Below, in pieces: positions 1 to 64,000 of a stretch of 64,000 bases of DNA. Below the pieces are notes generated by a model. The model ran no database searches. It saw nothing but the letters and a program-made list of their open reading frames with translations, and was not told the DNA's origin. Numbering within the stretch: position 1 is the first letter of the stretch; each line of letters starts with the position of its first letter. The DNA is from Spirochaetia bacterium (lineage in GTDB: Bacteria; Spirochaetota; Spirochaetia; SZUA-6; Bin103): assembly GCA_965203055.1 (NCBI GenBank), contig OZ241863.1, forward strand, positions 2,944,001 through 3,008,000. The letters run 5' to 3'. The position numbers and the translations under genes are program-made.

Positions 1-519
1 GTGCACGGCGGCGAAGCGTCCGCGGTCGAGCGAGCGCAGCAGTTCGACCACGGGCCGCGCCAGCGCCAACACCTGCGGCGCGGCGCGCAGCCGCAGCCGC
101 AGCGCGGCCAGCGCCTGCGCCGGCACGTCGACCGCGAACTGGGGATGTTCGATGCGGCGCACCACCAGCCGGTACGAGCCGGCGTCGGGCGGCAGCGCCG
201 CTCCCGGCGGCACGCGCAAGGCGCGCAGGCCGGCGGTGGCCGGCGCCGGCGCGGCGGCGAGCGGCAGCGGATGCTCGCGCCCGGCGGCGTCGACCAGACG
301 GCTGCCGCGCAAGTCGAAGAACGACTCCCAGCGCCACTCGCGGCCGATGTTGAAGTTGTACTTCGGTTCCAGCAGCAACGGCGGCAGCAGCGCCCGGCGG
401 CCGCAGGCGTGCGCCTCGCGCAGCAGGCAGGCCAGGTTGGATGCCTGGTGGTTGAGGCCCGTCACCACGGCGACCGACCGTTCGTAGCGGAGATAGCGCG
501 GATGCTCGGCGTCCGTCAT
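1..519 (-). CDS. Probable O-fucosyltransferase-like (GT-B) protein, N-terminal part; runs off the window edge
   Basis: Not in the ORF track. Manual translation from ATG at 519 gives MTDAEHPRYLRYERSVAVVTGLNHQASNLACLLREAHACGRRALLPP...LDRGRFAAVH with no stop seen. GLNHQ resembles the N-terminal G(L/F)NNQ motif, and FAAVH resembles the start of the xAVHxRRGD motif of fucosyltransferases. Confidence 0.55.
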   Translation of the reverse strand, partial: MTDAEHPRYLRYERSVAVVTGLNHQASNLACLLREAHACGRRALLPPLLLEPKYNFNIGREWRWESFFDLRGSRLVDAAGREHPLPLAAAPAPATAGLRALRVPPGAALPPDAGSYRLVVRRIEHPQFAVDVPAQALAALRLRLRAAPQVLALARPVVELLRSLDRGRFAAVH

Positions 520-611
520 GGCGAAGTGACTGCCACGGCTCGCGCCGAGTCTGACCGACAACGCGCATCGCTGTCCATCATCCGAGGGCCGGCATCGCCT
601 ATAATCACGGC

Positions 612-2123
612 GTGACTTCCTGCTCGGCAGACGGCGACCGGCGCCTGGAGTGGGCCGCGCTTGCCGCCGTGACGCTGATCGGCTTCGGCCTGCGGTGGTC
701 GTATCTGGGCGACCCGATACGGGTCGACGAGGGGAAGATCGCGGCCTGGGTGCAGTCCTGGACGTTCCGGGAAGTGGCGTCGTTCTACGAAAACATCGGC
801 AACCACATCCTCCATACGCTGCTCGTGGACCTCTGCCACACGCTGTTCGGGCTGCAACCGTGGAGCATTCGCCTGCCGGCTCTGCTGCCGGGCGCCGCCT
901 TGATTCCGGCGACCTACCTGGTCGGCGCGGCGCTGTTCTCCCGGCGGTCGGCGCTGCTGGCCGCCGGGCTGGCGGCGGGCGCTCCGTTCCTGGCGTTGTT
1001 TTCGGTGATCTCGCGCGGCTACGTGCTGCAGAGCGCGCTGCTCATGGCGCTGGCGTGGCTGCTGCTGAGGCTTGCCGAGTCCCGGTGGCGGGGCCTGACG
1101 CTCGCCGCCGGCGTCCTCGCCGCCGGCATCGTCGGAGCGCTCGCCCTCCACACCCTTCCCACCACGTTGTTCGCGCTTCCCGGCCTCTACGCCGGCGCGG
1201 CGCTGCGGACGGCGTGGGTCGCCAAGCCGGCCGCAGCGGCGCGGGGCCGGACCGGCAGCGCGGGCCGGCTGCTGCCGGCGCTGGTGGTCACCGGCGGCCT
1301 GGCGCTGCTCCTCTACCTGCCGGTATTCCTGGGGACCGAGTGGGAACGGATCGCGGCCAACCGGTACACCGCGGCGCAGCCGGCGGCCCTGCTCTGGGAA
1401 CGACTGGTGGACCGTATGGCGGGGACCGCCCGGCACTGGGCCTGGGACCTTCCCGTGCCGGCGCAGGCGCTGTGGGCGCTGGCGGCGGGCGCCGGCCTGC
1501 TGGCCGCGGCGCGCCGGCGGCAGGCCTCGTCGGCGTGGTTCGTGGTGCTCGTGATCACTTCGACCGTGGCCTTCTCGGTGGCGCTGCGGCGGGTGCCGCC
1601 GGTGCGCGGCTACCTGTTTCTCATGCCGTTCTTCCTGCTGCTGCCGGCCGTCGCCATCGACGCCGCGGCGCAGCGCCTGGCGCCGGGGCGCGGGGCGGCG
1701 GCAACGCGCTTCGCCGTCCCGCTGCTGGCGGTGCTGCTGGCCGCCGCCGGCGCGGTCTGGACCTGGTCGGGCGGCTGGCTGGAGGCCGAGCGGGGCCTGC
1801 TCAGGGGGCGTTACGCCGGCGCCGAGAGCGCCATGCGGGCGCTTGCGGCGGTGGTGGGCGAACGGGACGTGGTGGCGCCGCCGGCGTGGCCGTATCGCTA
1901 CTACGCCGCGCTGCACGACCTGCCGATCCGCTTCGCAGCCCCCGAGTCAGGAGACATCGGGGCCGGCGACGTCGACAACGTCTACCTGCTGGTCCTGGAC
2001 GGCGACGAGGTGAGCGGCGCCGTCGAGCGGTACGGACTCCGCGACCGGTTCGGGGAGCCGCGCCCGTTCGGCGTGTTCCCGGATCTTCGGGTCTTCGTCG
2101 TCAGCCGGCAGCGCGGCCGGTAA
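612..2123 (+). CDS. Polytopic membrane glycosyltransferase, ArnT/PMT (GT-C) like
   Basis: 503 aa, many TM segments, DE motif after TM1 (IRVDEG), NHILHTLL and IRLPALL, SRGY. TATAAT at 600-605, 6 nt before the GTG. Confidence 0.7.
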   Translation: MTSCSADGDRRLEWAALAAVTLIGFGLRWSYLGDPIRVDEGKIAAWVQSWTFREVASFYENIGNHILHTLLVDLCHTLFGLQPWSIRLPALLPGAALIPATYLVGAALFSRRSALLAAGLAAGAPFLALFSVISRGYVLQSALLMALAWLLLRLAESRWRGLTLAAGVLAAGIVGALALHTLPTTLFALPGLYAGAALRTAWVAKPAAAARGRTGSAGRLLPALVVTGGLALLLYLPVFLGTEWERIAANRYTAAQPAALLWERLVDRMAGTARHWAWDLPVPAQALWALAAGAGLLAAARRRQASSAWFVVLVITSTVAFSVALRRVPPVRGYLFLMPFFLLLPAVAIDAAAQRLAPGRGAAATRFAVPLLAVLLAAAGAVWTWSGGWLEAERGLLRGRYAGAESAMRALAAVVGERDVVAPPAWPYRYYAALHDLPIRFAAPESGDIGAGDVDNVYLLVLDGDEVSGAVERYGLRDRFGEPRPFGVFPDLRVFVVSRQRGR

Positions 2124-2132
2124 GGCGGCCCC

Positions 2133-3677
2133 CTACGGCGCGCCCGGCGCCGCGCCGGACGCCGACGCGGGGGCCATGCTGCGCACGCTGGCGATGCGCG
2201 CGGGGGGATTCAGGAGCTTCCACAAGACTTCGTTCATAAAGTCCAGCACCTCGGGTTGCACCGTGGTATTGCGCATCGTCGGGTGCAGCCAGTTCATTCG
2301 CGCCGGATCGAAGTCGGCATCGAGGTGACCGCCGGCGACCGCCATGTCGAACAGTTGCGATCCCGGATAGGGGGTGGCGAGTTGCAGGTTGGCGCGGTAC
2401 ATGCCGGCGTCCATGTGGCGCTTCGCCAGCATGATCGTCGCCTTCATTTCGTCCAGCGTTTCGTCCGGCCAGCCGATGATGTAGTTCCCCCCGACCGTTA
2501 TGCCATTGCGCTGAGCGGTCTCGATGATCGAGACGGTATCGGTCTTGTCGAGGTTGATCTTGCCGGTGGCGTACTTGTCGATGATGCGCTGCGAGGCGGA
2601 CTCGAAGGGCAGGGAAATCTCCTTGAATCCGGCGTGCGCCATCACCTCGAACAATTCCTGATCCGCGACCAGCCGGCCGGATTGCGGGCGGCACATGTGG
2701 ACGATGTTGATGCCGTTCAGGTCCTTCAGCTTCAGACCCTTGCCGATGACTCCGCGGATGATCTGCAGCGCCCGCTTCTTCTTGGCGAGCAGGGAATCGT
2801 CCTCGATGAACACGTACTCGACGTCGAGCGATTGCAGGACGTCGAACTCCTCCATGACGCGGGGGATCGACTTCACCCGCAGCTCGCGCAGGTTGCCGGT
2901 GAACGAACCGACGTCTTCCTTGGAGATATGACAAAACGTGCACTTGAACGGACAGCCGCGGGAGGTCATCAAACTGCCGTACCGGATGCGGTCGCTGCCC
3001 TGAATCCCGCCGCCCTTGGGACGCGCGATGTCCCAGTACCTGTCCAGCGGAGCCAGGTCCCACGCCGGGAACGGCAGTTCGTCCAGATCGTGTATCACCG
3101 ACGTCGACGAGGTGCAGCGCATGGTCCCGTCCCGGAGGAACGCCACGCCCGGAACCGCGGAAAAGTCGCGGGAGCCGCGCCGCAACTGCGCGCCGACCGC
3201 CACGATGCCGCATTCCGCTTCCGACAGGAATACCAGGTCGGCCCCGGCCTGCAGAAACCAGTTCGCCATGTGCCGCGCATTGGTGCCGCCGACCATCACC
3301 AGCTTGTCCGGGTAGGCCGCCTTGATGGCGGTCACCGTCTCCGCGGCCGGGGGCGCCTGAGCGGTGTACAGGTTGGTCAATCCGACCACGTCGAAGTCGC
3401 GGACCGCCGCCAGGATCGCCTCCTGCGTCATGCCGATGCGGGCGCGGCCGTCGGGCAACTGCTCGACCCGGTAGAAGGTATCCTCCAGCGGCGCCTCCGG
3501 CGGACCCACGACCGCGTCCAGGAGTTCCACGTCATACCCGCGGGAACGCAACGCGCCCGCGATGTACAGCAGGCCGAGAGAACCGTCCGGCTTGGCGCTG
3601 TCGTCCGGCCAAAAGGCCATGGGCGGATACATCAGGAGAAACCGGGGGGCGATCCGCCTGCCGGTGATCTGTGCCAT
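2133..3677 (-). CDS. Cobalamin-binding radical SAM enzyme (class B methyltransferase-like)
   Basis: N-terminal B12-binding region (SLGLLYIAGALR, VMVGG), TSRGCPFKCTFC CxxxCxxC motif, IEDD, ESASQR, IIGWPDET, TPYPGS. Confidence 0.9.
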   Translation of the reverse strand: MAQITGRRIAPRFLLMYPPMAFWPDDSAKPDGSLGLLYIAGALRSRGYDVELLDAVVGPPEAPLEDTFYRVEQLPDGRARIGMTQEAILAAVRDFDVVGLTNLYTAQAPPAAETVTAIKAAYPDKLVMVGGTNARHMANWFLQAGADLVFLSEAECGIVAVGAQLRRGSRDFSAVPGVAFLRDGTMRCTSSTSVIHDLDELPFPAWDLAPLDRYWDIARPKGGGIQGSDRIRYGSLMTSRGCPFKCTFCHISKEDVGSFTGNLRELRVKSIPRVMEEFDVLQSLDVEYVFIEDDSLLAKKKRALQIIRGVIGKGLKLKDLNGINIVHMCRPQSGRLVADQELFEVMAHAGFKEISLPFESASQRIIDKYATGKINLDKTDTVSIIETAQRNGITVGGNYIIGWPDETLDEMKATIMLAKRHMDAGMYRANLQLATPYPGSQLFDMAVAGGHLDADFDPARMNWLHPTMRNTTVQPEVLDFMNEVLWKLLNPPARIASVRSMAPASASGAAPGAP

Positions 3678-3790
3678 TTCGGGTGCTCCTCCTCCGCAGC
3701 CGGCCCGTGCGCTTGCCGGCGCGGCGACGATACCACAGCCGGGCGATTCCGTTCATCCGTCAAGCGGCCGGCCGGCGCCGGGGCGAGGCG

Positions 3791-5332
3791 TCAGGCGCGG
3801 GCCACCTCGAAGGCGGCGATGTTGCGCGCCTCGCGGCTGAACTCCACGCCGAGCAGGTGGATCGGTTCGCCCAGGGCGCGGTACTTCTCCGCGTAGCCGC
3901 GCGCCTGCAACTGCGCCAGCGCGGCGCCCTCCGGCTCCAGCTCCACCACCTTGAACTCGAACAGATAGACGTTGCCCCGGTACCGCACCGCCAGATCGAC
4001 CCGCCCGCGGCTGCTCGAATCCTCGACCGTGACGTCCAGCCCCACCGCCGCGAACCAGGAATAGCAGACGCTCGCGTAGTAGCCCTCGTAGCGCGCGATG
4101 TCGTTGCGCGTGTGCCACTCGTACGGGATGCCGGCGAAGAACGCCCGGAACAGCGCCTCCAGCCCGGCGAAGTCGTTCGCCGCCAGCAGCCGGCGCAAGC
4201 GTGGGCGGTCCGCGGCCTGACCGGCGGCGCCGAGCGCGCGAAGCAGGCTGCGGTTGAGGCTCTGGCGCACCTCGCGGTTGGGATAGCCGAGCCGGTAGAG
4301 CGCCTCGCCATCGTCGTCTTCGACGTCCCGAATGGTCAGGTAGCCGGTCTGGAACAGCAGCGCCGCTGGCTCCATCTCCTCCACGTCGAACGCGGACAGC
4401 AGCTCGGCGCCGGCCAGCATCCCGTCCAGCTCAGGCGAGACGACCCCGCGCTTGATCAGCGCGTCGATCAGAAACGACGGCGTGCCGGTCTCGAACCAAT
4501 GGGCGGCGAACTCCCGGCGGTCGAACAGCAGCAGGATGTCGAACGGGTTGTAGACCCGATCGTCACCGCGCCAGTTGTAGCCGTTGTACCAATCGCGGAT
4601 CTCCTCCCGGTCCAGGCCCGGCAGCTCCGCCGCGAACACCGTGTCGAGGTCGGCCTCGGTGTAGCCGCAGATCGCCGCATAGCGCGGATCCAGCGTGATG
4701 TCGATCAGGTTGTTGAGGCCGGAGAAGACGCTGACCTTGGAGAACTTGCTCACCCCGGTCAGCAGCGTGAAGCGGATGTGCGCGTCGGCGAACTTCACGT
4801 TCGAGTAGAGGCTGCGCAGCAGCCGGCGGTTGGCGGCCGCGATCGCCGGCGTCCCCAGCGCGTCCAGGATCGGCTTGTCGTACTCGTCGATCAGCACCGC
4901 TACCCGTTTGCCGGCGCTCCGGTGCAAGCCCTCTAGCAGGCGCCGGAAGCGGATCGGCGCGGAGGCGCTGCGCGCGCTCGCGCCGGCGGCCGTCTCGAGC
5001 GCCGTCAACTGATCGGCCAAGTCTTCTTGCAGGCCGTCCGGCGCCGCGTAGTCGCCGCCGCCGAAGTCGAGGCGCACCACCGGGCGGCGCTCCGACCACT
5101 CCCAGTGGTCGTGGACGTGCAGGCCGCGAAACAGTGCCTCGCTGCCCTCGAACAGTTCCTTGATGGTGTCGACCAGCAGGCTCTTGCCGAAGCGCCGCGG
5201 GCGCGACAGGAAGTAGTGCTTTCCCTTCTGCGTCAGGCGGAGGATGAAGGCAGTCTTGTCGACGTAGTAGCAGTCGTCCTCGCGGATCTCGCGGAAGGTC
5301 TGGATGCCGGTCGGCAGCTTCCTCCTCGTCAT
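3791..5332 (-). CDS. AAA-ATPase-like protein with C-terminal PD-(D/E)XK nuclease domain, copy 1
   Basis: YYVDKT, Walker A RPRRFGKS, Walker B LIDEYDKP, YNPF, W..TGTP, C-terminal GRVDL..LFEFK. ATG at 5332; alternative GTG at 5359. Confidence 0.9.
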   Translation of the reverse strand: MTRRKLPTGIQTFREIREDDCYYVDKTAFILRLTQKGKHYFLSRPRRFGKSLLVDTIKELFEGSEALFRGLHVHDHWEWSERRPVVRLDFGGGDYAAPDGLQEDLADQLTALETAAGASARSASAPIRFRRLLEGLHRSAGKRVAVLIDEYDKPILDALGTPAIAAANRRLLRSLYSNVKFADAHIRFTLLTGVSKFSKVSVFSGLNNLIDITLDPRYAAICGYTEADLDTVFAAELPGLDREEIRDWYNGYNWRGDDRVYNPFDILLLFDRREFAAHWFETGTPSFLIDALIKRGVVSPELDGMLAGAELLSAFDVEEMEPAALLFQTGYLTIRDVEDDDGEALYRLGYPNREVRQSLNRSLLRALGAAGQAADRPRLRRLLAANDFAGLEALFRAFFAGIPYEWHTRNDIARYEGYYASVCYSWFAAVGLDVTVEDSSSRGRVDLAVRYRGNVYLFEFKVVELEPEGAALAQLQARGYAEKYRALGEPIHLLGVEFSREARNIAAFEVARA

Positions 5333-5368
5333 GGGCGCGTCTCGATGCGGCGCGGTCACGGTCCGGCC

Positions 5369-5397
5369 ATGATAGCCGAACCCCGCGCGGCTATCAT
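5369..5397. repeat. Intergenic palindrome ATGATAGCCG-N9-CGGCTATCAT (copy 1 of 8)
   Basis: Perfect 10-bp inverted repeat. Related copies at 12164, 34933, 39751, 41730, 44778, 46581, 52947. Confidence 0.9.
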
Positions 5398-5401
5398 CCG
5401 C

Positions 5402-7792
5402 TCATTCGCCGGAGTCGGCCTCACGGCCCTGCGCCGCGGCCGGCGCCGCAATCTCCGCGCTCCAGAGCCGGCCCTGCCCGCTGATGAACTGGCCGGTGCG
5501 GAGGCCGGCGATCTCATACTCCGGCAACGGCGCCAGCGCCACGCACGCCGCGCCGAACCGCGCCCCGTGTTCGTGGTAGTCGAAGTCCCGGTTCTCGAAG
5601 CCGCGCCGCCGGTCTTGCGGGGACAGGTCGCCGGCGTCCGCCGGAATCACGTGCAGGAAGAACCGCGCCCGCAGGTCCTCCGCCGCGCACGGCTCCTTGT
5701 GATATGCCAGCACCCGCCCGTCGAGGTAGAGGTCGAACGCCGCGCGCGCGGCCGGCGCTCCCCAGGCGCCGGAGCGGATCGCGGCGCGCGCCTCCCAATA
5801 GCGCTGCGCGGCCGGTCCGGCCGCGAACTCGACGCTCCAGAGCTGGGGCCAGCCGCGGGTTTCGAATTGCCCGGTACGGATGCGCGTGAACTCGTAATCG
5901 GGCAGTGTCACGACCGCCACGCAGGCGCCGTCGATCCGCGCGCCGCCCTCCCAGAGATAGAAGTCCCGGTTGTCGAACCCCAGCTCCCGCTGGTGGGCGG
6001 GCAGGTCGGCGGCGTCCGCGGGGAAGAGGTGCAGGAAGAACTTCTTCTCATCCAGGTCTTTCACCGGGCAGTTGTCCTTGACGTAGGTCAGCGTGGCGCC
6101 GTCGAGATACAGGTCGTAGTCCGAGCGGGCGACCGGCTCCCGCGAGCGTGCGGCGCGGTACGCTTCCCGGAAGTCTGCGACGGTCGCAGCGTCGATCTGC
6201 GCCGGGTCGAGGGCGGCCACCGTGAGGATGGTGTTGTGGTAGATGCGGCGCGCATAGACCGCGGGCGAGAACGGGAAGCTGCGGCGGTGATTGGCGCGAG
6301 TATGATTGGTGATGGCGTAGTGATGGTTCGCCGCGGCGTCATGCGCGCGGTCGGTGATGACGACTCTGCGGCGTTCGGTTGCAGGGAGTATGCGCAGATT
6401 GGCGCTGACGAGCGCGTGTCGCCAGTTCTTCGCCGCAACGACGTGGATGGTTTCCTGCGGGTGGCGGCGGAGCAGATGCTCCAGCCCTTCGCGGTAGGCC
6501 GGCCCCCAGTACTCCATCTCGTAGCGGGTACGCAGGTATTCGGGGGTGCGGCGGTCGACCAGGAAGTTGAAGTACACCGTCTGATGGGGGTGGATCAGCG
6601 CCATCTCGACCGCGGCCGCGGCCAAGCCCGCCGCGGCCAGCGCGTAGATGCCGCGCCGGAGCCACGGCCGCCGGCGCGCGGCGGCCAGCAGTCGGCGCAG
6701 GCCGTAGACCGCCAGCAGGGCCAGCGGAGCGGCCAGGAAGTACATCTGCCGCCAGCCGTTGTAGAGGTTGGCGTCGACCGCGATGACGGCCGCGGCCGGC
6801 AGGGCCAGACAGGCGACCAGCAGCGCCCCGAAGCGCGTGACGGGGGTGTTGCGGAGGACCTCGCGCGGGCGCGTCAGGCTGCGCGCGAACACGGCGACGA
6901 TTCCGGCCAGGCTCAGCAGCAGCGCCGCCGGCGGCGTGGTGATCGCCATCCAGGTCGGCAGGTAGTGCGGCGGAACCTCCGGCCAGCGCACCATTTCGCC
7001 TTGAAACAGTGTTGGAATAGGGGAGGGATGGCGCGCGAACGTGACGACGGCGTCGATCAGCTCGAACGGGTCGCGCCAGAGATGGGGGGAGACCGCGTAC
7101 AGGGCCGCCGCCGCGGCCAGCAGGAACGCGCCGGCGGTCGCCAGCGCGCGCCGCCGCTCCGCCGGCCCATGCGCCTGCAGCAGGTCGAGCGCCCGCAGCG
7201 CCGGCACCGCGGCGCACAGCAGCAGGCCCATGATCCGCAGGTTGACCAGCACGCCCACGCCCACCCCGCAGAGCGCGAACGCGCCGGCGGTGTCGCGGCG
7301 GAAGGCGCGCTGCACCAGATAGAGCGCGATCATGAACATGACCAGGAAGGGGATGTCCTTGGTGTTGAAGAAGGAGTGGGCGTACAGGCGGGGCTGCAGC
7401 AGGAACAGCAGCAGGGCGAACAGCGCCAGGCGGCGGTCGCGGAACAGGCGGAAGGTCAGCAGCCAGCAGAAGAAGCCGCCGGTGAGGAAGAACAGGTGGG
7501 TCAGCAGGTGGCGGCTGAGGTAGACGGCGCGGCTGTCGGTGAGGCCGAGCAGCCGTTCGACCAGGATCAGCGGCGCTTCGAACGCGACTCCGTAGTAACG
7601 GTTGTGGTCTGCGGCCAAGGCGCCGGCGTCGCCTTGCGCGTAGGCGACCGCCGCCTGGCCGATGCTGCGCTGGCGGTGCTCATCCCACGATATGCCGTAG
7701 TCGTCGAGGACGGCGGCGCCAATTGCCGTGAACGCGATGAGCGCGATGAACGCGTCGCGCCACGGCAGCCGCCGAGGCGTATCCTGCGGCAA
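5402..7792 (-). CDS. GT-C type membrane glycosyltransferase paralog GT1 with two C-terminal two-Cys domains
   Basis: DDYGISWDE loop, HSFFNTKDIPF, multiple TMs, LYNGWRQMYF, then two FDLYLDG...C...FFLH...GFDN...C...LPDY...RTGQF...LWS domains. Start codon uncertain. Confidence 0.75.
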   Translation of the reverse strand: MPQDTPRRLPWRDAFIALIAFTAIGAAVLDDYGISWDEHRQRSIGQAAVAYAQGDAGALAADHNRYYGVAFEAPLILVERLLGLTDSRAVYLSRHLLTHLFFLTGGFFCWLLTFRLFRDRRLALFALLLFLLQPRLYAHSFFNTKDIPFLVMFMIALYLVQRAFRRDTAGAFALCGVGVGVLVNLRIMGLLLCAAVPALRALDLLQAHGPAERRRALATAGAFLLAAAAALYAVSPHLWRDPFELIDAVVTFARHPSPIPTLFQGEMVRWPEVPPHYLPTWMAITTPPAALLLSLAGIVAVFARSLTRPREVLRNTPVTRFGALLVACLALPAAAVIAVDANLYNGWRQMYFLAAPLALLAVYGLRRLLAAARRRPWLRRGIYALAAAGLAAAAVEMALIHPHQTVYFNFLVDRRTPEYLRTRYEMEYWGPAYREGLEHLLRRHPQETIHVVAAKNWRHALVSANLRILPATERRRVVITDRAHDAAANHHYAITNHTRANHRRSFPFSPAVYARRIYHNTILTVAALDPAQIDAATVADFREAYRAARSREPVARSDYDLYLDGATLTYVKDNCPVKDLDEKKFFLHLFPADAADLPAHQRELGFDNRDFYLWEGGARIDGACVAVVTLPDYEFTRIRTGQFETRGWPQLWSVEFAAGPAAQRYWEARAAIRSGAWGAPAARAAFDLYLDGRVLAYHKEPCAAEDLRARFFLHVIPADAGDLSPQDRRRGFENRDFDYHEHGARFGAACVALAPLPEYEIAGLRTGQFISGQGRLWSAEIAAPAAAQGREADSGE

Positions 7793-7868
7793 TTGCGGCA
7801 GTAGCGGCGGTCGGTTCAGTGCGATGGCAGGCCCCCTGCTTCGACCACGCCGGCGCCGGGGCGGGGCG

Positions 7869-8828
7869 TCAGGCGCGGGCCACCTCGAAGGCGGCGATGG
7901 TGCGCGTCTCGCGGCTGAACTCCACTCCGAGCAGGTGGGTCGGTTCGCCCAGCGCGCGGTACTTCTCCGCGTAGCCGCGCGCCCGCAACTGCGCCAGCGC
8001 CGCCCCCTCAGGCGCCAGCTCCACCACCTTGAACTCGAACAGATAGACGTTGCCCCGGTACCGCACCGCCAGGTCGACCCGCCCGCGGCTGCTCGAATCC
8101 TCCACCGTGACCTCCAGCCCCACCGCCGCGAACCAGGAGTAGCAGACGCTCGCGTAGTAGCCCTCGTAGCGCGCGATGTCGTTGCGCGTGTGCCACTCGT
8201 ACGGGATGCCGGCGAAGAACGCCCGGAACAGCCGCTCCAGCCCGGCGAAGTCGTTCGCCGCCAGCAGCCGCTCCAACGCCGTGTCCTGCGCCAGCCGGCG
8301 CGCCGCGGCGGGCGCCAGCGCCCGCAGCAGGCGTTCGTTCAGAGCGAGCCGCACTTCGCGGTTGGGATAGCCGAGCCGGTAGCGCGGGCCGCGCGCCGAG
8401 TGCTCGACGCTGCGGATGGTCAGGTAGCCGGTCTGGAACAGCAGCGCCTCGGGTTCCATCTCGTCCACGTCGAACGCGGACAGCAGGTCGCCGCCGGCCA
8501 GCATGCCGTCCAGCTCCGGCGAGGCGACGCCGCGTTCGATCAGCGTGTCGATCAGAAACGACGGCGTACCGGTCTCGAACCAATGGGCGGCGAACTCCCG
8601 GCGGTCGAACAGCAGCAGAATGTCGAACGGGTTGTAGACCCGATCGTCACCGCGCCAGTTGGTGTCGAGCAGCAGGCTCTTGCCGAAGCGGCGCGGGCGC
8701 GACAGGAAGTAGTGCTTTCCCTTCCGCGTCAGGCGGAGGATGAAGGCGGTCTTGTCGACGTAGTAGCAGTTGTCCTCGCGAAGCCTGCGGAAGGTCTGGA
8801 TGCCGATCGGCAGCTTCCTGCGCGTCAT
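7869..8828 (-). pseudogene. AAA-ATPase/PD-(D/E)XK copy 2 with an in-frame internal deletion of about 196 aa
   Basis: Reads ...GKSLLLDT|NWRGDDRV...; junction at 8660/8661. Walker B region absent; nuclease domain intact. Confidence 0.85.
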
Positions 8829-8850
8829 GGCGCGTCTCGATGCGGCGCGG

Positions 8851-9591
8851 TCACGGCAATGAGGTTGCGCTTGCGTCCTCGATCTCCTCGATGATGCGCT
8901 GCGCTGCTTCCTTGGGCCGCTCGGCCCGCAGAACCGGCCTCCCCACCACCAGGTAGTCCGCGCCCTGTCGGATCGCGTCGGTGGGGGTGGTGAATCGCGC
9001 ATGATCGTCCGGCGCGGTCCAGGATGGCCTGATGCCAGGGGATACCAGCGTCGTCGTATCGGGTAAGGCTTGCCGGCACGCGCCGATAGCGGTCCCGGAA
9101 ACCACCAACCCGTCGCAGCCGGCCTCCAGCATCGCGCGTCCGCGCTCGACGATGTAGGCGTCAACCTCACCTGCCGGTTCGCCTTCCGGGGTGGCGATGC
9201 TGGAGAGGAGCGGCACCATGAGGAATTGCGGGAAGCCTGAACCGCGCCTCGCTTCCCGGCCGGCATCCAACGTGTGCCGGGTGAAGGAGGGCTCGGCCGC
9301 TTCCACCAAGGTGACGAACCGAATCCCCAGAGTAGCGGCGCGTTGCACGAAGCTGGTGATGGTATTGCCGATGTCGCCCGCGATCTTGAGGTCGATGAAC
9401 ACCTTGCCGTCATCCCGCTCCTCGTTCAGACGTTCCAGCAGCCCGAACAGGTTTCCCCCAAGGAGCAACTGCAGCCCGATCTTGAAGAACGACACGTTCT
9501 CCAGCTTCCCGACCAGATCGACCGCTTCATCATGGGTCGAAACGTCAAGCGCAACGATGATGCGGTCATTGCTCGCCACCGCGTGCTTCAT
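8851..9591 (-). CDS. pyrF: Orotidine-5'-phosphate decarboxylase
   Basis: IIVALD, FFKIG, FIDLKIAGDIGNT, VSPGIRP, GADYLVVGRP motifs; 246 aa. Confidence 0.85.
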   Translation of the reverse strand: MKHAVASNDRIIVALDVSTHDEAVDLVGKLENVSFFKIGLQLLLGGNLFGLLERLNEERDDGKVFIDLKIAGDIGNTITSFVQRAATLGIRFVTLVEAAEPSFTRHTLDAGREARRGSGFPQFLMVPLLSSIATPEGEPAGEVDAYIVERGRAMLEAGCDGLVVSGTAIGACRQALPDTTTLVSPGIRPSWTAPDDHARFTTPTDAIRQGADYLVVGRPVLRAERPKEAAQRIIEEIEDASATSLP

Positions 9592-9657
9592 GCCCTGCAG
9601 CGTATCATGCCTGATGGAGACGAGGAAGCAGGTTTCCAGCCCGCTTACGTACTGACG

Positions 9658-12165
9658 TCACTCGCTGACGGCTGACCGCCCGTTCGGCTCAGCGCCGGCC
9701 GGCGCCGCAATCTCCACGCTCCAGAGCTGGCCCTGACCGCTGATGAACTGGCCGGTGTCGAGGCGGGCGATCGCGTACTCCGGCAACGGCACCAGCGCCA
9801 CGCACGCTTCGCCCAGCCGCATCCCGTATTCCCGAAAGTCGAAGCCGACGTTCTCGAAGCCGTAAGGCCGATGTTCCGGCGGCAGGTCCCCCTCGTCCGC
9901 CGGAGTCAGGTGCAGGAAGAACCGCTCCCGCAGGTCCTCCGCGGCGCACGGCTCCTTGTAGTACGCCAGCGCGGTTCCGGCGAGATAGAGGTCGAAGGTC
10001 GCGCGCGCGGCCGGCGCTCCCCAGGCGCCGGAACGAATCTCGGCGCGCGCTTCCGGCGCCACCCCTTCAACCGGCGCTCCCCAGACGCCGGAACGAATCT
10101 CGGCGCGCGCTTGCCGATAGCGCTGCGCGGTTGGTCCGGCCGCGAACTCCACGCTCCAGAGCTGGCGTCCGCCCCGCCGAACGAATTGCCCGGTACGGAT
10201 GCGCGTGAACTCGTAGTCGGGCAGTACCACGACCGCCACGCAGGCGCCGCCGCGCCGCACGCCGCCCTCCCAGAGATAGAAGTCCAGGGTCTCGATGCCC
10301 ATCTCCCGCTGGTAGGCGGGCAGATCGGCGGGGTCCGCCGGGAAGACGTGCAGGAAGAACTTCTCCTGCACGTCCTCCGGCGTGCACCGGTCCCTGACGT
10401 AGGTCAGCGTGGCGCCGTCGAGATACAGATCGAAGTGCGAGCTGGCGGTCGGCTCCCCCGACCGGGTGGCGCGGTCCGCTGCCCGGAAGGCGGCGGCGGC
10501 GGTATCGCCTCTCGGCGAGGGGTCGAGGGTCGCCACCGTGAGGATGGTGTTGTGGTAGATGCGGCGCGCGTATACCACCGGCGAGAGCGGGAATCTGCGG
10601 AAGTGATCGGCGCGGGTATGGCTGGTGATGACGTAGTAGCGATGGTCGGCCACGTCGTGCGCGCGGTCGGTGAAGACGATCCTGCGGCGTTCGGCCGCGG
10701 GGAGAATGCGCAGGTTGTTTCTGACGTGCGCGCGCCTCCAGTCGCTCTGCGCAACGACGTGGATGGCTGCCTGCGGATCGTGGCGGAGCAGATACTCCAG
10801 CCCCTCGCGGTACGCCGAACCCCAGTACTCCATCTCGTACCGGGTGCGCAGGTACTCCGGGGTACGGCGGTCGACCAGGAAGTTGAAGTACGCGATCTGA
10901 TGCGGGTGGATCAGCGCCATCTCGACCGCGGCCGCGGCCACGCCCGCCGCGGCCAGCGCGTAGATGCCGCGCCGCAGCCACCGCCGCCGGTGCGCGGCGG
11001 CCAGCAGCCGGCGCAGGCCGTAGACCGCCAGCAGGCACAGCGGAGCGGCCAGGAAGTACATGTGATGCCAGCCTTTGTAGAGGTTGGCGTTGACCGCGAT
11101 GACGGCCGCGATCGACAGAATCGGACAAGCGACCAGCAGCACCCCGAAGCGCGTGACGGGGGTGTTGCGGAGGGCGGCGCGCGGGCGGGTCAGGCCGCGC
11201 GCGAGCACGGCGCCGATCCCGGCCACGCTCAGCAGCAGCGCCGCCGGCGGCGTGGTGATCGCCATCCAGGTCGGCAGGTAGTGCGGAGGAATCTCCGGCC
11301 AGCGCACCACCGTGCCCTGAAACAGCGTCCGAATGCGGGCCGGGTGTTGCGCCAGCGTGACGACGGCGTCGGCCAGCTCCAGCGGGTTGCGCCAGAGGTA
11401 GGGAGAGACCGCGTACAGGGTCGCCGCCGCAGCCAGCAGGAACGCCCCGCCGGTCGCCAGCACCCGCCGCCGCTCCGCCGGCCCGCCGGCCCGGATCAGG
11501 TCGAGCGCCCGCAGCGCCGGCACCGCCGCGCACAGCAGCAGGCCCATGACGCGCAGGTTGACCAGCACGCCCACGCCCAGCCCGCAGAGCGCGAACGCGC
11601 CGGCGGTGTCGCGGCGGAAGGCGCGCTGCACCAGATAGAGCGCGATCATGAACATCGTCAGGAAGGGGATGTCCTTGGTGTTGAAGAAGGAGTGGGCGTA
11701 CAGGCGGGGCTGCAGCAGGAACAGCAGCAGGGCGAACAGCGCCAAGCGGCGGTCGCGGAACAGGCGGAAGGTCAGCAGCCAGCAGAAGAAGCCGCCGGTG
11801 AGGAAGAACAGGTGGGTCAGCAGGTGGCGGCTGAGGTAGACGGCGCGGCTGTCGGTGAGGCCGAGCAGCCGCTCGACCAGTACCAGCGGCGCTTCGAACG
11901 CGACTCCGTAGTACCGGTTGTGGTCGGTCGGCAGGGCGCCGGCGTCGCCCAGCACGTAGGCGATCGCCGCCTGGCCGTAGCTGCGCTGCGCGGACTCGTC
12001 CATCGACACGCCGTAGTCGTCGAGGAGGGCGGCGCCCACCGCCGCGAACGCGATCAGCGCGATCAGCGCGTCGCGCCAGGGCGGCCGCTGAGGCGCATCC
12101 TGTGGCAGTTGCCGCAGTTGCGGCGGGCGGCTCAGTATGATGGCAGGTCCCCTCGCTTCGACCAT
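9658..12165 (-). CDS. GT-C type membrane glycosyltransferase paralog GT2
   Basis: Same architecture as GT1, with a 60-bp tandem duplication (ARAEIRSGxWGAP twice) between the two C-terminal domains. Confidence 0.75.
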   Translation of the reverse strand: MVEARGPAIILSRPPQLRQLPQDAPQRPPWRDALIALIAFAAVGAALLDDYGVSMDESAQRSYGQAAIAYVLGDAGALPTDHNRYYGVAFEAPLVLVERLLGLTDSRAVYLSRHLLTHLFFLTGGFFCWLLTFRLFRDRRLALFALLLFLLQPRLYAHSFFNTKDIPFLTMFMIALYLVQRAFRRDTAGAFALCGLGVGVLVNLRVMGLLLCAAVPALRALDLIRAGGPAERRRVLATGGAFLLAAAATLYAVSPYLWRNPLELADAVVTLAQHPARIRTLFQGTVVRWPEIPPHYLPTWMAITTPPAALLLSVAGIGAVLARGLTRPRAALRNTPVTRFGVLLVACPILSIAAVIAVNANLYKGWHHMYFLAAPLCLLAVYGLRRLLAAAHRRRWLRRGIYALAAAGVAAAAVEMALIHPHQIAYFNFLVDRRTPEYLRTRYEMEYWGSAYREGLEYLLRHDPQAAIHVVAQSDWRRAHVRNNLRILPAAERRRIVFTDRAHDVADHRYYVITSHTRADHFRRFPLSPVVYARRIYHNTILTVATLDPSPRGDTAAAAFRAADRATRSGEPTASSHFDLYLDGATLTYVRDRCTPEDVQEKFFLHVFPADPADLPAYQREMGIETLDFYLWEGGVRRGGACVAVVVLPDYEFTRIRTGQFVRRGGRQLWSVEFAAGPTAQRYRQARAEIRSGVWGAPVEGVAPEARAEIRSGAWGAPAARATFDLYLAGTALAYYKEPCAAEDLRERFFLHLTPADEGDLPPEHRPYGFENVGFDFREYGMRLGEACVALVPLPEYAIARLDTGQFISGQGQLWSVEIAAPAGAEPNGRSAVSE

Positions 12166-12193
12166 GATAGCCTGAGCGCCGCGCCGCTATCAT
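12164..12193. repeat. Intergenic palindrome copy (ATGATA-N18-TATCAT)
   Basis: atgatagc...gctatcat followed by ccgctcatccgcc, as in the other copies. Confidence 0.85.
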
Positions 12194-12265
12194 CCGCTCA
12201 TCCGCCTGCCTCACGGCCCTGCGCCGCGGCCGGCGCCACCCGAATCATTCGGTTGGCACTTCTCG

Positions 12266-12712
12266 CTAGCGTGGCCCGCGCCTGCCCGTGAGCGGATTGC
12301 GCCAGGGGACGTTCCGCAGGCGAACGAAATCGGTGTCGGCGGTATGGACCGTAGCTCGGTACCTGAGCGCCAACGCGCCGATCTGGGCGTCGGTCGTCAG
12401 ACTGCCGCCGGCGCCGGCAGATTCGAGCAGACCGAACGCAACGTCGATGTCGCCGGAGTCATGTTCCAGCAATGTGGTAGCCGGTACCTCCAGCCAGCTA
12501 CGGACGGTCCCGGCGCACTCCTTCAACGACAGCGGCTCGGCGTAGATGCGCGGACTGGTGGACAACCGAATGAACGCGAAGATCACGACCGGCGCCAAGC
12601 CGACCGCTTCCGAGCCATTCAGACACCGCGCCCACCAGTCCGCCGACTCGCGGTGAAAGGGACTGCTCGAGTCGTAGGCGTAGAGGATGAGATTGACGTC
12701 CGGGACGATCAT
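12266..12712 (-). CDS. vapC: PIN-domain toxin VapC
   Basis: MIVPDVNLILYA, TDAQIGALA, HTADTDF, W.NP motifs; ATGA overlap with the antitoxin gene. Confidence 0.9.
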   Translation of the reverse strand: MIVPDVNLILYAYDSSSPFHRESADWWARCLNGSEAVGLAPVVIFAFIRLSTSPRIYAEPLSLKECAGTVRSWLEVPATTLLEHDSGDIDVAFGLLESAGAGGSLTTDAQIGALALRYRATVHTADTDFVRLRNVPWRNPLTGRRGPR

Positions 12713-12981
12713 CGCTCCGCCGGCATGGCTCGATCGGTGACACGGAGGAAGCGCTCCTCCTCCGCGTCCTGTTCGCGCTCATGCATACGGGCAGGGTCGA
12801 CCCCGGTTCGCAGTCCCATAGGCCGCGCATGCACCCGGAACGCCGGTCGCCGCTCCGAGGCTCGTTTCAATCCGTTGCGAATCGCTTCGTTCAGGGTGAC
12901 CTTGAAGCTGCGCTGCGTGCGGCGCATGTCATCGCGGATCATGCGCTCGGTATCATCATCGAGCGTTACCGTAGTCCTCAT
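12709..12981 (-). CDS. vapB: Ribbon-helix-helix antitoxin VapB (90 aa)
   Basis: MRTTVTLDDD...SFKVTLNEAIRNGL, directly upstream of vapC. Confidence 0.85.
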   Translation of the reverse strand: MRTTVTLDDDTERMIRDDMRRTQRSFKVTLNEAIRNGLKRASERRPAFRVHARPMGLRTGVDPARMHEREQDAEEERFLRVTDRAMPAER

Positions 12982-12989
12982 CGTAAGAA

Positions 12990-13020
12990 TCATCATGATG
13001 ACAATGGACGGTGCTGTCAA
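12990..13020 (-). promoter_or_regulatory. vapBC sigma70-type promoter with overlapping palindromic operator
   Basis: TTGACA (13020-13015), 17 nt, CATGAT. A perfect 12-bp palindrome TCATCATGATGA (12990-13001) overlaps the -10. Confidence 0.7.
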
Positions 13021-13049
13021 GAAAGCGCCCCCGGCTGCGGACATGGTTC

Positions 13050-14942
13050 TTACGCGCCGGCCGGCGCCGGGAACTCGACGCTCCAGAGCTCGTCCCCGCT
13101 GAACTGTCCGGTCCTGATGCGGGCGATCGCGTAGTCCGGCAGCGTCACGGACACCAGGCAGGCGCCGTCCCGGAGCACGCCGTGGGTCCAGAACAGGAAA
13201 TCGAGGTTGTCGAATCCCTGATCCCGGCTGCCGGAGGCCAGATCGTCTTCGGCGGCCGGGAAGACGTGCAGAAAGAAGCGCGCCCGGACATCCTCCGGCG
13301 CGCAGGGCGCCTTCGCGTATACCAGCCGCTCCCCTGCCAGATAGAGGTCGAACGCCCCGCCGGCGGCGCGCTGCCGGCCGCGCAGGGTCGCCGCCAGCTC
13401 CTCGAACCTTGCCCGCTCCTTCGCCCGGTAGTAGTCCTGCGCGAACGTCGCGGCATGCGCGTGCGCGGGCGCCGCGGCCGGCGCCCGCAGCATGGTCTCG
13501 CCCATGATCGCCTCGTTGCCGCCGTAGGCCCGGTACCGCGTCGGAAAGCTCGCGCGCGGGGCATGCCAGTGCAGGGTATCGACCCGGAACACTTCGTTGC
13601 CGGCGGCGTCCACCTCCACCACGGAGCGGTTGCCTTCCTGGTCGCCCCGGGTGAAGTTGATCAGGGTATTGCCGTTGCTCAGCCGGTACGCGCTGCCCCG
13701 GCCCGTCAAGTGGATGTCCGGCGTCGGCCGATACTCCCACACCTTCACCGCGGTGCCGGCCGCCTCGTCCAGCCGCAGCTCCAGCGCGCGCGAGTAGGGC
13801 CCGCCCTCGGCGTCGGGCCGCCCCCTGCCGTTGTCGAACAGCAGTACGTTGCCGTTGTCGAGCTGCGCCGCCGTGTGCTGTCCGTAGAACCGGTCGTTCG
13901 GGTCCGGGAACTCGTAATCGCTGTCCGGCCCGTTCAGTTGCCATTCGATCTCCCGCCGGTCGGCGCTGAGCGAAACCACCTGATTGCGATCGCGGAACGA
14001 CAGGACGAGGTTGCCGCGCGGGCCGCTGCTCACCGAGTTGAGGTGCGTCCAACCGAACGGGACTCCGGGTCCGGGGCTGCGCAGGCGCTGCGCCGGGTCG
14101 AGCAGGTCCCAGGCCTCCTTGGAGTCCCATATCTGCTCGATCTGTCCGCTGTTGCGGTCCCAGACGCGCAGATTGTCGATCGTAAACGTGACCGCCGCCG
14201 GCCCGCCGTTCGCCGAGTCGTCGATGACGACGAACTCCCGGCTGGGGTAGATCGCGCGGCCATCGGCGAGCACGGTGACCTCATGGTGCGGAATCCCCGT
14301 TGCGCCGTCCCGCTCCAACCGGTTGACCTCCTCTCCCAATGGGGTGATCTCGACCAAGCCCCTCCCGCGGTCCAGGAAGAGGAAGGTGCCGGCGGGCGTC
14401 TGCGAGATGGCGCTGGGCTGGAACGACCTGGTATCGGGCGCATCGTAGTACCAGACGATTGCGCCCACCTCGTCCCAGAAGAGGAAGTACCCGCGCCGGT
14501 AATCGGACAGGATGAGCGGTTGCGAGCTCCTGCCGCGCACCCGCATCGGAATGGCGGCGAGGCGCAGCGGCAACGGTCCGGTGGTAAACCGGCCGCCCGG
14601 CCCGGCGGCCGCATCGGCGCCGTCGACCGCGGCCTCGTCCGTCACGGAGCCGTCCACCACGAAGATGGTGTAGTCGTAGGTCGTCTCCGGGCGCAGCCGG
14701 ACGAGCGGGATGACGTGCGCCGCGCCCGGCTCGCTCAGCGGCGTGCGGTAGCGGCCGGCCTGCGGGTTGTCGTACTCGACGAACACCCGCGCCGCGCGCG
14801 CCAGCGTTACCCGCACCTCGACGATCAGCGCGTTGCGCTCGCTCACGGACGCGCCGTGCCGCAGGACCGCGGCCGCATCCGCGGACGCCGGCCCCGCGCC
14901 GAGCACGCCGGCCGCGGCCGCCAGACCGAGGATCAAGCTCAT
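13050..14942 (-). CDS. Secreted arylsulfotransferase (ASST-like) paralog 1 with C-terminal two-Cys domain
   Basis: Signal peptide, Ig-like N-domain, PHHE, WTHLNSV, SFR, GQHTA, LLFDNG, SRALEL, L.NGNTLI. Alternative GTG at 14963, coupled to the upstream stop. Confidence 0.8.
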   Translation of the reverse strand: MSLILGLAAAAGVLGAGPASADAAAVLRHGASVSERNALIVEVRVTLARAARVFVEYDNPQAGRYRTPLSEPGAAHVIPLVRLRPETTYDYTIFVVDGSVTDEAAVDGADAAAGPGGRFTTGPLPLRLAAIPMRVRGRSSQPLILSDYRRGYFLFWDEVGAIVWYYDAPDTRSFQPSAISQTPAGTFLFLDRGRGLVEITPLGEEVNRLERDGATGIPHHEVTVLADGRAIYPSREFVVIDDSANGGPAAVTFTIDNLRVWDRNSGQIEQIWDSKEAWDLLDPAQRLRSPGPGVPFGWTHLNSVSSGPRGNLVLSFRDRNQVVSLSADRREIEWQLNGPDSDYEFPDPNDRFYGQHTAAQLDNGNVLLFDNGRGRPDAEGGPYSRALELRLDEAAGTAVKVWEYRPTPDIHLTGRGSAYRLSNGNTLINFTRGDQEGNRSVVEVDAAGNEVFRVDTLHWHAPRASFPTRYRAYGGNEAIMGETMLRAPAAAPAHAHAATFAQDYYRAKERARFEELAATLRGRQRAAGGAFDLYLAGERLVYAKAPCAPEDVRARFFLHVFPAAEDDLASGSRDQGFDNLDFLFWTHGVLRDGACLVSVTLPDYAIARIRTGQFSGDELWSVEFPAPAGA

Positions 14943-14959
14943 GCGGAGCGCCGGATACC

Positions 14960-16942
14960 TCACGGCTGCCGCGCCGCGCCCGGCCGCGCAATCTCCGCAC
15001 TCCAGAGTTCGCCCTCCCCGCTGATGAACTGGCCTGTGCGGAGGCGGGCGATCTCGTACTCGGGGAGCGTCACGGCCGCCAGACACGCGCCTTCCCACAG
15101 CGTTCCCCGGTCCGGGAACGAGAAATCGAGATTTTCGAATCCCTGCTCCCGGCTGCCGGAGGCAAGATCGCCATCGGAGGCCAAATCGCCATCGGCCGGG
15201 AAGACGTGCAGGAAGAACTGCGCCCGGAAATCGGCCCGCGCGCAAGGCTCCTTCGCGTACACCAGCCGGTCCCCGGCCAGATACAGGTCGAACACCCCGC
15301 CGGCGGCGCGCCGCCGGCCGTCCAGGGCGGCCTCCAGTTCGCGGAACCCGGCCAGCTCCTGCGCCAGGTAGTAATCGTCATCGAACGGCTCGGGCGCCGC
15401 CGCCGGCGGGCGCAGCATGGTCTCGCCCATGATCGACTCGATGCCGCCGTAGGCCCGGTACCGCCGCGGGTAGCGCGGGCGCAATTCATACCACTGCCGG
15501 GTATCGACCCGGAACACTTCGTTGCCGGCCGCGTCCACCTCGACGACGGTCAGCGGCAGGGTGTCGAGCGCCCTGGTGGCGGTTCTCACGCCGAAGTTGA
15601 TCAGCGTGTTGCCGTTGCTCAGCCGGTAGGCGCTGCTCTGGCTCGCCGAGTAGATGTCCGGCGTCGGCCGGTATTCCCACACCTTCACCGCGGTGCCGGC
15701 CGCCTCGTCAAGCCGCAGTTCCAGCGCGCGCGAGTAGGCGCCGCCTTCGGCGCCGGGCCGCCCGGAGCCGTTGTCGAACAGCAATACGTTGCCGTTGTCG
15801 AGCTGCGCCGCGGTGTGCTGCCGGTAGAACCGGTCGTTCGGGCTCGGAAACTCGTAGTCGCTGTCCGGCCCGTGCAGTTGCCATTCGATCGCCCGCAGGT
15901 CGGCGCTGAGCGAGACGACCTGACTGCGCGCGCGGGACGAGATGATGAGGTTGCCGCGCGGACCGATGCTCACCGAGTTGAGGTGTATCCAATTGGTAAC
16001 GTCGCCGTTCGGGTCCGGCACGCGCTGGGCCGGGTCCCGAATGTCCCATGCCTCCCGTGGGTCCCAGACCTGTTCGATGCGTCCGCTCGCGCGGTCCCAG
16101 ACGCGCAGCGTGTCGATTCCGAAGGTAACTTCCGCCGGCCCGCCGTTCGCCGAGTCGTCGATGACGACGAACTCCCGGCTCGGGTAGATCACGCGGCCAT
16201 CGGCGAGCAGGGTGACCTCGTGGTGCGGAATCCCCGCGGCGCCGCCCTGCTCGATCCGGGTGACGATCTCACCCAAGGGGGTGATCTCGGTAATCCGCTC
16301 GCGGTCCAGGTAGAGGAAGTTGCCGTCCGGCAACTGAGTGATGGGGCTGAGATGAAACTTCTCGATGGTACCGTAGTACCAGACGGTTCCGCCCAGTTCA
16401 TCCCAGAATACGAAGTACCAGCGGCCGTCGCCGCGCCGGTAATCGGACAGGATGAGCGGCTGCGAGCTTCTGCCGCGCACCTGCATCGCCATGGCGGCGA
16501 GGCGCCGCGGCAGCGGGCCGGTGGTGAACCGGCCGCCCGCCTCGGGCGTGGCATCCGCACCGACCGCCGCGGCGCCGTTCGCCGCGGAGCCCTCCGCCGC
16601 GAAGCCCTCCGCCACGAAGATGGTGTAGTCGTAGGTCGTCTCCGGGCGCAGCCGGACGAGCGGGATGGCGTGCGCTGCGCCCGGTTCGCTCAGCGGCGTG
16701 CGGTACCGCCCGGCCTGCGGGTTGTCGTACTCGACGAACACCCGCGCCGCGCGCGCCAGCGCTACCCGCACCTCGACGATCAGCGCGTTGCGCTCACTGA
16801 CCGACGCGCTGTGGCGCAGGACCGCGGGCGGTGCCGGCGGGGCCGCCGGCCGCGGGGAGGGCGCGGCGCCGAGCATGCCGGACGGCGCGGCCGCCAGACC
16901 GAGGACCAAGCTCATGCGGAGCGCCGTCGAGAGATGCCGCAT
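14960..16942 (-). CDS. Secreted arylsulfotransferase paralog 2
   Basis: Same motifs (WIHLNSV, RQHTA) and C-terminal domain; AGGAGG-like RBS (GGGAGG) before the ATG. Confidence 0.8.
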   Translation of the reverse strand: MRHLSTALRMSLVLGLAAAPSGMLGAAPSPRPAAPPAPPAVLRHSASVSERNALIVEVRVALARAARVFVEYDNPQAGRYRTPLSEPGAAHAIPLVRLRPETTYDYTIFVAEGFAAEGSAANGAAAVGADATPEAGGRFTTGPLPRRLAAMAMQVRGRSSQPLILSDYRRGDGRWYFVFWDELGGTVWYYGTIEKFHLSPITQLPDGNFLYLDRERITEITPLGEIVTRIEQGGAAGIPHHEVTLLADGRVIYPSREFVVIDDSANGGPAEVTFGIDTLRVWDRASGRIEQVWDPREAWDIRDPAQRVPDPNGDVTNWIHLNSVSIGPRGNLIISSRARSQVVSLSADLRAIEWQLHGPDSDYEFPSPNDRFYRQHTAAQLDNGNVLLFDNGSGRPGAEGGAYSRALELRLDEAAGTAVKVWEYRPTPDIYSASQSSAYRLSNGNTLINFGVRTATRALDTLPLTVVEVDAAGNEVFRVDTRQWYELRPRYPRRYRAYGGIESIMGETMLRPPAAAPEPFDDDYYLAQELAGFRELEAALDGRRRAAGGVFDLYLAGDRLVYAKEPCARADFRAQFFLHVFPADGDLASDGDLASGSREQGFENLDFSFPDRGTLWEGACLAAVTLPEYEIARLRTGQFISGEGELWSAEIARPGAARQP

Positions 16943-16972
16943 TGCCTCCCAGGAGATACCGGCCCCGCCGGG

Positions 16973-17953
16973 TCACGTCCGGCGGGCGGTGTTGCCTGCT
17001 ACCCGGTCGAGGAGCTCGGCTCCGGTCGCGCACTCGATGATCCAGATGCCGGCCTGCGCCAAGCGGTCAGGATCGGCGGTCTGCTCCAGCAGCACCGCCA
17101 GCCGTTGCGCCGTGTCGTCGTCGAACTTCCGCGCCGCCATCCGGCACAGCCGCGCGCGCTCCTCCGCCCGCCCCTGCTCCAGGCCGCGCTCGAATCCCCG
17201 GCGCCGTTGCGACCGCAGCAGCGGATCGTGATCCGGTCCGGTGCCCTCCCGCTCGCCGAGCACCGTCCCCACCCGCTCCAGCACCGCACTGGTCTGCGCC
17301 GACAGCATCGGTTCGTTCAACGCCGCGTGGATCTCCTCCGCCTTCCACCCCGGAAACGCCCGGCTCTCCGGCGCCGCCCGGTACGCGCCATCTTTCAGCA
17401 CGTGGATCGTCAGCCCCGGACGCCGGCTTCGCGGGCGGCTCGGCGCGGCCTCGTCCGGCACCTCCACCCATACCTCCGGGAACCCCCACGACTCGTACAA
17501 CCCCAGCTTGCCGCGCCGCACGTCGGTGGTGTGGTCCACCTCCAGCACCACGTCGGGATAGTCATCCACGCCGATCACCATCGCCGACGGCCCCGGCAGC
17601 CGGGCGCTGCCCGGATGCAGGTACACCGACTCGTCGGCCTGCATGATGCTGCGCGGCCCGTCGTGCTGCCGCAGGTCCATCGAGCCATAGCTTTCGATCG
17701 GCGCGCCGCGCACCTGCGCGATCCGCTCGGTGAACCGGGTCAGGCGGCCGGACGGCCGTTCGTGGTAGGGGCTGGCCGGTTCGCAGATCCAGGCGGTTTG
17801 GGTAGCGCCGTCCCAATACTCCAACCGCTGGTCGCTGCGTTCGAGCTCGTCTGCCGGCAGATGGACCGGCGTGCAGCCGGGGAACTCCGGCGCCGCCGGC
17901 GCGGCAGCCGTGTCGGGACGGGGTGGCCCGACGGCGGTCTTGGAAACAGCCAT
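16973..17953 (-). CDS. Uma2/DUF820-type PD-(D/E)XK putative endonuclease, copy 1
   Basis: RLEYWDG, SPYHE, QADES, PDVVLEVD, KLGLYESWGFPEVWV, ESRAFPG; helical C-terminal extension. Confidence 0.8.
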   Translation of the reverse strand: MAVSKTAVGPPRPDTAAAPAAPEFPGCTPVHLPADELERSDQRLEYWDGATQTAWICEPASPYHERPSGRLTRFTERIAQVRGAPIESYGSMDLRQHDGPRSIMQADESVYLHPGSARLPGPSAMVIGVDDYPDVVLEVDHTTDVRRGKLGLYESWGFPEVWVEVPDEAAPSRPRSRRPGLTIHVLKDGAYRAAPESRAFPGWKAEEIHAALNEPMLSAQTSAVLERVGTVLGEREGTGPDHDPLLRSQRRRGFERGLEQGRAEERARLCRMAARKFDDDTAQRLAVLLEQTADPDRLAQAGIWIIECATGAELLDRVAGNTARRT

Positions 17954-18044
17954 GGCGCGCCCAGGGTACGCGGGCCGCTCCGGTCGCGCAACTGCGTGAG
18001 CTGGCCCTGCCCGCTGATGAACTGGCCGGTGCGGGGGCGGGGCG

Positions 18045-19595
18045 TCAGGCGCGGGCCACTTCGAAGGCGGCGATGTTGCGTGCCTCGCGGCTGAACTCCA
18101 CTCCGAGAAGGTGGATCGGTTCGCCCAGCGCGCGGTACTTCTCCGCGTAGCCGCGCGCCTGCAACTGCGCCAGCGCCGCGCCCTCGGGCGCCAGCTCCAC
18201 CACCTTGAACTCGAACAGATAGACGTTGCCACGGTACCGCACCGCCAGATCGACCCGCCCGCGGCTGCTCGAATCTTCCACCGCGACGTCCAGCCCCACC
18301 GCCGCGAACCAGGAGTAGCAGACGCTCGCGTAGTAGCCCTCGTAGCGCGCGATGTCGTTGCGCGTGTGCCACTCGTACGGGATACCGGCGAAGAACGCCC
18401 GGAACAGCGCCTCCAGCCCGGCGAAGTCGTTCGCCGCCAGCAGCCGCTCCAACGCTGTGTCCTGGGTCAGCCGGCGCGCCGCGGCGGGCGCCAGCGCCCG
18501 CAGCAGGCGTTCGTTCAGAGCGAGCCGCACTTCGCGGTTGGGATAGCCGAGCCGGTAGCGCGGTCCGCGCGCCGAGTGCTCGACGCTGCGGATGGTCAGA
18601 TAACCGGTCTGGAACAGCAGTGCCTCAGGCTCCATCTCGTCCACGTCGAACGCGGACAGCAGGTCGCCGCCGGCCAGCATGCCGTCCAGCTCCGGCGAGG
18701 CGACGCCGCGCTCGATCAGCGCGTCGATCAGAAACGACGGCGTACCGGTCTCGAACCAGTACGCCGCGAACGTCCGCTCGTCGAACAGCAGCAGGATGTC
18801 GAACGGGTTGTAGACCCGCTCCTCGCCCAGCCAGTTATAGCCGTTGTACCAGTCGCGGATCTCCTCCCGGTCCAGGCCCGGCAGCTCCGGCGCGAACACC
18901 GTGTCCAGGTCGGCCTCGGTGTAGCCGCAGATCGCCGAGAACTCCGGTTCCAGAGTGAGGTCGATCAGATTGTTGAGGCCGCCGGATAACACGCTAGCCA
19001 TGGAGAACTTGCTCACCCCGGTCAGCAGCGTGAACTCGACGTGCGCGTCGCAGGTCTTGATGGTCGCGTACAGCCCGCGCAGGTAGCGGCGGTTGGCGCG
19101 CGCCGTCTCCTTGTGTTCCAGCACGTCCAGGATCGGCTTGTCGTACTCGTCGACCAGCACCGCCGCCCGCTGCCCGGATCGCTCGTGCAGCGCTTCCAGC
19201 AGGTAGGCCAGCCGGCCCGGCGCGGTGCGGTACTCGGCGGCGATACCCGCGCGCCGCTCGATGGCGGCGAGCTGCTCCATGACGCTGGCTTCGAGCAGGG
19301 CCGGGTCGCGGTAGTCGCCGGCGCCGAAGTCGAGGCGCACCACCGGGCGGCGCTTGGACCACTCCCAGTGGTCGTGGACGTGCAGGCCGCGGAACAGCTC
19401 CTCGCTGCCCTCGAACAGTTCCTTGATGGTGTCGAGCAGCAGGCTCTTGCCGAAGCGGCGCGGGCGCGACAGGAAGTAGTGCGTGCCCTCCTGGGTCAGA
19501 CGGAGGATGAAGGCGGTCTTGTCGACGTAGTAGCAGTCGTCCTCGCGAAGCCTGCGGAAGGTCTGGATGCCGATCGGCAGCTTCCTGCGCGTCAT
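18045..19595 (-). CDS. AAA-ATPase/PD-(D/E)XK copy 3 (divergent central segment)
   Basis: Same motifs as copy 1. In-frame alternative ATG at 19634 behind a Uma2-type promoter. Confidence 0.9.
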   Translation of the reverse strand: MTRRKLPIGIQTFRRLREDDCYYVDKTAFILRLTQEGTHYFLSRPRRFGKSLLLDTIKELFEGSEELFRGLHVHDHWEWSKRRPVVRLDFGAGDYRDPALLEASVMEQLAAIERRAGIAAEYRTAPGRLAYLLEALHERSGQRAAVLVDEYDKPILDVLEHKETARANRRYLRGLYATIKTCDAHVEFTLLTGVSKFSMASVLSGGLNNLIDLTLEPEFSAICGYTEADLDTVFAPELPGLDREEIRDWYNGYNWLGEERVYNPFDILLLFDERTFAAYWFETGTPSFLIDALIERGVASPELDGMLAGGDLLSAFDVDEMEPEALLFQTGYLTIRSVEHSARGPRYRLGYPNREVRLALNERLLRALAPAAARRLTQDTALERLLAANDFAGLEALFRAFFAGIPYEWHTRNDIARYEGYYASVCYSWFAAVGLDVAVEDSSSRGRVDLAVRYRGNVYLFEFKVVELAPEGAALAQLQARGYAEKYRALGEPIHLLGVEFSREARNIAAFEVARA

Positions 19596-19771
19596 GGGCG
19601 CGTCTCGATGCGGCGCAGTCACGGTGACGGCCATGGCGCCACGGTACGCGGGCCGCTGCCGGTCGCGCAACTGCGTACCGGCCCCGGCTCGGTCAACCTC
19701 GGCATTGCAGCGGGAGGCAGAGGGGTCGGTCAGGCCGGTCGTCAGTCGTCAATCAGTCGTCACGCTGGTGG

Positions 19772-19801
19772 TTGACAAGCCGAGGGAGCGGTCTTTAGGT
19801 T
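19772..19801 (+). promoter_or_regulatory. Putative sigma70 promoter of the lipoprotein gene
   Basis: TTGACA-N18-TAGGTT, 15 nt before ATG 19817. Confidence 0.55.
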
Positions 19802-19802
19802 T

Positions 19803-21262
19803 AGGTTGAAGTCTTCATGGTCAAGGAGATGCGCTACCTTCCCCTTATCGTATCGGCGGTTGTCGGCATACTGCTGCTCACTACGTTGGCAGGTTGCCAG
19901 CAGGCGTCGCCCAGCGGCGCAAGGCCGGCCAATCCTCCTGCCCAACCTGCGAGTCCGCCGGCGGCCGAACCGGCAGCGGCGATCACGTGCGCGGACTCGG
20001 CGATCCGTCTGCTTGACCGCGGCGCCGGAATCCACGGCGCGATCGTATCCGACACGTTGCACCTGGGCGGGGCCACGACGCCGGTCACGTGCGCGGCGCC
20101 GGCGAACCAGTCCGTGGCCGGCGCGTTCGACCCGGCCGGGCGTGCGGCGTCATCTCATCAGTCCGAGTACTCCCTGATCGTGATTCGCTATCCCGCCGGC
20201 ACTCGGCTGTACATCATCAGCCGCCGCGCCGACGGCACCTCCTGCGTGGTCGATACCAACGACGCGTGCATTGCGGAAGTGTCCGACTTGCCGGACGGCT
20301 TCGACGTCGATGACCTGCCGGAGGACGTGCCTCCGATCATTCCCGCCGGCCGGACCGTGGTGGTGGAAGACCAGGCCAGGGCGCCGGCAGCGGCCGGCAA
20401 CCCGAATCCCCGCGACGGGGCGACCGGGGTGACGGTCGACGCGCCGGAGCTGCGCTGGACCGCGGGCGCGCGGACGGCCAGCTACGACCTCTACTGGGGG
20501 ACCGGGAGGAGCCTCGGCGCGGACGCTGCCCTGGGTACGCCGGTCCGCACTCGTTACACCGCCTGGACCATACGGAGGCCGGGCACGACCGCAGCCGACC
20601 GGAGGCTGGCAAGCGCCACGACGTACTACTGGCGGGTCGACGCGAAGAACGAGCACGGCACCACCAAGGGTACCGTGTGGTCGTTCACCACGACCGACGA
20701 TCCCGGCCCACAGCCGCCGCCGGGCGGTGGTGACCCGCCGCCGGTAACGCCGCCGCCGGCGGGCGGTGGTTACACGGCGATCACCATATCGATCGCCGAT
20801 CAAAGCGTTACCGAAGGCAACCGCGGCCGGTTGGTCTACACCTCCGGGTATACGGCGTCCACGTGGGTACCGTCTGAAGACCTGCATTGGCTCCCGGTGC
20901 GGTTGAGTCGGCCCACCCCCGAGGGGGAGCTCGTAGGATTTCAGTCGTCGGCCGGCACGGCGACGGCGGGTGATGATTACCAACTTCGCAGCGGGCAGCT
21001 GTACTTCAACCGCGGCTCTGCTTCGAAGACCCTGCATTTCGTCACGTGGGGCGACCTTGACGATGAGCCGAACGAGACGTTCACGGTGACCGTCACGCCG
21101 CCGAGTGACTGGACGTGCGCGAAGTGCACCGCGACCATCACCATCGTCGATGACGATTAGGAGCCTCGCCCCGCCAGCGAGGTGAGCGGGTTCCGGGAGG
21201 GGTCGGCCAAGGCCAAGCCCAAACCTGCCTGATGCCGAACCCGCGCCGCCTGGAACGAGCCC
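19803..21262 (+). repeat. Left arm of a ~1.45-kb imperfect inverted repeat
   Basis: Matches the reverse complement of 29482-30958, including the lipoprotein gene, its downstream spacer and the first 31 bp of the next ORF. Confidence 0.85.
19817..21160 (+). CDS. Lipoprotein with FN3-like and C-terminal Calx-beta domain, copy A
   Basis: Lipobox LAGC. PNP.DGA..V...L.W...SYDLYWG...TTYYWRVDAKN...G.VWSFTT (FN3-like), Pro/Gly linker, SVTEG...GTATAGDDY...GDLDDEPNETFTV...ATITIVDDD (Calx-beta). Confidence 0.8.
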   Translation: MVKEMRYLPLIVSAVVGILLLTTLAGCQQASPSGARPANPPAQPASPPAAEPAAAITCADSAIRLLDRGAGIHGAIVSDTLHLGGATTPVTCAAPANQSVAGAFDPAGRAASSHQSEYSLIVIRYPAGTRLYIISRRADGTSCVVDTNDACIAEVSDLPDGFDVDDLPEDVPPIIPAGRTVVVEDQARAPAAAGNPNPRDGATGVTVDAPELRWTAGARTASYDLYWGTGRSLGADAALGTPVRTRYTAWTIRRPGTTAADRRLASATTYYWRVDAKNEHGTTKGTVWSFTTTDDPGPQPPPGGGDPPPVTPPPAGGGYTAITISIADQSVTEGNRGRLVYTSGYTASTWVPSEDLHWLPVRLSRPTPEGELVGFQSSAGTATAGDDYQLRSGQLYFNRGSASKTLHFVTWGDLDDEPNETFTVTVTPPSDWTCAKCTATITIVDDD

Positions 21263-23388
21263 TGGTCCGCGCCATCCGCGCGGGCGCGGCGCTGGTGCTG
21301 CTGACGCCTCTGATCGTCACGCCGGCGACCGTCTACCCGTTCGTCGTCGGCAAGGCGCTCTATTCGCGGGCCGCCATCGAAGTGGTCGTCGGCCTGTACG
21401 CGGCGCTGGCGGCCCTGCGCCCCGCCTACGCGCCGCCGCGGCGGTCGCGGCTCCTGCTGGCGCTCGCCGCGGCCCTTGCGGCAGCGCTGGCCGCGGCGGT
21501 GCTGGGCGTCAGCCCCCGGCGCAGCCTGTGGTCCGATTACGAATCGATGCAGGGCGTCGTCGACGCGGCGCACTGGTTCGCGTTCACGGTCGTCATCGCC
21601 GCCACCTTCCGCACCGCGCGGGAGTGGCGCGCGCTGTTGAACGTCAACCTCGGCGTGGGCTCGGCGATCGCCCTGCTGGCGGTGGCCAGTTCATTGGCGG
21701 TGGACCTGCCGTTCTTCGGCTCCCTGCCGGAGTACCGGTACCCGCGAATCGCCACCGTGTTCGGCAACCCCCTCTATCTCGGCGCCTACATGCTGGTGAA
21801 CGCGGTGGTCGCCGGCGGGTTCCTGGCGCGGTCGTTTGCCGGCGCCGGCGGCGGCGCCCGGTTCAGGTGGGGCCGGCTCCGGTGGGGCGCGGCGGCCGCC
21901 CTCCACCTGTGGGCGTTCACCCTGGCCGGCTCGCTCGGCGCATTGGCGGGACTCATCGCCGCCGGCGGGTTCCTCGGCGCGGCGTACCTGTTGCTGGCGC
22001 GCGCCCGGGCCGCGCGGATCGCGGGCGCGGTCGCCGCGGCGCTGGCCGCCGCCGCGGCGACCGGCCTGGCACTGCCGCTCCTCGCCGGAGGCGGCCTGCC
22101 GGAGCGCGCCATCGACTCCTCCCTCAACCCGTTGCTGCAACGGATCGACCGCCTCAGCTTCTCGACCGGGACGCTGCAAGGCCGTCTGGCTGCCTGGCAG
22201 GCGGGTCTCGCAGGTTTCGCGGCGCGGCCGCTGCTGGGCTGGGGGCCCGACAACTTCGCGGTGGTGTTGGGCCGGTACGCCGCCGCCGCCGGCGATTCGA
22301 CCATTGCGTACGTAGGGTACGCGCACAGCAAGATCGTGGAGGAGGCCGCGACCAAGGGCCTGGCCGGCCTGGCGACCTATCTGGCGGTGTGGGCGGCGGC
22401 GCTGGCCGTCATCGCGCGCGCCGGCCGGCGCGCGGACCCGGGGGAGCAGGCGCTGGTACTGTTCACCGGCGCGGCGCTGGCCGGCGCCGGCGCGCAGATC
22501 CAGACGCTGTTCGACCACAGCGCCTCGTCCCTGCAATACGCGCTGCTGTTCGGCTTCGTCATCCACCTGGAGATTCGGCAGCGGGCCGCCCGCCGGCCCG
22601 CCGGCCCGCCGGTCCCCGCAGGCAACGGGCGCCGGCGGCCCTGGCGGCGCCGTGCGGGCGCCGGGACGCGCGCTGCGCTCGCGTTGGGCGTGTTGGCGTT
22701 GGCGGGGGCCGGCCTGGCGGCCAACCGCGCCATCTACTCGGCCGCGGTCGCGCTCAAGGACAGCTATGCCGCCGAGCACTACCCGGCCGCGGTGGAGCGC
22801 GCCATCGCCGCCTTCCCGCCGCTGGCGAACCTGCCGCGGCGGCTCTGGTTCCTGAGCCTGGCGAACCACTGGCAGGAGCTGCATGCCCGCGACCCCGCGG
22901 CGGCGCAGGAGATCCTGGCGCGGGCCGACGTCGAAGCGTCGGCCGCGGTCGCCGCCGAGCCGGAGAACTGGCTGATCCAACAGGCGCTGGCCTTGATGTA
23001 CCGCGCCGCGGCGTCCACCGAACCGGAGTACCGCGCCAAGGCCGAGCGCTTCTTCCGGCAGTCGCTGGAGCTGGCCCCCCACCGCGACCGGTTCGCCGCC
23101 CCGCAGGTCGATCCCTACGGCGCGCCGCGGCAGTTGCGGGTTCGCCGTCACGGACCCGGGAGCTACACGTTGACCTGGCGCAATCCCCCCGGCTATCGGG
23201 GGAAATTCGAGGTGCAGGAGCGGGTGGGCGACGCGCAACGGACCGCGGTCGTCGACGGCACCTGGCTCCCGCTGTCGGGCATGAGCCCCGGCATCTACTT
23301 CTATCGGGTGCGGGCCTGCGGGAGCGGCAACCGGTGCGGCCGGTGGGCGTCATGGCCGCCCATTCACGTCCCGGCGGGCGGCGGCTGA
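21232..23388 (+). CDS. O-antigen ligase / O-oligosaccharyltransferase-like (Wzy_C) membrane protein with helical and FN3-like C-terminal extension
   Basis: R..TVFGNP.YLGAY, GRLAAW..GL......PLLGWGPDNF, AHS......ATKGLAGL; C-terminal YTLTW...YFYRVRAC. Confidence 0.8.
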   Translation: MPNPRRLERALVRAIRAGAALVLLTPLIVTPATVYPFVVGKALYSRAAIEVVVGLYAALAALRPAYAPPRRSRLLLALAAALAAALAAAVLGVSPRRSLWSDYESMQGVVDAAHWFAFTVVIAATFRTAREWRALLNVNLGVGSAIALLAVASSLAVDLPFFGSLPEYRYPRIATVFGNPLYLGAYMLVNAVVAGGFLARSFAGAGGGARFRWGRLRWGAAAALHLWAFTLAGSLGALAGLIAAGGFLGAAYLLLARARAARIAGAVAAALAAAAATGLALPLLAGGGLPERAIDSSLNPLLQRIDRLSFSTGTLQGRLAAWQAGLAGFAARPLLGWGPDNFAVVLGRYAAAAGDSTIAYVGYAHSKIVEEAATKGLAGLATYLAVWAAALAVIARAGRRADPGEQALVLFTGAALAGAGAQIQTLFDHSASSLQYALLFGFVIHLEIRQRAARRPAGPPVPAGNGRRRPWRRRAGAGTRAALALGVLALAGAGLAANRAIYSAAVALKDSYAAEHYPAAVERAIAAFPPLANLPRRLWFLSLANHWQELHARDPAAAQEILARADVEASAAVAAEPENWLIQQALALMYRAAASTEPEYRAKAERFFRQSLELAPHRDRFAAPQVDPYGAPRQLRVRRHGPGSYTLTWRNPPGYRGKFEVQERVGDAQRTAVVDGTWLPLSGMSPGIYFYRVRACGSGNRCGRWASWPPIHVPAGGG

Positions 23389-25731
23389 CCGCCGGTTCGG
23401 CTCCGCGCCGGCCGGCACCGGGACCTCGACGCTCCAGAGCTGGCCCTGCCCGCTGATGAACTGGCCGGTGCGGAGGCCGGCGACCGCGTACTCCGGCAAC
23501 GGCGCCAGCGCCACGCACGCTTCGCCGAGCAGCGCTCCGTATTCCCGGTAATCGAAGCCCCGGTTCTCGAAGCCGTGCGGCCGGTCCTGCGGAGACAGGT
23601 CCTCCTCGTCCGCCGGAATCAGGTGCAGGAAGAACCGCTCCCGCAGGTCCTCCGCCGCGCACGGCTCCTTGTGGTACGCCAGCGCCCGGCCGTCGAGATA
23701 GAGGTCGAAGGCCGCGCGCGCGACCGGCGCTCCCCAGGCGCCGGAGCGGATCGCCGCGCGCGTTTGCCGGTAGCGCTGCGCGGTCGGCCCGGCCGCGAAC
23801 TCCACGCTCCAGAGCTGCCGCCCGCTCTGCCGAACGAATTGCCCGGTGCGGATGCCGGTGAGCTCGTAGTCGGGCAGCGTCACGGCCGCCAGGCAGGTCC
23901 CGCCGCGCCGCACGCCGCCCTCCCAGAAGTAGAAGTCGAAATTGCCGAACCCCTGTTCCCGCTGGTAGGCGGGCAGGTCGGCGGCGTCCGCCGGGAAGAG
24001 GTGCAGGAAGAACTTCTCCCGCAGGTCCTCCGGCGCGCACCCGTCCTTGACGTAGGTGAGCGTGGCGCCGTCGAGGTACAGGTCGAAGTGCGAGCTGGCG
24101 GCCGGGAATGCCGCCGCGGTCGTATCGTCGGCCAGCGACGGGTCGAGTCCGGTCACCGTGAAGATGACGTCGTGGTAGATGCGGCGCTCATATAGCACCG
24201 GCGAAAACGGAAATCTGCGGCGCTGGTCGGCCACCGAATCGCTGGTGATGACGTAGTACCGGTGCGCTGCCTCGGGCACCCCGTCGGTGAGGACGATTCT
24301 GCGCCGCTCGGCCGCGGGGAGTATGCGCAGATTGGCGCGGGCGAGCTGCAGGCCCCAGCCGTTCGCGGCGACGACGTGGATCGTTGCGTGCGGATCATAC
24401 CGGAGCAGATACTCCAGCCCTTCGCGGTACTCGGTTCCCCAATACATCACCTGATAGCGGTCGCTCAAGCGCTCCGGCGTGCGGCGGTCGACCAGGAAGT
24501 TGAAGTAGGCCTGCTGATAGGGATGCAGGCGCGCGAGGTCGACCGCCATGCCGGCCAGCGCCGCCGCGGCCAGCGCGTAGATTCCCTGCCGGAGCCAGCG
24601 CCGCGGCGCCGCGGCCAGCAGCCGGCGCAGGCCGTAGACCGCCAGCAGGCACGACGGCGCGGCCAGGAAGTACATCTGCCGCCAGCCGTTGTAGAGGTTG
24701 GCGTTGACCGCGATGACGGCCGCCACCGGCAGCGCCAGACAGGCGGCCAGCAGCGCCCCGAAGCGGGTGACGGGCGTGTTGCGGAGGAGCTCGCGCGGGC
24801 GCGTCAGACCGCGTCCGAGTACGGCAACGATCCCGGTCAGGCTCAGCAGCAGCGCCGCCGGCGGCGTGGTGATCGCCATCCAGGTCGGCAGGTAGTGCGG
24901 CGGAATCTCCGGCGCGCGCACCACCTCGCCCTGAAACAGCGTCGCAATGCGGACCGGGTGGCGCGCCAGCGTGACGACGGCGTCGATCAGCTCCAGCGGG
25001 TTGCGCCAGAGATAGGGGGAGACCGCGTACAGGGTCGCCGCCGCGGCCAGCAGGAACGCGCCGCCGGTCGCCAGCGCCCGCCGCCGCTCCGCCGGCCCGC
25101 CCGCCTGCAGCAGATCGAGCGCCCGCAGCGCCGGCACCGCCGCGCACAGCAGCAGGCCCATGATCCGCAGGTTGACCAGCACGCCCACGCCCAGCCCGCA
25201 GAGCGCGAACGCGCCGGCGGTGTCGCGGCGGAAGGCGCGCTGCGTCAGGTAGAGGGCGATCATGAACATGACCAGGAACGGGATGTCCTTGGTGTTGAAG
25301 AAGGAGTGGGCGTACAGGCGGGGCTGCAGCAGGAACAGCAGCAGGGCGAACAGCGCCAGGCGGCGGTCGCAGAACAGGCGATAGGTCAGCAGCCAGCAGA
25401 AGAAGCCGCCGGTGAGGAAGAACAGGTGGGTCAGCAGGTGGCGGCTGAGGTAGACGGCGCGGCTGTCGGTGAGGCCGAGCAGCCGCTCGACCAGGATCAG
25501 CGGCGCTTCGAACACGGCGCCGTAATACCGGTCATGGCGGTCCGGCAGGGCGCCGTCACCCAGCGCGTAGGCGATCACCGCCCGGCCGGTGCTGCGCTGC
25601 GCGGCCTCGTCCGACGCCGCGCCGTAGTCGTCCAGGAGGGCGGCGCCCAGCGCCGCGAACGCGATCAGCGCGATGAGCGCGTCACGCCACGGCAGCCGCC
25701 GCGCGGCGCACGGATGCGCCGCCGTCACCAC
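23350..25731 (-). CDS. GT-C type membrane glycosyltransferase paralog GT3
   Basis: Same architecture as GT1 with two C-terminal domains; 3' end overlaps the convergent ligase gene. Confidence 0.75.
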   Translation of the reverse strand: MVTAAHPCAARRLPWRDALIALIAFAALGAALLDDYGAASDEAAQRSTGRAVIAYALGDGALPDRHDRYYGAVFEAPLILVERLLGLTDSRAVYLSRHLLTHLFFLTGGFFCWLLTYRLFCDRRLALFALLLFLLQPRLYAHSFFNTKDIPFLVMFMIALYLTQRAFRRDTAGAFALCGLGVGVLVNLRIMGLLLCAAVPALRALDLLQAGGPAERRRALATGGAFLLAAAATLYAVSPYLWRNPLELIDAVVTLARHPVRIATLFQGEVVRAPEIPPHYLPTWMAITTPPAALLLSLTGIVAVLGRGLTRPRELLRNTPVTRFGALLAACLALPVAAVIAVNANLYNGWRQMYFLAAPSCLLAVYGLRRLLAAAPRRWLRQGIYALAAAALAGMAVDLARLHPYQQAYFNFLVDRRTPERLSDRYQVMYWGTEYREGLEYLLRYDPHATIHVVAANGWGLQLARANLRILPAAERRRIVLTDGVPEAAHRYYVITSDSVADQRRRFPFSPVLYERRIYHDVIFTVTGLDPSLADDTTAAAFPAASSHFDLYLDGATLTYVKDGCAPEDLREKFFLHLFPADAADLPAYQREQGFGNFDFYFWEGGVRRGGTCLAAVTLPDYELTGIRTGQFVRQSGRQLWSVEFAAGPTAQRYRQTRAAIRSGAWGAPVARAAFDLYLDGRALAYHKEPCAAEDLRERFFLHLIPADEEDLSPQDRPHGFENRGFDYREYGALLGEACVALAPLPEYAVAGLRTGQFISGQGQLWSVEVPVPAGAEPNRRSAAARRDVNGRP

Positions 25732-25794
25732 GGCGTCAGGCGCGGCGCGGCGCGCGCTCGCGCCGGCCGGGCGCCGCGCGGCTCACCGCCGGCC

Positions 25795-27714
25795 TCACGG
25801 CTCCGCTCCGCCGGCCTCACGGCCCGGCTCCGCCGCCGGCGCCTCGAGCTCCGCGGCCCAGAGCTCGCGCCCCGTATCTCTGACGAGCTGGCCGGTTCTG
25901 AGGCGGGCGATGGCGTAGTCCGGCAGCGTCACGGCTGCGAGACAGACGCCTTCCCAGAGCACTCCCTGCCACCAGAACTCGAAGTCGAGGGTGTCGAAGC
26001 CCCGCTCCCGGATGCCGGAGGCAAGATCGCCATCGGAGGCCAGCTCGTCCGCGGCGGCCGGGAAGACGTGCAGGAAGAAGCGCTCCCGGACATCCGCCCG
26101 GCCGCAAGGCTCCTTCGCGTACACCAGCCGGTCCCCGGCCAGATACAGGTCGAACACCTCGCCGGCGGCGCGCCGCCGGCCGGCCAGCGAGGCCTGCAGC
26201 GCGCGGAACTCGGCCAGCTCCTGCGCCAGGTAGTGATCGTCGTCGAACGGCTCGGGCGCCGCCGCCGGCGCGCGCACCATGGTCTCGCCCATGATCGACC
26301 CGATGCCGCCGTAGGCCCGGTACCGCCGCGGGAAATTGGGCCGCGGCACGTACCGTTGCCGGGTATCGACCCGGAACACTTCGTTGCCGGCCGCGTCCAC
26401 CTCGACCACGGTCAGCGGCAGGGAGTCGCTCACCCGGGTGGTGGCTCGCACGCCGAAGTTGATCAGCGTATTGCCGTTGCTCAGCCGGTAGGCGCTGCTC
26501 ATGGCCGGCGAGTAGATGTCCGGCGTCGGCCGGTATTCCCACACCTTCACCGCGGTGCCGGCCGCCTCGTCCAGCCGCAGCTCCAGCGCGCGCGAGTAGG
26601 CGCCGCCCTCGGCGTCGGGCCGCCCCCAGCCGTTGTCGAACAGCAGTACGTTGCCGTCGTCGAGCTGCGCCGCGGTGTGCGGCCCGTAGAACCGATCGTT
26701 CGGGTTCGGGAACCGGTAATCGCTGTCCGGCCCGTGCAGTTGCCATTCGATCGCCCGCAGGTCGGCGCTGAGCGAGATCACCTGATTGCGCACGCGGGAC
26801 GAGATGATGAGGTTGCCGCGCGGGCCGATGCTCACCGAGTTGAGGTGCGTCCACCTGACCGTGCCGAGTTGCTCCGCGCGTCGGGTCAAGTCGCGAATGT
26901 CCCAGAACTCCCCGGCGTCCCAGACCTGCTCGACCTGTCCGCGCGCGCGGTCCCAGACGCGCAGATCGTCGACCCTGAACTCGACCTCGTCGAAGACGAC
27001 CGATTCCCGGCTCAGGTAGATCACGCGGCCATCGGCGAGCGCGAGGACCTCATGGTGCGGAATCCCCGCGGCTCCGCCCCGCTCCAACCGGTCGACCACT
27101 TCTCCCAAGGGGGTGATCTCGATCAGACCCCTCCGGGGGTCCGTGAAGAGCAAGGCGCCGCCGGGCAACTGAGCGATGGCGCCGACCTGCAACGCCCGGA
27201 CAGCGGAGGCGCCGGACGCATCGTAGTACCAGACCGGCGCCCCCGTTTCATCCCGGAACAGGAGGTATGCGCGTCCGTCGCCGCGCAGGTAACCGGACAG
27301 GATGAGCGGCTGCGAGCTTCTGCCGCGCGCCTGCGTCGATATGGCGGCGAGGCGCCGCGGCAGCGGTCCGGTGGTGAACCGGCCGCCCGGCCCGGCGGCG
27401 CCTTCCGCCGCGGCGCCGTCCATTGCCGAGCCGTCAGCTGCCGAGCCGTCCACGACGAAGATGGTGTAGTCGTAGGTCGTCTCCGGGCGCAGCCTGACGA
27501 GCGGGATGACGTGCGCCGCGCCCCGCTCGCTCAGCGGCGTGCGGTAGCGCCCGGCCTGCGGGTGGTCGTACTCGACGTACACCCGCGCCGCGCCTGACAG
27601 CGCTACCCGCACCTCGACGATCAGCGCGTTGCGCGCGCTGACCGACGCGCCGTGGCGCAGGACCGCGGCGGCGTCCGCCGCCGGCGCCGGCGCGGCGGCG
27701 AGCGCGATCGACAC
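25795..27714 (-). CDS. Secreted arylsulfotransferase paralog 3
   Basis: PHHE, WTHLNSV, SSR, GPHTA motifs and C-terminal domain. Start uncertain; the signal peptide looks shortened. Confidence 0.75.
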   Translation of the reverse strand: MSIALAAAPAPAADAAAVLRHGASVSARNALIVEVRVALSGAARVYVEYDHPQAGRYRTPLSERGAAHVIPLVRLRPETTYDYTIFVVDGSAADGSAMDGAAAEGAAGPGGRFTTGPLPRRLAAISTQARGRSSQPLILSGYLRGDGRAYLLFRDETGAPVWYYDASGASAVRALQVGAIAQLPGGALLFTDPRRGLIEITPLGEVVDRLERGGAAGIPHHEVLALADGRVIYLSRESVVFDEVEFRVDDLRVWDRARGQVEQVWDAGEFWDIRDLTRRAEQLGTVRWTHLNSVSIGPRGNLIISSRVRNQVISLSADLRAIEWQLHGPDSDYRFPNPNDRFYGPHTAAQLDDGNVLLFDNGWGRPDAEGGAYSRALELRLDEAAGTAVKVWEYRPTPDIYSPAMSSAYRLSNGNTLINFGVRATTRVSDSLPLTVVEVDAAGNEVFRVDTRQRYVPRPNFPRRYRAYGGIGSIMGETMVRAPAAAPEPFDDDHYLAQELAEFRALQASLAGRRRAAGEVFDLYLAGDRLVYAKEPCGRADVRERFFLHVFPAAADELASDGDLASGIRERGFDTLDFEFWWQGVLWEGVCLAAVTLPDYAIARLRTGQLVRDTGRELWAAELEAPAAEPGREAGGAEP

Positions 27715-27853
27715 CGCCGCCAGAGTGAGGATCGAGCGCCGACGCGGCGCCGGCGCTCGAGCGGGGTCCCGGTGAGAACGGGGCGCCCGAATCGCTACCT
27801 GCCTTGGGGAATACGCCCGGCCGCCGACGGTTGGCCGCGCCGGCCAACCGCCA

Positions 27854-29407
27854 TCACCCTTCGCCTACCCGGACCCGAAGCTGCCTGCCGGACAGCGTGT
27901 CGCGCGCCCAAAACAGGTTCTGGTACCGGTCGTTGCCGCTTTCCGCCAGCACTGCGACGCCGGTCGCGGTGGTGCCTGTGGACGGCGCCGCCGCAAAGGT
28001 GACGGTGGGGGCCGAAGTATAGCCGCTCCCCCCGTTCGTGATCGTCACTGACGTAACCTCGGTTCTCAACGTCGCGGTGCCGACGGCCGTGGTGGCGCTG
28101 CCGCCGGACGGCGCTGCCGCAAAGGTGACGGTGGGGGCCGAGGTGTAGCCGCTCCCCGGGTTCGTGATCGTCACGTCCGCCACGTCATAGTTCATCACCG
28201 CGGTACCGATCGCCGTGGTGCCGCTGCGCGGTGGCGAAAAGTACACCGCGGGCGCCGAGGTATAGCCGCTCCCCCCGCTCGTGATCGTCACTCCGTCGAT
28301 CTTCTCGCGCAGCACCGCAACGCCGCGTGACCCGCCATCGGGATCGCCGCCGGCATTCGGGGCGAAGGTCACGGTGGGGGCCGAGGTGTAGCCGCTCCCC
28401 CGGTATCTGTCATCCCAATAGAACCCGACGCGGTCGACCTTGTCGCCGGAAAGGAACACGGTGACTATACTCGGCTTGGTCCCGCCCGGCCGCTGCGGTG
28501 CCGAGAATATGATCCGGGGCGTCGCGGTCCAGCCGCTCCCCGCCTCCGTGATCGTCACTGACTCGACTCTGTCGGGCCCAAACACGGTGCCGGCAGCCGT
28601 GGCGCCGCCGGCCGGCGGGGCCCCGAACGCGACGGTTGCGGTCGGGGTGTAGCCGGTCCCGCCGCTCGTGATCGACACCGACGCGACTTGACCGATTGCC
28701 ACTGCGGCGGCGGCAGCCGTGGTGCCGCCGGACGGCGCTGCCGCAAAGGTGACGGCGGGGGCCGAGGTGTAGCCGGCTCCCGGCGTCGTGACCCTCACGG
28801 ACGCGACTTGACCGGGCCCCGCCGCGGTGCCGGCGGCTGTGGCGCCGGCGGCCGGCGCGGCCCCGAACGTCACGGCCGGGGGCGCGGTGTAGCCGCTCCC
28901 GCGGTTCGTGATCCTGACCGACTCGACGTAGTCCAGCGCTTCCGTCTGATTCGGGGCGGTGAGCACGAGCACCACCGCTCCCGCACGGACTTCGAAGTCA
29001 ACCCTCCACTCCGCGCCGCTGAGATCGTTCTCGAAGCGCGGTGCGGTCGCCTTGTTCGTGAACGGCAGGTCGTGGCCGTCGATCGACACGGTCACCTTCT
29101 CGCCCTCGGCGCCGGTGATCCCGTCCCAGGCGAACGGCTTGGAACGGTTGGACGTTGCGATCAGGTTCGCGTCGTCATCGAAGGCGTCCTCCCCGATGGA
29201 CCAGATCTTCTCTGCCTGCTGTGTCTGCTGTGGCGGCGGGTCGGCCTCAGGCGGGGAGGCAGGCGAGGCAGGCGACGCCGGGGCGGCGGCGGTCGTTGCG
29301 GGTGGCCGCGCCGCCTGCGGGCACGCCGTCAGCGCGATGCCGGCGGCCACCGCGAGCGCCAGCATCGCTGCCGTCCGCTCCCTTACGCCCTTGGTTTCAG
29401 TCATCAT
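27854..29407 (-). CDS. Lipoprotein with eight ~40-aa V.SVTIT..GSGYTSAPTVTF repeats
   Basis: Lipobox LTAC, Pro/Ala linker, 8 tandem beta-rich repeats. The frame is also open from ATG 29512 (MPNPRRLERA). Confidence 0.75.
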   Translation of the reverse strand: MMTETKGVRERTAAMLALAVAAGIALTACPQAARPPATTAAAPASPASPASPPEADPPPQQTQQAEKIWSIGEDAFDDDANLIATSNRSKPFAWDGITGAEGEKVTVSIDGHDLPFTNKATAPRFENDLSGAEWRVDFEVRAGAVVLVLTAPNQTEALDYVESVRITNRGSGYTAPPAVTFGAAPAAGATAAGTAAGPGQVASVRVTTPGAGYTSAPAVTFAAAPSGGTTAAAAAVAIGQVASVSITSGGTGYTPTATVAFGAPPAGGATAAGTVFGPDRVESVTITEAGSGWTATPRIIFSAPQRPGGTKPSIVTVFLSGDKVDRVGFYWDDRYRGSGYTSAPTVTFAPNAGGDPDGGSRGVAVLREKIDGVTITSGGSGYTSAPAVYFSPPRSGTTAIGTAVMNYDVADVTITNPGSGYTSAPTVTFAAAPSGGSATTAVGTATLRTEVTSVTITNGGSGYTSAPTVTFAAAPSTGTTATGVAVLAESGNDRYQNLFWARDTLSGRQLRVRVGEG

Positions 29408-29481
29408 GACGGTTCCTAAGATAAGGTTACCTGATGGATAGCACCACTGTCGCCCACGACGCCCTCCCCCCAGGGCCTCCT

Positions 29482-30958
29482 GGGCTCGTTCCAGGCGGCG
29501 CGGGTTCGGCATCAGGCAAGCCTGGGCTTGGCCGAGCCGACTACCCGCCAGCGGGGACGAGGCTCCTAATCGTCATCGACGATGGTGACGGTCGCGGTAC
29601 ACCGCGACGGCAAACCGCACGTCAGGGGCGCCGGCGGCGAGATCGTCACCGTGAACGTCTCGTCCGGCTCATCGTCAAGGTCCCCCATCACTCCGATATA
29701 GATACTCACGGTCTGCGAAGTGGAGCCGGCCGGGAATAGCAGATACCCGTTGGTAAAGTCAGCCGCTTCGGGATGGTCGGGAGTGATAGCAGCACCTGCG
29801 TAATCATCACCCGACGTCGCCGTGCCGTCCGACAACCGATATGTCAAGCGCGCCGCCCGCGCCCGGGGGGTGGCCGAACTCAACCGCACCGGGAGCCTGT
29901 ACCCGGTTGGATACGGCAGCCATCTGGGCGTATACCCGGTCGTGATCAACCGGCCGCGGTTGCCTTCGGTAACGCTTTGATCGGCGATCGATATGGTGAT
30001 CGCCGCGTCGCCACCGCCCGCCGGCGGCGTTACCGGCGGCGGGTCACCACCGCCCGGCGGCGGCTGCGTGCCGGGATCGTCGGTCGTGGTGAACGACCAC
30101 ACGGTACCCTTGGTGGTGCCGTGCTCGTTCTTCGCGTCGACCCGCCAGTAGTAGGTCGTGGCGCTCGCCAGCCTCCGGTCGGCTGCGGTCGTGCCCGGCC
30201 TCCGTATGGTCCAGGCGGTGTAACGAGTGCGGACCGGCGTACCCAGGGCAGCGTCCGCGCCGAGGCTCCTCCCGGTCCCCCAGTAGAGGTCGTAGCTGGC
30301 CGTCCGCGCGCCCGCGGTCCAGTGCAGCTCCGGCGCGTCGACCGTCACCCCGGTCGCCCCGTCGCGGGGATTCGGGTTGCCGGCCGCTTCCGGCGCCTGC
30401 GACGGAGCCTCCAGCCACGGTCGGGCGCCGGGAATGGTCGGCGGCACGTCGTCCGGCAGGTCATCGACGTCGAAGCCGTCCGGCAAGTCGGATACTTCCG
30501 CAATGCACGCGTCGTTGGTATCGACCACGCAGGAGGTGCCGTCGGCGCGGCGGCTGATGATGTACAGGCGAGTGCCGGCGGGATAGCGAATCACGATCAG
30601 GGAGTACTCGGACTGATGAGATGACGCCGCACGCCCGGCCGGGTCGAACGCGCCGGCTACGGACCGGTTCGCCGGCGCCGCGCACGTGGCCGGCGCCGTG
30701 GCCCCGCCCAGGTGCAACGTGTCGGATACGATCGCGCCGTGGATTCCGGCGCCGCGGTCAAGCAGACGGATCGCCGAGTCCGCGCACGTGATCGCCGCTG
30801 CCGGTTCGGCCGCCGGCGGACTCGCAGGTTGGGCAGGATCGGGCTGCGTTGCGACCGGACGCGACGCCTGCTGGCAACCTGCCAACGTGAGCAGCAGTAT
30901 GCCGCCTACCGCCGATCCGACAGAGTACCGCATCACCTGGACCATCAGACTTCAACCT
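29482..30958 (-). repeat. Right arm of the ~1.45-kb imperfect inverted repeat
   Basis: Reverse-complement match to 19803-21262. Confidence 0.85.
29566..30945 (-). CDS. Lipoprotein with FN3-like and Calx-beta domain, copy B
   Basis: Nearly identical to 19817..21160 up to EGNRGRL, then a divergent Calx-beta. Upstream TTGACG-N17-TAAGGT. Confidence 0.8.
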   Translation of the reverse strand: MVQVMRYSVGSAVGGILLLTLAGCQQASRPVATQPDPAQPASPPAAEPAAAITCADSAIRLLDRGAGIHGAIVSDTLHLGGATAPATCAAPANRSVAGAFDPAGRAASSHQSEYSLIVIRYPAGTRLYIISRRADGTSCVVDTNDACIAEVSDLPDGFDVDDLPDDVPPTIPGARPWLEAPSQAPEAAGNPNPRDGATGVTVDAPELHWTAGARTASYDLYWGTGRSLGADAALGTPVRTRYTAWTIRRPGTTAADRRLASATTYYWRVDAKNEHGTTKGTVWSFTTTDDPGTQPPPGGGDPPPVTPPAGGGDAAITISIADQSVTEGNRGRLITTGYTPRWLPYPTGYRLPVRLSSATPRARAARLTYRLSDGTATSGDDYAGAAITPDHPEAADFTNGYLLFPAGSTSQTVSIYIGVMGDLDDEPDETFTVTISPPAPLTCGLPSRCTATVTIVDDD

Positions 30959-31133
30959 GAACTGTTCTCCGACCTTACGGCGAAGGGCGCCCGGCGTCAA
31001 CCTCCATGGGCGGGCGGACGGACGCCACTCTCCCCGACGCCATGAAGCGGGACGGCACGCGGCGTGCGGCTCGCCGGGTGGCGGGCGGCGTTGCATTTGA
31101 ACAGACTGCGCCCGGCTTGCTATCGTGGCGCGG

Positions 31134-32141
31134 ATGAGATCAGAGCCGCCGCAAGCGGTACGAAACTGCTCGCTCCTGTCGGTGGTGGTCGCCTGCTTCG
31201 ACGAGGAGGCGGTCATCTCCGAGACCCACCGCCGGCTGGTGGCCGCCCTGGAGCGCATACCGGAGACCGGATTCGAAATCATCTACGTCGACGACGGCAG
31301 CCGGGACGGCACCCTGGAGCTGTTGCGGGGACTGCAGGCGGCCGACGCGCGCGTGCGGGTGGTCGCTCTTGCCCGGAACTTCGGCCAACCGATGGCGCTT
31401 ACCGCCGGCGTGGCCGAAGCCGGCGGCGAGGCGGTGGCGGTGATCGACGCCGACCTGCAAGACCCGCCCGAGATCATCGCCGAGATGCTGGAGCGCTGGC
31501 GGCGGGGCGTCGACGTCGCCTACGGCCTGCGGCCCGACCGCGAAGGCGAGACCGCCTTCAAGCGCTGGACCTCCAGGGCGTACTACCGGCTCCTGGCGCG
31601 CATTACGGACGTCGCCATCCCGCTCGACACCGGCGAATTCCGGCTGATGGACCGCGCGGTCGTCGACGCCTTCCTGGCGATGCCGGAGCGCGACCGGTTC
31701 ATGCGCGGCATGATCGCCTGGGCCGGCTTCCGGCAGGAGCCGGTGCGCTACCGCCGGGCGCCGCGCGCCGCCGGGACGACCAAGTATTCGCTCAGGAAGA
31801 TGGTCGGCGTGGCCGCGGACGGCATCCTGTCGTTCTCCCTGCTTCCGTTGCGGGCGGCGACGTGGCTGGGCGCCGGCGCTGCCGGGCTGGCTCTGGCCGG
31901 CATCGTCTACGCGCTGGGCGCGCGGCTGGCCACCGGCGCCTGGGTCGGGGGCTGGGCGGCGACGTTCCTCGCCGTGCTGTTCCTGGGCGGCGCGCAACTC
32001 GTGCTGATCGGGGTCCTGGGGGAGTACCTGGGACGCGTGTACGGGGAAGTGAAGCGGCGCCCGCTCTATCTGGTCAGGGAACGACTGGGATTTCCGGCTG
32101 CCCGCGCCGCGCCGCGCCGCGCGCCGGAGGGCGGCGCGTAG
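31134..32141 (+). CDS. GT2 polyprenol-phosphate glycosyltransferase (GtrB/ArnC/YkcC-like)
   Basis: VDDGSRD, RNFG, IDADLQDPPE, DTGEFRLMDR, two C-terminal TMs, GEYLGR..EVKRRPLY. TTGAAC-N18-TATCGT favours ATG 31134 over GTG 31125. Confidence 0.9.
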   Translation: MRSEPPQAVRNCSLLSVVVACFDEEAVISETHRRLVAALERIPETGFEIIYVDDGSRDGTLELLRGLQAADARVRVVALARNFGQPMALTAGVAEAGGEAVAVIDADLQDPPEIIAEMLERWRRGVDVAYGLRPDREGETAFKRWTSRAYYRLLARITDVAIPLDTGEFRLMDRAVVDAFLAMPERDRFMRGMIAWAGFRQEPVRYRRAPRAAGTTKYSLRKMVGVAADGILSFSLLPLRAATWLGAGAAGLALAGIVYALGARLATGAWVGGWAATFLAVLFLGGAQLVLIGVLGEYLGRVYGEVKRRPLYLVRERLGFPAARAAPRRAPEGGA

Positions 32142-32190
32142 TCTGCAGCTCCACGCCGGGAGGGCCGGCTTGGCATGTGGCCGCGCCGGG

Positions 32191-33180
32191 TCACGGCCGG
32201 CGCGCGGCGTTGCCTGATACCCGGTCGAGGAGCTCGGCTCCGGTCTCGCACTCGATGATCCAGACGCCGGCCTGCGCCAAGCGGTCCGGGTCGGCGGTCC
32301 GCTCCAGGAGCACTGCCAGCCGATGCGCGGTGACGTCGTCGAACTTTCGCGCCGCCTGCCGGCACAGCAGCGCGCGTTCCGCGGCCCGGCCTCCGTGCGC
32401 CACGCCGCGCTCGAAGACCAGGCGCCGTTGCGACCGCAGCAGCGGATCGTGATCCGGCCCGGTTCCCTCCCGCTCGCCAAGCACCGTTCCCACCCGCTCC
32501 AGCACCGCGCTGGTCTGCGCCGACAGCATCGGTTCGTTCAACGCCGCGTGGATCTCCTCCGCCGTCCATCCCGGAAACGCGCGGCTCTCCGGCGCCGTCC
32601 GGTACGCGCCGTCTTCCAGCACGTGGATCGTCAGCCCCGGCCGCCGGCTCCGCGGGCGGCTCGGCGCGCTCTCGTCCGGCACCTCCACCCATACCTCCGG
32701 GAAGCCCCACGACTCATACAGCGCCAGCTTGCCGCGCCGCACGTCGGTGGTGTGGTCCACTTCCAGCACCACGTCGGGATAGTCATCCACGCCGATCACC
32801 ATCGCCGACGGCCCCGGCAGGCGGGCGCTGCCGGGATGCAGGTATACCGACTCGTCGGCCTGCATGATGCTGCGCGGCCCGTCGTGCTGCCGCAGGTCCA
32901 TCGAGCCGTAGCTTTCGATGGGCGCGCCGCGCAGCTGCGCGATCCGCTCGGTGAGCCGGGTCAGGCGGCCGGAGGGCCGTTCGTGGTAGGGGCTGGCCGG
33001 TTCGCAGATCCAGGCGGTCTCGGTAGCGCCGTCCCAGTACTCCAACCGCTGGTCGCTGTGTTCGAGCTCGTCTGCCGGCAGGTGGACCGGCGTGCAGCCG
33101 GGGAACTCGGGCGCCGGCGGCGCGGCCTCGGTGTCGGAGCGCGGCCCGACGGCAGTCTTGGAAGTCTTGGTGATTGCCAT
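32191..33180 (-). CDS. Uma2/DUF820-type putative endonuclease, copy 2
   Basis: Near-identical to 16973..17953. Confidence 0.8.
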   Translation of the reverse strand: MAITKTSKTAVGPRSDTEAAPPAPEFPGCTPVHLPADELEHSDQRLEYWDGATETAWICEPASPYHERPSGRLTRLTERIAQLRGAPIESYGSMDLRQHDGPRSIMQADESVYLHPGSARLPGPSAMVIGVDDYPDVVLEVDHTTDVRRGKLALYESWGFPEVWVEVPDESAPSRPRSRRPGLTIHVLEDGAYRTAPESRAFPGWTAEEIHAALNEPMLSAQTSAVLERVGTVLGEREGTGPDHDPLLRSQRRLVFERGVAHGGRAAERALLCRQAARKFDDVTAHRLAVLLERTADPDRLAQAGVWIIECETGAELLDRVSGNAARRP

Positions 33181-33186
33181 GGCGCC

Positions 33187-33215
33187 ACCGTACGCGGGCC
33201 GCTCCGGTCGCGCAA
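33187..33215 (-). promoter_or_regulatory. Putative leaderless promoter of Uma2 copy 2
   Basis: TTGCGC-N17-TACGGT-N6-ATG. Homologous copies precede ATG 17953 and ATG 19634. Confidence 0.55.
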
Positions 33216-33349
33216 CCCGCGCCCCGCAGTCCGTCTCGGCGCCGCCCCGGCAGGAAGTACCACGACTGCCGCGCAGGCGCCGCCGGGCAGCACATCGTAC
33301 TCCGGAGTCGACCACGCCGGTGCTGGGGTGGGGCGTCAGGGGTGGGGCG

Positions 33350-34897
33350 TCAGGCGCGGGCCACTTCGAAGGCGGCGATGGTGCGCGTCTCGCGGCTGAA
33401 CTCCACGCCAAGCAGGTGGATCGGTTCGCCCAGGCCGCGGTACTTGTCGGCGTAGCCGCGCGCCTGCAACTGCGCCAGCGCGGCGCCCTCCGGCGCCAGC
33501 TCCACCACCTTGAACTCGAACAGATTGACGTTGCCCCGGTACCGGACCGCCAGATCGACCCGCCCGCGGCTGCTCGAATCCTCCACCGTGACGTCCAGCC
33601 CCACCGCCGCGAACCAGGAGTAGCAGACGCTCGCGTAGTAGCCTTCGTAGCGCGCGATGTCGTTGCGCGTGTGCCACTCGTACGGGATGCCGGCGAAGAA
33701 CGCCCGGAACAGCCGCTCCAACCCGGCGAAGTCGTTCGCCGCCAACAGCCGCTCCAGTGCCGTGTCCTGTGTCAGCCGGCGCGCCGCGGCGGGCGCCAGC
33801 GCCCGCAGCAGGCGTTCGTTCAGAGCGAGCCGCACTTCGCGGTTGGGATAGCCGAGCCGGTAGCGCGGTCCGCGCGCCGAGTGCTCGACGCTGCGGATGG
33901 TGAGGTAGCCGGTCTGGAACAGCAGCGCCTCGGGCTCCATCTCGTCCACGTCGAACGCGGACAGCAGGTCGGCGCCGGCCAGCATCCCGTCCAGCTCCGG
34001 CGAGGTGACGCCGCGCTCGATCAGCGCGTCGATCAGAAACGACGGCGTACCGGTCTCGAACCAGTACGCCGCGAACGTCCGCTCGTCGAACAGCAGCAGG
34101 ATGTCGAACGGGTTGTAGACCCGCTCCTCGCCCAGCCAGTTATAGCCGTTGTACCAGTCGCGGATCTCGTCCCGGTCCAGACCCGGCAACTCCGCCGCGA
34201 ACACCGTGTCGAGGTCGGCCTCGGTATAGCCGCAGATCGCCGAGTAGCGTGGCGACAGCGTGATGTCCTTGAGGTTGTTGAGGCCGGAAAAGACGCTGAC
34301 CTTGGAGAACTTGCTCACGCCGGTCAGCAGCGTGAAGCGGATGTGAGCGTCGGCGAACTTCACGTTCGAGTAGAGGCTGCGCAGCAGGCGGCGGTTGGCG
34401 GCCGCGATCGCCGGCATCCCCAGTGCGTCCAGGATCGGCTTGTCGTACTCGTCGATCAGCACTGCCACCCGCCTGCCGGCGCTCCGGTGCAAGCCCTCGA
34501 GCAGGCGCCGGAAGCGGATCGGCGCGGAAGCGCTGCGCGCGCTCGCGCCGGCGGCCGTTTCGAGCGCCGTCAACTGATCGGCCAAGTCCTCTTGCAGACC
34601 GTCCGGCGCCGCGTAGTCGCCGCCGCCGAAGTCGAGGCGCACCACCGGGCGGCGTTTCGACCACTCCCAGTGGTCGTGCACGTGCAGGCCGCGGAACAGT
34701 TCCTCGCTGCCCTCGAACAGTTCCTTGATGGTGTCCAGCAGCAGGCTCTTGCCGAAGCGGCGCGGGCGCGACAGGAAGTAGTGCTTTCCCTTCCGCGTCA
34801 AGCGGAGGATGAAGGCGGTCTTGTCGACGTAGTAGCAGTCGTCCTCGCGGATCTCGCGGAAGGTCTGGATGCCGATCGGCAGCTTCCGGCGCGTCAT
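33350..34897 (-). CDS. AAA-ATPase/PD-(D/E)XK copy 4
   Basis: Full-length 515 aa with all motifs. Confidence 0.9.
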   Translation of the reverse strand: MTRRKLPIGIQTFREIREDDCYYVDKTAFILRLTRKGKHYFLSRPRRFGKSLLLDTIKELFEGSEELFRGLHVHDHWEWSKRRPVVRLDFGGGDYAAPDGLQEDLADQLTALETAAGASARSASAPIRFRRLLEGLHRSAGRRVAVLIDEYDKPILDALGMPAIAAANRRLLRSLYSNVKFADAHIRFTLLTGVSKFSKVSVFSGLNNLKDITLSPRYSAICGYTEADLDTVFAAELPGLDRDEIRDWYNGYNWLGEERVYNPFDILLLFDERTFAAYWFETGTPSFLIDALIERGVTSPELDGMLAGADLLSAFDVDEMEPEALLFQTGYLTIRSVEHSARGPRYRLGYPNREVRLALNERLLRALAPAAARRLTQDTALERLLAANDFAGLERLFRAFFAGIPYEWHTRNDIARYEGYYASVCYSWFAAVGLDVTVEDSSSRGRVDLAVRYRGNVNLFEFKVVELAPEGAALAQLQARGYADKYRGLGEPIHLLGVEFSRETRTIAAFEVARA

Positions 34898-34932
34898 GGC
34901 GCGTCTCGATGCGGCGCGGTCACGGTCCGGCC

Positions 34933-34962
34933 ATGATAGCCGGAACGGTACGCGGCCATCAT
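34933..34962. repeat. Intergenic palindrome copy (one mismatch)
   Basis: atgatagccg...cggccatcat between GT4 and AAA copy 4. Confidence 0.85.
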
Positions 34963-34979
34963 CCGCTCATCCGCCGGCC

Positions 34980-37115
34980 TTACGGCTCTCCCGCGCTGCG
35001 GCGGGGCGCTGCAATCTCCGCGCTCCAGAGTTGTCCTTCGCCCCTGATGAACTGCCCGGTACGGATGCGCGTGAACTGGTAGTCGGGCAGGACCACGACC
35101 GCCGCGCAGGCGCCGCCGCGGCGCGCGCCGCCCTCCCAGAGATAGAAGTCCAGGTTGTCGAACCCCTGCTCCCGCTGGAAGGCGGGCAGGTCGGCGGCGT
35201 CCGCCGGGAAGAGGTGCAGGAAGAACCGCTCCGCATCCAGGTCGTCCACCGTGCAGGCATCCTTGACGTAGGTCAGGGTGTCGCCGTCGAGATACAGGTC
35301 GAAGTCCGATTCCGCGACCGGTTCCCGCGACCGTGCGGAGCGGTACGCTTCCCGGAAGTCCGCAACGGTCGCGGCGTCGAGCTGCGCCGGGTCGAGGGCC
35401 GCCACCGTGAGGATGGTGTTGTGGTAGATGCGGCGCGCATGGACCACGGACGAGAACGGGAAGCTGCGGCGATGGTTGGCGCGCGCATGATTGGCGATGA
35501 CGTAGTGCCGCTCCGACGCGTCATCCACGCGGTTGGTGAAGACGATTCGGCGCCGCTCGGCCGCGGGAAGCAGCCGCGCGGTGCGGGTGGCCAGGGTCAC
35601 CGGCAGGCGCGCGGCCTGCCGTTCGGCGCCGGCGGGATTGCCGCTCCCGCGGTTTGCCAGGACGACGTGGACGGTGCCCTGCGGATGGCGCCGGAGCAGA
35701 TATTCCAGCCCTTCGCGGTACGCCGGTCCGTAGTAGTCGAGGTCGTACCGGGTGCGCAGGTATTCCGGGGTACGGCGGTCGACCAGGAAGTTGAAGTACC
35801 GCATCTGATACGGGTGGATCAGCGCCATCTCGACCGCCGCCGCGGCCACGCCCGCCGCGGCCAGCGCGTAGATGGCGCGCCGCAGCCACCGCCGCCGGCC
35901 CGCCGCGGCCAGCAGCCGGCGCAGGCCGTAGACCGCCAGCAGGCAGAGCGGCGCGGCCAGGAAGTACATGTGCCGCCAGCCGTGGTTGAGGGTGGAGTTC
36001 ACTACGATGACGGCCGCGATCGACAGCGCCGGACAGGCGACCAGCAGCACCCCGAAGCGCGTGACGGGGGTGTTGCGAAGGACCTCGCGCGGGCGCGTCA
36101 GACCGCGTCCGAGCACGGCGCCGATCCCGGCCAGGCTCAGCAGCAGCGCCGCCGGCGGGGTGGTGATCGCCATCCAGGTCGGCAGGTAGTGCGGCGGAAT
36201 CTCCGGCCAGCGCACCAGCTCGCCCTGAAACAGCGTCGCGCCGCGCACCGGATGTTGCGCCAGCGTGACGACGGCGTCGATCAGCTCCGGCGGGTTGCGC
36301 CAGAGATGGGGCGAGACCGCGTACAGGCTCGCCGCCGCAGCCAGCAGGAACGCCCCGGCGGTCGCCAGCACCCGCCGCCGCTCCGCCGGCCCGCTTGCCT
36401 GGATCAGGTCGAGCGCCCGCAGCGCCGGCACCGCGGCGCACAGCAAGAGGCCCATGACGCGCAGGTTGACCAGCACGCCCACGCCCAGCCCGCAGAGCGC
36501 GAACGCGCCGGCGGTGTCGCGGCGGAAGGCGCGCTGCGTCAGGTAGAGCGCGATCATGAACATCGCCAGGAAGGGGATGTCCTTGGTGTTGAAGAAGGAG
36601 TGGGCGTACAGGCGGGGCTGCAGCAGGAACAGCAGCAGGGCGAACAGCGCCAAGCGGCGGTCGCGGAACAGGCGATAGGTCAGCAGCCAACAGAAGAAGC
36701 CGCCGGTGAGGAAGAACAGGTGGGTCAGCAGGTGGCGGCTGAGGTAGACGGCGCGGCTGTCGGTGAGGCCGAGCAGCCGTTCGACCAGGATCAGCGGCGC
36801 TTCGAACGCGACTCCGTAGTACCGGTTGTGGTCGGCCGGCAGGGCGCCGGCGTCGCCCAGCGCGTAGGCGATCGCCGCCAAGCCGATGTTGCGTTGCCAA
36901 ACCTCGTCCCATCCTAAGCCGTAGTCGTCGAGGACGGCGGCGCCCACTGCCGCGAACGCGATGAGCGCAATGATCGCGTCCCGCCCGGGCAGCCGCCGAG
37001 GCGTATCCTGCGGCGGTTGCGGCGGTCGGCGGTTCAGTGCGATGGCAGGCCCCCTGCTTCGACCACGCCGGCGCTGTGGCGGGGCGTCAGGCGCGGGCCA
37101 CCTCGAAGGTGGCAA
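34980..37115 (-). CDS. GT-C type membrane glycosyltransferase paralog GT4 (single C-terminal domain)
   Basis: Same core as GT1 with only one two-Cys domain. True start uncertain; homology begins near 37060. Confidence 0.7.
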   Translation of the reverse strand: MPPSRWPAPDAPPQRRRGRSRGPAIALNRRPPQPPQDTPRRLPGRDAIIALIAFAAVGAAVLDDYGLGWDEVWQRNIGLAAIAYALGDAGALPADHNRYYGVAFEAPLILVERLLGLTDSRAVYLSRHLLTHLFFLTGGFFCWLLTYRLFRDRRLALFALLLFLLQPRLYAHSFFNTKDIPFLAMFMIALYLTQRAFRRDTAGAFALCGLGVGVLVNLRVMGLLLCAAVPALRALDLIQASGPAERRRVLATAGAFLLAAAASLYAVSPHLWRNPPELIDAVVTLAQHPVRGATLFQGELVRWPEIPPHYLPTWMAITTPPAALLLSLAGIGAVLGRGLTRPREVLRNTPVTRFGVLLVACPALSIAAVIVVNSTLNHGWRHMYFLAAPLCLLAVYGLRRLLAAAGRRRWLRRAIYALAAAGVAAAAVEMALIHPYQMRYFNFLVDRRTPEYLRTRYDLDYYGPAYREGLEYLLRRHPQGTVHVVLANRGSGNPAGAERQAARLPVTLATRTARLLPAAERRRIVFTNRVDDASERHYVIANHARANHRRSFPFSSVVHARRIYHNTILTVAALDPAQLDAATVADFREAYRSARSREPVAESDFDLYLDGDTLTYVKDACTVDDLDAERFFLHLFPADAADLPAFQREQGFDNLDFYLWEGGARRGGACAAVVVLPDYQFTRIRTGQFIRGEGQLWSAEIAAPRRSAGEP

Positions 37116-37258
37116 GGGCGCGTCTCGCGGCTGAGCGCCCGCAGCAGTTCGTTCAGAGCGAGCCGCACCTCGCGGTTGGGATAGCCGAGCCGGTAGAGCG
37201 CCTCGCCGTCGTCATCTTCGACGATGATGCGGTCGTCGCTCGCCACCGCGTGCTTCAT
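37087..37258 (-). pseudogene. Chimeric scar: pyrF 5' end fused to AAA-nuclease fragments
   Basis: MKHAVASDDRIIV (pyrF start) + EDDDGEALYRLGYPNREVRLALNELLRAL + SRE.. and the AAA 3' terminus. Confidence 0.9.
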
Positions 37259-37304
37259 GCCTGCAGTGTATCCTGCCCGATGGCGACAAGGAAGCAGGCT
37301 TCCG

Positions 37305-39677
37305 TCACTCGCTGCCGGCTGACCGCCCGTTCGGCTGCGCCGCGGCCGGCGCCGCAATCTCCGCACTCCAGAGTTCGCCCTCCCCGCTGATGAACTGGCC
37401 GGTGCGGAGGCCGGCGATCGCGTAGTCCGGCAACGGCGCCAGGATCACGCATGCTTCGCCGAGCAGCGCTCCGTATTCCCGGTAGTCGAAGCCGACGTTC
37501 TCGAAGCCGTGCGGCCGGTGTTGCGGGGACAGGTCCCGCGCGTCCGCCGGGATCACGTGCAGGAAGAACCGTTCCCGCACGTCCTCCTCGGTGCACGGCT
37601 CCTTGTGGTACGCCAGCACCCTTCCGGCGTGATAGAGGTCGAAGACCCCGCGGGCCGGTGCTCCCCAGGCGCCGGAGCGGATCGCGGCGCGCGCCTCCCA
37701 ATAGCGCTGCGCGGTCGGTCCGGCCGGGAACTCCACGCTCCAGAGCTGCCGCCCGCCCACCCGAACGAACTGCCCGGTGCGGATGCGCGTGAACTCGTAG
37801 TCGGGCAGTACCACGACCGCCATGCAGGCGCCGTCGAGCCGCGCGCCGCCCTCGTAGAAGTAGAAATCCAGGTTGTCGAACCCCTGCTGAGACGCGGGAA
37901 GGTCGGCGGCGTTCGCCGGGAAGACGTGCAGGAAGAACTTCTCCTGCACGTCTTCCGGCGCGCATCGGTTCTTGACGTAGGTGAGCGTCGCGCCGTCGAG
38001 ATACAGGTCGAAGTGCGAGCTGGCGGTCGGCTCCCGCGACCGTGTGGAGCGGTACGCTGACCGGAATGCGGCTGCGGTATCGTCTCCCGGCGACGGGTCG
38101 AGTCTGGCAACCGTGAGGATGACGTTGTGGTAGATGCGGCGCGCGTATACCACGGACGAAAACGGGAATCTGCGGCGCTGATCGGCGAGCGTAGCGCTGG
38201 TGATGACGTAGTAATGGCTCGCTACGTCGGGCACGCGGTCGGCGATGACGATTCTGCGCCGCTCGGCCGCGGGGAGCAGTCCCAGATTTCTGATCAAGGT
38301 CGGCTGAGGTGGGACGACGTGGACGGTTGCCGTCGGGTGGTGCCGGAGCAGATACTCCAGCCCATCCCGTTGCGCCGTTCCATAGTGGTTCATCTCGTAG
38401 CGGGTGCGCAGGTATTCGGGGGTACGGCGGTCCACCAGGAAGTTGAAGTATACGTGCTGATAGGGATGCAGGCGCGCGAGGTCGACCGCCATGCCGGCCA
38501 GCGCCGCCGCCGCCAGCGCGTAGACGCCGCGCCGCAGCCACGGCCGGCGCGCGGCTGCCAGCAGCCAGCGCATGCCGTAGACCGCCAGCAGGCACAGCGG
38601 CGCGGCCAGGAAGTACATGTGCCGCCAGCCGTGGTAGAGGTTGGAGTTGACCACGATGACGGCCGCGATCGACAGCGCCGGACAGGCAACCAGCAGCACC
38701 CCGAAGCGCGTGACGGGGGTGTTGCGGAGCGCGGAGCGCGGGCGGATCATGCCGCGCCCGAGCACGGCGCCGAACCCGGCCAGGCTCAGCAGCAGCGCCG
38801 CCGGCGGCGTGGTGATCGCCATCCAGGTGGGCAGGTAGTGCGGCGGAATCTCCGGCCAGCGCACCAACTCGCCCTGAAACAACATCCAAGCGCGGATGGG
38901 ATGGTGCGCCAGCGTGACGACGGCGTCGATCAGCTCGAACGGGTTGCGCCAGAGATGGGGCGAGACCGCGTACAGGGCCGCCGCCGCGGCCAGCAGGAAC
39001 GCGCCGGCGGTCGCCAGCGCGCGCCGCCGCTCCGCCGGCCCGCCGGCCCGCAGCAGATCAAGCGCTCGCAGCGCCGGCACCGCCGCGCACAGCAGCAGGC
39101 CCATGACCCGCAGGTTGACCAGCACGCCCACGCTCAGCCCGCAGAGCGCGAACGCGCCGGCGGTGTCGCGGCGGAAGGCGCGCTGCGTCAGGTAGAGCGC
39201 GATCATGAACATCGCCAGGAAGGGGATGTCCTTGGTGTTGAAGAAGGAGTGCGCGTACAGGCGGGGCTGCAGCAGGAACAGCAGCAGGGCGAACAGCGCC
39301 AAGCGGCGGTCGCGGAACAGGCGGAAGGCGAGCAGCCAGCAGAAGAAGCCGCCGGTGAGGAAGAACAGGTGAGTCAGCAGGCGGCGGCTGAGGTAGACGG
39401 CGCGGCTGTCGGTGAGGCCGAGCAGCCGCTCGACCAGGATCAGCGGCGCTTCGAATGCGGCTCCGTAGTACCGGTCATGGCCTGCCGGCAGGGCGCCGGT
39501 TGCGCCCTGCGCGTAGGCGATCGCCGCTTGGCCCAGGCGGCGCTGATAGGGCGTATCCGACGCCACGCCGTAGTCGTCGAGGACGGCGGCGCCCACCGCT
39601 GCGAACGCGATGATCGCGATGAGCGCGTCACGCCACGGCAAGCCGGCGGTTCGGCGGTTCGACAACAGGATTGCCAC
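37305..39677 (-). CDS. GT-C type membrane glycosyltransferase paralog GT5
   Basis: Same architecture; DT instead of DE in the first loop; two AACCGCCG units near the 5' end. Confidence 0.75.
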   Translation of the reverse strand: MAILLSNRRTAGLPWRDALIAIIAFAAVGAAVLDDYGVASDTPYQRRLGQAAIAYAQGATGALPAGHDRYYGAAFEAPLILVERLLGLTDSRAVYLSRRLLTHLFFLTGGFFCWLLAFRLFRDRRLALFALLLFLLQPRLYAHSFFNTKDIPFLAMFMIALYLTQRAFRRDTAGAFALCGLSVGVLVNLRVMGLLLCAAVPALRALDLLRAGGPAERRRALATAGAFLLAAAAALYAVSPHLWRNPFELIDAVVTLAHHPIRAWMLFQGELVRWPEIPPHYLPTWMAITTPPAALLLSLAGFGAVLGRGMIRPRSALRNTPVTRFGVLLVACPALSIAAVIVVNSNLYHGWRHMYFLAAPLCLLAVYGMRWLLAAARRPWLRRGVYALAAAALAGMAVDLARLHPYQHVYFNFLVDRRTPEYLRTRYEMNHYGTAQRDGLEYLLRHHPTATVHVVPPQPTLIRNLGLLPAAERRRIVIADRVPDVASHYYVITSATLADQRRRFPFSSVVYARRIYHNVILTVARLDPSPGDDTAAAFRSAYRSTRSREPTASSHFDLYLDGATLTYVKNRCAPEDVQEKFFLHVFPANAADLPASQQGFDNLDFYFYEGGARLDGACMAVVVLPDYEFTRIRTGQFVRVGGRQLWSVEFPAGPTAQRYWEARAAIRSGAWGAPARGVFDLYHAGRVLAYHKEPCTEEDVRERFFLHVIPADARDLSPQHRPHGFENVGFDYREYGALLGEACVILAPLPDYAIAGLRTGQFISGEGELWSAEIAAPAAAQPNGRSAGSE

Positions 39678-39739
39678 TACCGATTCACCGCCAAGCCGAG
39701 GATCAAGCTCATGCGGAGCGCCGTCGAGAGATGCCGCAT
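39677..39739 (-). pseudogene. 5' stub of an arylsulfotransferase gene
   Basis: MRHLSTALRMSLILGLA matches the start of ASST paralog 2, then stops. Confidence 0.8.
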
Positions 39740-39750
39740 TGCCACGCGGC

Positions 39751-39778
39751 CATAGCCTGAACGCCGAGCGGTTATCAT
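39751..39778. repeat. Degenerate intergenic palindrome copy
   Basis: catagcc...ggttatcat followed by ccgctcattcgc. Confidence 0.7.
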
Positions 39779-39794
39779 CCGCTCATTCGCGGCC

Positions 39795-41693
39795 TCACGG
39801 TTTCCGCGCCGCGGCCGGCGCCTCGATCTCCGCCGCCCAGAGCTGGCCCTGCCCGCTGATGAACTGGCCGGTGCGGAGGCGGACGATCTCATACTCCGGG
39901 AGTGTCGCGGCTACCAGGCAGGCGCCGTCCCAGAGCACGCCGCGCGTCCAGAAATCGAAGTCGAGGTTGTCGAACCCCTGCTCCCGGCTGTCGGCGGCCA
40001 GATCGTCTTCGCCGGCCGGAAAGACGTGCAGGAAGAAGCGCTCCCGGACATCCGCCCGAACGCAGGGCTCCTTCGCGTACACCAGCCGGTCCCCGGCCAG
40101 ATACAGGTCGAACACCCCGCCGGCGGCGCGCTGCCGGCCGTCCAGGGCCGCCGCCAGCTCCTCGAACCGCGCCCGCTCCTTGGCCAGGTAGTACTCCTTC
40201 TCGAACGTTGCGGCGCGCGCGTATGCGGGCGCCGCCGCCGGCGGCCGCAGCATGGTCTCGCCCATGATCGACTCGATGCCGCCGTAGGCCCGGTACCGCC
40301 GCGAGGAGTGCGGCCGCGGCACGTACCGTTGCCGGGCAACGACCCGGAACACTTCGTTGCCGGCCGCGTCCACCTCGACCACGGTCATCGGCGGGTCGCT
40401 CAATCTCGCGACGAAGTTGATCAGCGTATTGCCGTTGCTCAGCCGGTAGGCGCTGCTCCCGCTCGCCGAGTAGATATCCGGCGTCGGCCGGTACTCCCAC
40501 ACCTTCATCGCGGTGCCGGCCGCCTCGTCCAGCCGCAGCTCCAGCGCGCGCGAGTAGGCGCCGCCCTCGGCGTCGGGACGGCCCCGGCCGTTGTCGAACA
40601 GCAGTACGTTGCCGTCGTCGAGCTGCGCCGCGGTGTGCTGCCCGTAGAACCGGTCGTTCGGGTTCGGGAACTCGTAATCGCTGTCCGGTCCGTTCAGTTG
40701 CCATTCGATAGTCCACGAGTCCACGCTGAGCGAGACCACCTGATTGCGCGCGCGCGATGACAGGACGACGTTGCCGCGCGGGCCGATGCTCACCGAGTTG
40801 AGGTGCGTCCAACTGAAGTTGCTGCCGGTGCGGGTCCTCGCCCCGCGCTGGGCCGGGTCCAGCAGGTCCCAGGCGTCCGTCGAGTCCCAAACCTGCTCGA
40901 AGTGTCCGCTTCCCCGGTCCCAGACGCGCAGCTGGTCGGCGAACCCGGACGCATCCTGCGCCGGCCCGCCGTTCGCCGAGTCGTCGAAGACGAAGCGTGC
41001 CCGGCTCAGGTAGATCACGCGTTCGGCGTCGAGCACGGCGACGTCGTGGTGGGGATTCCCCGCGGCGCCACCCCGCGCGAACCGGTTGACCACTGCTCCC
41101 AGTGGGGTGATCTCGACCAGACTGCCTCCGCGCGCGAAGAGCAAGCTGCCGGCGGGCAACTGCGCGATGGGGCCGACGAGCCCTTCATGGTAATGGTACC
41201 AGACAATTCCGCCCACTTCGTCCTGGAAGACGTAGTACGCGCGCGGTTGATCGGACAGGATGAGCGGCTGCGAGCTCCTGCCGCGCACCTGCATCGGGAT
41301 GGCGGCGAGGGCCAGCGGCAGCGGTCCGGTGGTGAACCGGCCGCGCGGCCCGGCGGTCGCATGCGCGCCGTCGACCGCGGCCTCGTCCGTTACGGAGCCG
41401 TCCACCACGAAGATGGTGTAGTCGTAGGTCGTCTCCGGGCGCAGCCGGACGAGCGGGATGGCGTGCGCCGCGCCCGGCTCGCTCAGCGGCGTGCGGTAGC
41501 GGCCGGCCTGCGGGTTGTCGTACTCGACGAACACCCGCGCCGCGCGCGCCAGCGTCACCCGCACCTCGACGATCAGCGCGTTGCGCTCGCTGACCGACGC
41601 GCCGTGGCGCAGGACGGCGGCCGCGTCCGCGGACGCCAGGGCCGCGCCGACCACGATCAACGCAGCCGCTAGCGGCAGCTTCCTGCGCGTCAT
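39795..41693 (-). CDS. Secreted arylsulfotransferase paralog 4 with AAA-gene-derived N-terminus
   Basis: Starts MTRRKLP (as the AAA genes do) then LAAALIVVGAALASA; ASST motifs PHHD, WTHLNSV, GQHTA. Confidence 0.8.
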   Translation of the reverse strand: MTRRKLPLAAALIVVGAALASADAAAVLRHGASVSERNALIVEVRVTLARAARVFVEYDNPQAGRYRTPLSEPGAAHAIPLVRLRPETTYDYTIFVVDGSVTDEAAVDGAHATAGPRGRFTTGPLPLALAAIPMQVRGRSSQPLILSDQPRAYYVFQDEVGGIVWYHYHEGLVGPIAQLPAGSLLFARGGSLVEITPLGAVVNRFARGGAAGNPHHDVAVLDAERVIYLSRARFVFDDSANGGPAQDASGFADQLRVWDRGSGHFEQVWDSTDAWDLLDPAQRGARTRTGSNFSWTHLNSVSIGPRGNVVLSSRARNQVVSLSVDSWTIEWQLNGPDSDYEFPNPNDRFYGQHTAAQLDDGNVLLFDNGRGRPDAEGGAYSRALELRLDEAAGTAMKVWEYRPTPDIYSASGSSAYRLSNGNTLINFVARLSDPPMTVVEVDAAGNEVFRVVARQRYVPRPHSSRRYRAYGGIESIMGETMLRPPAAAPAYARAATFEKEYYLAKERARFEELAAALDGRQRAAGGVFDLYLAGDRLVYAKEPCVRADVRERFFLHVFPAGEDDLAADSREQGFDNLDFDFWTRGVLWDGACLVAATLPEYEIVRLRTGQFISGQGQLWAAEIEAPAAARKP

Positions 41694-41729
41694 GGGCGCG
41701 TCTCGGTGCGGCGCGGTCACGGTGCGGCC

Positions 41730-41756
41730 ATGATAGCCGAACGGCGCGGCTATCAT
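41730..41756. repeat. Intergenic palindrome copy (ATGATA-N15-TATCAT)
   Basis: atgatagccg-aacggcg-cggctatcat. Confidence 0.9.
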
Positions 41757-41773
41757 CCGCTCATCCGCCGGCT

Positions 41774-44104
41774 TCACGGCCCCTGCGCCGCGGCCGGCGC
41801 CTCGATCTCCGCGCTCCAGAGCTGGCCCTGCCCGCTGATGAACTGGCCGGTGCGGAGGCCGGCGATCGCGTATTCCGGCAACGGCGCCAGCGCCACGCAC
41901 GCTTCGCCGAGCCGCACCCCATGTTCCCGGTAGTCGAAGCTCAGGTTCTCGAAGCCGTACGGCCGGTCGTGCGCGGCAAGGTCCTCCGCGTCCGCCGGAA
42001 TCACGTGCAGGAAGAACCGCTCCCGCACGTCCGCCGCGGCGCACGGCTCCTTGTGGAAGGTCAGCACGCCGCCGTCGAGATAGAGGTCGAAGGCGGCGCG
42101 GGCGGCCGGCTCGCCCCGGTCCCCGGCGGAGATCGCCTGATGCGCCTGCCAAAACCGGCTCACGGACGGTTCCGTCGCGGCAAGGTCGATGGTCGCTTCG
42201 ATCAGGGCGCCTGCGCCGGGGACCAGCCGGCCGATTTCGAGCGCCCGGATCGGGTAGTCCGGCAAGATGCGGCGTATCATACACCGCCCGTCGAAGCGCA
42301 CCCCGTAGTGGCCGAACCGGAAGGTGAACGGATACCGGCCGCCGTCGCGGCGGATCAGGGGAAGATCATCGACCTCGACGGGAGCGGCCCGTAGCGTGAA
42401 CGGATGCGCGGTATCCTCCGGGCGGCACGCTTCCTTGACGTAGGTCAGCGTCCGGCCGTCGAGATAGAGGTCGAACTCCGACCGGAATAGCGGCTCCCCG
42501 GCGACCGTCGCGCGGTACGCTTGGCGATAGCGGTCGGCGGTGGCTTGGTCGACCCGGGACAGGTCGACTGCGGTGACCGCGAGCACGGTGTTGTGGTAGA
42601 TGCGGCGCGCGTAGAGGACCGGACCGAACGGCGGTTCCGTGCCAAGATGCCGGTAATCGGTGGCGAAGGAGAAGTCGGCCGCCCTGCCTGCTTCGTCGGC
42701 AATGAATAGCCGGCGCCGTTCCTCCGCCGGCAGGATGGACGCATTGCGCCGCACGTTGTGACTCCAGACGAAGGTCCGGTCCACGTAGCTCGGCGACTCG
42801 GGGTAGCGTTCGAGCAGAAATTCCAGCCCTTCCCGGTACTGGGTGCCCCAATACATCACCTGATAGCGGGTGTTCAGGCGCTCCGGGGTGCGGCGGTCGA
42901 CCAGGAAGTTGAAGTAGGCCTGTTGATGGGGATGGAGGCGCGCGATGTCGACCGCCATGCCGGCCAGCGCCGCCGCGGCCAGAGCGTAGAGTCCGCGCCG
43001 CAGCCACGGTTGGGGAGCGGCGGCGAGCAGCCGGCGCAGGCCGAAGACGGCCAGCAGGCACAGCGGGGCGTACAGGAAGTACATGTGGCGCCAACCGTTG
43101 TAGAGGTTGGAGCGCAGCGCCATGACGGCGGCGATCGGGAGCAGCAGGCAGGCGAGCAGCAGGAACAGGAAGCGCACGCCGGTATTGCGGACCAGTGCAC
43201 CGGGGCGGGCGGCGCCGCGACCGATCACGGCCGCGACGCCGAACAGGCACAGCAGCAGGGTGGCCGGCGGCGTGGTGATCGCCATCCAGGTGGGCAGGTA
43301 GTGCGGCGGAATCTCCGGCCAGCGCACCAGCTCGCCCTGGAACAGCGTCGCACTGCGGGAGGGATGGTGCGTGAACGTGGCGACGGCGTCGATCAGCTCC
43401 AGCGGGTTGCGCCAGAGATTGGGGGAAACCGCGTACAGGGTCGCCGCCGCGGCCAGCAGGAACGCGCCGGCGGTCGCCAGCGCGCGGCGCCGCTCCCCCG
43501 GCCCGTCGGCCCGCAGCAGATCAAGCGCCCGCAGCGCCGGCACCGCCGCGCACAGCAGCAGGCCCATGACGCGCAGGTTGACCAGCACGCCCACGCTCAG
43601 CCCGCAGAGCGCGAACGCGCCGGCGGTGTCGCGGCGGAAGGCGCGCTGCGTCAGGTAGAGCGCGATCATGAACATGACCAGGAAGGGGATGTCCTTGGTG
43701 TTGAAGAAGGAGTGGGCGTACAGGCGAGGCTGCAGCAGGAACAGCAGCAGGGCGAACAGCGCCAGCCGGCGGTCGCGGAACAGGCGGAAGGCGAGCAGCC
43801 AGCAGAAGAAGCCGCCGGTGAGGAAGGACAGGTGGGTCAGCAGGTGGCGGCTGAGGTAGATGGCGCGGCTGTCGGTGAGGCCGAGCAGCCGCTCGACCAG
43901 GATCAGCGGCGCTTCGAACGCGACTCCGTAGTATCGGTCATGGTGGTCCGGCAGAGCGCCGGCGTCGCCCAGCGCGTAGGCGACCGCCATCTGGCCGATG
44001 CGGCGCTGCTTGAGCGTATCGTGCGCCACGCCGTAGTCGTCGAGGACGGCGGCGCCCACCGCCGCGAACGCGATGAGCGCGACGAGCGCGTCACGCCACG
44101 GCAA
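41774..44104 (-). CDS. GT-C type membrane glycosyltransferase paralog GT6 (divergent periplasmic part)
   Basis: Same core; first C-terminal domain divergent; 5' end abuts the 8-bp repeat tract. Confidence 0.75.
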   Translation of the reverse strand: MPWRDALVALIAFAAVGAAVLDDYGVAHDTLKQRRIGQMAVAYALGDAGALPDHHDRYYGVAFEAPLILVERLLGLTDSRAIYLSRHLLTHLSFLTGGFFCWLLAFRLFRDRRLALFALLLFLLQPRLYAHSFFNTKDIPFLVMFMIALYLTQRAFRRDTAGAFALCGLSVGVLVNLRVMGLLLCAAVPALRALDLLRADGPGERRRALATAGAFLLAAAATLYAVSPNLWRNPLELIDAVATFTHHPSRSATLFQGELVRWPEIPPHYLPTWMAITTPPATLLLCLFGVAAVIGRGAARPGALVRNTGVRFLFLLLACLLLPIAAVMALRSNLYNGWRHMYFLYAPLCLLAVFGLRRLLAAAPQPWLRRGLYALAAAALAGMAVDIARLHPHQQAYFNFLVDRRTPERLNTRYQVMYWGTQYREGLEFLLERYPESPSYVDRTFVWSHNVRRNASILPAEERRRLFIADEAGRAADFSFATDYRHLGTEPPFGPVLYARRIYHNTVLAVTAVDLSRVDQATADRYRQAYRATVAGEPLFRSEFDLYLDGRTLTYVKEACRPEDTAHPFTLRAAPVEVDDLPLIRRDGGRYPFTFRFGHYGVRFDGRCMIRRILPDYPIRALEIGRLVPGAGALIEATIDLAATEPSVSRFWQAHQAISAGDRGEPAARAAFDLYLDGGVLTFHKEPCAAADVRERFFLHVIPADAEDLAAHDRPYGFENLSFDYREHGVRLGEACVALAPLPEYAIAGLRTGQFISGQGQLWSAEIEAPAAAQGP

Positions 44105-44110
44105 GCCGCC

Positions 44111-44286
44111 GGTTCGGCGGTTCGGCGGTTCGGCGGTTCGGCGGTTCGGCGGTTCGGCGGTTCGGCGGTTCGGCGGTTCGGCGGTTCGGCGGTTCGGCGG
44201 TTCGGCGGTTCGGCGGTTCGGCGGTTCGGCGGTTCGGCGGTTCGGCGGTTCGGCGGTTCGGCGGTTCGGCGGTTCGGCGGTTCGGC
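44111..44286. repeat. Simple sequence repeat (GGTTCGGC)22
   Basis: 176 bp of perfect 8-mer units, counted directly. Confidence 0.97.
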
Positions 44287-44290
44287 GACA

Positions 44291-44319
44291 GGATGCCTCG
44301 TATTGCCATAAGGTGTCAA
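44291..44319 (-). promoter_or_regulatory. Putative promoter in the AT-richer leader shared by GT6 and GT7
   Basis: TTGACA at 44319-44314 with a weak -10 (CATCCT) 18 nt downstream; near-identical leader at 49140-49248. Confidence 0.45.
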
Positions 44320-44459
44320 CCTACTCGGCATTTTCATTTGCTGTTGCTGCTGCATTTTGCTTGCTTTGCCGCACGTAAACCTTCCTCGAACATGGGCACG
44401 TCACTTTGTCACTTTGGTGGGGGCTGACCGCCCGTTCGGCTGCACGCCGGCGGGCGCCA

Positions 44460-44741
44460 GCGCCGAAGTCGAGGCGCACCACCGGGCGGCGCTTGGACCA
44501 CTCCGAGTGATCGTGCACGTGCAGGCCGCGGAACAGCTCCTCGCTGCCCTCGAACAGTTCCTTGATGGTGTCCAGCAGCAGGCTCTTGCCGAACCGCCGC
44601 GGGCGCGACGGAAGTAGTGCGTGCCTCCCCACACCAAGCACAGGATGAAGGCGGTCTTGTCGACGTAGTAGCGTAGTAGCAGTCGTCCTCGCGGAGCTTG
44701 CGGAAGGTCTGAATGCCGGTCGGCAGCTTCCTGCGCGTCAT
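44460..44741 (-). pseudogene. Frameshifted 5' fragment of an AAA-ATPase gene
   Basis: MTRRKLPTGIQTF..., 8-bp duplication gtagtagc, further indels; ends at RLDFG. Confidence 0.9.
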
Positions 44742-44777
44742 GGGCGCGTCTCGGTGCGGCGCGGTCACTGTGCGGCC

Positions 44778-44806
44778 ATGATAGCCGAACGGCGCGCGGC
44801 TATCAT
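44778..44806. repeat. Intergenic palindrome copy (ATGATA-N17-TATCAT)
   Basis: atgatagccg-aacggcgcg-cggctatcat. Confidence 0.9.
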
Positions 44807-44823
44807 CCGCTCATCCGCCGGCC

Positions 44824-44940
44824 TCACGGCCCCTGCGCCGCGGCCGGCGCCTTGATCTCCGCGCTCCAGAGCTGGCCCTCCCCGCTGATGAACTGGCCGG
44901 TGCGGAGGCCGGCGATCGCGTATTCCGGCAACGGCGCCAG
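44824..44940 (-). pseudogene. Orphan 3' end of the shared two-Cys domain
   Basis: Encodes LAPLPEYAIAGLRTGQFISGEGQLWSAEIKAPAAAQGP*. Confidence 0.85.
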
Positions 44941-45003
44941 CCTCATGGTTTCCTGACCGCCGCGCAGCGCCGTCGAACGGCACGCCGGCGCTGGGGCGGG
45001 GCG

Positions 45004-46545
45004 TCAGGCGCGGGCCACCTCGAAGGCGGCGATGTTGCGTGCCTCGCGGCTGAACTCCACGCCGAGCAGGTGGATCGGTTCGCCCAGGCCGCGGTACTTC
45101 TCCGCGTAGCCGCGCGCCTGCAACTGCGCCAGCGCGGCGCCCTCCGGCTCCAGCTCCACCACCTTGAACTCGAACAGATAGACGTTGCCCCGGTACCGCA
45201 CCGCCAGATCGACCCGCCCGCGGCTGCTCGAATCCTCGACCGTGACGTCCAGCCCCACCGCCGCGAACCAGGAATAGCAGACGCTCGCGTAGTAGCCCTC
45301 GTAGCGCGCGATGTCGTTGCGTGTGTGCCACTCGTAGGGGATGCCGGCGAAGAACGCCCGGAACAGCGCCTCCAACCCGGCGAAGTCGTTCGCCGCCAGC
45401 AGCCGGCGCAAGCGTGGGCGGTCCGCGGCCTGACCGGCGGCGCCGAGCGCGCGAAGCAGGCTGCGGTTGAGGCTCTGGCGCACCTCGCGGTTGGGATAGC
45501 CGAGCCGGTAGAGCGCCTCGCCATCGTCGTCTTCGACGTCCCGAATGGTCAGGTAGCCGGTCTGGAACAGCAGCGCCGCCGGCTCCATCTCCTCCACGTC
45601 GAACGCGGACAGCAGCTCGGCGCCGGCCAGCATCCCGTCCAGCTCCGGCGAGGCGACGCCGCGCTCGATCAGGATGTCGATCAGAAACGACGGCGTGCCG
45701 GTCTCGAACCAATGGGCGGCGAACTCCCGGCGGTCGAACAGCAGCAGGATGTCGAACGGGTTGTAGACCCGATCGTCACCGCGCCAGTTATAGCCGTTGT
45801 ACCAATCGCGGATCCGTTCGCGGTCCAGCCCGGCCAACTCCGGCGCGAACACCATGTCGAGATCCGCTTCGGTGTAGCCGCAGATCGCCGCATAGCGCGG
45901 ATCCAGCGTGATGTCGATCAGATTGTTGAGGCCGGAGAAGACGCTGACCTTGGAGAACTTGCTCACCCCGGTCAGCAGCGTGAAGTGGATGTGCGCGTCG
46001 GCGAACTTCACGTTCGAGTAGAGGCTGCGCAAGAGCCGGCGGTTGGCGGCCGCGATCGCCGGCGTCCCCAGCGCGTCCAGGATCGGCTTGTCGTACTCGT
46101 CGACCAGCACCGCCACCCGCCGGCCGGCGCTCCGGTGCAGCTCCTCCAGCAGGCGCCGGAAGCGGATCGGCGCGGAGGCGCTGCGCGCGCTCGCGCCGGC
46201 GGCCGTCTCGAGCGCCGTCAACTGATCGGCCAGGTCTTCTTGCAGACCGTCCGGCGCCGAGTAGTCGCCGCCGCCGAAGTCGAGGCGCACCACCGGGCGG
46301 CGTTTCGACCACTCCCAGTGGTCGTGCACGTACAGGCCGCGGAACAGCTCCTCGCTGCCCTCGAACAGTTCCTTGATGGTGTCGACCAGCAGGCTCTTGC
46401 CGAAGCGGCGCGGGCGCGACAGGAAGTAATGCGTGCCGGCGCGCGTCAGGCGGAGGATGAAGGCGGTCTTGTCGACGTAGTAGCAGTCGTCCTCGCGGAG
46501 CTTGCGGAAGGTCTGAATGCCGATCGGCAGTTTCCGGCGCGTCAT
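45004..46545 (-). CDS. AAA-ATPase/PD-(D/E)XK copy 5
   Basis: 513 aa, nearly identical to copy 1. Confidence 0.9.
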   Translation of the reverse strand: MTRRKLPIGIQTFRKLREDDCYYVDKTAFILRLTRAGTHYFLSRPRRFGKSLLVDTIKELFEGSEELFRGLYVHDHWEWSKRRPVVRLDFGGGDYSAPDGLQEDLADQLTALETAAGASARSASAPIRFRRLLEELHRSAGRRVAVLVDEYDKPILDALGTPAIAAANRRLLRSLYSNVKFADAHIHFTLLTGVSKFSKVSVFSGLNNLIDITLDPRYAAICGYTEADLDMVFAPELAGLDRERIRDWYNGYNWRGDDRVYNPFDILLLFDRREFAAHWFETGTPSFLIDILIERGVASPELDGMLAGAELLSAFDVEEMEPAALLFQTGYLTIRDVEDDDGEALYRLGYPNREVRQSLNRSLLRALGAAGQAADRPRLRRLLAANDFAGLEALFRAFFAGIPYEWHTRNDIARYEGYYASVCYSWFAAVGLDVTVEDSSSRGRVDLAVRYRGNVYLFEFKVVELEPEGAALAQLQARGYAEKYRGLGEPIHLLGVEFSREARNIAAFEVARA

Positions 46546-46580
46546 GGCGCGTCTCGATGCGGCGCGGTCATGGTCCGGCC

Positions 46581-46609
46581 ATGATAGCCGAACCCCGTGC
46601 GGCTATCAT
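46581..46609. repeat. Intergenic palindrome copy (ATGATA-N17-TATCAT)
   Basis: atgatagccg-aaccccgtg-cggctatcat. Confidence 0.9.
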
Positions 46610-46613
46610 CCGC

Positions 46614-48947
46614 TCATTCGCCGGAGTCGGCCTCACGGCCCTGCGCCGCGGCCGGCGCCGCAATCTCCGCGCTCCAGAGCTGGCCTTCGCCGCTGATGAA
46701 CTGGCCGGTGCGGAGGCCGGCGATCTCATACTTCGGCAACGGCGCCAGCGCCACGCACGCCGCGCCGAACAGCGCCCCGTGTTCCCGGTAGTCGAAGTCC
46801 CGGTTCTCGAAGCCGCGCAGCCGGTCTTGCGGGGACAGAGCCCCGGCGTCCGCGGGAATCACGTGCAGGAAGAACCGCGCCCGCAGGTCCTCCGCCGCGC
46901 ACGGCTCCTTGTGATACGCCAGCACCGTTCCGTTCAGATAGAGGTCGAACGCTCCGCGCGCGGCCGGCGCTCCCCAGGCGCCGGAGCGGATCGCGGCGCT
47001 CGCATCCCGATAGCGCTGCGCGGTCGGTCCGGCCGCGAACTCGACGCTCCACAGTTGGGGCCAGCCGCGGGTTTCGAACTGCCCGGTACGGATGCGCGTG
47101 AACTCGTAATCGGGCAGTGCCACGACCGCCACGCAGGCGCCGTCGATCCGCGCGCCGCCCTCCCAGAGATAGAAGTCCCAGTTGTCGAACCCCGACTCCC
47201 GCTGGTGGGCGGGCAGGTCGGCGGCATCCGCGGGGAAGACGTGCAGGGAGAACTTCTTCTCATCCAGGTCCTCCACCGGGCAGCTATCCTTGACATAGGT
47301 CAGCGTGGTGCCGTCGAGATACAGGTCGTAGTCCGAACTGGCGACCGGCTCCCGCGACCGTGCGGAGCGGTACGCTTCCCGGAAGTCGGCCACGGTCGCA
47401 GCGTCGAGCTGCGCCGGGTCGAGGGCGGCCACCGTGAGGATGGTGTTGTGGTAGATGCGGCGCGCATAGACCGCGGGCGAGAACGGGAAGCTGCGGCGGT
47501 GATTGGCACGAGTATGATTGGTGATGGCGTAGTGATGGGTCGCCGCGGCGTCATGCGCGCGGTCGGAGATGACGATTCTGCGGCGCTCGGCCGCCGGGAG
47601 TATGCGCAGATTGGCGCTGACGAGCGCGTATCTCCAGTTCTTCGCCGCAACGACGTGGACCGTTTCCTGCGGGTGGCGGCGGAGCAGATGCTCCAGCCCC
47701 TCGCGGTAGGCCGGCCCCCAGTACTCCATCTCGTAGCGGGTGCGCAGGTATTCGGGGGTGCGGCGGTCGACCAGGAAGTTGAAGTAGACCATCTGATGGG
47801 GATGGATCAGCGCCATCTCGACCGCGGCCGCGGCCAAGCCCGCCGCGGCCAGCGCGTAGATGCCGCGCCGGAGCCACCGCCGCCCGCCCCGCGGCGGCAG
47901 CAGCCGGCGCAGGCCGTAGACCGCCAGCAGGGCCAGCGGCGCGGCCAGGAAGTACATCTGCCGCCAGCCGTTGTAGAGATTGGCGTCGACCGCGATGACG
48001 GCCGCGACCGGCAGCGCCAGGCAGGCGACCAGCAGCGCCCCGAAGCGCGTGACGGGGGTGTTGCGGAGGACCTCGCGCGGGCGCGTCAGGCTGCGCGCGA
48101 ACACGGCGACGATTCCGGCCAGGCTCAGCAGCAGCGCCGCCGGCGGCGTGGTGATCGCCATCCAGGTCGGCAGGTAGTGCGGCGGAACCTCCGGCCAGCG
48201 CACCATTTCGCCTTGAAACAGTGTTGGAATAGGGGAGGGATGGCGCGCGAACGTGACGACGGCGTCGATCAGCTCAAACGGGTCGCGCCAGAGATGGGGC
48301 GAGACCGCGTACAGGGCCGCCGCCGCGGCCAGCAGGAACGCCCCGGCGGTCGCCAGCGCGCGCCTCCGCTCCGCCGGCCCATGCGCCTGCAGCAGGTCGA
48401 GCGCCCGCAGCGCCGGCACCGCGGCGCACAGCAGCAGGCCCATGACGCGCAGGTTGACCAGCACGCCCACGCCCAGCCCGCAGAGCGCGAACGCCCCGGC
48501 GGTGTCGCGGCGGAAGGCGCGCTGCACCAAGTAGAGCGCGATCATGAACATCGCCAGGAAGGGGATGTCCTTGGTGTTGAAGAAGGAGTGGGCGTACAGG
48601 CGGGGCTGCAGCAGGAACAGCAGCAGGGCGAACAGCGCCAGCCGGCGGTCGCGGAACAGGCGGAAGGCGAGCAGCCAGCAGAAGAAGCCGCCGGTGAGGA
48701 AGAACAGGTGGGTCAGCAGGTGGCGGCTGAGGTAGACGGCGCGGCTGTCGGTGAGGCCGAGCAGCCGTTCGACCAGGATCAGCGGCGCCTCGAACGCGAC
48801 TCCGTAGTACCGGTTGTGGTCGGTCGGCAGGGCGCCGGCGTCGCCCAGCGCGTAGGCGATCCGCGTCTGGCCGATGCGGCGCTGGTGGTGCTCATCCCAC
48901 GATATGCCGTAGTCGTCGAGCACGGCGGCGCCCAGCGCCGCGAACAC
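46614..48947 (-). CDS. GT-C type membrane glycosyltransferase paralog GT7 (near-duplicate of GT1)
   Basis: Homology (PWRDALIAL) extends to 48977 but there is no in-frame start before TM1; 5' end abuts the 8-bp repeat tract. Confidence 0.75.
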   Translation of the reverse strand: MFAALGAAVLDDYGISWDEHHQRRIGQTRIAYALGDAGALPTDHNRYYGVAFEAPLILVERLLGLTDSRAVYLSRHLLTHLFFLTGGFFCWLLAFRLFRDRRLALFALLLFLLQPRLYAHSFFNTKDIPFLAMFMIALYLVQRAFRRDTAGAFALCGLGVGVLVNLRVMGLLLCAAVPALRALDLLQAHGPAERRRALATAGAFLLAAAAALYAVSPHLWRDPFELIDAVVTFARHPSPIPTLFQGEMVRWPEVPPHYLPTWMAITTPPAALLLSLAGIVAVFARSLTRPREVLRNTPVTRFGALLVACLALPVAAVIAVDANLYNGWRQMYFLAAPLALLAVYGLRRLLPPRGGRRWLRRGIYALAAAGLAAAAVEMALIHPHQMVYFNFLVDRRTPEYLRTRYEMEYWGPAYREGLEHLLRRHPQETVHVVAAKNWRYALVSANLRILPAAERRRIVISDRAHDAAATHHYAITNHTRANHRRSFPFSPAVYARRIYHNTILTVAALDPAQLDAATVADFREAYRSARSREPVASSDYDLYLDGTTLTYVKDSCPVEDLDEKKFSLHVFPADAADLPAHQRESGFDNWDFYLWEGGARIDGACVAVVALPDYEFTRIRTGQFETRGWPQLWSVEFAAGPTAQRYRDASAAIRSGAWGAPAARGAFDLYLNGTVLAYHKEPCAAEDLRARFFLHVIPADAGALSPQDRLRGFENRDFDYREHGALFGAACVALAPLPKYEIAGLRTGQFISGEGQLWSAEIAAPAAAQGREADSGE

Positions 48948-48980
48948 CGCCAGCGCGATGAGCGCGTCACGCCACGGCGT

Positions 48981-49139
48981 GTTCGGCGGTTCGGCGGTTC
49001 GGCGGTTCGGCGGTTCGGCGGTTCGGCGGTTCGGCGGTTCGGCGGTTCGGCGGTTCGGCGGTTCGGCGGTTCGGCGGTTCGGCGGTTCGGCGGTTCGGCG
49101 GTTCGGCGGTTCGGCGGTTCGGCGGTTCGGCGGTTCGGC
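48981..49139. repeat. Simple sequence repeat (GGTTCGGC), 19 full units plus one 7-bp partial
   Basis: 159 bp, counted directly. Confidence 0.97.
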
Positions 49140-49311
49140 ACAGGATGCCTCGTATTGCCATAAGGTGTCAACCTACTCGGCATTTTCATTTGCTTTTGCT
49201 GCTGCATTTTGCTGCTTGCCTTGCCGCACGTAACCTCTTCCTCGAACACCGGCGGTTGCCTTGAACTGCTCTACTTTGCCGTCACCCGGTGGGGACTGGC
49301 CGCTCGTTCGG

Positions 49312-51246
49312 CTACTCGCCGGCCGGCACCGCAATCTCCGCGCTCCAGAGCCGCCCTCCGCCGGCGCTGAACTGGCCGGTCCGGACGTGGGAGATCTCAT
49401 ACTCCGGGAGGGTCGCGGCCACCAGGCAGGCGCCGTCCCAGAACACGCCGCGCGGCCGTTCATCGAAATGAAAGTCGAGATTGTCGAATCCCTGCTCGCG
49501 GCTGCCGGAGGGCAGATCGTCTACGGCGATCGGAACGACGTGCAGAAAGAAGCGCGCCCGGACATCCCGCGGCGCGCAGGGTTCCTTCACGTATACCAGC
49601 CGGTCCCCTGCCCGATACACGTCGAACGCCCCGCCGGCGGCGAGCTGCCGGCCGTCCAGGGCCGCCGCCAGCTCTTCGAACCGCGCCCGTTCCTTGGCCA
49701 GGTAGTAGTCCTTCTCGAACGTCGCGGCGCGCGCGTGCGCGGGCGCCGCCGCCGGCGGCCGCAGCATGGTTTCGCCCATGATCGCCCCGATGCCGCCGTA
49801 GGCTCGATAGCGCGTCGGCAAGGGCCGATCCGCATGCAATGGCAGGTTATCGCCTCGGAACACTTCGTTGCCGGCGGCGTCCACCTCCACGATCGTGTCA
49901 TGGAAGCTGATCAGGGTATTGCCGCTGCGCAGCCGGTACGCGCTGCCCTTGCCCCTCGTGTAGATGTCCGGCGTCGGCCGGTATTCCCACACTTTCACCG
50001 CAGTGCCGGCCGCCTCGTCCAGCCGCAGCTCCAGCGCGCGCGAGTAGGCGCCGCCCTCCGAATCGGGCCGCCCCCAGCCGTTGTCGAACAGCAGAACGTT
50101 GCCGTTGCCGAGCTGCGCCGCCGTGTGCTGCCCGTAGAACCGGTCGTTCGGGTCCGGGAACCGGTAATCGCTGTCCGGCCCGTGCAGTTGCCACTCGATC
50201 GCCCGCAAGTCGGCGCTGAGCGAGACCACCTGATTGCGCACGCGGGACGACAGGATGACGTTGCCGCGCGGACCGACGCTCACCGAGTTGAGGCCCGTCC
50301 ACTGGAAGACGGCGTTGTTTGATCTCGTTCTCGTATCGCGCAGTGCCGGGTCCAGCAGGTCCCAGGCGTCCTTCGAGTCCCAGACCTGCTCGAAGTGTCC
50401 GCTTTCCCGGTCATAGACGCGCAGATTGTCGACCCCGAACGCAGCTTCCGCCGGCCCGCCGTTCGCCGAGTCGTCGAAGACGACGGACTTCCGGGTCAGG
50501 TAGATCACCCGGCCATCGGCGAGCACGGTGAGCTCATGGTGGGGATGCCCCGCGGGGCCGTCCCGCTCGAACCGGTTGACCATTGCTCCCAATGGGGTGA
50601 TCTCGACCATGCTGTGATATACGAAGAGCAAGTTGCCGTCGGAAAGCTGCGCGATGGGGCCGCCGAACCCCCCTTCATGTTCATGGTACCAGACTATTCC
50701 ACCCACCTCGTCCCAGAAGACGTAGTACCCGCGCGGGTAGTCGGACAGGATGAGCGGCTGCGAGCTCCTGCCGCGCACCTGCAACGGAATGGCGGCGAGG
50801 GGCAGCGGCAGCGGTCCGGTGGTGAACCGGCCGTCCGGCCCGGCGGCCGCATCCGCATCCGCGCCGTCCAGCGCGGCCTCGTCCGTCACGGAGCCGTTCA
50901 CCACGAAGATGGTGTAGTCGTAGGTCGTCTCCGGGCGCAGCCTGACGACCGGGATGGCGTGCGCCGCGCCGGGTTCGCTCAGCGGCGTGCGGTAGCGGCC
51001 GGCCTGCGGGTTGTCGTACTCGACGAACACCCGCGCGGCGCGGGCCAGCGCCACCCGCACCTCGACGATCAGCGCGTTGCGCTCGCTGAACGAGGCGTCG
51101 TGCCGCAGGACGGCGGGCGCGTCCGCGGACGCCGGCGCCGCGCCGAACACGATAAACGCAGCCGCCAGCGCCGGCACCAGGCTAGACCGACCATACGGCG
51201 GTCGACGATCTAGCGTCACGCCGGGCGCCGTCAAGATCGATTTCAT
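49312..51246 (-). CDS. Secreted arylsulfotransferase paralog 5
   Basis: ASST motifs but WTGLNSV instead of WTHLNSV. Upstream TTGTCC-N18-TAGAAT. Confidence 0.8.
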   Translation of the reverse strand: MKSILTAPGVTLDRRPPYGRSSLVPALAAAFIVFGAAPASADAPAVLRHDASFSERNALIVEVRVALARAARVFVEYDNPQAGRYRTPLSEPGAAHAIPVVRLRPETTYDYTIFVVNGSVTDEAALDGADADAAAGPDGRFTTGPLPLPLAAIPLQVRGRSSQPLILSDYPRGYYVFWDEVGGIVWYHEHEGGFGGPIAQLSDGNLLFVYHSMVEITPLGAMVNRFERDGPAGHPHHELTVLADGRVIYLTRKSVVFDDSANGGPAEAAFGVDNLRVYDRESGHFEQVWDSKDAWDLLDPALRDTRTRSNNAVFQWTGLNSVSVGPRGNVILSSRVRNQVVSLSADLRAIEWQLHGPDSDYRFPDPNDRFYGQHTAAQLGNGNVLLFDNGWGRPDSEGGAYSRALELRLDEAAGTAVKVWEYRPTPDIYTRGKGSAYRLRSGNTLISFHDTIVEVDAAGNEVFRGDNLPLHADRPLPTRYRAYGGIGAIMGETMLRPPAAAPAHARAATFEKDYYLAKERARFEELAAALDGRQLAAGGAFDVYRAGDRLVYVKEPCAPRDVRARFFLHVVPIAVDDLPSGSREQGFDNLDFHFDERPRGVFWDGACLVAATLPEYEISHVRTGQFSAGGGRLWSAEIAVPAGE

Positions 51247-51362
51247 CGTTGCGGGATTCTACGCGCGCGGTTGCGCGCCGGACAACCGCCACGCCAGCCC
51301 TCATGGTTTCCTGACCGCCGCGCAGGCGCCGTCGAACGGCACGCCGGCGCTGGGGCGGGGCG

Positions 51363-52910
51363 TCAGGCGCGGGCCACCTCGAAGGCGGCGATGGTGCGCG
51401 TCGCGCGGCTGAACTCCACGCCGAGCAGGTGGATCGGTTCGCCCAGGCCGCGGTACTTCTCCGCGTAGCCGCGCGCCCGCAACTGCGCCAGCGCCGCCCC
51501 GTCGGGCTCCAGCTCCACCACCTTGAACTCGAACAGATAGACGTTGCCCCGGTACCGCACCGCCAGATCGACCCGCCCGCGGCTGCTCGAATCCTCCACC
51601 GTGACGTCCAGCCCCACCGCCGCGAACCAGGAGTAGCAGACGCTCGCGTAGTAGCCCTCGTAGCGCGCGATGTCGTTGCGCGTGTGCCACTCATACGGGA
51701 TGCCGGCGAAGAACGCCCGGAACAGCCGCTCCAGTCCGGCGAAGTCGTTCGCCGCCAGCAGCCGCTCCAACGCCGTGTCCTGCGCCAGCCGGCGCGCTGC
51801 TGCGGGCGCCAGCGCCCGCAGCAGGCGTTCGTTCAGAGCGAGCCGCACTTCGCGGTTGGGGTAGCCGAGCCGGTAGCGCGGTCCGCGCGCCGAGTGCTCG
51901 ACGCTGCGGATGGTCAGATAGCCGGTCTGGAACAGCAGCGCCTCGGGCTCCATCTCGTCCACGTCGAACGCGGACAGCAGCTCGCCGCCGGCCAACATGC
52001 CGTCCAGCTCGGGCGATGCGACGCCGCGCTTGATCAGGATGTCGATCAGAAACGACGGCGTACCGGTCTCGAACCAATGGGCGGCGAATTCCCGGCGGTC
52101 GAACAGCAGCAGGATGTCGAACGGGTTGTAGACCCGATCGTCACCGCGCCAGTTGTAGCCGTTGTACCAATCGCGGATCTCCTCCCGGTCCAGCCCCGGC
52201 AACTCCGCCGCGAACACCGTGTCGAGGTCGGCCTCGGTGTAGCCGCAGATCGCCGCATAGCGCGGATCCAGCGTGATGTCGATCAGATTGTTGAGGCCGG
52301 AGAAGACGCTGACCTTGGAGAACTTGCTCACCCCGGTCAGCAGCGTGAAGTGGATGTGGGCGTCGGCGAACTTCACGTTCGAGTACAGGCTGCGCAGCAG
52401 GCGGCGGTTGGCGGCCGCGATCGCCGGCGTCCCCAGCGCGTCCAGGATCGGCTTGTCGTACTCGTCGATCAGCACCGCTACCCGCCGGCCGGCGCTCCGG
52501 TGCAACTCCTCCAGCAGGCGCCGGAAGCGGATCGGCGCGGAGGCGCTGCGCGCGCTCGCGCCGGCGGCCGTCTCGAGCGCCGTCAACTGGTCGGCCAAGT
52601 CTTCTTGCAGGCCGTCCGGCGCCGCGTAGTCGCCGCCGCCGAAGTCGAGGCGAACCACCGGGCGGCGTTTCGACCACTCCCAGTGGTCGTGCACGTGCAG
52701 GCCGCGGAACAGATCCTCGCTGCCCTCGAACAGTTCCTTGATGGTGTCGACCAGCAGGCTCTTGCCGAAGCGGCGCGGGCGCGACAGGAAGTAGTGCGTG
52801 CCTCCCCGTACCAGGCTGAGGATGAAGGCGGTCTTGTCGACGTAGTAGCAGTCATCCTTGCGGAGCTTGCGGAAGGTCTGGATGCCGGTCGGCAGCTTCC
52901 TCCTCATCAT
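51363..52910 (-). CDS. AAA-ATPase/PD-(D/E)XK copy 6
   Basis: Full-length, MMRRKLP start, all motifs. Confidence 0.9.
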   Translation of the reverse strand: MMRRKLPTGIQTFRKLRKDDCYYVDKTAFILSLVRGGTHYFLSRPRRFGKSLLVDTIKELFEGSEDLFRGLHVHDHWEWSKRRPVVRLDFGGGDYAAPDGLQEDLADQLTALETAAGASARSASAPIRFRRLLEELHRSAGRRVAVLIDEYDKPILDALGTPAIAAANRRLLRSLYSNVKFADAHIHFTLLTGVSKFSKVSVFSGLNNLIDITLDPRYAAICGYTEADLDTVFAAELPGLDREEIRDWYNGYNWRGDDRVYNPFDILLLFDRREFAAHWFETGTPSFLIDILIKRGVASPELDGMLAGGELLSAFDVDEMEPEALLFQTGYLTIRSVEHSARGPRYRLGYPNREVRLALNERLLRALAPAAARRLAQDTALERLLAANDFAGLERLFRAFFAGIPYEWHTRNDIARYEGYYASVCYSWFAAVGLDVTVEDSSSRGRVDLAVRYRGNVYLFEFKVVELEPDGAALAQLRARGYAEKYRGLGEPIHLLGVEFSRATRTIAAFEVARA

Positions 52911-52946
52911 GGGCGCGTCTTGGTGCGGCGCGGTCACGGCCCGGCC

Positions 52947-52976
52947 ATGATAGACTGAACGCCGCGCGGCTATCAT
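52947..52976. repeat. Intergenic palindrome copy (ATGATA-N18-TATCAT)
   Basis: atgatagac...ggctatcat followed by ccgctcatccgcc. Confidence 0.85.
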
Positions 52977-52995
52977 CCGCTCATCCGCCCGGCTT

Positions 52996-53543
52996 TCATG
53001 GCCCCTGCGCCGCGGCCGGCGCCGCAAGCTCCGCGCTCCAGAGCTGGCCTTGGCCGCTGATGAACTGGCCGGTGCGGAGGCGGGCGATCCCATACTCCGG
53101 CAACGGCGCCAGCGCCACGCACGCCGCGCCGAGCCGCGCCCCGTGTTCCCGGTAGTCGAAGTCCCGGTTCTCGAAGCCGTGCGGCCGGTCTTGCGGGGAG
53201 AGGTCGCCGGCGTCCGCCGGAATCACGTGCAGGAAGAACCGCGCCCGCAGGTCCTCCGCCGCGCACGGCTCCTTGTGATATGCCAGCGCCGTTCCGTTCA
53301 GATAGAGGTCGAACGCTCCGCGCGCGGCCGGCGCTCCCCAGGTACCGGAGCGGATAGCGGCGCGCGCCTCCCGATAGCGCTGCGCGGTCGGTCCGGCCGC
53401 GAACTCCATGCTCCACAGTTGGGACCGGCCCCGCGCAGCGAGTTGCCCGGTACGGATGCGCGTGAATTCGTAGTCGGGCAGTGCCACGACCGCCACGCAG
53501 GCGCCGTCGAGCCGCATGCCGCCCTCCCAGAGGTAGAAGTCCA
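52996..53543 (-). pseudogene. 5'-truncated glycosyltransferase remnant (1.5 two-Cys domains)
   Basis: Begins abruptly at DFYLWEGG; homology stops at 53543. Confidence 0.85.
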
Positions 53544-53629
53544 AAGTATGAGGGAACAGAAAGCCTGCGTGAACGTATTCGTCATCTTCTTCCGGACGAT
53601 TCGGTATACGGTCGGCGTCTTAGGAGACC

Positions 53630-54000
53630 ATGGTAACCAGAAGTACATGGGAGGCGGCGCTTGAGGACGCCGAAAAGAAGCTAGAGGACGGGAATGTTAT
53701 TTCGGCACTCAACCCCCTCCAGGAAGCAGCCCGGCAACTATCCGCCGAACTCGAAGCTAAACATCGGCTCGAAGGTGATAATGAGGATGTCAAGGTAGTC
53801 CACTACACGTCAATCGAGACCATCCACGCGTTGCTTACAGAGCCCTCGAAGCAGTATCTGCGGCTTATACGACTCGGTGCATCTCACCGATCCACAAGAG
53901 GGAAGGTATGTCTTCAAAGAAATTGAATTGGGAAAGAATCAAAGTGGCTTGAATCTTCCGTCAGCCACGCCTATATCATCTCAACTCGAAATGGGAAGAC
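53630..54000 (+). pseudogene. Frameshifted DUF2971-like gene remnant in lower-GC DNA
   Basis: VVHYTSIETI...YLRL, then a +1 shift gives YDSVHLTDPQEG, resembling the HYT...L.L....NDP.EG N-terminus of that family. The 3' limit is approximate. Confidence 0.5.
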
Positions 54001-54208
54001 TGGACCGAAGGTCTATGTCTCGGAGATTCCCTACCGAACAATCTGATACTTGATTATCTCGAAGGGCTGACACGATGGCCAAGGTGGTGTAGCAACCAAG
54101 GGCGCGACGCCTTCCCTCCGCAACGGTGAGCGCTTCCAGTGCCGCGTGGGCGCCGGTCTCGGTGACGGCGGGTCTAGCAGACAGATTTGTTGCAGTCAGG
54201 CGGTTATG

Positions 54209-56806
<2,598 letters not shown>

Positions 56807-56922
56807 CGCTCGCTCCCGCCGGTGCGAAGATACTTACCGCCAACCGCCCCGGCAAAGCGCCCGGCAGGCCGGCAGCGCGCGGCGGCTTGACCCCCGGCCG
56901 GCGCTGGTCTACAACGGCCGCC

Positions 56923-57867
56923 GTGGCAGCCGCGGGTCAGGTCAGGTCAGCGCGCGTCTCCATCGGCGAGGTGGTGGACCGGCTCTGCGCCAGTCCCCCG
57001 GTAAGCGCGCGCCGCGCCGCCGGGGTGGGCTTCGAGCCGCCCTCGCGTCCGGTGCTGATCGACGTGTTGGAGGGGCTGCGCTCCGCGCTGTTCCCGGGCT
57101 ACTTCGGCCTGGTACAGATGACCGAGGGGCTGAACTTTCACCTCGGCTCGCTCCTGGAGGAGAAGCTGCGCCGCCTGCAGGAACAGATCCTGCGCGGCCT
57201 GGTGTTCACCCACTGGCAGGACGGCGCCGACCCGCCGGATCGACTCCGCCGCCTGAACGAAGCGCGCGCCGCGGCCGCCGCCGGCCACCTGCTGGCGCGG
57301 CTGCCGGAGTTGCAGCGGCTGGCGCTGCTGGACGTCGAAGCGGCCTATGCCGGCGACCCGGCGGCGCTCAGCCGGGACGAGGTGGTGTTCAGCTACCCCG
57401 GGGTGCAGGCCGTCATCCAGCACCGCATCGCCCACGAGCTGTATCTGCTCGCCATCCCGCTGATTCCCCGCATCATGTCGGAACACGCCCACAGCGCCAC
57501 CGGCATCGACATCCACCCCGGGGCCGCCATCGGCGAGAGCTTCTTCATCGACCATGGCACCGGCGTGGTGATCGGCGAGACCTGCGAGATCGGGCGCAAC
57601 GTGCGCATCTACCAGGGCGCCACCCTCGGCGCCAAGAGCTTTCCCCTGGACGCTCACGGCCAGCCGATCAAGGGAGTGCCGCGCCATCCCATCGTGGAGG
57701 ATGACGTGATCATCTACTCCGGCGCCACCGTGCTCGGCCGCACGCGCCTCGGGCGCGGCGCGATCATCGGCGCCAACGCCTGGGTGACCCGCGACGTGGA
57801 GCCGGGGGCGATCGTGACCCGCTATCACGGCGAGCAGGAAGACCTGCGCGTGGAGCCGCCGGCGTGA
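56923..57867 (+). CDS. cysE: Serine O-acetyltransferase (EpsC-like long form)
   Basis: GDPAA, YPG, TGIDIHPGA.IG..FFIDHGTGVVIGET, RHP. TTGACC-N17-TACAAC-N7-GTG supports a start at 56923. Confidence 0.9.
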   Translation: MAAAGQVRSARVSIGEVVDRLCASPPVSARRAAGVGFEPPSRPVLIDVLEGLRSALFPGYFGLVQMTEGLNFHLGSLLEEKLRRLQEQILRGLVFTHWQDGADPPDRLRRLNEARAAAAAGHLLARLPELQRLALLDVEAAYAGDPAALSRDEVVFSYPGVQAVIQHRIAHELYLLAIPLIPRIMSEHAHSATGIDIHPGAAIGESFFIDHGTGVVIGETCEIGRNVRIYQGATLGAKSFPLDAHGQPIKGVPRHPIVEDDVIIYSGATVLGRTRLGRGAIIGANAWVTRDVEPGAIVTRYHGEQEDLRVEPPA

Positions 57868-58841
57868 GGGACTCCGGCGCCCCGGCCGGCGTCTACGTGG
57901 TGGGCTCGATCAATACCGATCTGGTGGTCTACGTGGAGCGGCTGCCGGAGCCTGGCGAGACCCTGCTGGGGGAACGTTTCGCCCAGTTCGCCGGCGGCAA
58001 GGGCGCCAATCAGGCGGTGGCCGCGGCCCGCGCCGGCGCCCGTACGGCCTTCTACGGCGCCGTCGGGGACGACGCCTACGGGCGCGCCGGACGCGCCAGC
58101 CTGGAACAGGCGGGAGTGGCCGCCGGCGGCCTCCTGACGCTGCCGGAGCATCCTTCGGGCGTCGCCCTGATCGTGGTCGACGGCCACGGCGAGAACCAGA
58201 TCGTGGTGGCGTCCGGCGCCAACCTGCAGTTCGGCGCCGAGCGGGTTGCGCCGCCCCCGGCCGCCTCGGCGGTGCTGCTGCTGCAAAACGAGATTGCCCC
58301 GGCTACCACCTACGACTGCGCCCGCCGCTGGCATGCGGCCGGCGCCCGCGTGGTGTGGAACCCGTCGCCGGTTCCGGCCGAGGCGCCGCCGGCCGAGGTG
58401 CTGGCGGCGGCGGAATTCGTGCTGGTCAACGAGGTGGAACTGGCGGCGTTGCGCGCCGATCTCGGCGCGGTCGGCGGCGCCCGCGAGATCGCCGCCGCGG
58501 CGCGCGCGCTGGTGGGCGGCGGCGGGCCGCTGCGCAACCTGATCGTTACCCTGGGGGCGGACGGCTGCCTGTGGGCGCGGCGCGGCATCACCGGCAGCGC
58601 GGAGCTGCGCCGCCAGCCGGCGCTGCCGGTCACCCCGCTGGACACCGTTGGCGCCGGCGACTGCTTCTGCGGCGTCTTCGCCGCGGCGCTGGCCGCCGGA
58701 GCCCCTACCGCGGCGGCGCTGCAGCGCGCCGCGGCCGCGGCCGCGCTGTCGGTGCAGCGCGCCGGCGCCCAGCCCTCGATGCCGGGGCGGGCGGCGATCG
58801 ACGGCGCCGTCGAGCGGCTTGCCGGCCGCGGCCGGGAGTGA
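57864..58841 (+). CDS. rbsK: Ribokinase (PfkB family)
   Basis: VGSINTD, GGKGANQA, GENQI, LLQNEI, NEVE, DTVGAGDCF. Confidence 0.9.
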   Translation: MRDSGAPAGVYVVGSINTDLVVYVERLPEPGETLLGERFAQFAGGKGANQAVAAARAGARTAFYGAVGDDAYGRAGRASLEQAGVAAGGLLTLPEHPSGVALIVVDGHGENQIVVASGANLQFGAERVAPPPAASAVLLLQNEIAPATTYDCARRWHAAGARVVWNPSPVPAEAPPAEVLAAAEFVLVNEVELAALRADLGAVGGAREIAAAARALVGGGGPLRNLIVTLGADGCLWARRGITGSAELRRQPALPVTPLDTVGAGDCFCGVFAAALAAGAPTAAALQRAAAAAALSVQRAGAQPSMPGRAAIDGAVERLAGRGRE

Positions 58842-58886
58842 TTCCTGCGCTTGGCAAGGAGCGCCCCGAGAGCGCCCGGCGGGCGG

Positions 58887-58915
58887 TTGCACACTCCGGC
58901 GTTATTCCCTATGTT
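58887..58915 (+). promoter_or_regulatory. Putative nqr operon promoter
   Basis: TTGCAC-N17-TATGTT in an AT-richer intergenic patch. Confidence 0.45.
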
Positions 58916-59138
58916 ATTGACCGGTAACAGGAGGCAGCGCGCCGCAGCCGCTGGTACGCTCCGCCGCCAACCCCGTCGAACGTCGACCACCCGCGTGAAT
59001 TTGATCAACGTGCGCCGACAAGCAGAGTTCTTCAGCACGCACTCCCCGGGGCCGAATTGCGCCTTGGGGCGCGCGTCGGCAGCGGTGCGGCGTGGCCACG
59101 GCGAAATCAGCCCCGGCTGAGCCGGAGTGAGAGAACGA

Positions 59139-60485
59139 ATGGCAACGATAAAGCTCAAGCGCGGCTACGACATCCCTTTGGAGGGGGAGGCCGAACCGGC
59201 GCTGGAGGATGCCCCGGCGCCGGCTACGGTGGCCGTCAAGCCGCGCGACTTCCACGGCCTCATCGCCCGCATGGACGTGGAGGAGGGGGCCGGCGTAAAG
59301 CTCGGCACCCCCATCTTTCACGACAAGACCTTTCCCGCGGTGCAGTTCACCGCCCCGGCCAGCGGCATGGTGGTAAACGTGAACCGCGGCGCCCGGCGCG
59401 CCATCCAGGAGGTGGTGATCCGCGTCGACGGCGCCGCCGCGGCGGAGTCGTTCGCGGTTCCCAGCCCCGCCGCCGGGCGCGAGGAGGTGCTTGCCGCGCT
59501 GCTGCGTTCCGGGTTGTTTCCGTTCCTGGTGCAGCGCCCGCTGGCGCGCCTGGCGAGCCCGGAGGACGTGCCGCGCGACATCTTCGTGGCGGCCATGGAC
59601 ACCGCGCCGCTGGCGGCCCGGCCGGAACCGCTGCTGGCCGGGCGCGAGGATCACTTCGCCGCCGGCATCGCCGCCCTGGCGGCCCTTACCCCCGGCGCCG
59701 TGCACGTGGCGGTCGCGCCGGACGGCCCGCCGCTGCCCGACCTGGCGCCGGCCAACGTCCGGGTGCACACCTTCGCCGGCCCGCACCCCGCCGGCAACGT
59801 GGGGGTCCACATCCATCACCTCGCGCCCATCGCCGGGCGCCGCGACGTGGTGTGGACCTGCTCCCTCAAAGGCGTGCTGATGATCGGCGCGCTGTTCGCC
59901 ACCGGCGCGCTCGACCCGCAGGTGACGGTGGCGGTGACCGGCTCCGGCGCGCCCCGGCCGCGCTACCTGCGGACCGTGCACGGCGCCCAGGTCGGGGTCC
60001 TGACCGGCGACCTGCCGGACGCCGCCGCCACCCGCTTCATCTCCGGCAATCCGCTCACCGGCAGCCGGATCACGCCGGCCGGCTTCCTGGGCTTCTTCGA
60101 CAGCTCGCTCACCCTGCTGCCGGAGGTGGTGGAGCCGGAGCTGATCGGCTGGGTGCTCCCCGGATTCAAGGCCGGCAGCCGCTCGCGCACCTTCCTCTCG
60201 TCATGGCTGGCGCGCTCCCGGCCGGTGCGCAAGCACACCGGTCTGCACGGCGGCGAGCGCGCCTTCATCGCCACCGGCATCTACCGCGAAGTATTGCCGA
60301 TGGACCTGTACCCGGAATTTCTGATGAAGAGCATCCTCGCCGAGGACATCCCCGAGATGGAGGGATTGGGCATTCACGAGATCGCGGAGGAAGACGTTGC
60401 CCTCTGCGAGTACATCTGCCCCTCGAAGATCGAGTGGCAGGAGATCACCCGCCGCGGCCTCGATTTCATCGAGCGCGAAACGTAG
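59139..60485 (+). CDS. nqrA: Na+-translocating NADH:quinone reductase subunit A
   Basis: IKLKRGYDIPL.G, FTAPASG, GPHPAGNVG, EEDVALCEYICPSK. Confidence 0.95.
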   Translation: MATIKLKRGYDIPLEGEAEPALEDAPAPATVAVKPRDFHGLIARMDVEEGAGVKLGTPIFHDKTFPAVQFTAPASGMVVNVNRGARRAIQEVVIRVDGAAAAESFAVPSPAAGREEVLAALLRSGLFPFLVQRPLARLASPEDVPRDIFVAAMDTAPLAARPEPLLAGREDHFAAGIAALAALTPGAVHVAVAPDGPPLPDLAPANVRVHTFAGPHPAGNVGVHIHHLAPIAGRRDVVWTCSLKGVLMIGALFATGALDPQVTVAVTGSGAPRPRYLRTVHGAQVGVLTGDLPDAAATRFISGNPLTGSRITPAGFLGFFDSSLTLLPEVVEPELIGWVLPGFKAGSRSRTFLSSWLARSRPVRKHTGLHGGERAFIATGIYREVLPMDLYPEFLMKSILAEDIPEMEGLGIHEIAEEDVALCEYICPSKIEWQEITRRGLDFIERET

Positions 60486-60521
60486 CCGGCGAGCTGGCCG
60501 CGGCCACAGGAGCTAGATGAC

Positions 60522-61715
60522 GTGCAGCAGTTGCTGAAGGGGCTGTTGGAGCGGGTCGAACCGCTGTTCGAGAAGGGAGGCAAGCTGGAGCGCCTGTACC
60601 CGGCGTACGACGCGTTCGCGACGCTGGCGTTCGTGCTGCCCAACCGCACCAGGTCGGGCGCCCACATCCGCGACGACTTCGATTCCAAGCGGATGATGGT
60701 AACCGTGATCTTCGCCCTCATTCCGCCCACCCTGGTGGGGATCTTCAACGTCGGCTACCAGCGGCTGCTGGCGGCCGGAGTGGAGATCACCTTCCTGACC
60801 GCGGTGGCGCAGGGGCTGATCCGCTTCCTGCCGATCCTGATCGTCACCTACGCCGTCGGGTTGGGCTGGGAGTTCCTGTTCGCGGTAATCCGCCGCCATG
60901 AGGTGAGCGAAGGCTTCCTGGTGTCGGGATTCCTGATCGCGTTGATCGTGCCGCCCACCATCCCCTGGTGGCAGCTCGCCATCGCCACCTCCTTCGGCGT
61001 GGTGATCGGCAAGGAGATCTTCGGCGGCACCGGGATGAACATCTTCAACCCGGCGCTGGTGGTGCGCGCCTTCCTGTTCTTCGCCTATCCGGCGCAGATC
61101 TCCGGCGACCGGGTGTGGATCGCCCTCGACGGCCACTCGGCGGCCACGCCCCTGGCGCTGGTCGCGGAGGGCGCCGAGACGCCGATCGTCGATCTCCTGG
61201 CGGCGCAGGGGGTGACGTGGTGGAACTCCTTCATCGGGCTGATTCCCGGCAGCATCGGCGAAACTTCGACGCTGGCGATTCTGTTGGGCATCGGCCTGCT
61301 GCTGGTCACCGGCGTCGGCAGTTGGCGCATCATGCTGTCGATGCTGATCGGCGGCGTGGTGATGGGCGCCGTGCTGCAGCTCGCCGCCCCCCATCCCGGG
61401 CACTTCATGGCGTTGCCGGTCCACTACCACCTGACCCTGGGCGGCTTCGCCTTCGGCCTCGCCTACATGGCCACCGACCCGGTGTCGGCCGCCGCCACCG
61501 ACACCGGCAAGTGGATCTACGGCTTCCTGGTGGGGGTGCTGTCGATCCTGGTGCGGATCCTCAATCCGGCGTTCCCCGAAGGGGTAATGCTGGCGATATT
61601 GTTCATGAACATGTTCGCGCCGCTGATCGACCACTTCGTGGTGCGCGGCAACATCAAGCAACGACGGGCGCGGGCGGCGGTGGCGGCACCGGCCGCCGCG
61701 CGCGCGTCGGAGTGA
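60522..61715 (+). CDS. nqrB: Na+-NQR subunit B
   Basis: HIRD..D.KRMM, KEIFGGTG.N.FNPAL, FMN site DGHSAATPL, IPGSIGETS, MATDPVS. Confidence 0.95.
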   Translation: MQQLLKGLLERVEPLFEKGGKLERLYPAYDAFATLAFVLPNRTRSGAHIRDDFDSKRMMVTVIFALIPPTLVGIFNVGYQRLLAAGVEITFLTAVAQGLIRFLPILIVTYAVGLGWEFLFAVIRRHEVSEGFLVSGFLIALIVPPTIPWWQLAIATSFGVVIGKEIFGGTGMNIFNPALVVRAFLFFAYPAQISGDRVWIALDGHSAATPLALVAEGAETPIVDLLAAQGVTWWNSFIGLIPGSIGETSTLAILLGIGLLLVTGVGSWRIMLSMLIGGVVMGAVLQLAAPHPGHFMALPVHYHLTLGGFAFGLAYMATDPVSAAATDTGKWIYGFLVGVLSILVRILNPAFPEGVMLAILFMNMFAPLIDHFVVRGNIKQRRARAAVAAPAAARASE

Positions 61716-61726
61716 GCGCAGGATCA

Positions 61727-62479
61727 ATGAATCGCAGCAAACTCTATTCGGTGGTGTTCGTGCTGAGCATCACGGTATTCTGGGGGTTCGTGCTCTCCTT
61801 CGTCGCCACCTCGTTGCGCGCGCCGCAGCAGGCCAACGAGAAGCGCAACATGCGCACCAACATCCTGTTGGCGGTGGGGCTCATGGAGCGCGGCGAAGAT
61901 CTGGAGCCGGACGCGCTCGACCAGCGCTACGACGACTCGGTGGAGAGCTTTCTGGTGGACCATGAGGGCAAGGTGATTCCCGGCTCCAGCGCCGAAGGGG
62001 TGGACCTGGAGGAGGAGCTGGAGAACCCGGACGCGGCCGCCTGGCGGCTGCCGGTGTTCGTGGTCACCGAAGGCGGCAAGGCGAGCGTGTATGCCGTCCC
62101 GGTGTTCGGCAAGGGGCTGTGGTCCACCCTCTACGGCTATCTGGCGCTGGAGGACGATCTGGATACCGTGCGCGGCATGACGTTCTACAAGCACGGCGAG
62201 ACCGCCGGCCTCGGCGCCGAGATCGAGCAGGCCTGGTTCCAGAGCAACTTCGTCGGCAAGCGCATCTTCGAGGGCGGCGAACTGCGTTCGATTCAGGTGG
62301 TCAAGGGCAAGGTGGAGGACGTGTTCTCCAATGCCGCCGACCACACCTACGCGGTGGACGGCATCAGCGGCGCCAGCATGACCGGGCGCGGGGTGACCGA
62401 TCTGCTGCTGGACAAACTGGCAATCTACGAGCCCTATATCAGACGGGTACGAGCCGAGACTCAGGCGGAGGTAAGGTAA
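61727..62479 (+). CDS. nqrC: Na+-NQR subunit C
   Basis: N-terminal TM, GKGLWS..YGY, HGETAGLG.EI, VDGISGAS. Confidence 0.95.
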   Translation: MNRSKLYSVVFVLSITVFWGFVLSFVATSLRAPQQANEKRNMRTNILLAVGLMERGEDLEPDALDQRYDDSVESFLVDHEGKVIPGSSAEGVDLEEELENPDAAAWRLPVFVVTEGGKASVYAVPVFGKGLWSTLYGYLALEDDLDTVRGMTFYKHGETAGLGAEIEQAWFQSNFVGKRIFEGGELRSIQVVKGKVEDVFSNAADHTYAVDGISGASMTGRGVTDLLLDKLAIYEPYIRRVRAETQAEVR

Positions 62480-63154
62480 ATGGCAGATCCCAAGGTACTC
62501 CCACAGGCGCCGGCCAGGGAGCGCGAGCCGCTGTTCTCGCCGCAGAACCGGGAGGTGCTCAAGGACCCGCTGTCGGAGAACAACCCGATCACCATCCAGG
62601 TGCTCGGCATCTGCTCCGCGCTGGCGGTGACCACGCAGATCAGGCCGTCGCTGGTCATGGGGCTGGCGGTGATCTTCGTGCTGGTGTCCTCCAACGTGAT
62701 CATCTCCCTGATCCGCAACCTGATCCCCAACAACGTGCGCATCATCGTGCAGATGACGGTCGCCGCGTCGCTGGTGGTGCTGGTGGATCAGGTGCTCAAG
62801 GCGTACGCGTTCGAGGTTTCGCGGCAACTCTCGGTGTTCGTGGCGCTGATCATCACCAACTGCATCATCATGGGCCGGCTGGAGGCGTTCGCGATGAACA
62901 ACAAGCCGTGGCCGAGCGCGTTGGACGCCCTGGGCAACGGCCTGGGCTACGCCCTGGTGATCGTCGCCATCGGGTTCTTCAGAGAGCTGCTGGGCAGCGG
63001 CAAGCTGCTGGGCGCGCAGGTGATCCCGCAGGGTCTGTACGACGCCGGCTACGTGGACAACGGCCTGATGGTGCTCGCGCCGGGGGCGTTCATCCTGATG
63101 GGCCTGCTGATCTGGGCCCAGCGCCGCATGAGCGGCTACACCGAGGAGGCCTAG
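62480..63154 (+). CDS. nqrD: Na+-NQR subunit D
   Basis: [33 protein letters not shown]. Confidence 0.95.
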
Positions 63155-63157
63155 AGC

Positions 63158-63769
63158 ATGGCACTGATCAACCTGGCGCTGAAGTCGATCTTCGTCGAGA
63201 ACATCCTGCTGGCCTTCTTCCTGGGAATGTGCTCCTTCCTGGCCGTCTCCAAGCAGGTCAAGACCGCCATCGGCCTCGGCTTCGCCGTCATCTTCGTGCT
63301 CGGCATCACCGTGCCGATCAACTGGGCGGTGCACGAGTACCTGCTCAAGGCGGGCAGCCTGGCCTGGGTCAGTCCGGCGATGCGGGAGGTGGACCTGAGC
63401 TTCCTCAACTTCATCGCCTTCATCGCGGTGATCGCCGCCATGGTGCAGTTGGTGGAGATGGTGATCGAGAAGACCTCCACCAATCTGTATCACGCGTTGG
63501 GCATCTACCTGCCGCTGATCACGGTGAACTGCTCCATTCTGGGCGGCTCGCTGTTCATGGTGGAGCGCAGCTACAACTTCAGCGAGTCGGTGGTGTTCGG
63601 GCTGTCGTCCGGCGTGGGCTGGGCGCTGGCGATCATCGCCCTGGCGTCGATTCGCGAGAAGATCCGCTACTCCAACGTGCCGCCCGCGTTGCGCGGCCTG
63701 GGGATGACGATGCTGCTCACCGGCCTCATGTCGGTCGGCTTCATGGCGTTTTCCGGCATTCAACTATAG
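63158..63769 (+). CDS. nqrE: Na+-NQR subunit E
   Basis: [30 protein letters not shown]. Confidence 0.95.
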
Positions 63770-63784
63770 GCGGGAGCCGAAGAG

Positions 63785-64000
63785 ATGTTGCACGTATTGG
63801 GAAGCATTATCGTATTTCCGGTGGTCATCGGCGTTCTCACGATCGCCCTGCTGGCCGCCGAGGCGCGGCTGCGCCCGCAGCGCAAGATCAAGATCACGAT
63901 CAACGGCGACGCCGAGGGCGCCATCGAGACCGATGCCGGCGGCACGCTGTTGAATACCCTGTCGAGCAACGGGGTCATGCTCCCGTCGGCCTGCGGCGGC
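63785..64000 (+). CDS. nqrF: Na+-NQR subunit F, N-terminal part (runs off window)
   Basis: Manual translation MLHVLGSII...ITING...GGTLLNTL..NGVMLPSACGG; follows nqrE. Confidence 0.9.
   Translation, partial: MLHVLGSIIVFPVVIGVLTIALLAAEARLRPQRKIKITINGDAEGAIETDAGGTLLNTLSSNGVMLPSACGG

Follow-up and report, generated by a model that had tools for sequence, protein, structure and literature searches.

A tandem array of GT-C glycosyltransferase and arylsulfotransferase genes in a sponge-associated spirochaete: a candidate phase-variable system for extracytoplasmic glycan tailoring

The stretch of 64,000 nucleotides analysed here (the window) carries an array of repeated genes in which seven paralogous GT-C glycosyltransferases and five arylsulfotransferases (ASSTs) end in the same C-terminal domain (CTD). 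We lean slightly towards the reading that this array of a sponge-associated spirochaete is a phase-variable system for extracytoplasmic glycan tailoring and part of an exchanged genomic island. In the proposed mechanism a single GT2 enzyme would charge polyprenyl phosphate with a sugar at the cytoplasmic face, a flippase encoded elsewhere would carry the lipid-linked sugar outward, the seven ArnT/PMT-like GT-C paralogues would pass the sugar to different acceptor sites in the periplasm, and the five secreted, PAPS-independent ASSTs would put aryl-sulfate-derived sulfate on the same target. The CTD may steer both kinds of enzyme to the target, like C-terminal carbohydrate-binding modules, octanucleotide slippage may switch translation of two of the seven GT-Cs on and off, and the DUF1703, Uma2 and PIN genes would be passengers that serve as recombination substrates. 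Since some of its genes appear to be repeat-switched, the block probably varies the surface coat of the cell; host mimicry or phage evasion as its purpose is speculation.

A Pfam scan of 40 candidate ORFs of the array (Table 1) matched PMT_2 in eight of them (the seven paralogues, of 711-835 aa and all on the minus strand, and one distinct protein), Arylsulfotrans in five, Uma2 in two, and AAA-ATPase_like together with PDDEXK_9 (DUF1703) in six, one of these with an internal deletion. GT2, Wzy_C, B12-binding/Radical_SAM, PIN and OMPdecase were each matched once and Calx-beta twice; lipoboxes mark both Calx-beta ORFs and the ORF of a repeat protein, three in all. A sequence-only reading had described repeated modules with embedded single genes, and this observation was confirmed, both for the module families and their counts (7 GT-C, 5 ASST, 6 DUF1703, 2 Uma2) and for the single-copy GT2, ligase-like (Wzy_C) and B12 radical SAM genes and three lipoproteins. 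The fucosyltransferase-like gene which it also listed was not recovered: none of the 40 ORFs matched a family of that type at E <= 0.001.

Table 1. Features of the array, with positions in the window
Feature	Position	Strand	Evidence and remarks
Array span	1-53545		Gene families by Pfam
Distinct PMT_2-type GT-C, 503 aa, without CTD	612..2123	+	Pfam PMT_2 9e-07; left edge of array
B12-binding radical SAM enzyme (class B)	2133..3677	-	Pfam B12-binding 4.9e-15, Radical_SAM 3.6e-14; NCBIfam sub-threshold only
DUF1703 (AAA-ATPase_like + PDDEXK_9)	3791..5359	-	Pfam 7.5e-59, 4.4e-19; 4-kb duplicated unit with GT-C G5405
GT-C paralogue G5405, 2 CTDs	5402..7792	-	Pfam PMT_2; protein modelled
DUF1703, internally deleted	7869..8810	-	ATPase profile positions 1-50 only + PDDEXK_9; breakpoint 8660 (self-BLASTN)
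pyrF (OMP decarboxylase) inside array	8851..9591	-	Pfam OMPdecase 1.1e-33
GT-C paralogue G9661, 2 CTDs	9658..12165	-	Pfam PMT_2
PIN toxin (12266-12712) and tail of upstream antitoxin-like ORF	12266..12960	-	Pfam PIN 1.6e-08
ASST, 1 CTD	13050..14942	-	Likely start MSLILGL... at 14942
ASST, 1 CTD	14960..16942	-	Pfam Arylsulfotrans 3.1e-33; PDB sequence matches 9kf6, 3elq
Uma2	16973..18232	-	Pfam 1.9e-08; ORF start probably over-extended
DUF1703	18045..19670	-	Pfam
Calx-beta lipoprotein	19817..21160	+	Pfam Calx-beta 3.7e-10; lipobox LAGC; inverted-duplication arm
Wzy_C (O-antigen ligase/polymerase-like) membrane protein, 718 aa	21232..23388	+	Pfam Wzy_C 1.7e-10
GT-C paralogue G23353, 2 CTDs	23350..25731	-	Pfam PMT_2
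ASST, 1 CTD	25795..27714	-	Pfam Arylsulfotrans
Repeat lipoprotein	27854..29512	-	No Pfam family; lipobox LTAC; GSGYTSAP-type repeats; true start probably inside ORF
Calx-beta lipoprotein, second inverted-duplication arm	29566..30945	-	Pfam Calx-beta
GT2, PgfS/ArnC/GtrB-type polyprenyl-phosphate sugar synthase-like	31125..32141	+	Pfam Glycos_transf_2 6.1e-32
Uma2	32191..33411	-	Pfam; other position in G412
DUF1703	33350..34897	-	Pfam
GT-C paralogue, single hybrid CTD (CTD1-like start, CTD2-like end)	34980..37115	-	G412 orthologue has two CTDs
GT-C paralogue G37308, 2 CTDs	37305..39677	-	Pfam PMT_2
ASST, 1 CTD	39795..41693	-	Start region copied from DUF1703 5' end
GT-C paralogue G41777, 2 CTDs	41774..44104	-	Pfam PMT_2
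Octanucleotide tract, perfect, 22 copies (44110-44287), AT-rich leader, ATG 44355	44110..44355	-	Leader ATG out of frame with G41777
Remnant junction, GT-C 3' end / DUF1703 5' end	44455..44964	-	5053-5537 vs 44455-44941, 87.7% (self-BLASTN); partial CTD 44830-44964
DUF1703	45004..46545	-	Pfam
GT-C paralogue G46617, 2 CTDs	46614..48990	-	No usable in-frame start in this assembly
Octanucleotide tract, about 20.5 copies (48975-49139), leader, ATG 49207	48975..49207	-	Leader ATG out of frame with G46617; in frame in G412
ASST, 1 CTD	49312..51246	-	Gly at EcAST His356 position
DUF1703	51363..53093	-	Pfam
GT-C C-terminal fragment (CTD2 + half CTD1)	52996..53545	-	Right edge of array, adjoins clpB

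The repetition is far beyond chance, with 210 non-self HSPs in self-BLASTN. Positions 3757-7766 and 44970-48978 are 95.1% identical over 4011 bp, an inverted duplication (19799-21265 vs 30962-29479) is 85% identical, and other examples are pairs of GT-C genes at 80-86%, of ASST genes at 75.5-84.5% and of DUF1703 genes at 85.6-96.4%. The mosaic alleles and fusion scars claimed earlier are real. Best-partner patterns differ along the 5' halves of the GT-C genes, and scars are seen at the 8660 deletion, at 44455-44964 and 52996-53545, in the hybrid CTD of GT-C 34983 and at the start of ASST 39798.

The GT-C fold of the paralogues was confirmed on a predicted structure: the AF2 model of G5405 (pLDDT 91.1) gave 27 Foldseek matches at E <= 0.001, of which ArnT (5f15, E 1.3e-05) was the best, followed by STT3/AglB/PglB, AftA, ALG9 and Pmt4. 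The family profile gave no sequence match in the PDB. Residues D30, D31 and D146 are conserved across 79 GT-C sequences. The paralogues have a homogenised membrane core and a diverging periplasmic domain and first CTD; variable columns make up 5-20% at residues 81-240 and 75-80% at residues 441-680, and dS, at 0.19 in the core, reaches 0.45-0.50 in the periplasmic domain and CTD1. These diverging parts are presumably where the acceptor is selected. A crude dN/dS of 0.55-0.60 in the variable region does not exceed 1, and diversifying selection is therefore without support. All 12 GT-C and ASST genes are intact both here and in the relative G412 described below, and 11 have a dN/dS of 0.18-0.53 and the twelfth, with only 14 substitutions, one of 1.34; judged from frames and ratios, these genes are most probably functional.

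The CTD is a previously unnamed domain of about 110 aa, a two-cysteine beta-sandwich (model pLDDT 94.2) present in 19 copies in the window, one or two per GT-C paralogue and one per ASST; elsewhere a protein may carry up to 10. C28 is invariant and C76 present in at least 90% of 99 aligned sequences. By sequence the domain matched nothing in Pfam or the PDB, and its model gave no Foldseek match at E <= 0.001; the structural matches that it did give are of a generic kind (FN3 at Z 7.4, the best, and CBM9 at Z 6.9). A protein library contained 2387 cluster representatives at E <= 0.001, and the fusion partners are PMT/PMT_2 proteins and, in 5 of 120 among the proteins listed, PF05935. The shared domain ties GT-C to ASST physically, a stronger link than mere co-location. 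In the part of PMC11127046 dealing with GT136, ORF12 has a C-terminal Ig-like carbohydrate-binding module that binds the acceptor O-polysaccharide, and Emb and AftD have similar modules; by analogy with such GT-C enzymes the CTD may bind the glycan target.

The active-site residues of EcAST are taken from an excerpt of PMC13426309. Equivalents of His436, Asn358 and Arg374 are found in all five window ASSTs and of His356 in four; four have an N-terminal signal-like segment ending ASA|D. In the same excerpt phenolic donors and acceptors are known for ASSTs and sugar sulfation for only some of them, so that glycan sulfation is an assumption of the mechanism. Among 59 related GT-C loci that were compared, seven have an ASST beside the GT-C and the other 52 have none; the ASST is thus a lineage-specific add-on whose activity is separable from that of the GT-C.

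The GT2 had been called GtrB-like, and polyprenyl-phosphate sugar synthases are indeed its nearest NCBIfam matches, both under their equivalog cut-offs (PgfS 2.7e-81, 273 bits with a cut-off of 500 bits; ArnC 5.4e-46). By tblastn it is the sole copy in the genome, and the same GT2 adjoins GT-C genes with CTDs in 5 of the 59 loci. An LPG_synthase_TM flippase-like gene follows the GT2 in two gammaproteobacterial loci and one Arenicellales locus. The window itself is without a flippase gene; the genome yielded no GtrA and contains MprF-type flippase-like genes at other loci.

Slipping repeats appear to turn some of the GT-C genes on and off. Two window GT-C genes have (GAACCGCC)n octanucleotide tracts in the 5' coding region. 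The G412 orthologue of G41777 has 11 copies vs 22 in the window, and a TTG directly 5' of the first helix of G41777 could be an alternative start; the leader ATG of G46617 is out of frame here and in frame in the G412 orthologue. In a second array of the genome a GT-C has a third tract, of 28 octamers, with the leader ATG in frame. Relatives have homopolymer tracts in corresponding positions. Two near-identical arrays (G411 and G413) differ by G41 vs G21 in a GT-C and by G18 vs G20 in an ASST, with frames intact vs broken; it should be noted that homopolymer consensus in long-read assemblies may err by a base or two, as could apply to G18 vs G20. A GT-C, an ASST and a GT2 from three other phylum-level groups have C25-C28 tracts at the 5' end. 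Repeat slippage, proposed from the sequence, is thus plausible for the two window genes; the frame differences are between assemblies, and switching would take place within populations.

G412 belongs to another genus (protein identity 73% for ClpB and 70% for NqrB, vs 89-95% for a genome of the same genus), and its positions 4014217-4108423 match the window genome at 95-99% DNA identity, the array and flanks covering at least 94 kb. This identity set against 73% for ClpB indicates that the array region belongs to a horizontally exchanged genomic island, recently transferred. High identity stops near 53264. At the left edge the distinct GT-C has a counterpart in the same position with 95% aa identity; pyrF is missing at this place in G412 and lies elsewhere (93% aa identity). 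Tandem arrays of GT-C genes with CTDs occur in metagenome-assembled genomes (MAGs) labelled as many phyla and in none of 400 other Spirochaetota genomes. The GT-C family is also found in MAGs labelled Dehalococcoidia and Chloroflexota, which are not known to have lipid A. Cassette order had been thought variable, which is true inside the array, but between the window genome and G412, the one close relative compared, it is largely the same, with local indels; the cassettes are not freely shuffled.

It is very improbable that the array arose from repeats collapsed or wrongly joined during assembly. The paralogues are 80-96% identical, the genome is a metagenome-assembled chromosome, MAG assemblies may contain local misassemblies, and public contigs have alternative joints, such as 9735 joined to 7846 in run X5; this joint is, however, the arrangement of G412, which was assembled independently and is collinear over the array. 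Public contigs from other studies bridge the pyrF/GT-C junction (X1, X14) and the GT-C/PIN/ASST junctions (X1, X5, X14, X16), and the intact frames in both genomes also speak against a chimera. We give little credence to the idea that DUF1703, Uma2 and PIN are integral, either as cassette-shuffling recombination machinery or as a defence module co-regulated with surface variation. Ten of 17 close DUF1703 copies in the genome do sit in its two arrays, always on the GT-C/ASST strand, these genes are intact with dN/dS 0.10-0.34, PD-(D/E)XK and Uma2 folds are nucleases, and PF09820 stands in lists of defence-system domains in an excerpt of PMC10952713. But close copies occur in 3 of the 59 GT-C loci, none beyond the closest relative, PADLOC gave no match for DUF1703 or PIN and a weak candidate only for Uma2, and a section of PMC6387759 describes 25 paralogues of the DUF1703 family in an insect symbiont that lacks an array of this type. 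One Uma2 (16973..18232) has copies elsewhere in the genome (86-90% aa identity), and the PIN position is occupied in G412 by a DUF1703 gene. Because most of the gene content in which the two genomes differ consists of these genes, and GT-C arrays in other phyla lack them, they are probably passengers outside the pathway. The earlier interpretation as a combinatorial assembly line for glycosylation and sulfation is thus partly supported: the families, GT-C fold, ASST residues and shared CTD stand, whereas free shuffling and the membership of these genes do not.

It is unlikely, though worth serious thought, that the acceptor is protein, the GT-Cs O-glycosylating Ser/Thr and the ASSTs sulfating tyrosine phenols on secreted lipoproteins, with the large phase-variable repeat-lipoprotein family or the Calx-beta lipoproteins recognised by the CTD. 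PgfS, the best NCBIfam match of the GT2, is from a Streptococcus protein-glycosylation system, Pfam places the GT-Cs in PMT/PMT_2, and phenols are the classic ASST acceptors in the excerpt of PMC13426309; the Ser/Thr/Tyr-rich repeat lipoprotein, of a large family with many copies genome-wide, and two Calx-beta lipoproteins lie within the array, and further lipoprotein genes flank it. Yet adjacency is all that ties the lipoproteins to the enzymes, the repeat-lipoprotein family was not seen at the examined GT-C+CTD loci of many phyla, the nearest structural match is ArnT and not Pmt, and the Wzy_C gene suggests a polysaccharide. A reading that unlinks the two enzymes is distinctly unlikely: the GT-Cs would modify LPS or another envelope lipid, the ASSTs would handle phenolic sulfates from the host (to detoxify them or to obtain sulfur), a duplication-prone transferred island would have made them neighbours, and the CTD would be a generic envelope-anchoring or folding module. 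The 52 loci without ASST fit this, as do CTD-bearing ASST copies outside arrays in the window genome (e.g. 1273729-1275669) and the small aromatic compounds on which, in that excerpt, characterised ASSTs mostly act. However, the CTD fusions that were found are essentially confined to GT-C subfamilies and ASST, GT-C and ASST genes follow one another in alternation on a single strand, separated by short gaps, with orthologues retained in both genomes, and a membrane-embedded GT-C needs no anchoring module.

In the Gtr systems, GT-Cs that are each specific for an acceptor draw on one common synthase. The glycan-tailoring reading resembles GtrA/GtrB/GtrC of Salmonella and Shigella and GT136 of Citrobacter youngae in combining a polyprenyl-phosphate sugar synthase with an outside-acting GT-C, and ORF12 of GT136 in the C-terminal acceptor-binding module (as described in part of PMC11127046). 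Here, in contrast, one GT2 stands beside seven GT-C paralogues in a single array, the locus is without GtrA or a MATE flippase, and the C-terminal module is of a different, unnamed sequence family common to the sulfotransferases. The ArnC/ArnT pathway for lipid A aminoarabinose shares the best structural match and the GT2 similarity to ArnC; identity to ArnT (5f15) is 16%, however, the window GT-Cs have extra periplasmic domains and there are no other arn genes.

The Pgf system of Streptococcus mutans (PgfS, PgfM1, PgfE, PgfM2) pairs a GT2 with GT-C-type membrane enzymes, and PgfS is the best match of our GT2, but below the cut-off, and the window has no PgfE-like epimerase. With E. coli AssT and its kin (3elq, 9kf4/9kf6) the window ASSTs share PF05935, the catalytic histidine with three further residues, and an N-terminal export signal; they differ in having an extra CTD, no dsbL/dsbI partners, and five paralogues in a tandem array, one without the His356 equivalent. 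In phase-variable surface glycosyltransferase genes of Haemophilus, Neisseria, Campylobacter and Helicobacter, the 5' coding region contains a simple-sequence repeat whose unit length is not divisible by three, and the frame state differs between strains. The window tracts are alike in position, non-triplet unit and varying frame state; here, however, the organism is an uncultured sponge-associated spirochaete, and the tracts lie in genes for GT-C membrane enzymes and, among relatives, also in an ASST gene and a GT2 gene.

The coding frames of the window (G+C 70%; the host genome is a single contig of 4.56 Mb) were chosen by means of third-position G+C, and 40 ORFs were then scanned against Pfam with the outcome presented in the table below. 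A self-BLASTN of the window gave 210 non-self HSPs, and together with the Pfam scan these bear out the sequence-only reading that the region is built of recurring modules. A 4-kb unit of one GT-C (ArnT/PMT-like membrane glycosyltransferase) gene and one DUF1703 gene is found at 3757-7766 and at 44970-48978 with 95% identity, and by the same self-comparison other paralogue pairs are 80-86% (GT-C), 75.5-84.5% (ASST) and 85.6-96.4% (DUF1703) identical. A second array with the same composition lies at 2782-2816 kb of the genome, on the opposite strand. The fusion scars which the same reading had described were likewise recovered: a DUF1703 gene has lost its middle (breakpoint 8660), a junction remnant is left at 44455-44964, a GT-C is truncated at the right edge of the array (52996-53545), the GT-C gene at 34983 has one chimeric C-terminal domain, with a beginning of the domain 1 type and an end of the domain 2 type, and the first codons and upstream sequence of the ASST gene at 39798 are a copy from a DUF1703 gene. 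A fucosyltransferase-like gene had also been listed, but 0 of the 40 scanned ORFs match such a family in Pfam.

Gene content of the array and its right flank
Feature	Position	Basis
7 paralogous PMT_2-type membrane glycosyltransferases, 711-835 aa	within 612-53545	Pfam
1 unrelated PMT_2 protein, 503 aa	within 612-53545	Pfam
5 ASST arylsulfotransferases	within 612-53545	Pfam
6 DUF1703 genes (AAA-ATPase_like + PDDEXK_9), 1 internally deleted	within 612-53545	Pfam
2 Uma2 genes	within 612-53545	Pfam
1 PIN toxin with antitoxin-like ORF upstream	within 612-53545	Pfam
1 pyrF	within 612-53545	Pfam
1 GT2, 1 Wzy_C, 1 B12 radical SAM enzyme	within 612-53545	Pfam
2 Calx-beta lipoproteins and 1 repeat lipoprotein	within 612-53545	
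clpB, hexapeptide transferase, PfkB kinase and nqr genes (ordinary housekeeping)	right of 53545	

Both DUF1703 domains (PF09820 and PF08011), the family being described in an excerpt of PMC6387759, are present in full architecture in 5/6 proteins, the sixth being the internally deleted one. NCBIfam gave no match for the GT-C, ASST, DUF1703, Uma2 or Wzy_C proteins of the window, and PADLOC none for DUF1703, PIN, GT-C or ASST, with one weak candidate hit for Uma2. To the left of the first GT-C there is a small ORF of 111 aa (152-484) that matches no family and has a third-position G+C of 0.95. An inverted duplication with 85% identity (19799-21265 and 29479-30962), with one of the two Calx-beta genes in each arm, flanks Wzy_C together with a GT-C, an ASST and the repeat lipoprotein on both sides; the opening codons of Wzy_C (MPNPRRLERA) are part of the duplicated sequence and recur upstream of the lipoprotein gene. 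The segment between these inverted repeats could be capable of inversion; its orientation is identical in G412, a close relative carrying a near-identical array. ARAGORN called a 92-nt tRNA-Arg(gcg) at 16509-16600, which is probably a false positive; it lies within an intact ASST ORF and was for that reason rejected as the integration site of an island.

Pfam PMT_2 scores above cut-off in all seven GT-C paralogues, and the structural model (AF2, pLDDT 91.1) has the GT-C fold in a multi-span N-terminal membrane domain. Neither a single sequence nor the family profile gave a match among PDB sequences; with the model, Foldseek found 27 matches at E <= 0.001, ArnT (5f15) being the best, followed by STT3/AglB/PglB, AftA, ALG9 and Pmt4. 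The only one of the 27 which is not a GT-C is a beta-sandwich receptor chain, and it matches the C-terminal domains. In 79 sequences D30 and D31 of an LDDYG motif after helix 1 are conserved in at least 90% and D146 is invariant; conserved acidic residues stand in the first extracytoplasmic loop, the loop position of the three being taken from the secondary-structure string and not from coordinates.

The five ASST copies (PAPS-independent arylsulfotransferases) match PF05935 with 85.9-115.7 bits against a cut-off of 24.2, and among PDB sequences they match 9kf4/9kf6 (8e-14 and 9.7e-14) and 3elq (2.8e-09). For EcAST, an excerpt of PMC13426309 lists His436 as catalytic and His356, Asn358 and Arg374 as sulfuryl-binding. 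Aligned to 3elq, the array copies have H376, N322 and R337 in 5/5 and H320 in 4/5; the equivalents of the sulfohistidine site His436, of Asn358 and of Arg374 are accordingly kept in all five and that of His356 in four (His252 and Thr501 were not aligned). In the copy at 49312-51246 the His356 position, a His in E. coli AssT and in the remaining four copies, is occupied by Gly, and judged from this residue the copy may be inactive or altered. Inspected by eye for a possible signal of export to the periplasm, four of the five have a hydrophobic N-terminus ending in ASA|D, and the N-terminus of the copy at 25798 is weak.

The single GT2 of the genome matches Glycos_transf_2 (6.1e-32), and in NCBIfam it scores 273 bits with PgfS and 157 bits with ArnC, both below the equivalog cut-offs, so that its membership is given at the family level only. 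Such a PgfS/ArnC-like GT2 is present within the array and also beside related arrays, which gives indirect support only to a putative polyprenyl-phosphate-linked sugar as the donor of the GT-Cs. A dedicated flippase (GtrA, MATE or other) was not found among the window ORFs, and GtrA (PF04138) has 0 matches in the whole genome; the only flippase-like genes of MprF type (PF03706) in the genome are at 189514-190392 and 1419664-1420599. The homologous GT2 of one Arenicellales and two gammaproteobacterial loci is directly followed by a flippase-like gene of this type and by CTD proteins.

What joins the two enzyme classes is an unnamed shared C-terminal domain, the CTD. In the self-BLASTN each GT-C gene ends in two copies, and each ASST gene in one copy, of a segment of about 330 bp with about 70% identity, and there are 19 copies of the domain in the window. 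Across 99 diverse copies that were aligned, one cysteine is invariant and another is conserved in at least 90%; this pair suggests that the domain has a disulfide and is extracytoplasmic. No Pfam family was found for the 99 members (the best match was a chance-level Subtilosin_A, 0.00086, in 4/99), the sequence profile had no match in the PDB, and the model, a beta-sandwich with pLDDT 94.2, gave 0 Foldseek matches to the PDB at E <= 0.001, and with VIA-align only a generic likeness to FN3, Ig and CBM folds (Z <= 7.4). A search of the ESM Atlas gave nothing significant (best score 0.86). The family is large: among 1.84 billion cluster representatives its profile matches 2387 proteins at E <= 0.001, a single protein having as many as 10 copies. 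Carriers in the annotated collection are PMT/PMT_2 proteins, with ASSTs in 5 of 120 among the matches listed, and among these listed matches 0/120 have a name.

Elsewhere in the genome the other carriers have the CTD alone in common with the array family, and one of them resembles a divergent ArnT/PMT_2 protein in its language-model features. A third cluster of CTD genes at 183-196 kb (L065), with divergent N-terminal parts, encloses the first of the two MprF-type genes, and a CTD gene at 4311927-4313903 (L069) has a C14 tract at its start.

A C-terminal domain of this kind might be taken for a sorting or secretion tag like the T9SS-CTD. This reading was dropped because integral membrane proteins carry the CTD, its tandem copies number 1-10, and the MAGs that have it bear the labels of many phyla. 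A complex prediction that paired residues 530-796 of a GT-C, its C-terminal domains, with the CTD region of an ASST scored 0.02 against a mark of 0.32 and is uninformative either way. The reading we prefer draws on Citrobacter GT136, in which, according to an excerpt of PMC11127046, the acceptor polysaccharide is bound by an Ig-like module at the C-terminus of a GT-C; comparable modules are present in Emb and AftD (same excerpt). The analogy makes acceptor binding the most likely role of the CTD, and its presence on the ASSTs argues that sulfation would be directed to the same polymer.

The variation between the GT-C paralogues is unevenly distributed along the gene. In residues 81-240 only 5-20% of the columns are variable, against 75-80% in residues 441-680, a region that comprises the first CTD and the periplasmic domain; dS rises from 0.19 in the membrane core to 0.45-0.50 in this variable region, with dN/dS at about 0.55-0.6 throughout. 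The best-matching partner shifts along the gene with 92-99% nucleotide identity. These patterns fit gene conversion of the core combined with a long-standing divergence on the acceptor side, and do not fit rapid shuffling.

Shuffling of the cassettes, as proposed from the sequence alone, is also at variance with the comparison to G412, in which the backbone of the array is collinear and the differences are local. The deleted DUF1703 gene and pyrF occur only in the window; the PIN toxin with its ribbon-helix-helix-like antitoxin ORF upstream (12266-12960) is inserted between a GT-C and an ASST at the site of a DUF1703 gene in G412; one Uma2 gene is differently placed; the window is without one ASST between two GT-Cs; and the hybrid CTD is found in the GT-C at 34983. 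All 12 GT-C and ASST genes compared are intact in both genomes, and dN/dS between the orthologues is 0.18-0.53 in 11 genes and 1.34 in one, the latter from 14 substitutions. Several junctions are spanned by contigs from other public studies, the G412-type joint without pyrF being found in one run (X5); the public contigs over 7600-13200 are short unitigs and only show that some junctions occur elsewhere.

G412 belongs to a sister genus, with ClpB 73% and NqrB 70% identical to those of the window's genome; for a genome of the same genus (G411) the figures are 89% and 95%. In spite of this distance, 4014217-4108423 of G412, where both arrays are contiguous, has 95-99% DNA identity to the window's genome, spanning the second array, the window array and about 20 kb of left flank. 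At synonymous sites the 12 orthologue pairs of GT-C and ASST genes have diverged by only 0.005-0.09. With the caveat that all of the genomes are metagenome-assembled chromosomes, the simplest reading of these identities is that the whole island has recently moved between genera. A second pair of genomes, again one of each genus (G411 and G413), has a different version of the array in common with 99-99.9% identity, and the array type matches such pairs of genomes from different genera and not the phylogeny.

The pyrF gene in the array (8851-9591) is 93% identical to a pyrF at another locus of G412; of the same-genus genomes, one has only a 33% relative and another none with the window query. 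It looks like a foreign copy which has replaced the native gene. Outside the arrays there are patches with 89-97% DNA identity between 3041813-3059696 of the window's genome and 4116191-4126293 of G412, and the two may have more than one island in common.

Two of the GT-C genes carry a possible switch. According to Tandem Repeats Finder, 8-nt units are perfectly repeated 22 times at 44110-44287 and about 20.5 times at 48975-49139; each tract lies between the ATG of an AT-rich leader (protein start MQQQ.QMKMPSRLTPYGNTRHP) and a conserved PWRD before GT-C helix 1, and the two leaders have an identical stretch of 39 nt. The genome has four octamer tracts of at least 5 copies, three of which precede GT-C genes; the fourth (GCTCAACC, 15 copies) is at 1804096-1804215, outside the arrays. 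Neither window gene is in frame with its leader ATG; the tract gene of the second array is in frame with its own. The GT-C gene G46617 has no other usable start, and in G41777 a TTG immediately precedes PWRD. Of the G412 orthologues, that of G46617 is in frame, and that of G41777 has 11 copies compared to 22 in the window. A unit of 8 nt, which is not a multiple of 3, and a length and frame which differ between genomes are what is expected of a contingency locus. The tracts of the relatives are homopolymers: between the arrays of G411 and G413 a GT-C tract differs as G41 to G21 and an ASST tract as G18 to G20, one frame of either pair being intact and the other broken, and C25-C28 tracts are present at the 5' ends of a GT-C (Gammaproteobacteria MAG), an ASST (Dehalococcoidia MAG) and a GT2 (Arenicellales MAG). 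In the Binatia MAG loci L005, L006, L011 and L013 almost all GT-C copies contain a run of G9 some 517 nt past the start; a few copies have G13-G15 at this place, some of them without an intact gene called.

A scan for relatives with one genome per species returned 59 loci, of which 39 have at least two tandem GT-C core matches (as many as eight within 22 kb), with 1-5 CTDs after each of them. The taxa given in the record titles are Spirochaetia, Dehalococcoidia, Binatia, Vicinamibacterales, Gammaproteobacteria, Pseudomonadales, Arenicellales, Caldilineaceae, Tepidiformaceae and Longimicrobiales, which are typical sponge-associated groups. Public runs containing window DNA come from six studies and are labeled sponge or marine metagenome. 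The CTD profile was found in 0/400 other Spirochaetota genomes (153 genera) and in 5/30 closer relatives (same genus 1/10, sister genus 4/8). An ASST is beside the GT-C in 7/59 loci (five spirochaete, one Dehalococcoidia and one weak match) and not in the other 52. The GT2 is present in 5/59 loci. Close DUF1703 copies occur in 3/59, all in one genome, and these genes behave like passengers in the array; as far as an excerpt of PMC6387759 goes, the family expands in a symbiont without such arrays.

How symbionts evade digestion by a filter-feeding sponge, and how the host distinguishes them, is an open question; surface glycans are usually suspected, and concrete gene systems are scarce. Sponge self-recognition uses sulfated, Calx-beta-associated aggregation-factor glycans. 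A far-reaching proposal, which we consider improbable as it stands, is that sponge symbionts of many phyla horizontally share a phase-variable code of sugar plus sulfate. The CTD would bind a surface polymer and tether GT-Cs and ASSTs to it, and paralogues switched on or off would give each cell its own sulfated pattern, resembling the aggregation-factor glycans and deciding whether the cell is tolerated or eaten. If this were true, the array type tracking intergenus pairs would reflect selection by the host. The locus offers a large unannotated domain family which couples two enzyme classes, arrays present in MAGs with the labels of many phyla and absent from the 400 other spirochaete genomes, and an apparent transfer of at least 94 kb between genera. 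The repeat tracts would render surface decoration stochastic, which is known in pathogens and for which environmental mutualists offer hardly any description. What is known of the PAPS-independent sulfotransferases would be extended as well: their natural substrates are largely unknown, and the locus points to envelope modification.

No literature on the combination of GT-C, ASST and CTD was found in open-access full text, to which the search was confined; supplementary tables of sponge-metagenome papers might list the Pfam families. Among described systems, the three-component pathways of periplasmic glycosylation come closest. Compared to a Gtr-type three-component system the array has the GT2 synthase but no flippase at the locus. 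We rate it as a multi-paralogue, probably phase-variable and horizontally traded variant of a putative periplasmic glycan tailoring, and the coupling of the GT-C array to sulfotransferases through a new domain as a feature of that variant.

Follow-up and report, generated by a model that had tools for sequence, protein, structure and literature searches.

Nearly all that is understood of repeat-driven phase variation comes from work on pathogens. In the opa genes of Neisseria, a multi-member family with one tract per gene, CTCTT repeats within the signal-peptide sequence separate the ATG from the leader's hydrophobic core. In licA, start codons are present upstream of the repeat in two of the three reading frames and absent in the third, and the gene is expressed only with a start in frame (PMC2212159, in the part that treats licA). 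Coding-region repeats also switch the sugar-adding LOS/LPS enzymes of Neisseria (lgtA/C/G), Haemophilus (lic2A and lgtC), Campylobacter and Helicobacter, and the loci combine to diversify surface glycans (part of PMC3938747 covers some of these). For hmwA of biogroup aegyptius, a section of PMC3309571 describes an 8-bp repeat, GCATCATC, in 12–15 copies upstream of the adhesin gene, and for the spirochaete Treponema pallidum, a section of PMC7864442 places poly-G tracts in the promoters of tpr and other OMP genes.

We hypothesise that GT6, a glycosyltransferase gene in the window (the whole stretch of 64,000 nucleotides that was analysed), carries in its 5' coding region a hypermutable repeat that acts as a translational phase-variation switch of the licA/opa type. 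Judged from the arrangement of tract, frames and start codons, we consider this reading probable. The elements of the locus are as follows.

44110 to 44287, minus strand: the GT6 octanucleotide tract, unit GGTTCGGC, 22.2 copies with 100% matches in TRF
41774 to 44104, minus strand: GT6, a PMT_2-type (GT-C) glycosyltransferase of 776 codons when counted from TTG 44104, the first start in its frame, which stays open upstream to 44320
44307 to 44309, minus strand: leader frame a, start ATG (MAIRGILSPNRR...), which a change of +1 or −2 units would join to the GT6 frame
44091 to 44093, minus strand: TGA closing the 72-codon frame-a ORF, 11 nt beyond TTG 44104
44329 to 44355, minus strand: leader frame c, with three ATGs at 44355, 44337 and 44331 (MQQQQQMKMPSRLTPYGNTRHPVAEPP...), in frame with GT6 after a change of −1 or +2 units
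44321 to 44323, minus strand: TAG closing leader frame b, which is the present frame of GT6
44313 to 44319, minus strand: TTGACAC motif, a possible −35 hexamer or part of a Shine-Dalgarno-like stretch, AGGTTGA; it supplies TTG 44319
44321 to 44641, minus strand: truncated AAA-ATPase_like fragment directly 5' of the GT6 leader (Pfam PF09820, profile positions 35–96 of 201)

The earlier note on this DNA had placed 22 units at the 5' end of GT6, and both TRF and a regex search, which finds 22 perfect GGTTCGGC units at 44111–44286, agree with it. The tract is a perfect tandem repeat whose 8-nt unit is not a multiple of three, and it lies on the minus strand between ATG 44309 and the PMT_2-type glycosyltransferase frame 41774–44320. 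On the coding strand it reads (GCCGAACC)n, which encodes the period PNRRTAEP whichever frame is read, and frame translation detects no stop codon inside it in any of the three frames. The coding-strand RNA of the tract is predicted to be unstructured (MFE −3.3, z +6.1) and so should not stall ribosomes. In the 4.56-Mb genome it ranks among the three longest simple repeats, each of them built from the GGTTCGGC unit. The tract described earlier is real but not unique: a second one precedes GT7, and another lies outside the window.

The ORF that begins at ATG 44309 opens with MAIRGILSPNRRTAEPP..., crosses the tract and ends at the TGA at 44093–44091 on the minus strand. The distance from this ATG is 205 nt to TTG 44104 and 211 nt to the conserved TGG, both leaving a remainder of 1 on division by three, so that +1 or −2 units would fuse ATG 44309 with the GT6 frame, exactly as had been claimed. 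That account of frame a was correct, but it missed a second start-bearing leader frame: frame c, a 150-aa ORF at 43903–44355, contains TTG 44319 in addition to its three ATGs. Since the leader has starts in two of its three frames, the loss of one unit would also put GT6 in frame with a start. The glycosyltransferase frame itself is open through the entire tract up to the TAG at 44323–44321, and between this TAG and the tract frame b has no start codon; GT6 occupies the sole closed frame, and one unit more or fewer would therefore join it to a start. The tract is thus within a reading frame that is open across it, with starts in two leader frames, although for GT6 taken alone the TTG downstream of the tract leaves some doubt on this point. 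Within the leader, only ATG 44309 has a Shine-Dalgarno-like match, with a duplex energy of −6.6 kcal/mol with the 16S tail (the reference being 658 confident starts, with a median of −5.5 kcal/mol). The remaining leader starts lie between −1.8 and +0.3 kcal/mol, the frame-c ATGs having no Shine-Dalgarno match, and the starts found after the tracts pair at −1.7 kcal/mol (TTG 44104) and −1.2 kcal/mol (GTG 48947, in GT7).

This layout resembles the CAAT switch of H. influenzae licA (lic1), in that a unit that is not a multiple of three lies within the 5' end of an ORF, with starts in two of three frames. It differs from licA in its unit, which is 8 nt long and GC-rich (4 nt in licA) and is present in 19–32 units, and in its product: licA encodes a choline kinase, whereas GT6 would be a polytopic GT-C enzyme of an uncultured, sponge-associated spirochaete. 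As in Neisseria opa, the repeat lies between the start and a hydrophobic segment of an envelope protein, and several members have tracts of their own; the GT6 tract, however, precedes the transmembrane helix of an inner-membrane enzyme and that of opa a cleaved signal peptide, and the units are 8 and 5 nt, respectively. The sister genes in the window have the following elements.

48975 to 49139, minus strand: second GGTTCGGC tract, ahead of GT7, 20.5 copies in TRF with 19 perfect units
46614 to 48977, minus strand: body of GT7, 788 codons without a stop; the first in-frame start past the tract is GTG 48947
37305 to 39677, minus strand: GT5, a paralog whose tract is just 2 units long (39644–39661), with an in-frame GTG start that has a strong Shine-Dalgarno match (−11.8 kcal/mol)

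GT7 has the same leader as GT6 (ATG 49161, TAG 49175–49173) and is likewise in the closed frame. A start at GTG 48947 would truncate its transmembrane helix 1, and GT7, like the GT6 and GT7 orthologs of a relative (G011), has no start codon in the stretch from the tract to helix 1. A third paralog, 141 kb from GT6 and outside the window, has the same leader and tract and is in frame, giving an ORF of 885 aa. In GT5 both units lie between the in-frame GTG and the conserved motif, and by its sequence this gene looks like the unexpanded state; two units and an in-frame start had been described here before, and only the identity of the start, GTG 39677 (VAILLSNRRTAGLPW, read as M), needs correction.

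One possibility, which we regard as unlikely, is that the tract is instead a transcribed leader: TTGACA (44319–44314) and CATCCT would form a promoter, transcripts would begin within the first unit, translation would begin at TTG 44104, and the number of units would tune expression gradually, as with the 7-bp or 8-bp repeats of H. influenzae hmwA, for which PMC3309571, in the section on that gene, describes an octanucleotide repeat within a putative promoter region. The −35 hexamer is perfect, and the candidate −10, CATCCT at 44295–44290, follows it after 18 nt, with a spacer of 17 nt after the TTGACA of the third paralog. TTGACA lies 26 nt before the tract and CATCCT ends 2 nt before it, and transcripts from TTGACA-N18-CATCCT would lack every leader start codon. 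TTGACAC also recurs 22–36 nt ahead of a 7-mer tract and a GCTCAACC tract, though it is under-represented genome-wide (106 found vs 220 expected), and a TTG stands directly behind the tract in both GT6 and the third paralog. On the other hand, CATCCT agrees with TATAAT in 3 of 6 positions, and a promoter scan of 43900–44900 makes no call at the leader, its sole call being the palindromic ATGATA/TATCAT at 44778–44806. TTG 44104 has no Shine-Dalgarno match, and a start there would leave 21 residues ahead of the invariant DD of the enzyme, compared to 27–43 in clean homologs.

The other tracts of the same genome also argue against a transcribed leader. (ACCGCCG)12 precedes an ASST-like gene in the same position as the GT6 tract, and (GCTCAACC)15 stands directly after AAGGAG-N5-ATG, ahead of an Opa-like OMP (22.4 bits against the Pfam Opacity family, cut-off 21). 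At both loci the signal peptide has no start codon of its own, so that a start 5' of the tract is required, and at the OMP locus a strong Shine-Dalgarno site and ATG separate TTGACAC from the tract. The alternative raised in the earlier note, a TTGACA promoter with the tract as 5' UTR before TTG 44104, is hard to reconcile with the tract family as a whole, because GT7 and both G011 orthologs are without a post-tract start that preserves helix 1. The hmwA system, which shares the octanucleotide unit and is the model for this rival, has its repeats (7 bp or 8 bp) outside the ORF, where they belong to a putative promoter or leader, whereas the frames described here need a start 5' of the tract. 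The tpr genes of T. pallidum offer a spirochaete parallel, being envelope genes whose phase variation depends on repeat length; unlike the promoter homopolymers of tpr, which act on transcription, the 8-nt unit lies past any promoter hexamers, inside the reading frame, and not between a −35 and a −10.

Between assemblies, unit number varies faster than the flanking sequence. GT6 has 22 units here and 11 in G011, with flanks that are 98.9% identical; this difference of 96 nt keeps the frame and so demonstrates mutability of the tract rather than switching. Counts for the in-frame GT7 orthologs are about 17, 20 and 26 units; for the third paralog they are about 3, 9, 16.5, 30–32 and 52 units across assemblies. 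Such counts may be collapsed where they come from short-read assemblies. The G011 ortholog of GT7 is in frame c, with an ORF of 878 aa, and P0148, P0152 and P0159 are likewise GT7 orthologs in frame via leader frame c; in the remaining members of these 90% clusters the gene is called from behind the tract. Frame counts were rejected as a test of translation, since any tract gives random frames. The leader part was compared with four sequencing runs, as short k-mer contigs are unable to span the tract: the junction 44258–44342 is identical in runs X6 and X7, and one difference is found over 44281–44357 / 44283–44361 in the sponge-metagenome runs X1 and X4. Among the 24 sequencing runs listed, none of them an RNA run, the best share was 0.36. 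Sponge metagenomes contain DNA of the GT6-bearing spirochaete, an uncultured, high-GC organism.

GT-C enzymes are defined by an acidic motif in the first extracytoplasmic loop. GT6 has such a motif directly behind transmembrane helix 1, where D22 and D23 are invariant across 24 aligned homologs from several phyla. It matches Pfam PF13231 at 37 bits (E 5e-9, cut-off 26.1), its paralogs score 36.5–38.9 bits, and the Pfam PMT match of the family is below or near cut-off. The PMT_2 match above cut-off and the invariant DD behind the first helix are features in common with ArnT and the protein O-mannosyltransferases (PMT). Unlike these, GT6 matches no solved structure in the PDB by single-sequence or profile search, and its C-terminal domain of ~300 residues, common to neighbouring ASST-like proteins, matches no known family; an Atlas search with this domain returned only a 0.77 match, and an NCBIfam search with GT6 gave no match. 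GT6 is similar to the switched LOS/LPS glycosyltransferases in having a coding-region repeat on a sugar-adding enzyme at several loci. However, those are soluble GT-A or GT-B enzymes of pathogens with homopolymer or tetranucleotide tracts, while GT6 is a membrane GT-C (PMT_2) enzyme with a large, predicted periplasmic C-terminal domain and an octanucleotide tract.

It could also be that the tract is hypermutable and that GT6 is a silenced, redundant paralog in decay, with tract-length changes arising as neutral side effects of slippage and of gene conversion within a highly duplicated array. There are nine full glycosyltransferase paralogs per genome, the GT6 locus is a mosaic that includes gene fragments, and the paralogs have been homogenised over the leader and first 600 nt (92–95% identical vs 75–88% further on). 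GT6 is out of frame in all three assemblies that have it, each calling the gene behind the tract and one splitting it in two, and the ON form is not seen among them. Of the four copies that share this leader type, namely GT6, GT7 and the two G011 orthologs, three are in the closed frame, a pattern also expected of long-silenced genes. We nevertheless consider decay quite improbable. The 776 codons of GT6 and the 788 of GT7 are free of stops, the tracts are uninterrupted, and dN/dS relative to the respective ortholog is 0.36 for GT6 (16 synonymous and 16 non-synonymous changes) and 0.31 for GT7 (52 and 47); both genes are intact and, as judged from these substitutions, constrained. Sister copies and orthologs in several assemblies are in frame, and the closed frame is one unit away from either open frame. 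A leaky rather than an off state, in which GT6 is expressed at a low level at any tract length through frame-a ribosomes that stop at TGA 44093–44091 and re-initiate at TTG 44104, 11 nt upstream, seems very improbable: the frame-a ORF and this TTG do overlap by 11 nt and the public annotation (P0145) starts the gene there, but TTG is a weak start with no Shine-Dalgarno match, and neither GT7 nor the G011 ortholog of GT6, where the TTG is absent, has this overlap.

The tract is not a property of the glycosyltransferase family at large. An association of repeats with the family as a whole was rejected, as none of 38 glycosyltransferase N-termini (158 kb, G010, G012, G015) has a tract, in a survey of repeats of at least 18 nt within 200 nt whose sole exception was one in-frame hexamer x3. 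As these 38 paralog 5' ends come from three other genomes of the family, the switch would be lineage-specific. Among 64 loci, long repeats in or beside the gene are found only in G011, L116 and L108/L109. A metagenome scan for the junction of leader and tract gave no matches, and a scan for four octamer units gave 72 loci; tblastn at E 1e-5 detects no relative of GT6 up to 1.5 kb from any of them, so the octamer occurs in unrelated contexts as well. Our literature searches turned up no report of repeat-mediated phase variation in sponge symbionts, and the part of PMC11656744 that was consulted, on a latrunculid sponge spirochaete, holds nothing relevant.

The reading of the locus as a slipped-strand switch, currently out of frame, which the earlier note had put forward, is therefore supported by the unit length, the perfect tract, the intact frame, the variation in unit number and the in-frame sisters. 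In the translational switch that we propose, slipped-strand mispairing would alter the count of 8-nt units, each unit shifting the frame by 2. Frame a, with ATG 44309 and its Shine-Dalgarno-like site, is probably a strong ON state; frame c, with three ATGs and no such site, is probably a weak ON state; and frame b, closed by the TAG, would be OFF. The present 22 units put GT6 in frame b, and so in the putative OFF state, whereas 23 units would place it in frame a and 21 in frame c. The ON enzyme would bear a cytoplasmic N-terminal tail of PNRRTAEP repeats before transmembrane helix 1. We infer that slippage takes place at a useful rate within the population, that the leader starts are used and that the protein level tracks the frame. 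With the switch also on GT7 and the third paralog, a cell could independently alter the set of GT-C enzymes that modify its envelope.

A wider proposal, possible but in our view rather doubtful, is that this spirochaete runs pathogen-style contingency loci genome-wide, with 8-nt, 7-nt and homopolymer tracts between the start and the membrane anchor or signal peptide of glycosyltransferases, the ASST-like enzyme, the Opa-like porin and lipoproteins. A three-state (strong, weak, off) GT-C array might then yield combinatorial variation of surface glycans and let the symbiont persist in the presence of phages and host phagocytes. This multi-copy, habitat-linked glycosyltransferase family may also have gained other repeat types independently, namely poly-C in a MAG from a gammaproteobacterium and an internal poly-G in MAGs of other spirochaetes, and TTGACAC could mark an added layer of control.

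The GT6 tract very probably acts as a random on/off switch of a kind already known from pathogens, but in this case the bearer is a symbiont and several sister genes have it together. The full anatomy of such a switch is present: two of the three frames contain starts, the tract is perfect and its unit number varies naturally. Three paralogs carry the tract, in a family of membrane glycosyltransferases whose members have been massively multiplied in a few genomes from several phyla. Public gene calls (P0145, P0025, P0146) begin behind the tract or within helix 1, so that the switch and the true N-terminus would be hidden in the annotation. If our reading is correct, the switch would have simple, testable markers in the unit counts of long reads and, in metaproteomes, the peptide TAEPPNR, and stochastic variation of surface glycans would help symbionts of early-diverging animals to live with their hosts or with phages.

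The 5' end of GT6, a PMT_2-type (GT-C) glycosyltransferase gene (41774..44104, minus strand), carries an 8-nt unit at 44110-44287 of the window (22.2 copies, 100% matches by TRF), perfect as GGTTCGGC x22 at 44111-44286 and reading (GCCGAACC)n on the coding (minus) strand. It had been claimed earlier that ATG 44309 reads through this tract to a stop at 44091 and lies 205 nt from the GT6 frame, and the sequence bears out both: the ORF from ATG 44309 (minus strand), opening MAIRGILSPNRRTAEPP..., crosses the tract and stops at TGA 44093-44091, and the long GT6 frame beyond the tract, beginning LPWRDALVALIAF..., is offset from it by 1 nt, the distances from ATG 44309 to TTG 44104 (205 nt) and to a conserved TGG (211 nt) both leaving 1 on division by three. 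The three longest simple repeats in the genome of the organism (G000; 4,557,819 bases, one contig, 68.8% G+C) are all made of this unit. The coding strand of the tract is unstructured (MFE -3.3, z +6.1), and hairpins are possible on its G-rich strand (-35 kcal/mol, z -2.8).

The leader upstream of the tract has start codons in two of its three reading frames, which the earlier note had not noticed, and GT6 currently occupies the closed one, frame b; it shifts to frame a with one unit more and to frame c with one unit fewer. The 16S rRNA 3' tail of this genome reads ...GGATCACCTCCTTT, and duplex energies with it single out ATG 44309: no other leader start has a Shine-Dalgarno-like partner.

Frames and starts of the GT6 leader, with duplex energies against the 16S rRNA tail
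44309, minus strand: ATG, leader start of frame a; -6.6 kcal/mol
44355, 44337 and 44331, minus strand: ATGs of frame c; -1.8, +0.3 and -0.3 kcal/mol respectively; with TTG 44319, frame c opens MQQQQQMKMPSRLTPYGNTRHPVAEPP... and forms a 150-aa ORF, 43903..44355
44323-44321, minus strand: TAG closing frame b, which has no start codon before the tract
44104: TTG after the tract; -1.7 kcal/mol
39677: GTG of the paralog GT5; -11.8 kcal/mol
Confident starts (n=658): median -5.5 kcal/mol
Random positions (n=2000): median -4.1 kcal/mol

Leader and tract are shared by two further paralogs, GT7 and a third lying outside the window.

Sister tracts
48975-49139, minus strand: GT7 tract, 20.5 copies of the same unit
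49159-49161, minus strand: GT7 leader ATG, same leader as GT6
46614-48977, minus strand: GT7 body, in the closed frame like GT6
G000:C1:2802595-2805252 (L158:595-3252): third paralog, 141 kb before the window

The tract of the third paralog (G000:C1:2802638-2802898) has 4 units, a CGCC interruption and 28 units, and the ATG homologous to ATG 44309 is in frame, giving an 885-aa ORF; its leader also has starts in two frames, the remaining one being closed by the TGA of TTGACA. Across the three tract-bearing genes (44331-43500 against 49183-48370 of the window, and L158) the leader (-75..+22) and first 600 coding nt are 92-95% identical and the following 900 nt only 75-88%, which suggests that this 5' module was homogenised by gene conversion.

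Three lines of evidence lead us to take the tract as coding. Firstly, GT7 and the orthologs of GT6 and GT7 in a close relative (G011) have no ATG, GTG or TTG in the stretch from the tract to helix 1, the first transmembrane helix; the first post-tract start in these three would leave 6-10 residues ahead of the aspartates D22 and D23, and in GT7 it is GTG 48947, whose use would cut helix 1. This aspartate pair, right after the first hydrophobic helix, does not vary across 24 aligned homologs drawn from several phyla, and where a homolog has a clean ATG, 27-43 residues precede the pair. Secondly, GT5 (37305..39677, minus strand) does have, as had been noted, only two units and an in-frame start, a GTG, and its units sit between that strong start and the conserved motif. 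Thirdly, two further tracts in the genome have the same start-tract-gene layout. (ACCGCCG)12, at G000:C1:2793543-2793626 (L159:1043-1126), is preceded by TTGACA-N17-TACAAA and lies ahead of a 696-codon ASST-like gene, the signal peptide of which lacks a start codon of its own; the G011 counterpart has 15 units (G011:C1:4026524-4026628), and neither genome has the gene in frame. (GCTCAACC)15, at G000:C1:1804096-1804215 (L160), is immediately 3' of AAGGAG-N5-ATG, and the 257-codon gene that follows, out of frame in the consensus, encodes an outer-membrane beta-barrel protein matching OMP_b-brl, Surface_Ag_2 and Opacity (22.4 bits, just above the cut-off of 21); runs of at least 3 GCTCAACC units were not found in G011. 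The genome also has 27 G/C runs of at least 12 (16 expected) and 11 of at least 16 (0.23 expected); many of these runs mark the 5' end of a long high-GC3 ORF, and several such ORFs start KPPSEP... past the run.

Read from its sequence, the GT6 tract is probably a translational three-state switch, at present in the off state. The frame-a ORF terminates 11 nt beyond TTG 44104, and re-initiation at this TTG could make the state leaky. A less likely alternative, raised in the earlier note, makes the tract a 5' untranslated region: TTGACA (44319-44314), with CATCCT 18 nt on, could be a promoter, which would put the transcription start in the first unit. TTGACAC lies 22-36 nt ahead of the first unit in all three tract families (44313-44319; G000:C1:2793515; G000:C1:1804065), though the genome has fewer copies of it than expected (106 found, 220 expected), and it could be a promoter, a ribosome site or a regulator site. 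However, a promoter here would deprive the downstream frames of most copies of any start codon, and a promoter scan made no call at TTGACA/CATCCT; in GT5 the homologous position is a Shine-Dalgarno site (GGTGA against GGTTGA).

Unit number varies among relatives. At the syntenic locus of G011 (96.2-98.9% identical) the orthologs of GT6 and GT7 are intact, with dN/dS of 0.36 (16 synonymous, 16 non-synonymous changes) and 0.31 (52 and 47) respectively. The GT6 ortholog has 11 units, in the closed frame and without the post-tract TTG, and the tract length difference of 96 nt means that the frame is kept; in that of GT7 the tract has 19 units with a single additional base ahead of it, and the gene is in frame c as an 878-aa ORF. 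Among public assemblies, compared as protein clusters at 90% identity with unit counts from short contigs possibly collapsed by the assembler, in-frame forms of the third paralog beginning MATQGILS have about 16.5, 52 and, in this genome, 30-32 units, those using a different leader frame have about 9 and about 3, and three members are called from the post-tract TTG and so are out of frame. Frame-c forms of GT7 have about 17, 20 (G011) and 26 units, differing by multiples of three as a common frame requires, and two members are called from an internal GTG, like the window copy. GT6 is in only three of these assemblies, in all of which the gene is called after the tract (split in one), and no ON form was seen among them. 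The combination of in-frame and out-of-frame paralogs differs from assembly to assembly, a pattern that fits independent switching.

GT6 and its paralogs match the Pfam family PMT_2 (37 bits for GT6, cut-off 26.1), and no solved structure or NCBIfam model was matched. Within the window are seven paralogs, each of them on the minus strand, interspersed with ASST-like and AAA-ATPase_like/PDDEXK_9 genes; the genome has nine full copies and one broken, in two clusters. The module of these three gene types recurs over 2133-53619, with fragments at 44321-44641 and 52996-53619, and the final ~110 glycosyltransferase residues reappear at the C-termini of ASST-like proteins (e.g. 39837-40127, 49318-49641). 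Tandem repeats lie at 27980-28227 (126 nt x 2) and 28531-28927 (120 nt x 3.3), with 75-82% matches. A motif is conserved just 3' of array-gene stop codons (39772-39790, 41753-41768, 44778-44818, 12190-12205, 34959-34974, 52973-52988), without a T-run; at 39772-39790 it reads as a small hairpin, GAGCGG-ATGATAA-CCGCTC, the other sites have a GCGGATGA doublet (TRF unit TCATCCGC, 2 copies) at the same kind of place, and the promoter scan detects its palindrome at 44778-44806.

Of 24 genomes in the spirochaete family, 5 have this glycosyltransferase family (E 1e-30 or better; 6 to 20 matches each) and the other 19 gave no match at that threshold; none of the 38 N-termini examined in G010, G012 and G015, three genomes of this family, has a 5' repeat. 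Full-length relatives (40-65% identity; L094-L157) are multicopy in metagenome-assembled genomes (MAGs) whose labels (Ca. Binatia, Vicinamibacterales, Gammaproteobacteria, Dehalococcoidia, Longimicrobiales and Caldilineaceae) span at least six further phyla or classes, and this patchiness suggests habitat-linked horizontal spread. A gammaproteobacterial MAG has two tandem homologs, both out of frame, in which runs of C20 and C28 (L116:1965-1984 and 4422-4449) separate the N-terminal tail from an ATG further upstream; this repeat type is independent and occupies the same position in the gene. Two other spirochaete MAGs have a paralog split by an internal poly-G, of 41 (L108:3291-3331; also L168:14273-14313) and 21 (L109:3291-3311; also L164:7826-7846), homopolymer lengths in assemblies being uncertain; the run falls where the match to GT6 passes from residue ~582 to ~595, and in each case it puts the C-terminal domain out of frame. 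The GT6 octamer (4-13 units) also occurs in 72 metagenome loci (L022-L093) without a glycosyltransferase relative, and degenerate PNRRTAEP-like periods occur in unrelated proteins (P0004, P0011, P0003: a cation ATPase, a VWA protein and fungal hypothetical proteins). The GT6 leader junction itself was found in contigs from sponge-metagenome runs.

The anatomy of GT6 is that of Haemophilus influenzae licA, for which PMC2212159 describes repeats within the 5' part of the ORF and, in two of the three frames, initiation codons; it also resembles the Neisseria opa genes. Octanucleotide units are recorded upstream of hmwA (PMC3309571), and the promoter poly-G tracts of Treponema pallidum (PMC7864442) are spirochaete precedents. 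Our literature searches found no report of repeat-mediated phase variation in sponge symbionts. The GT6 tract is a real feature and the kind of switch is already known; what is new is its setting, namely an uncultured sponge-associated spirochaete as host, a GT-C enzyme family carrying the repeat, a GC-rich 8-nt unit in 19-32 copies, and three paralogs that would be switched in parallel.
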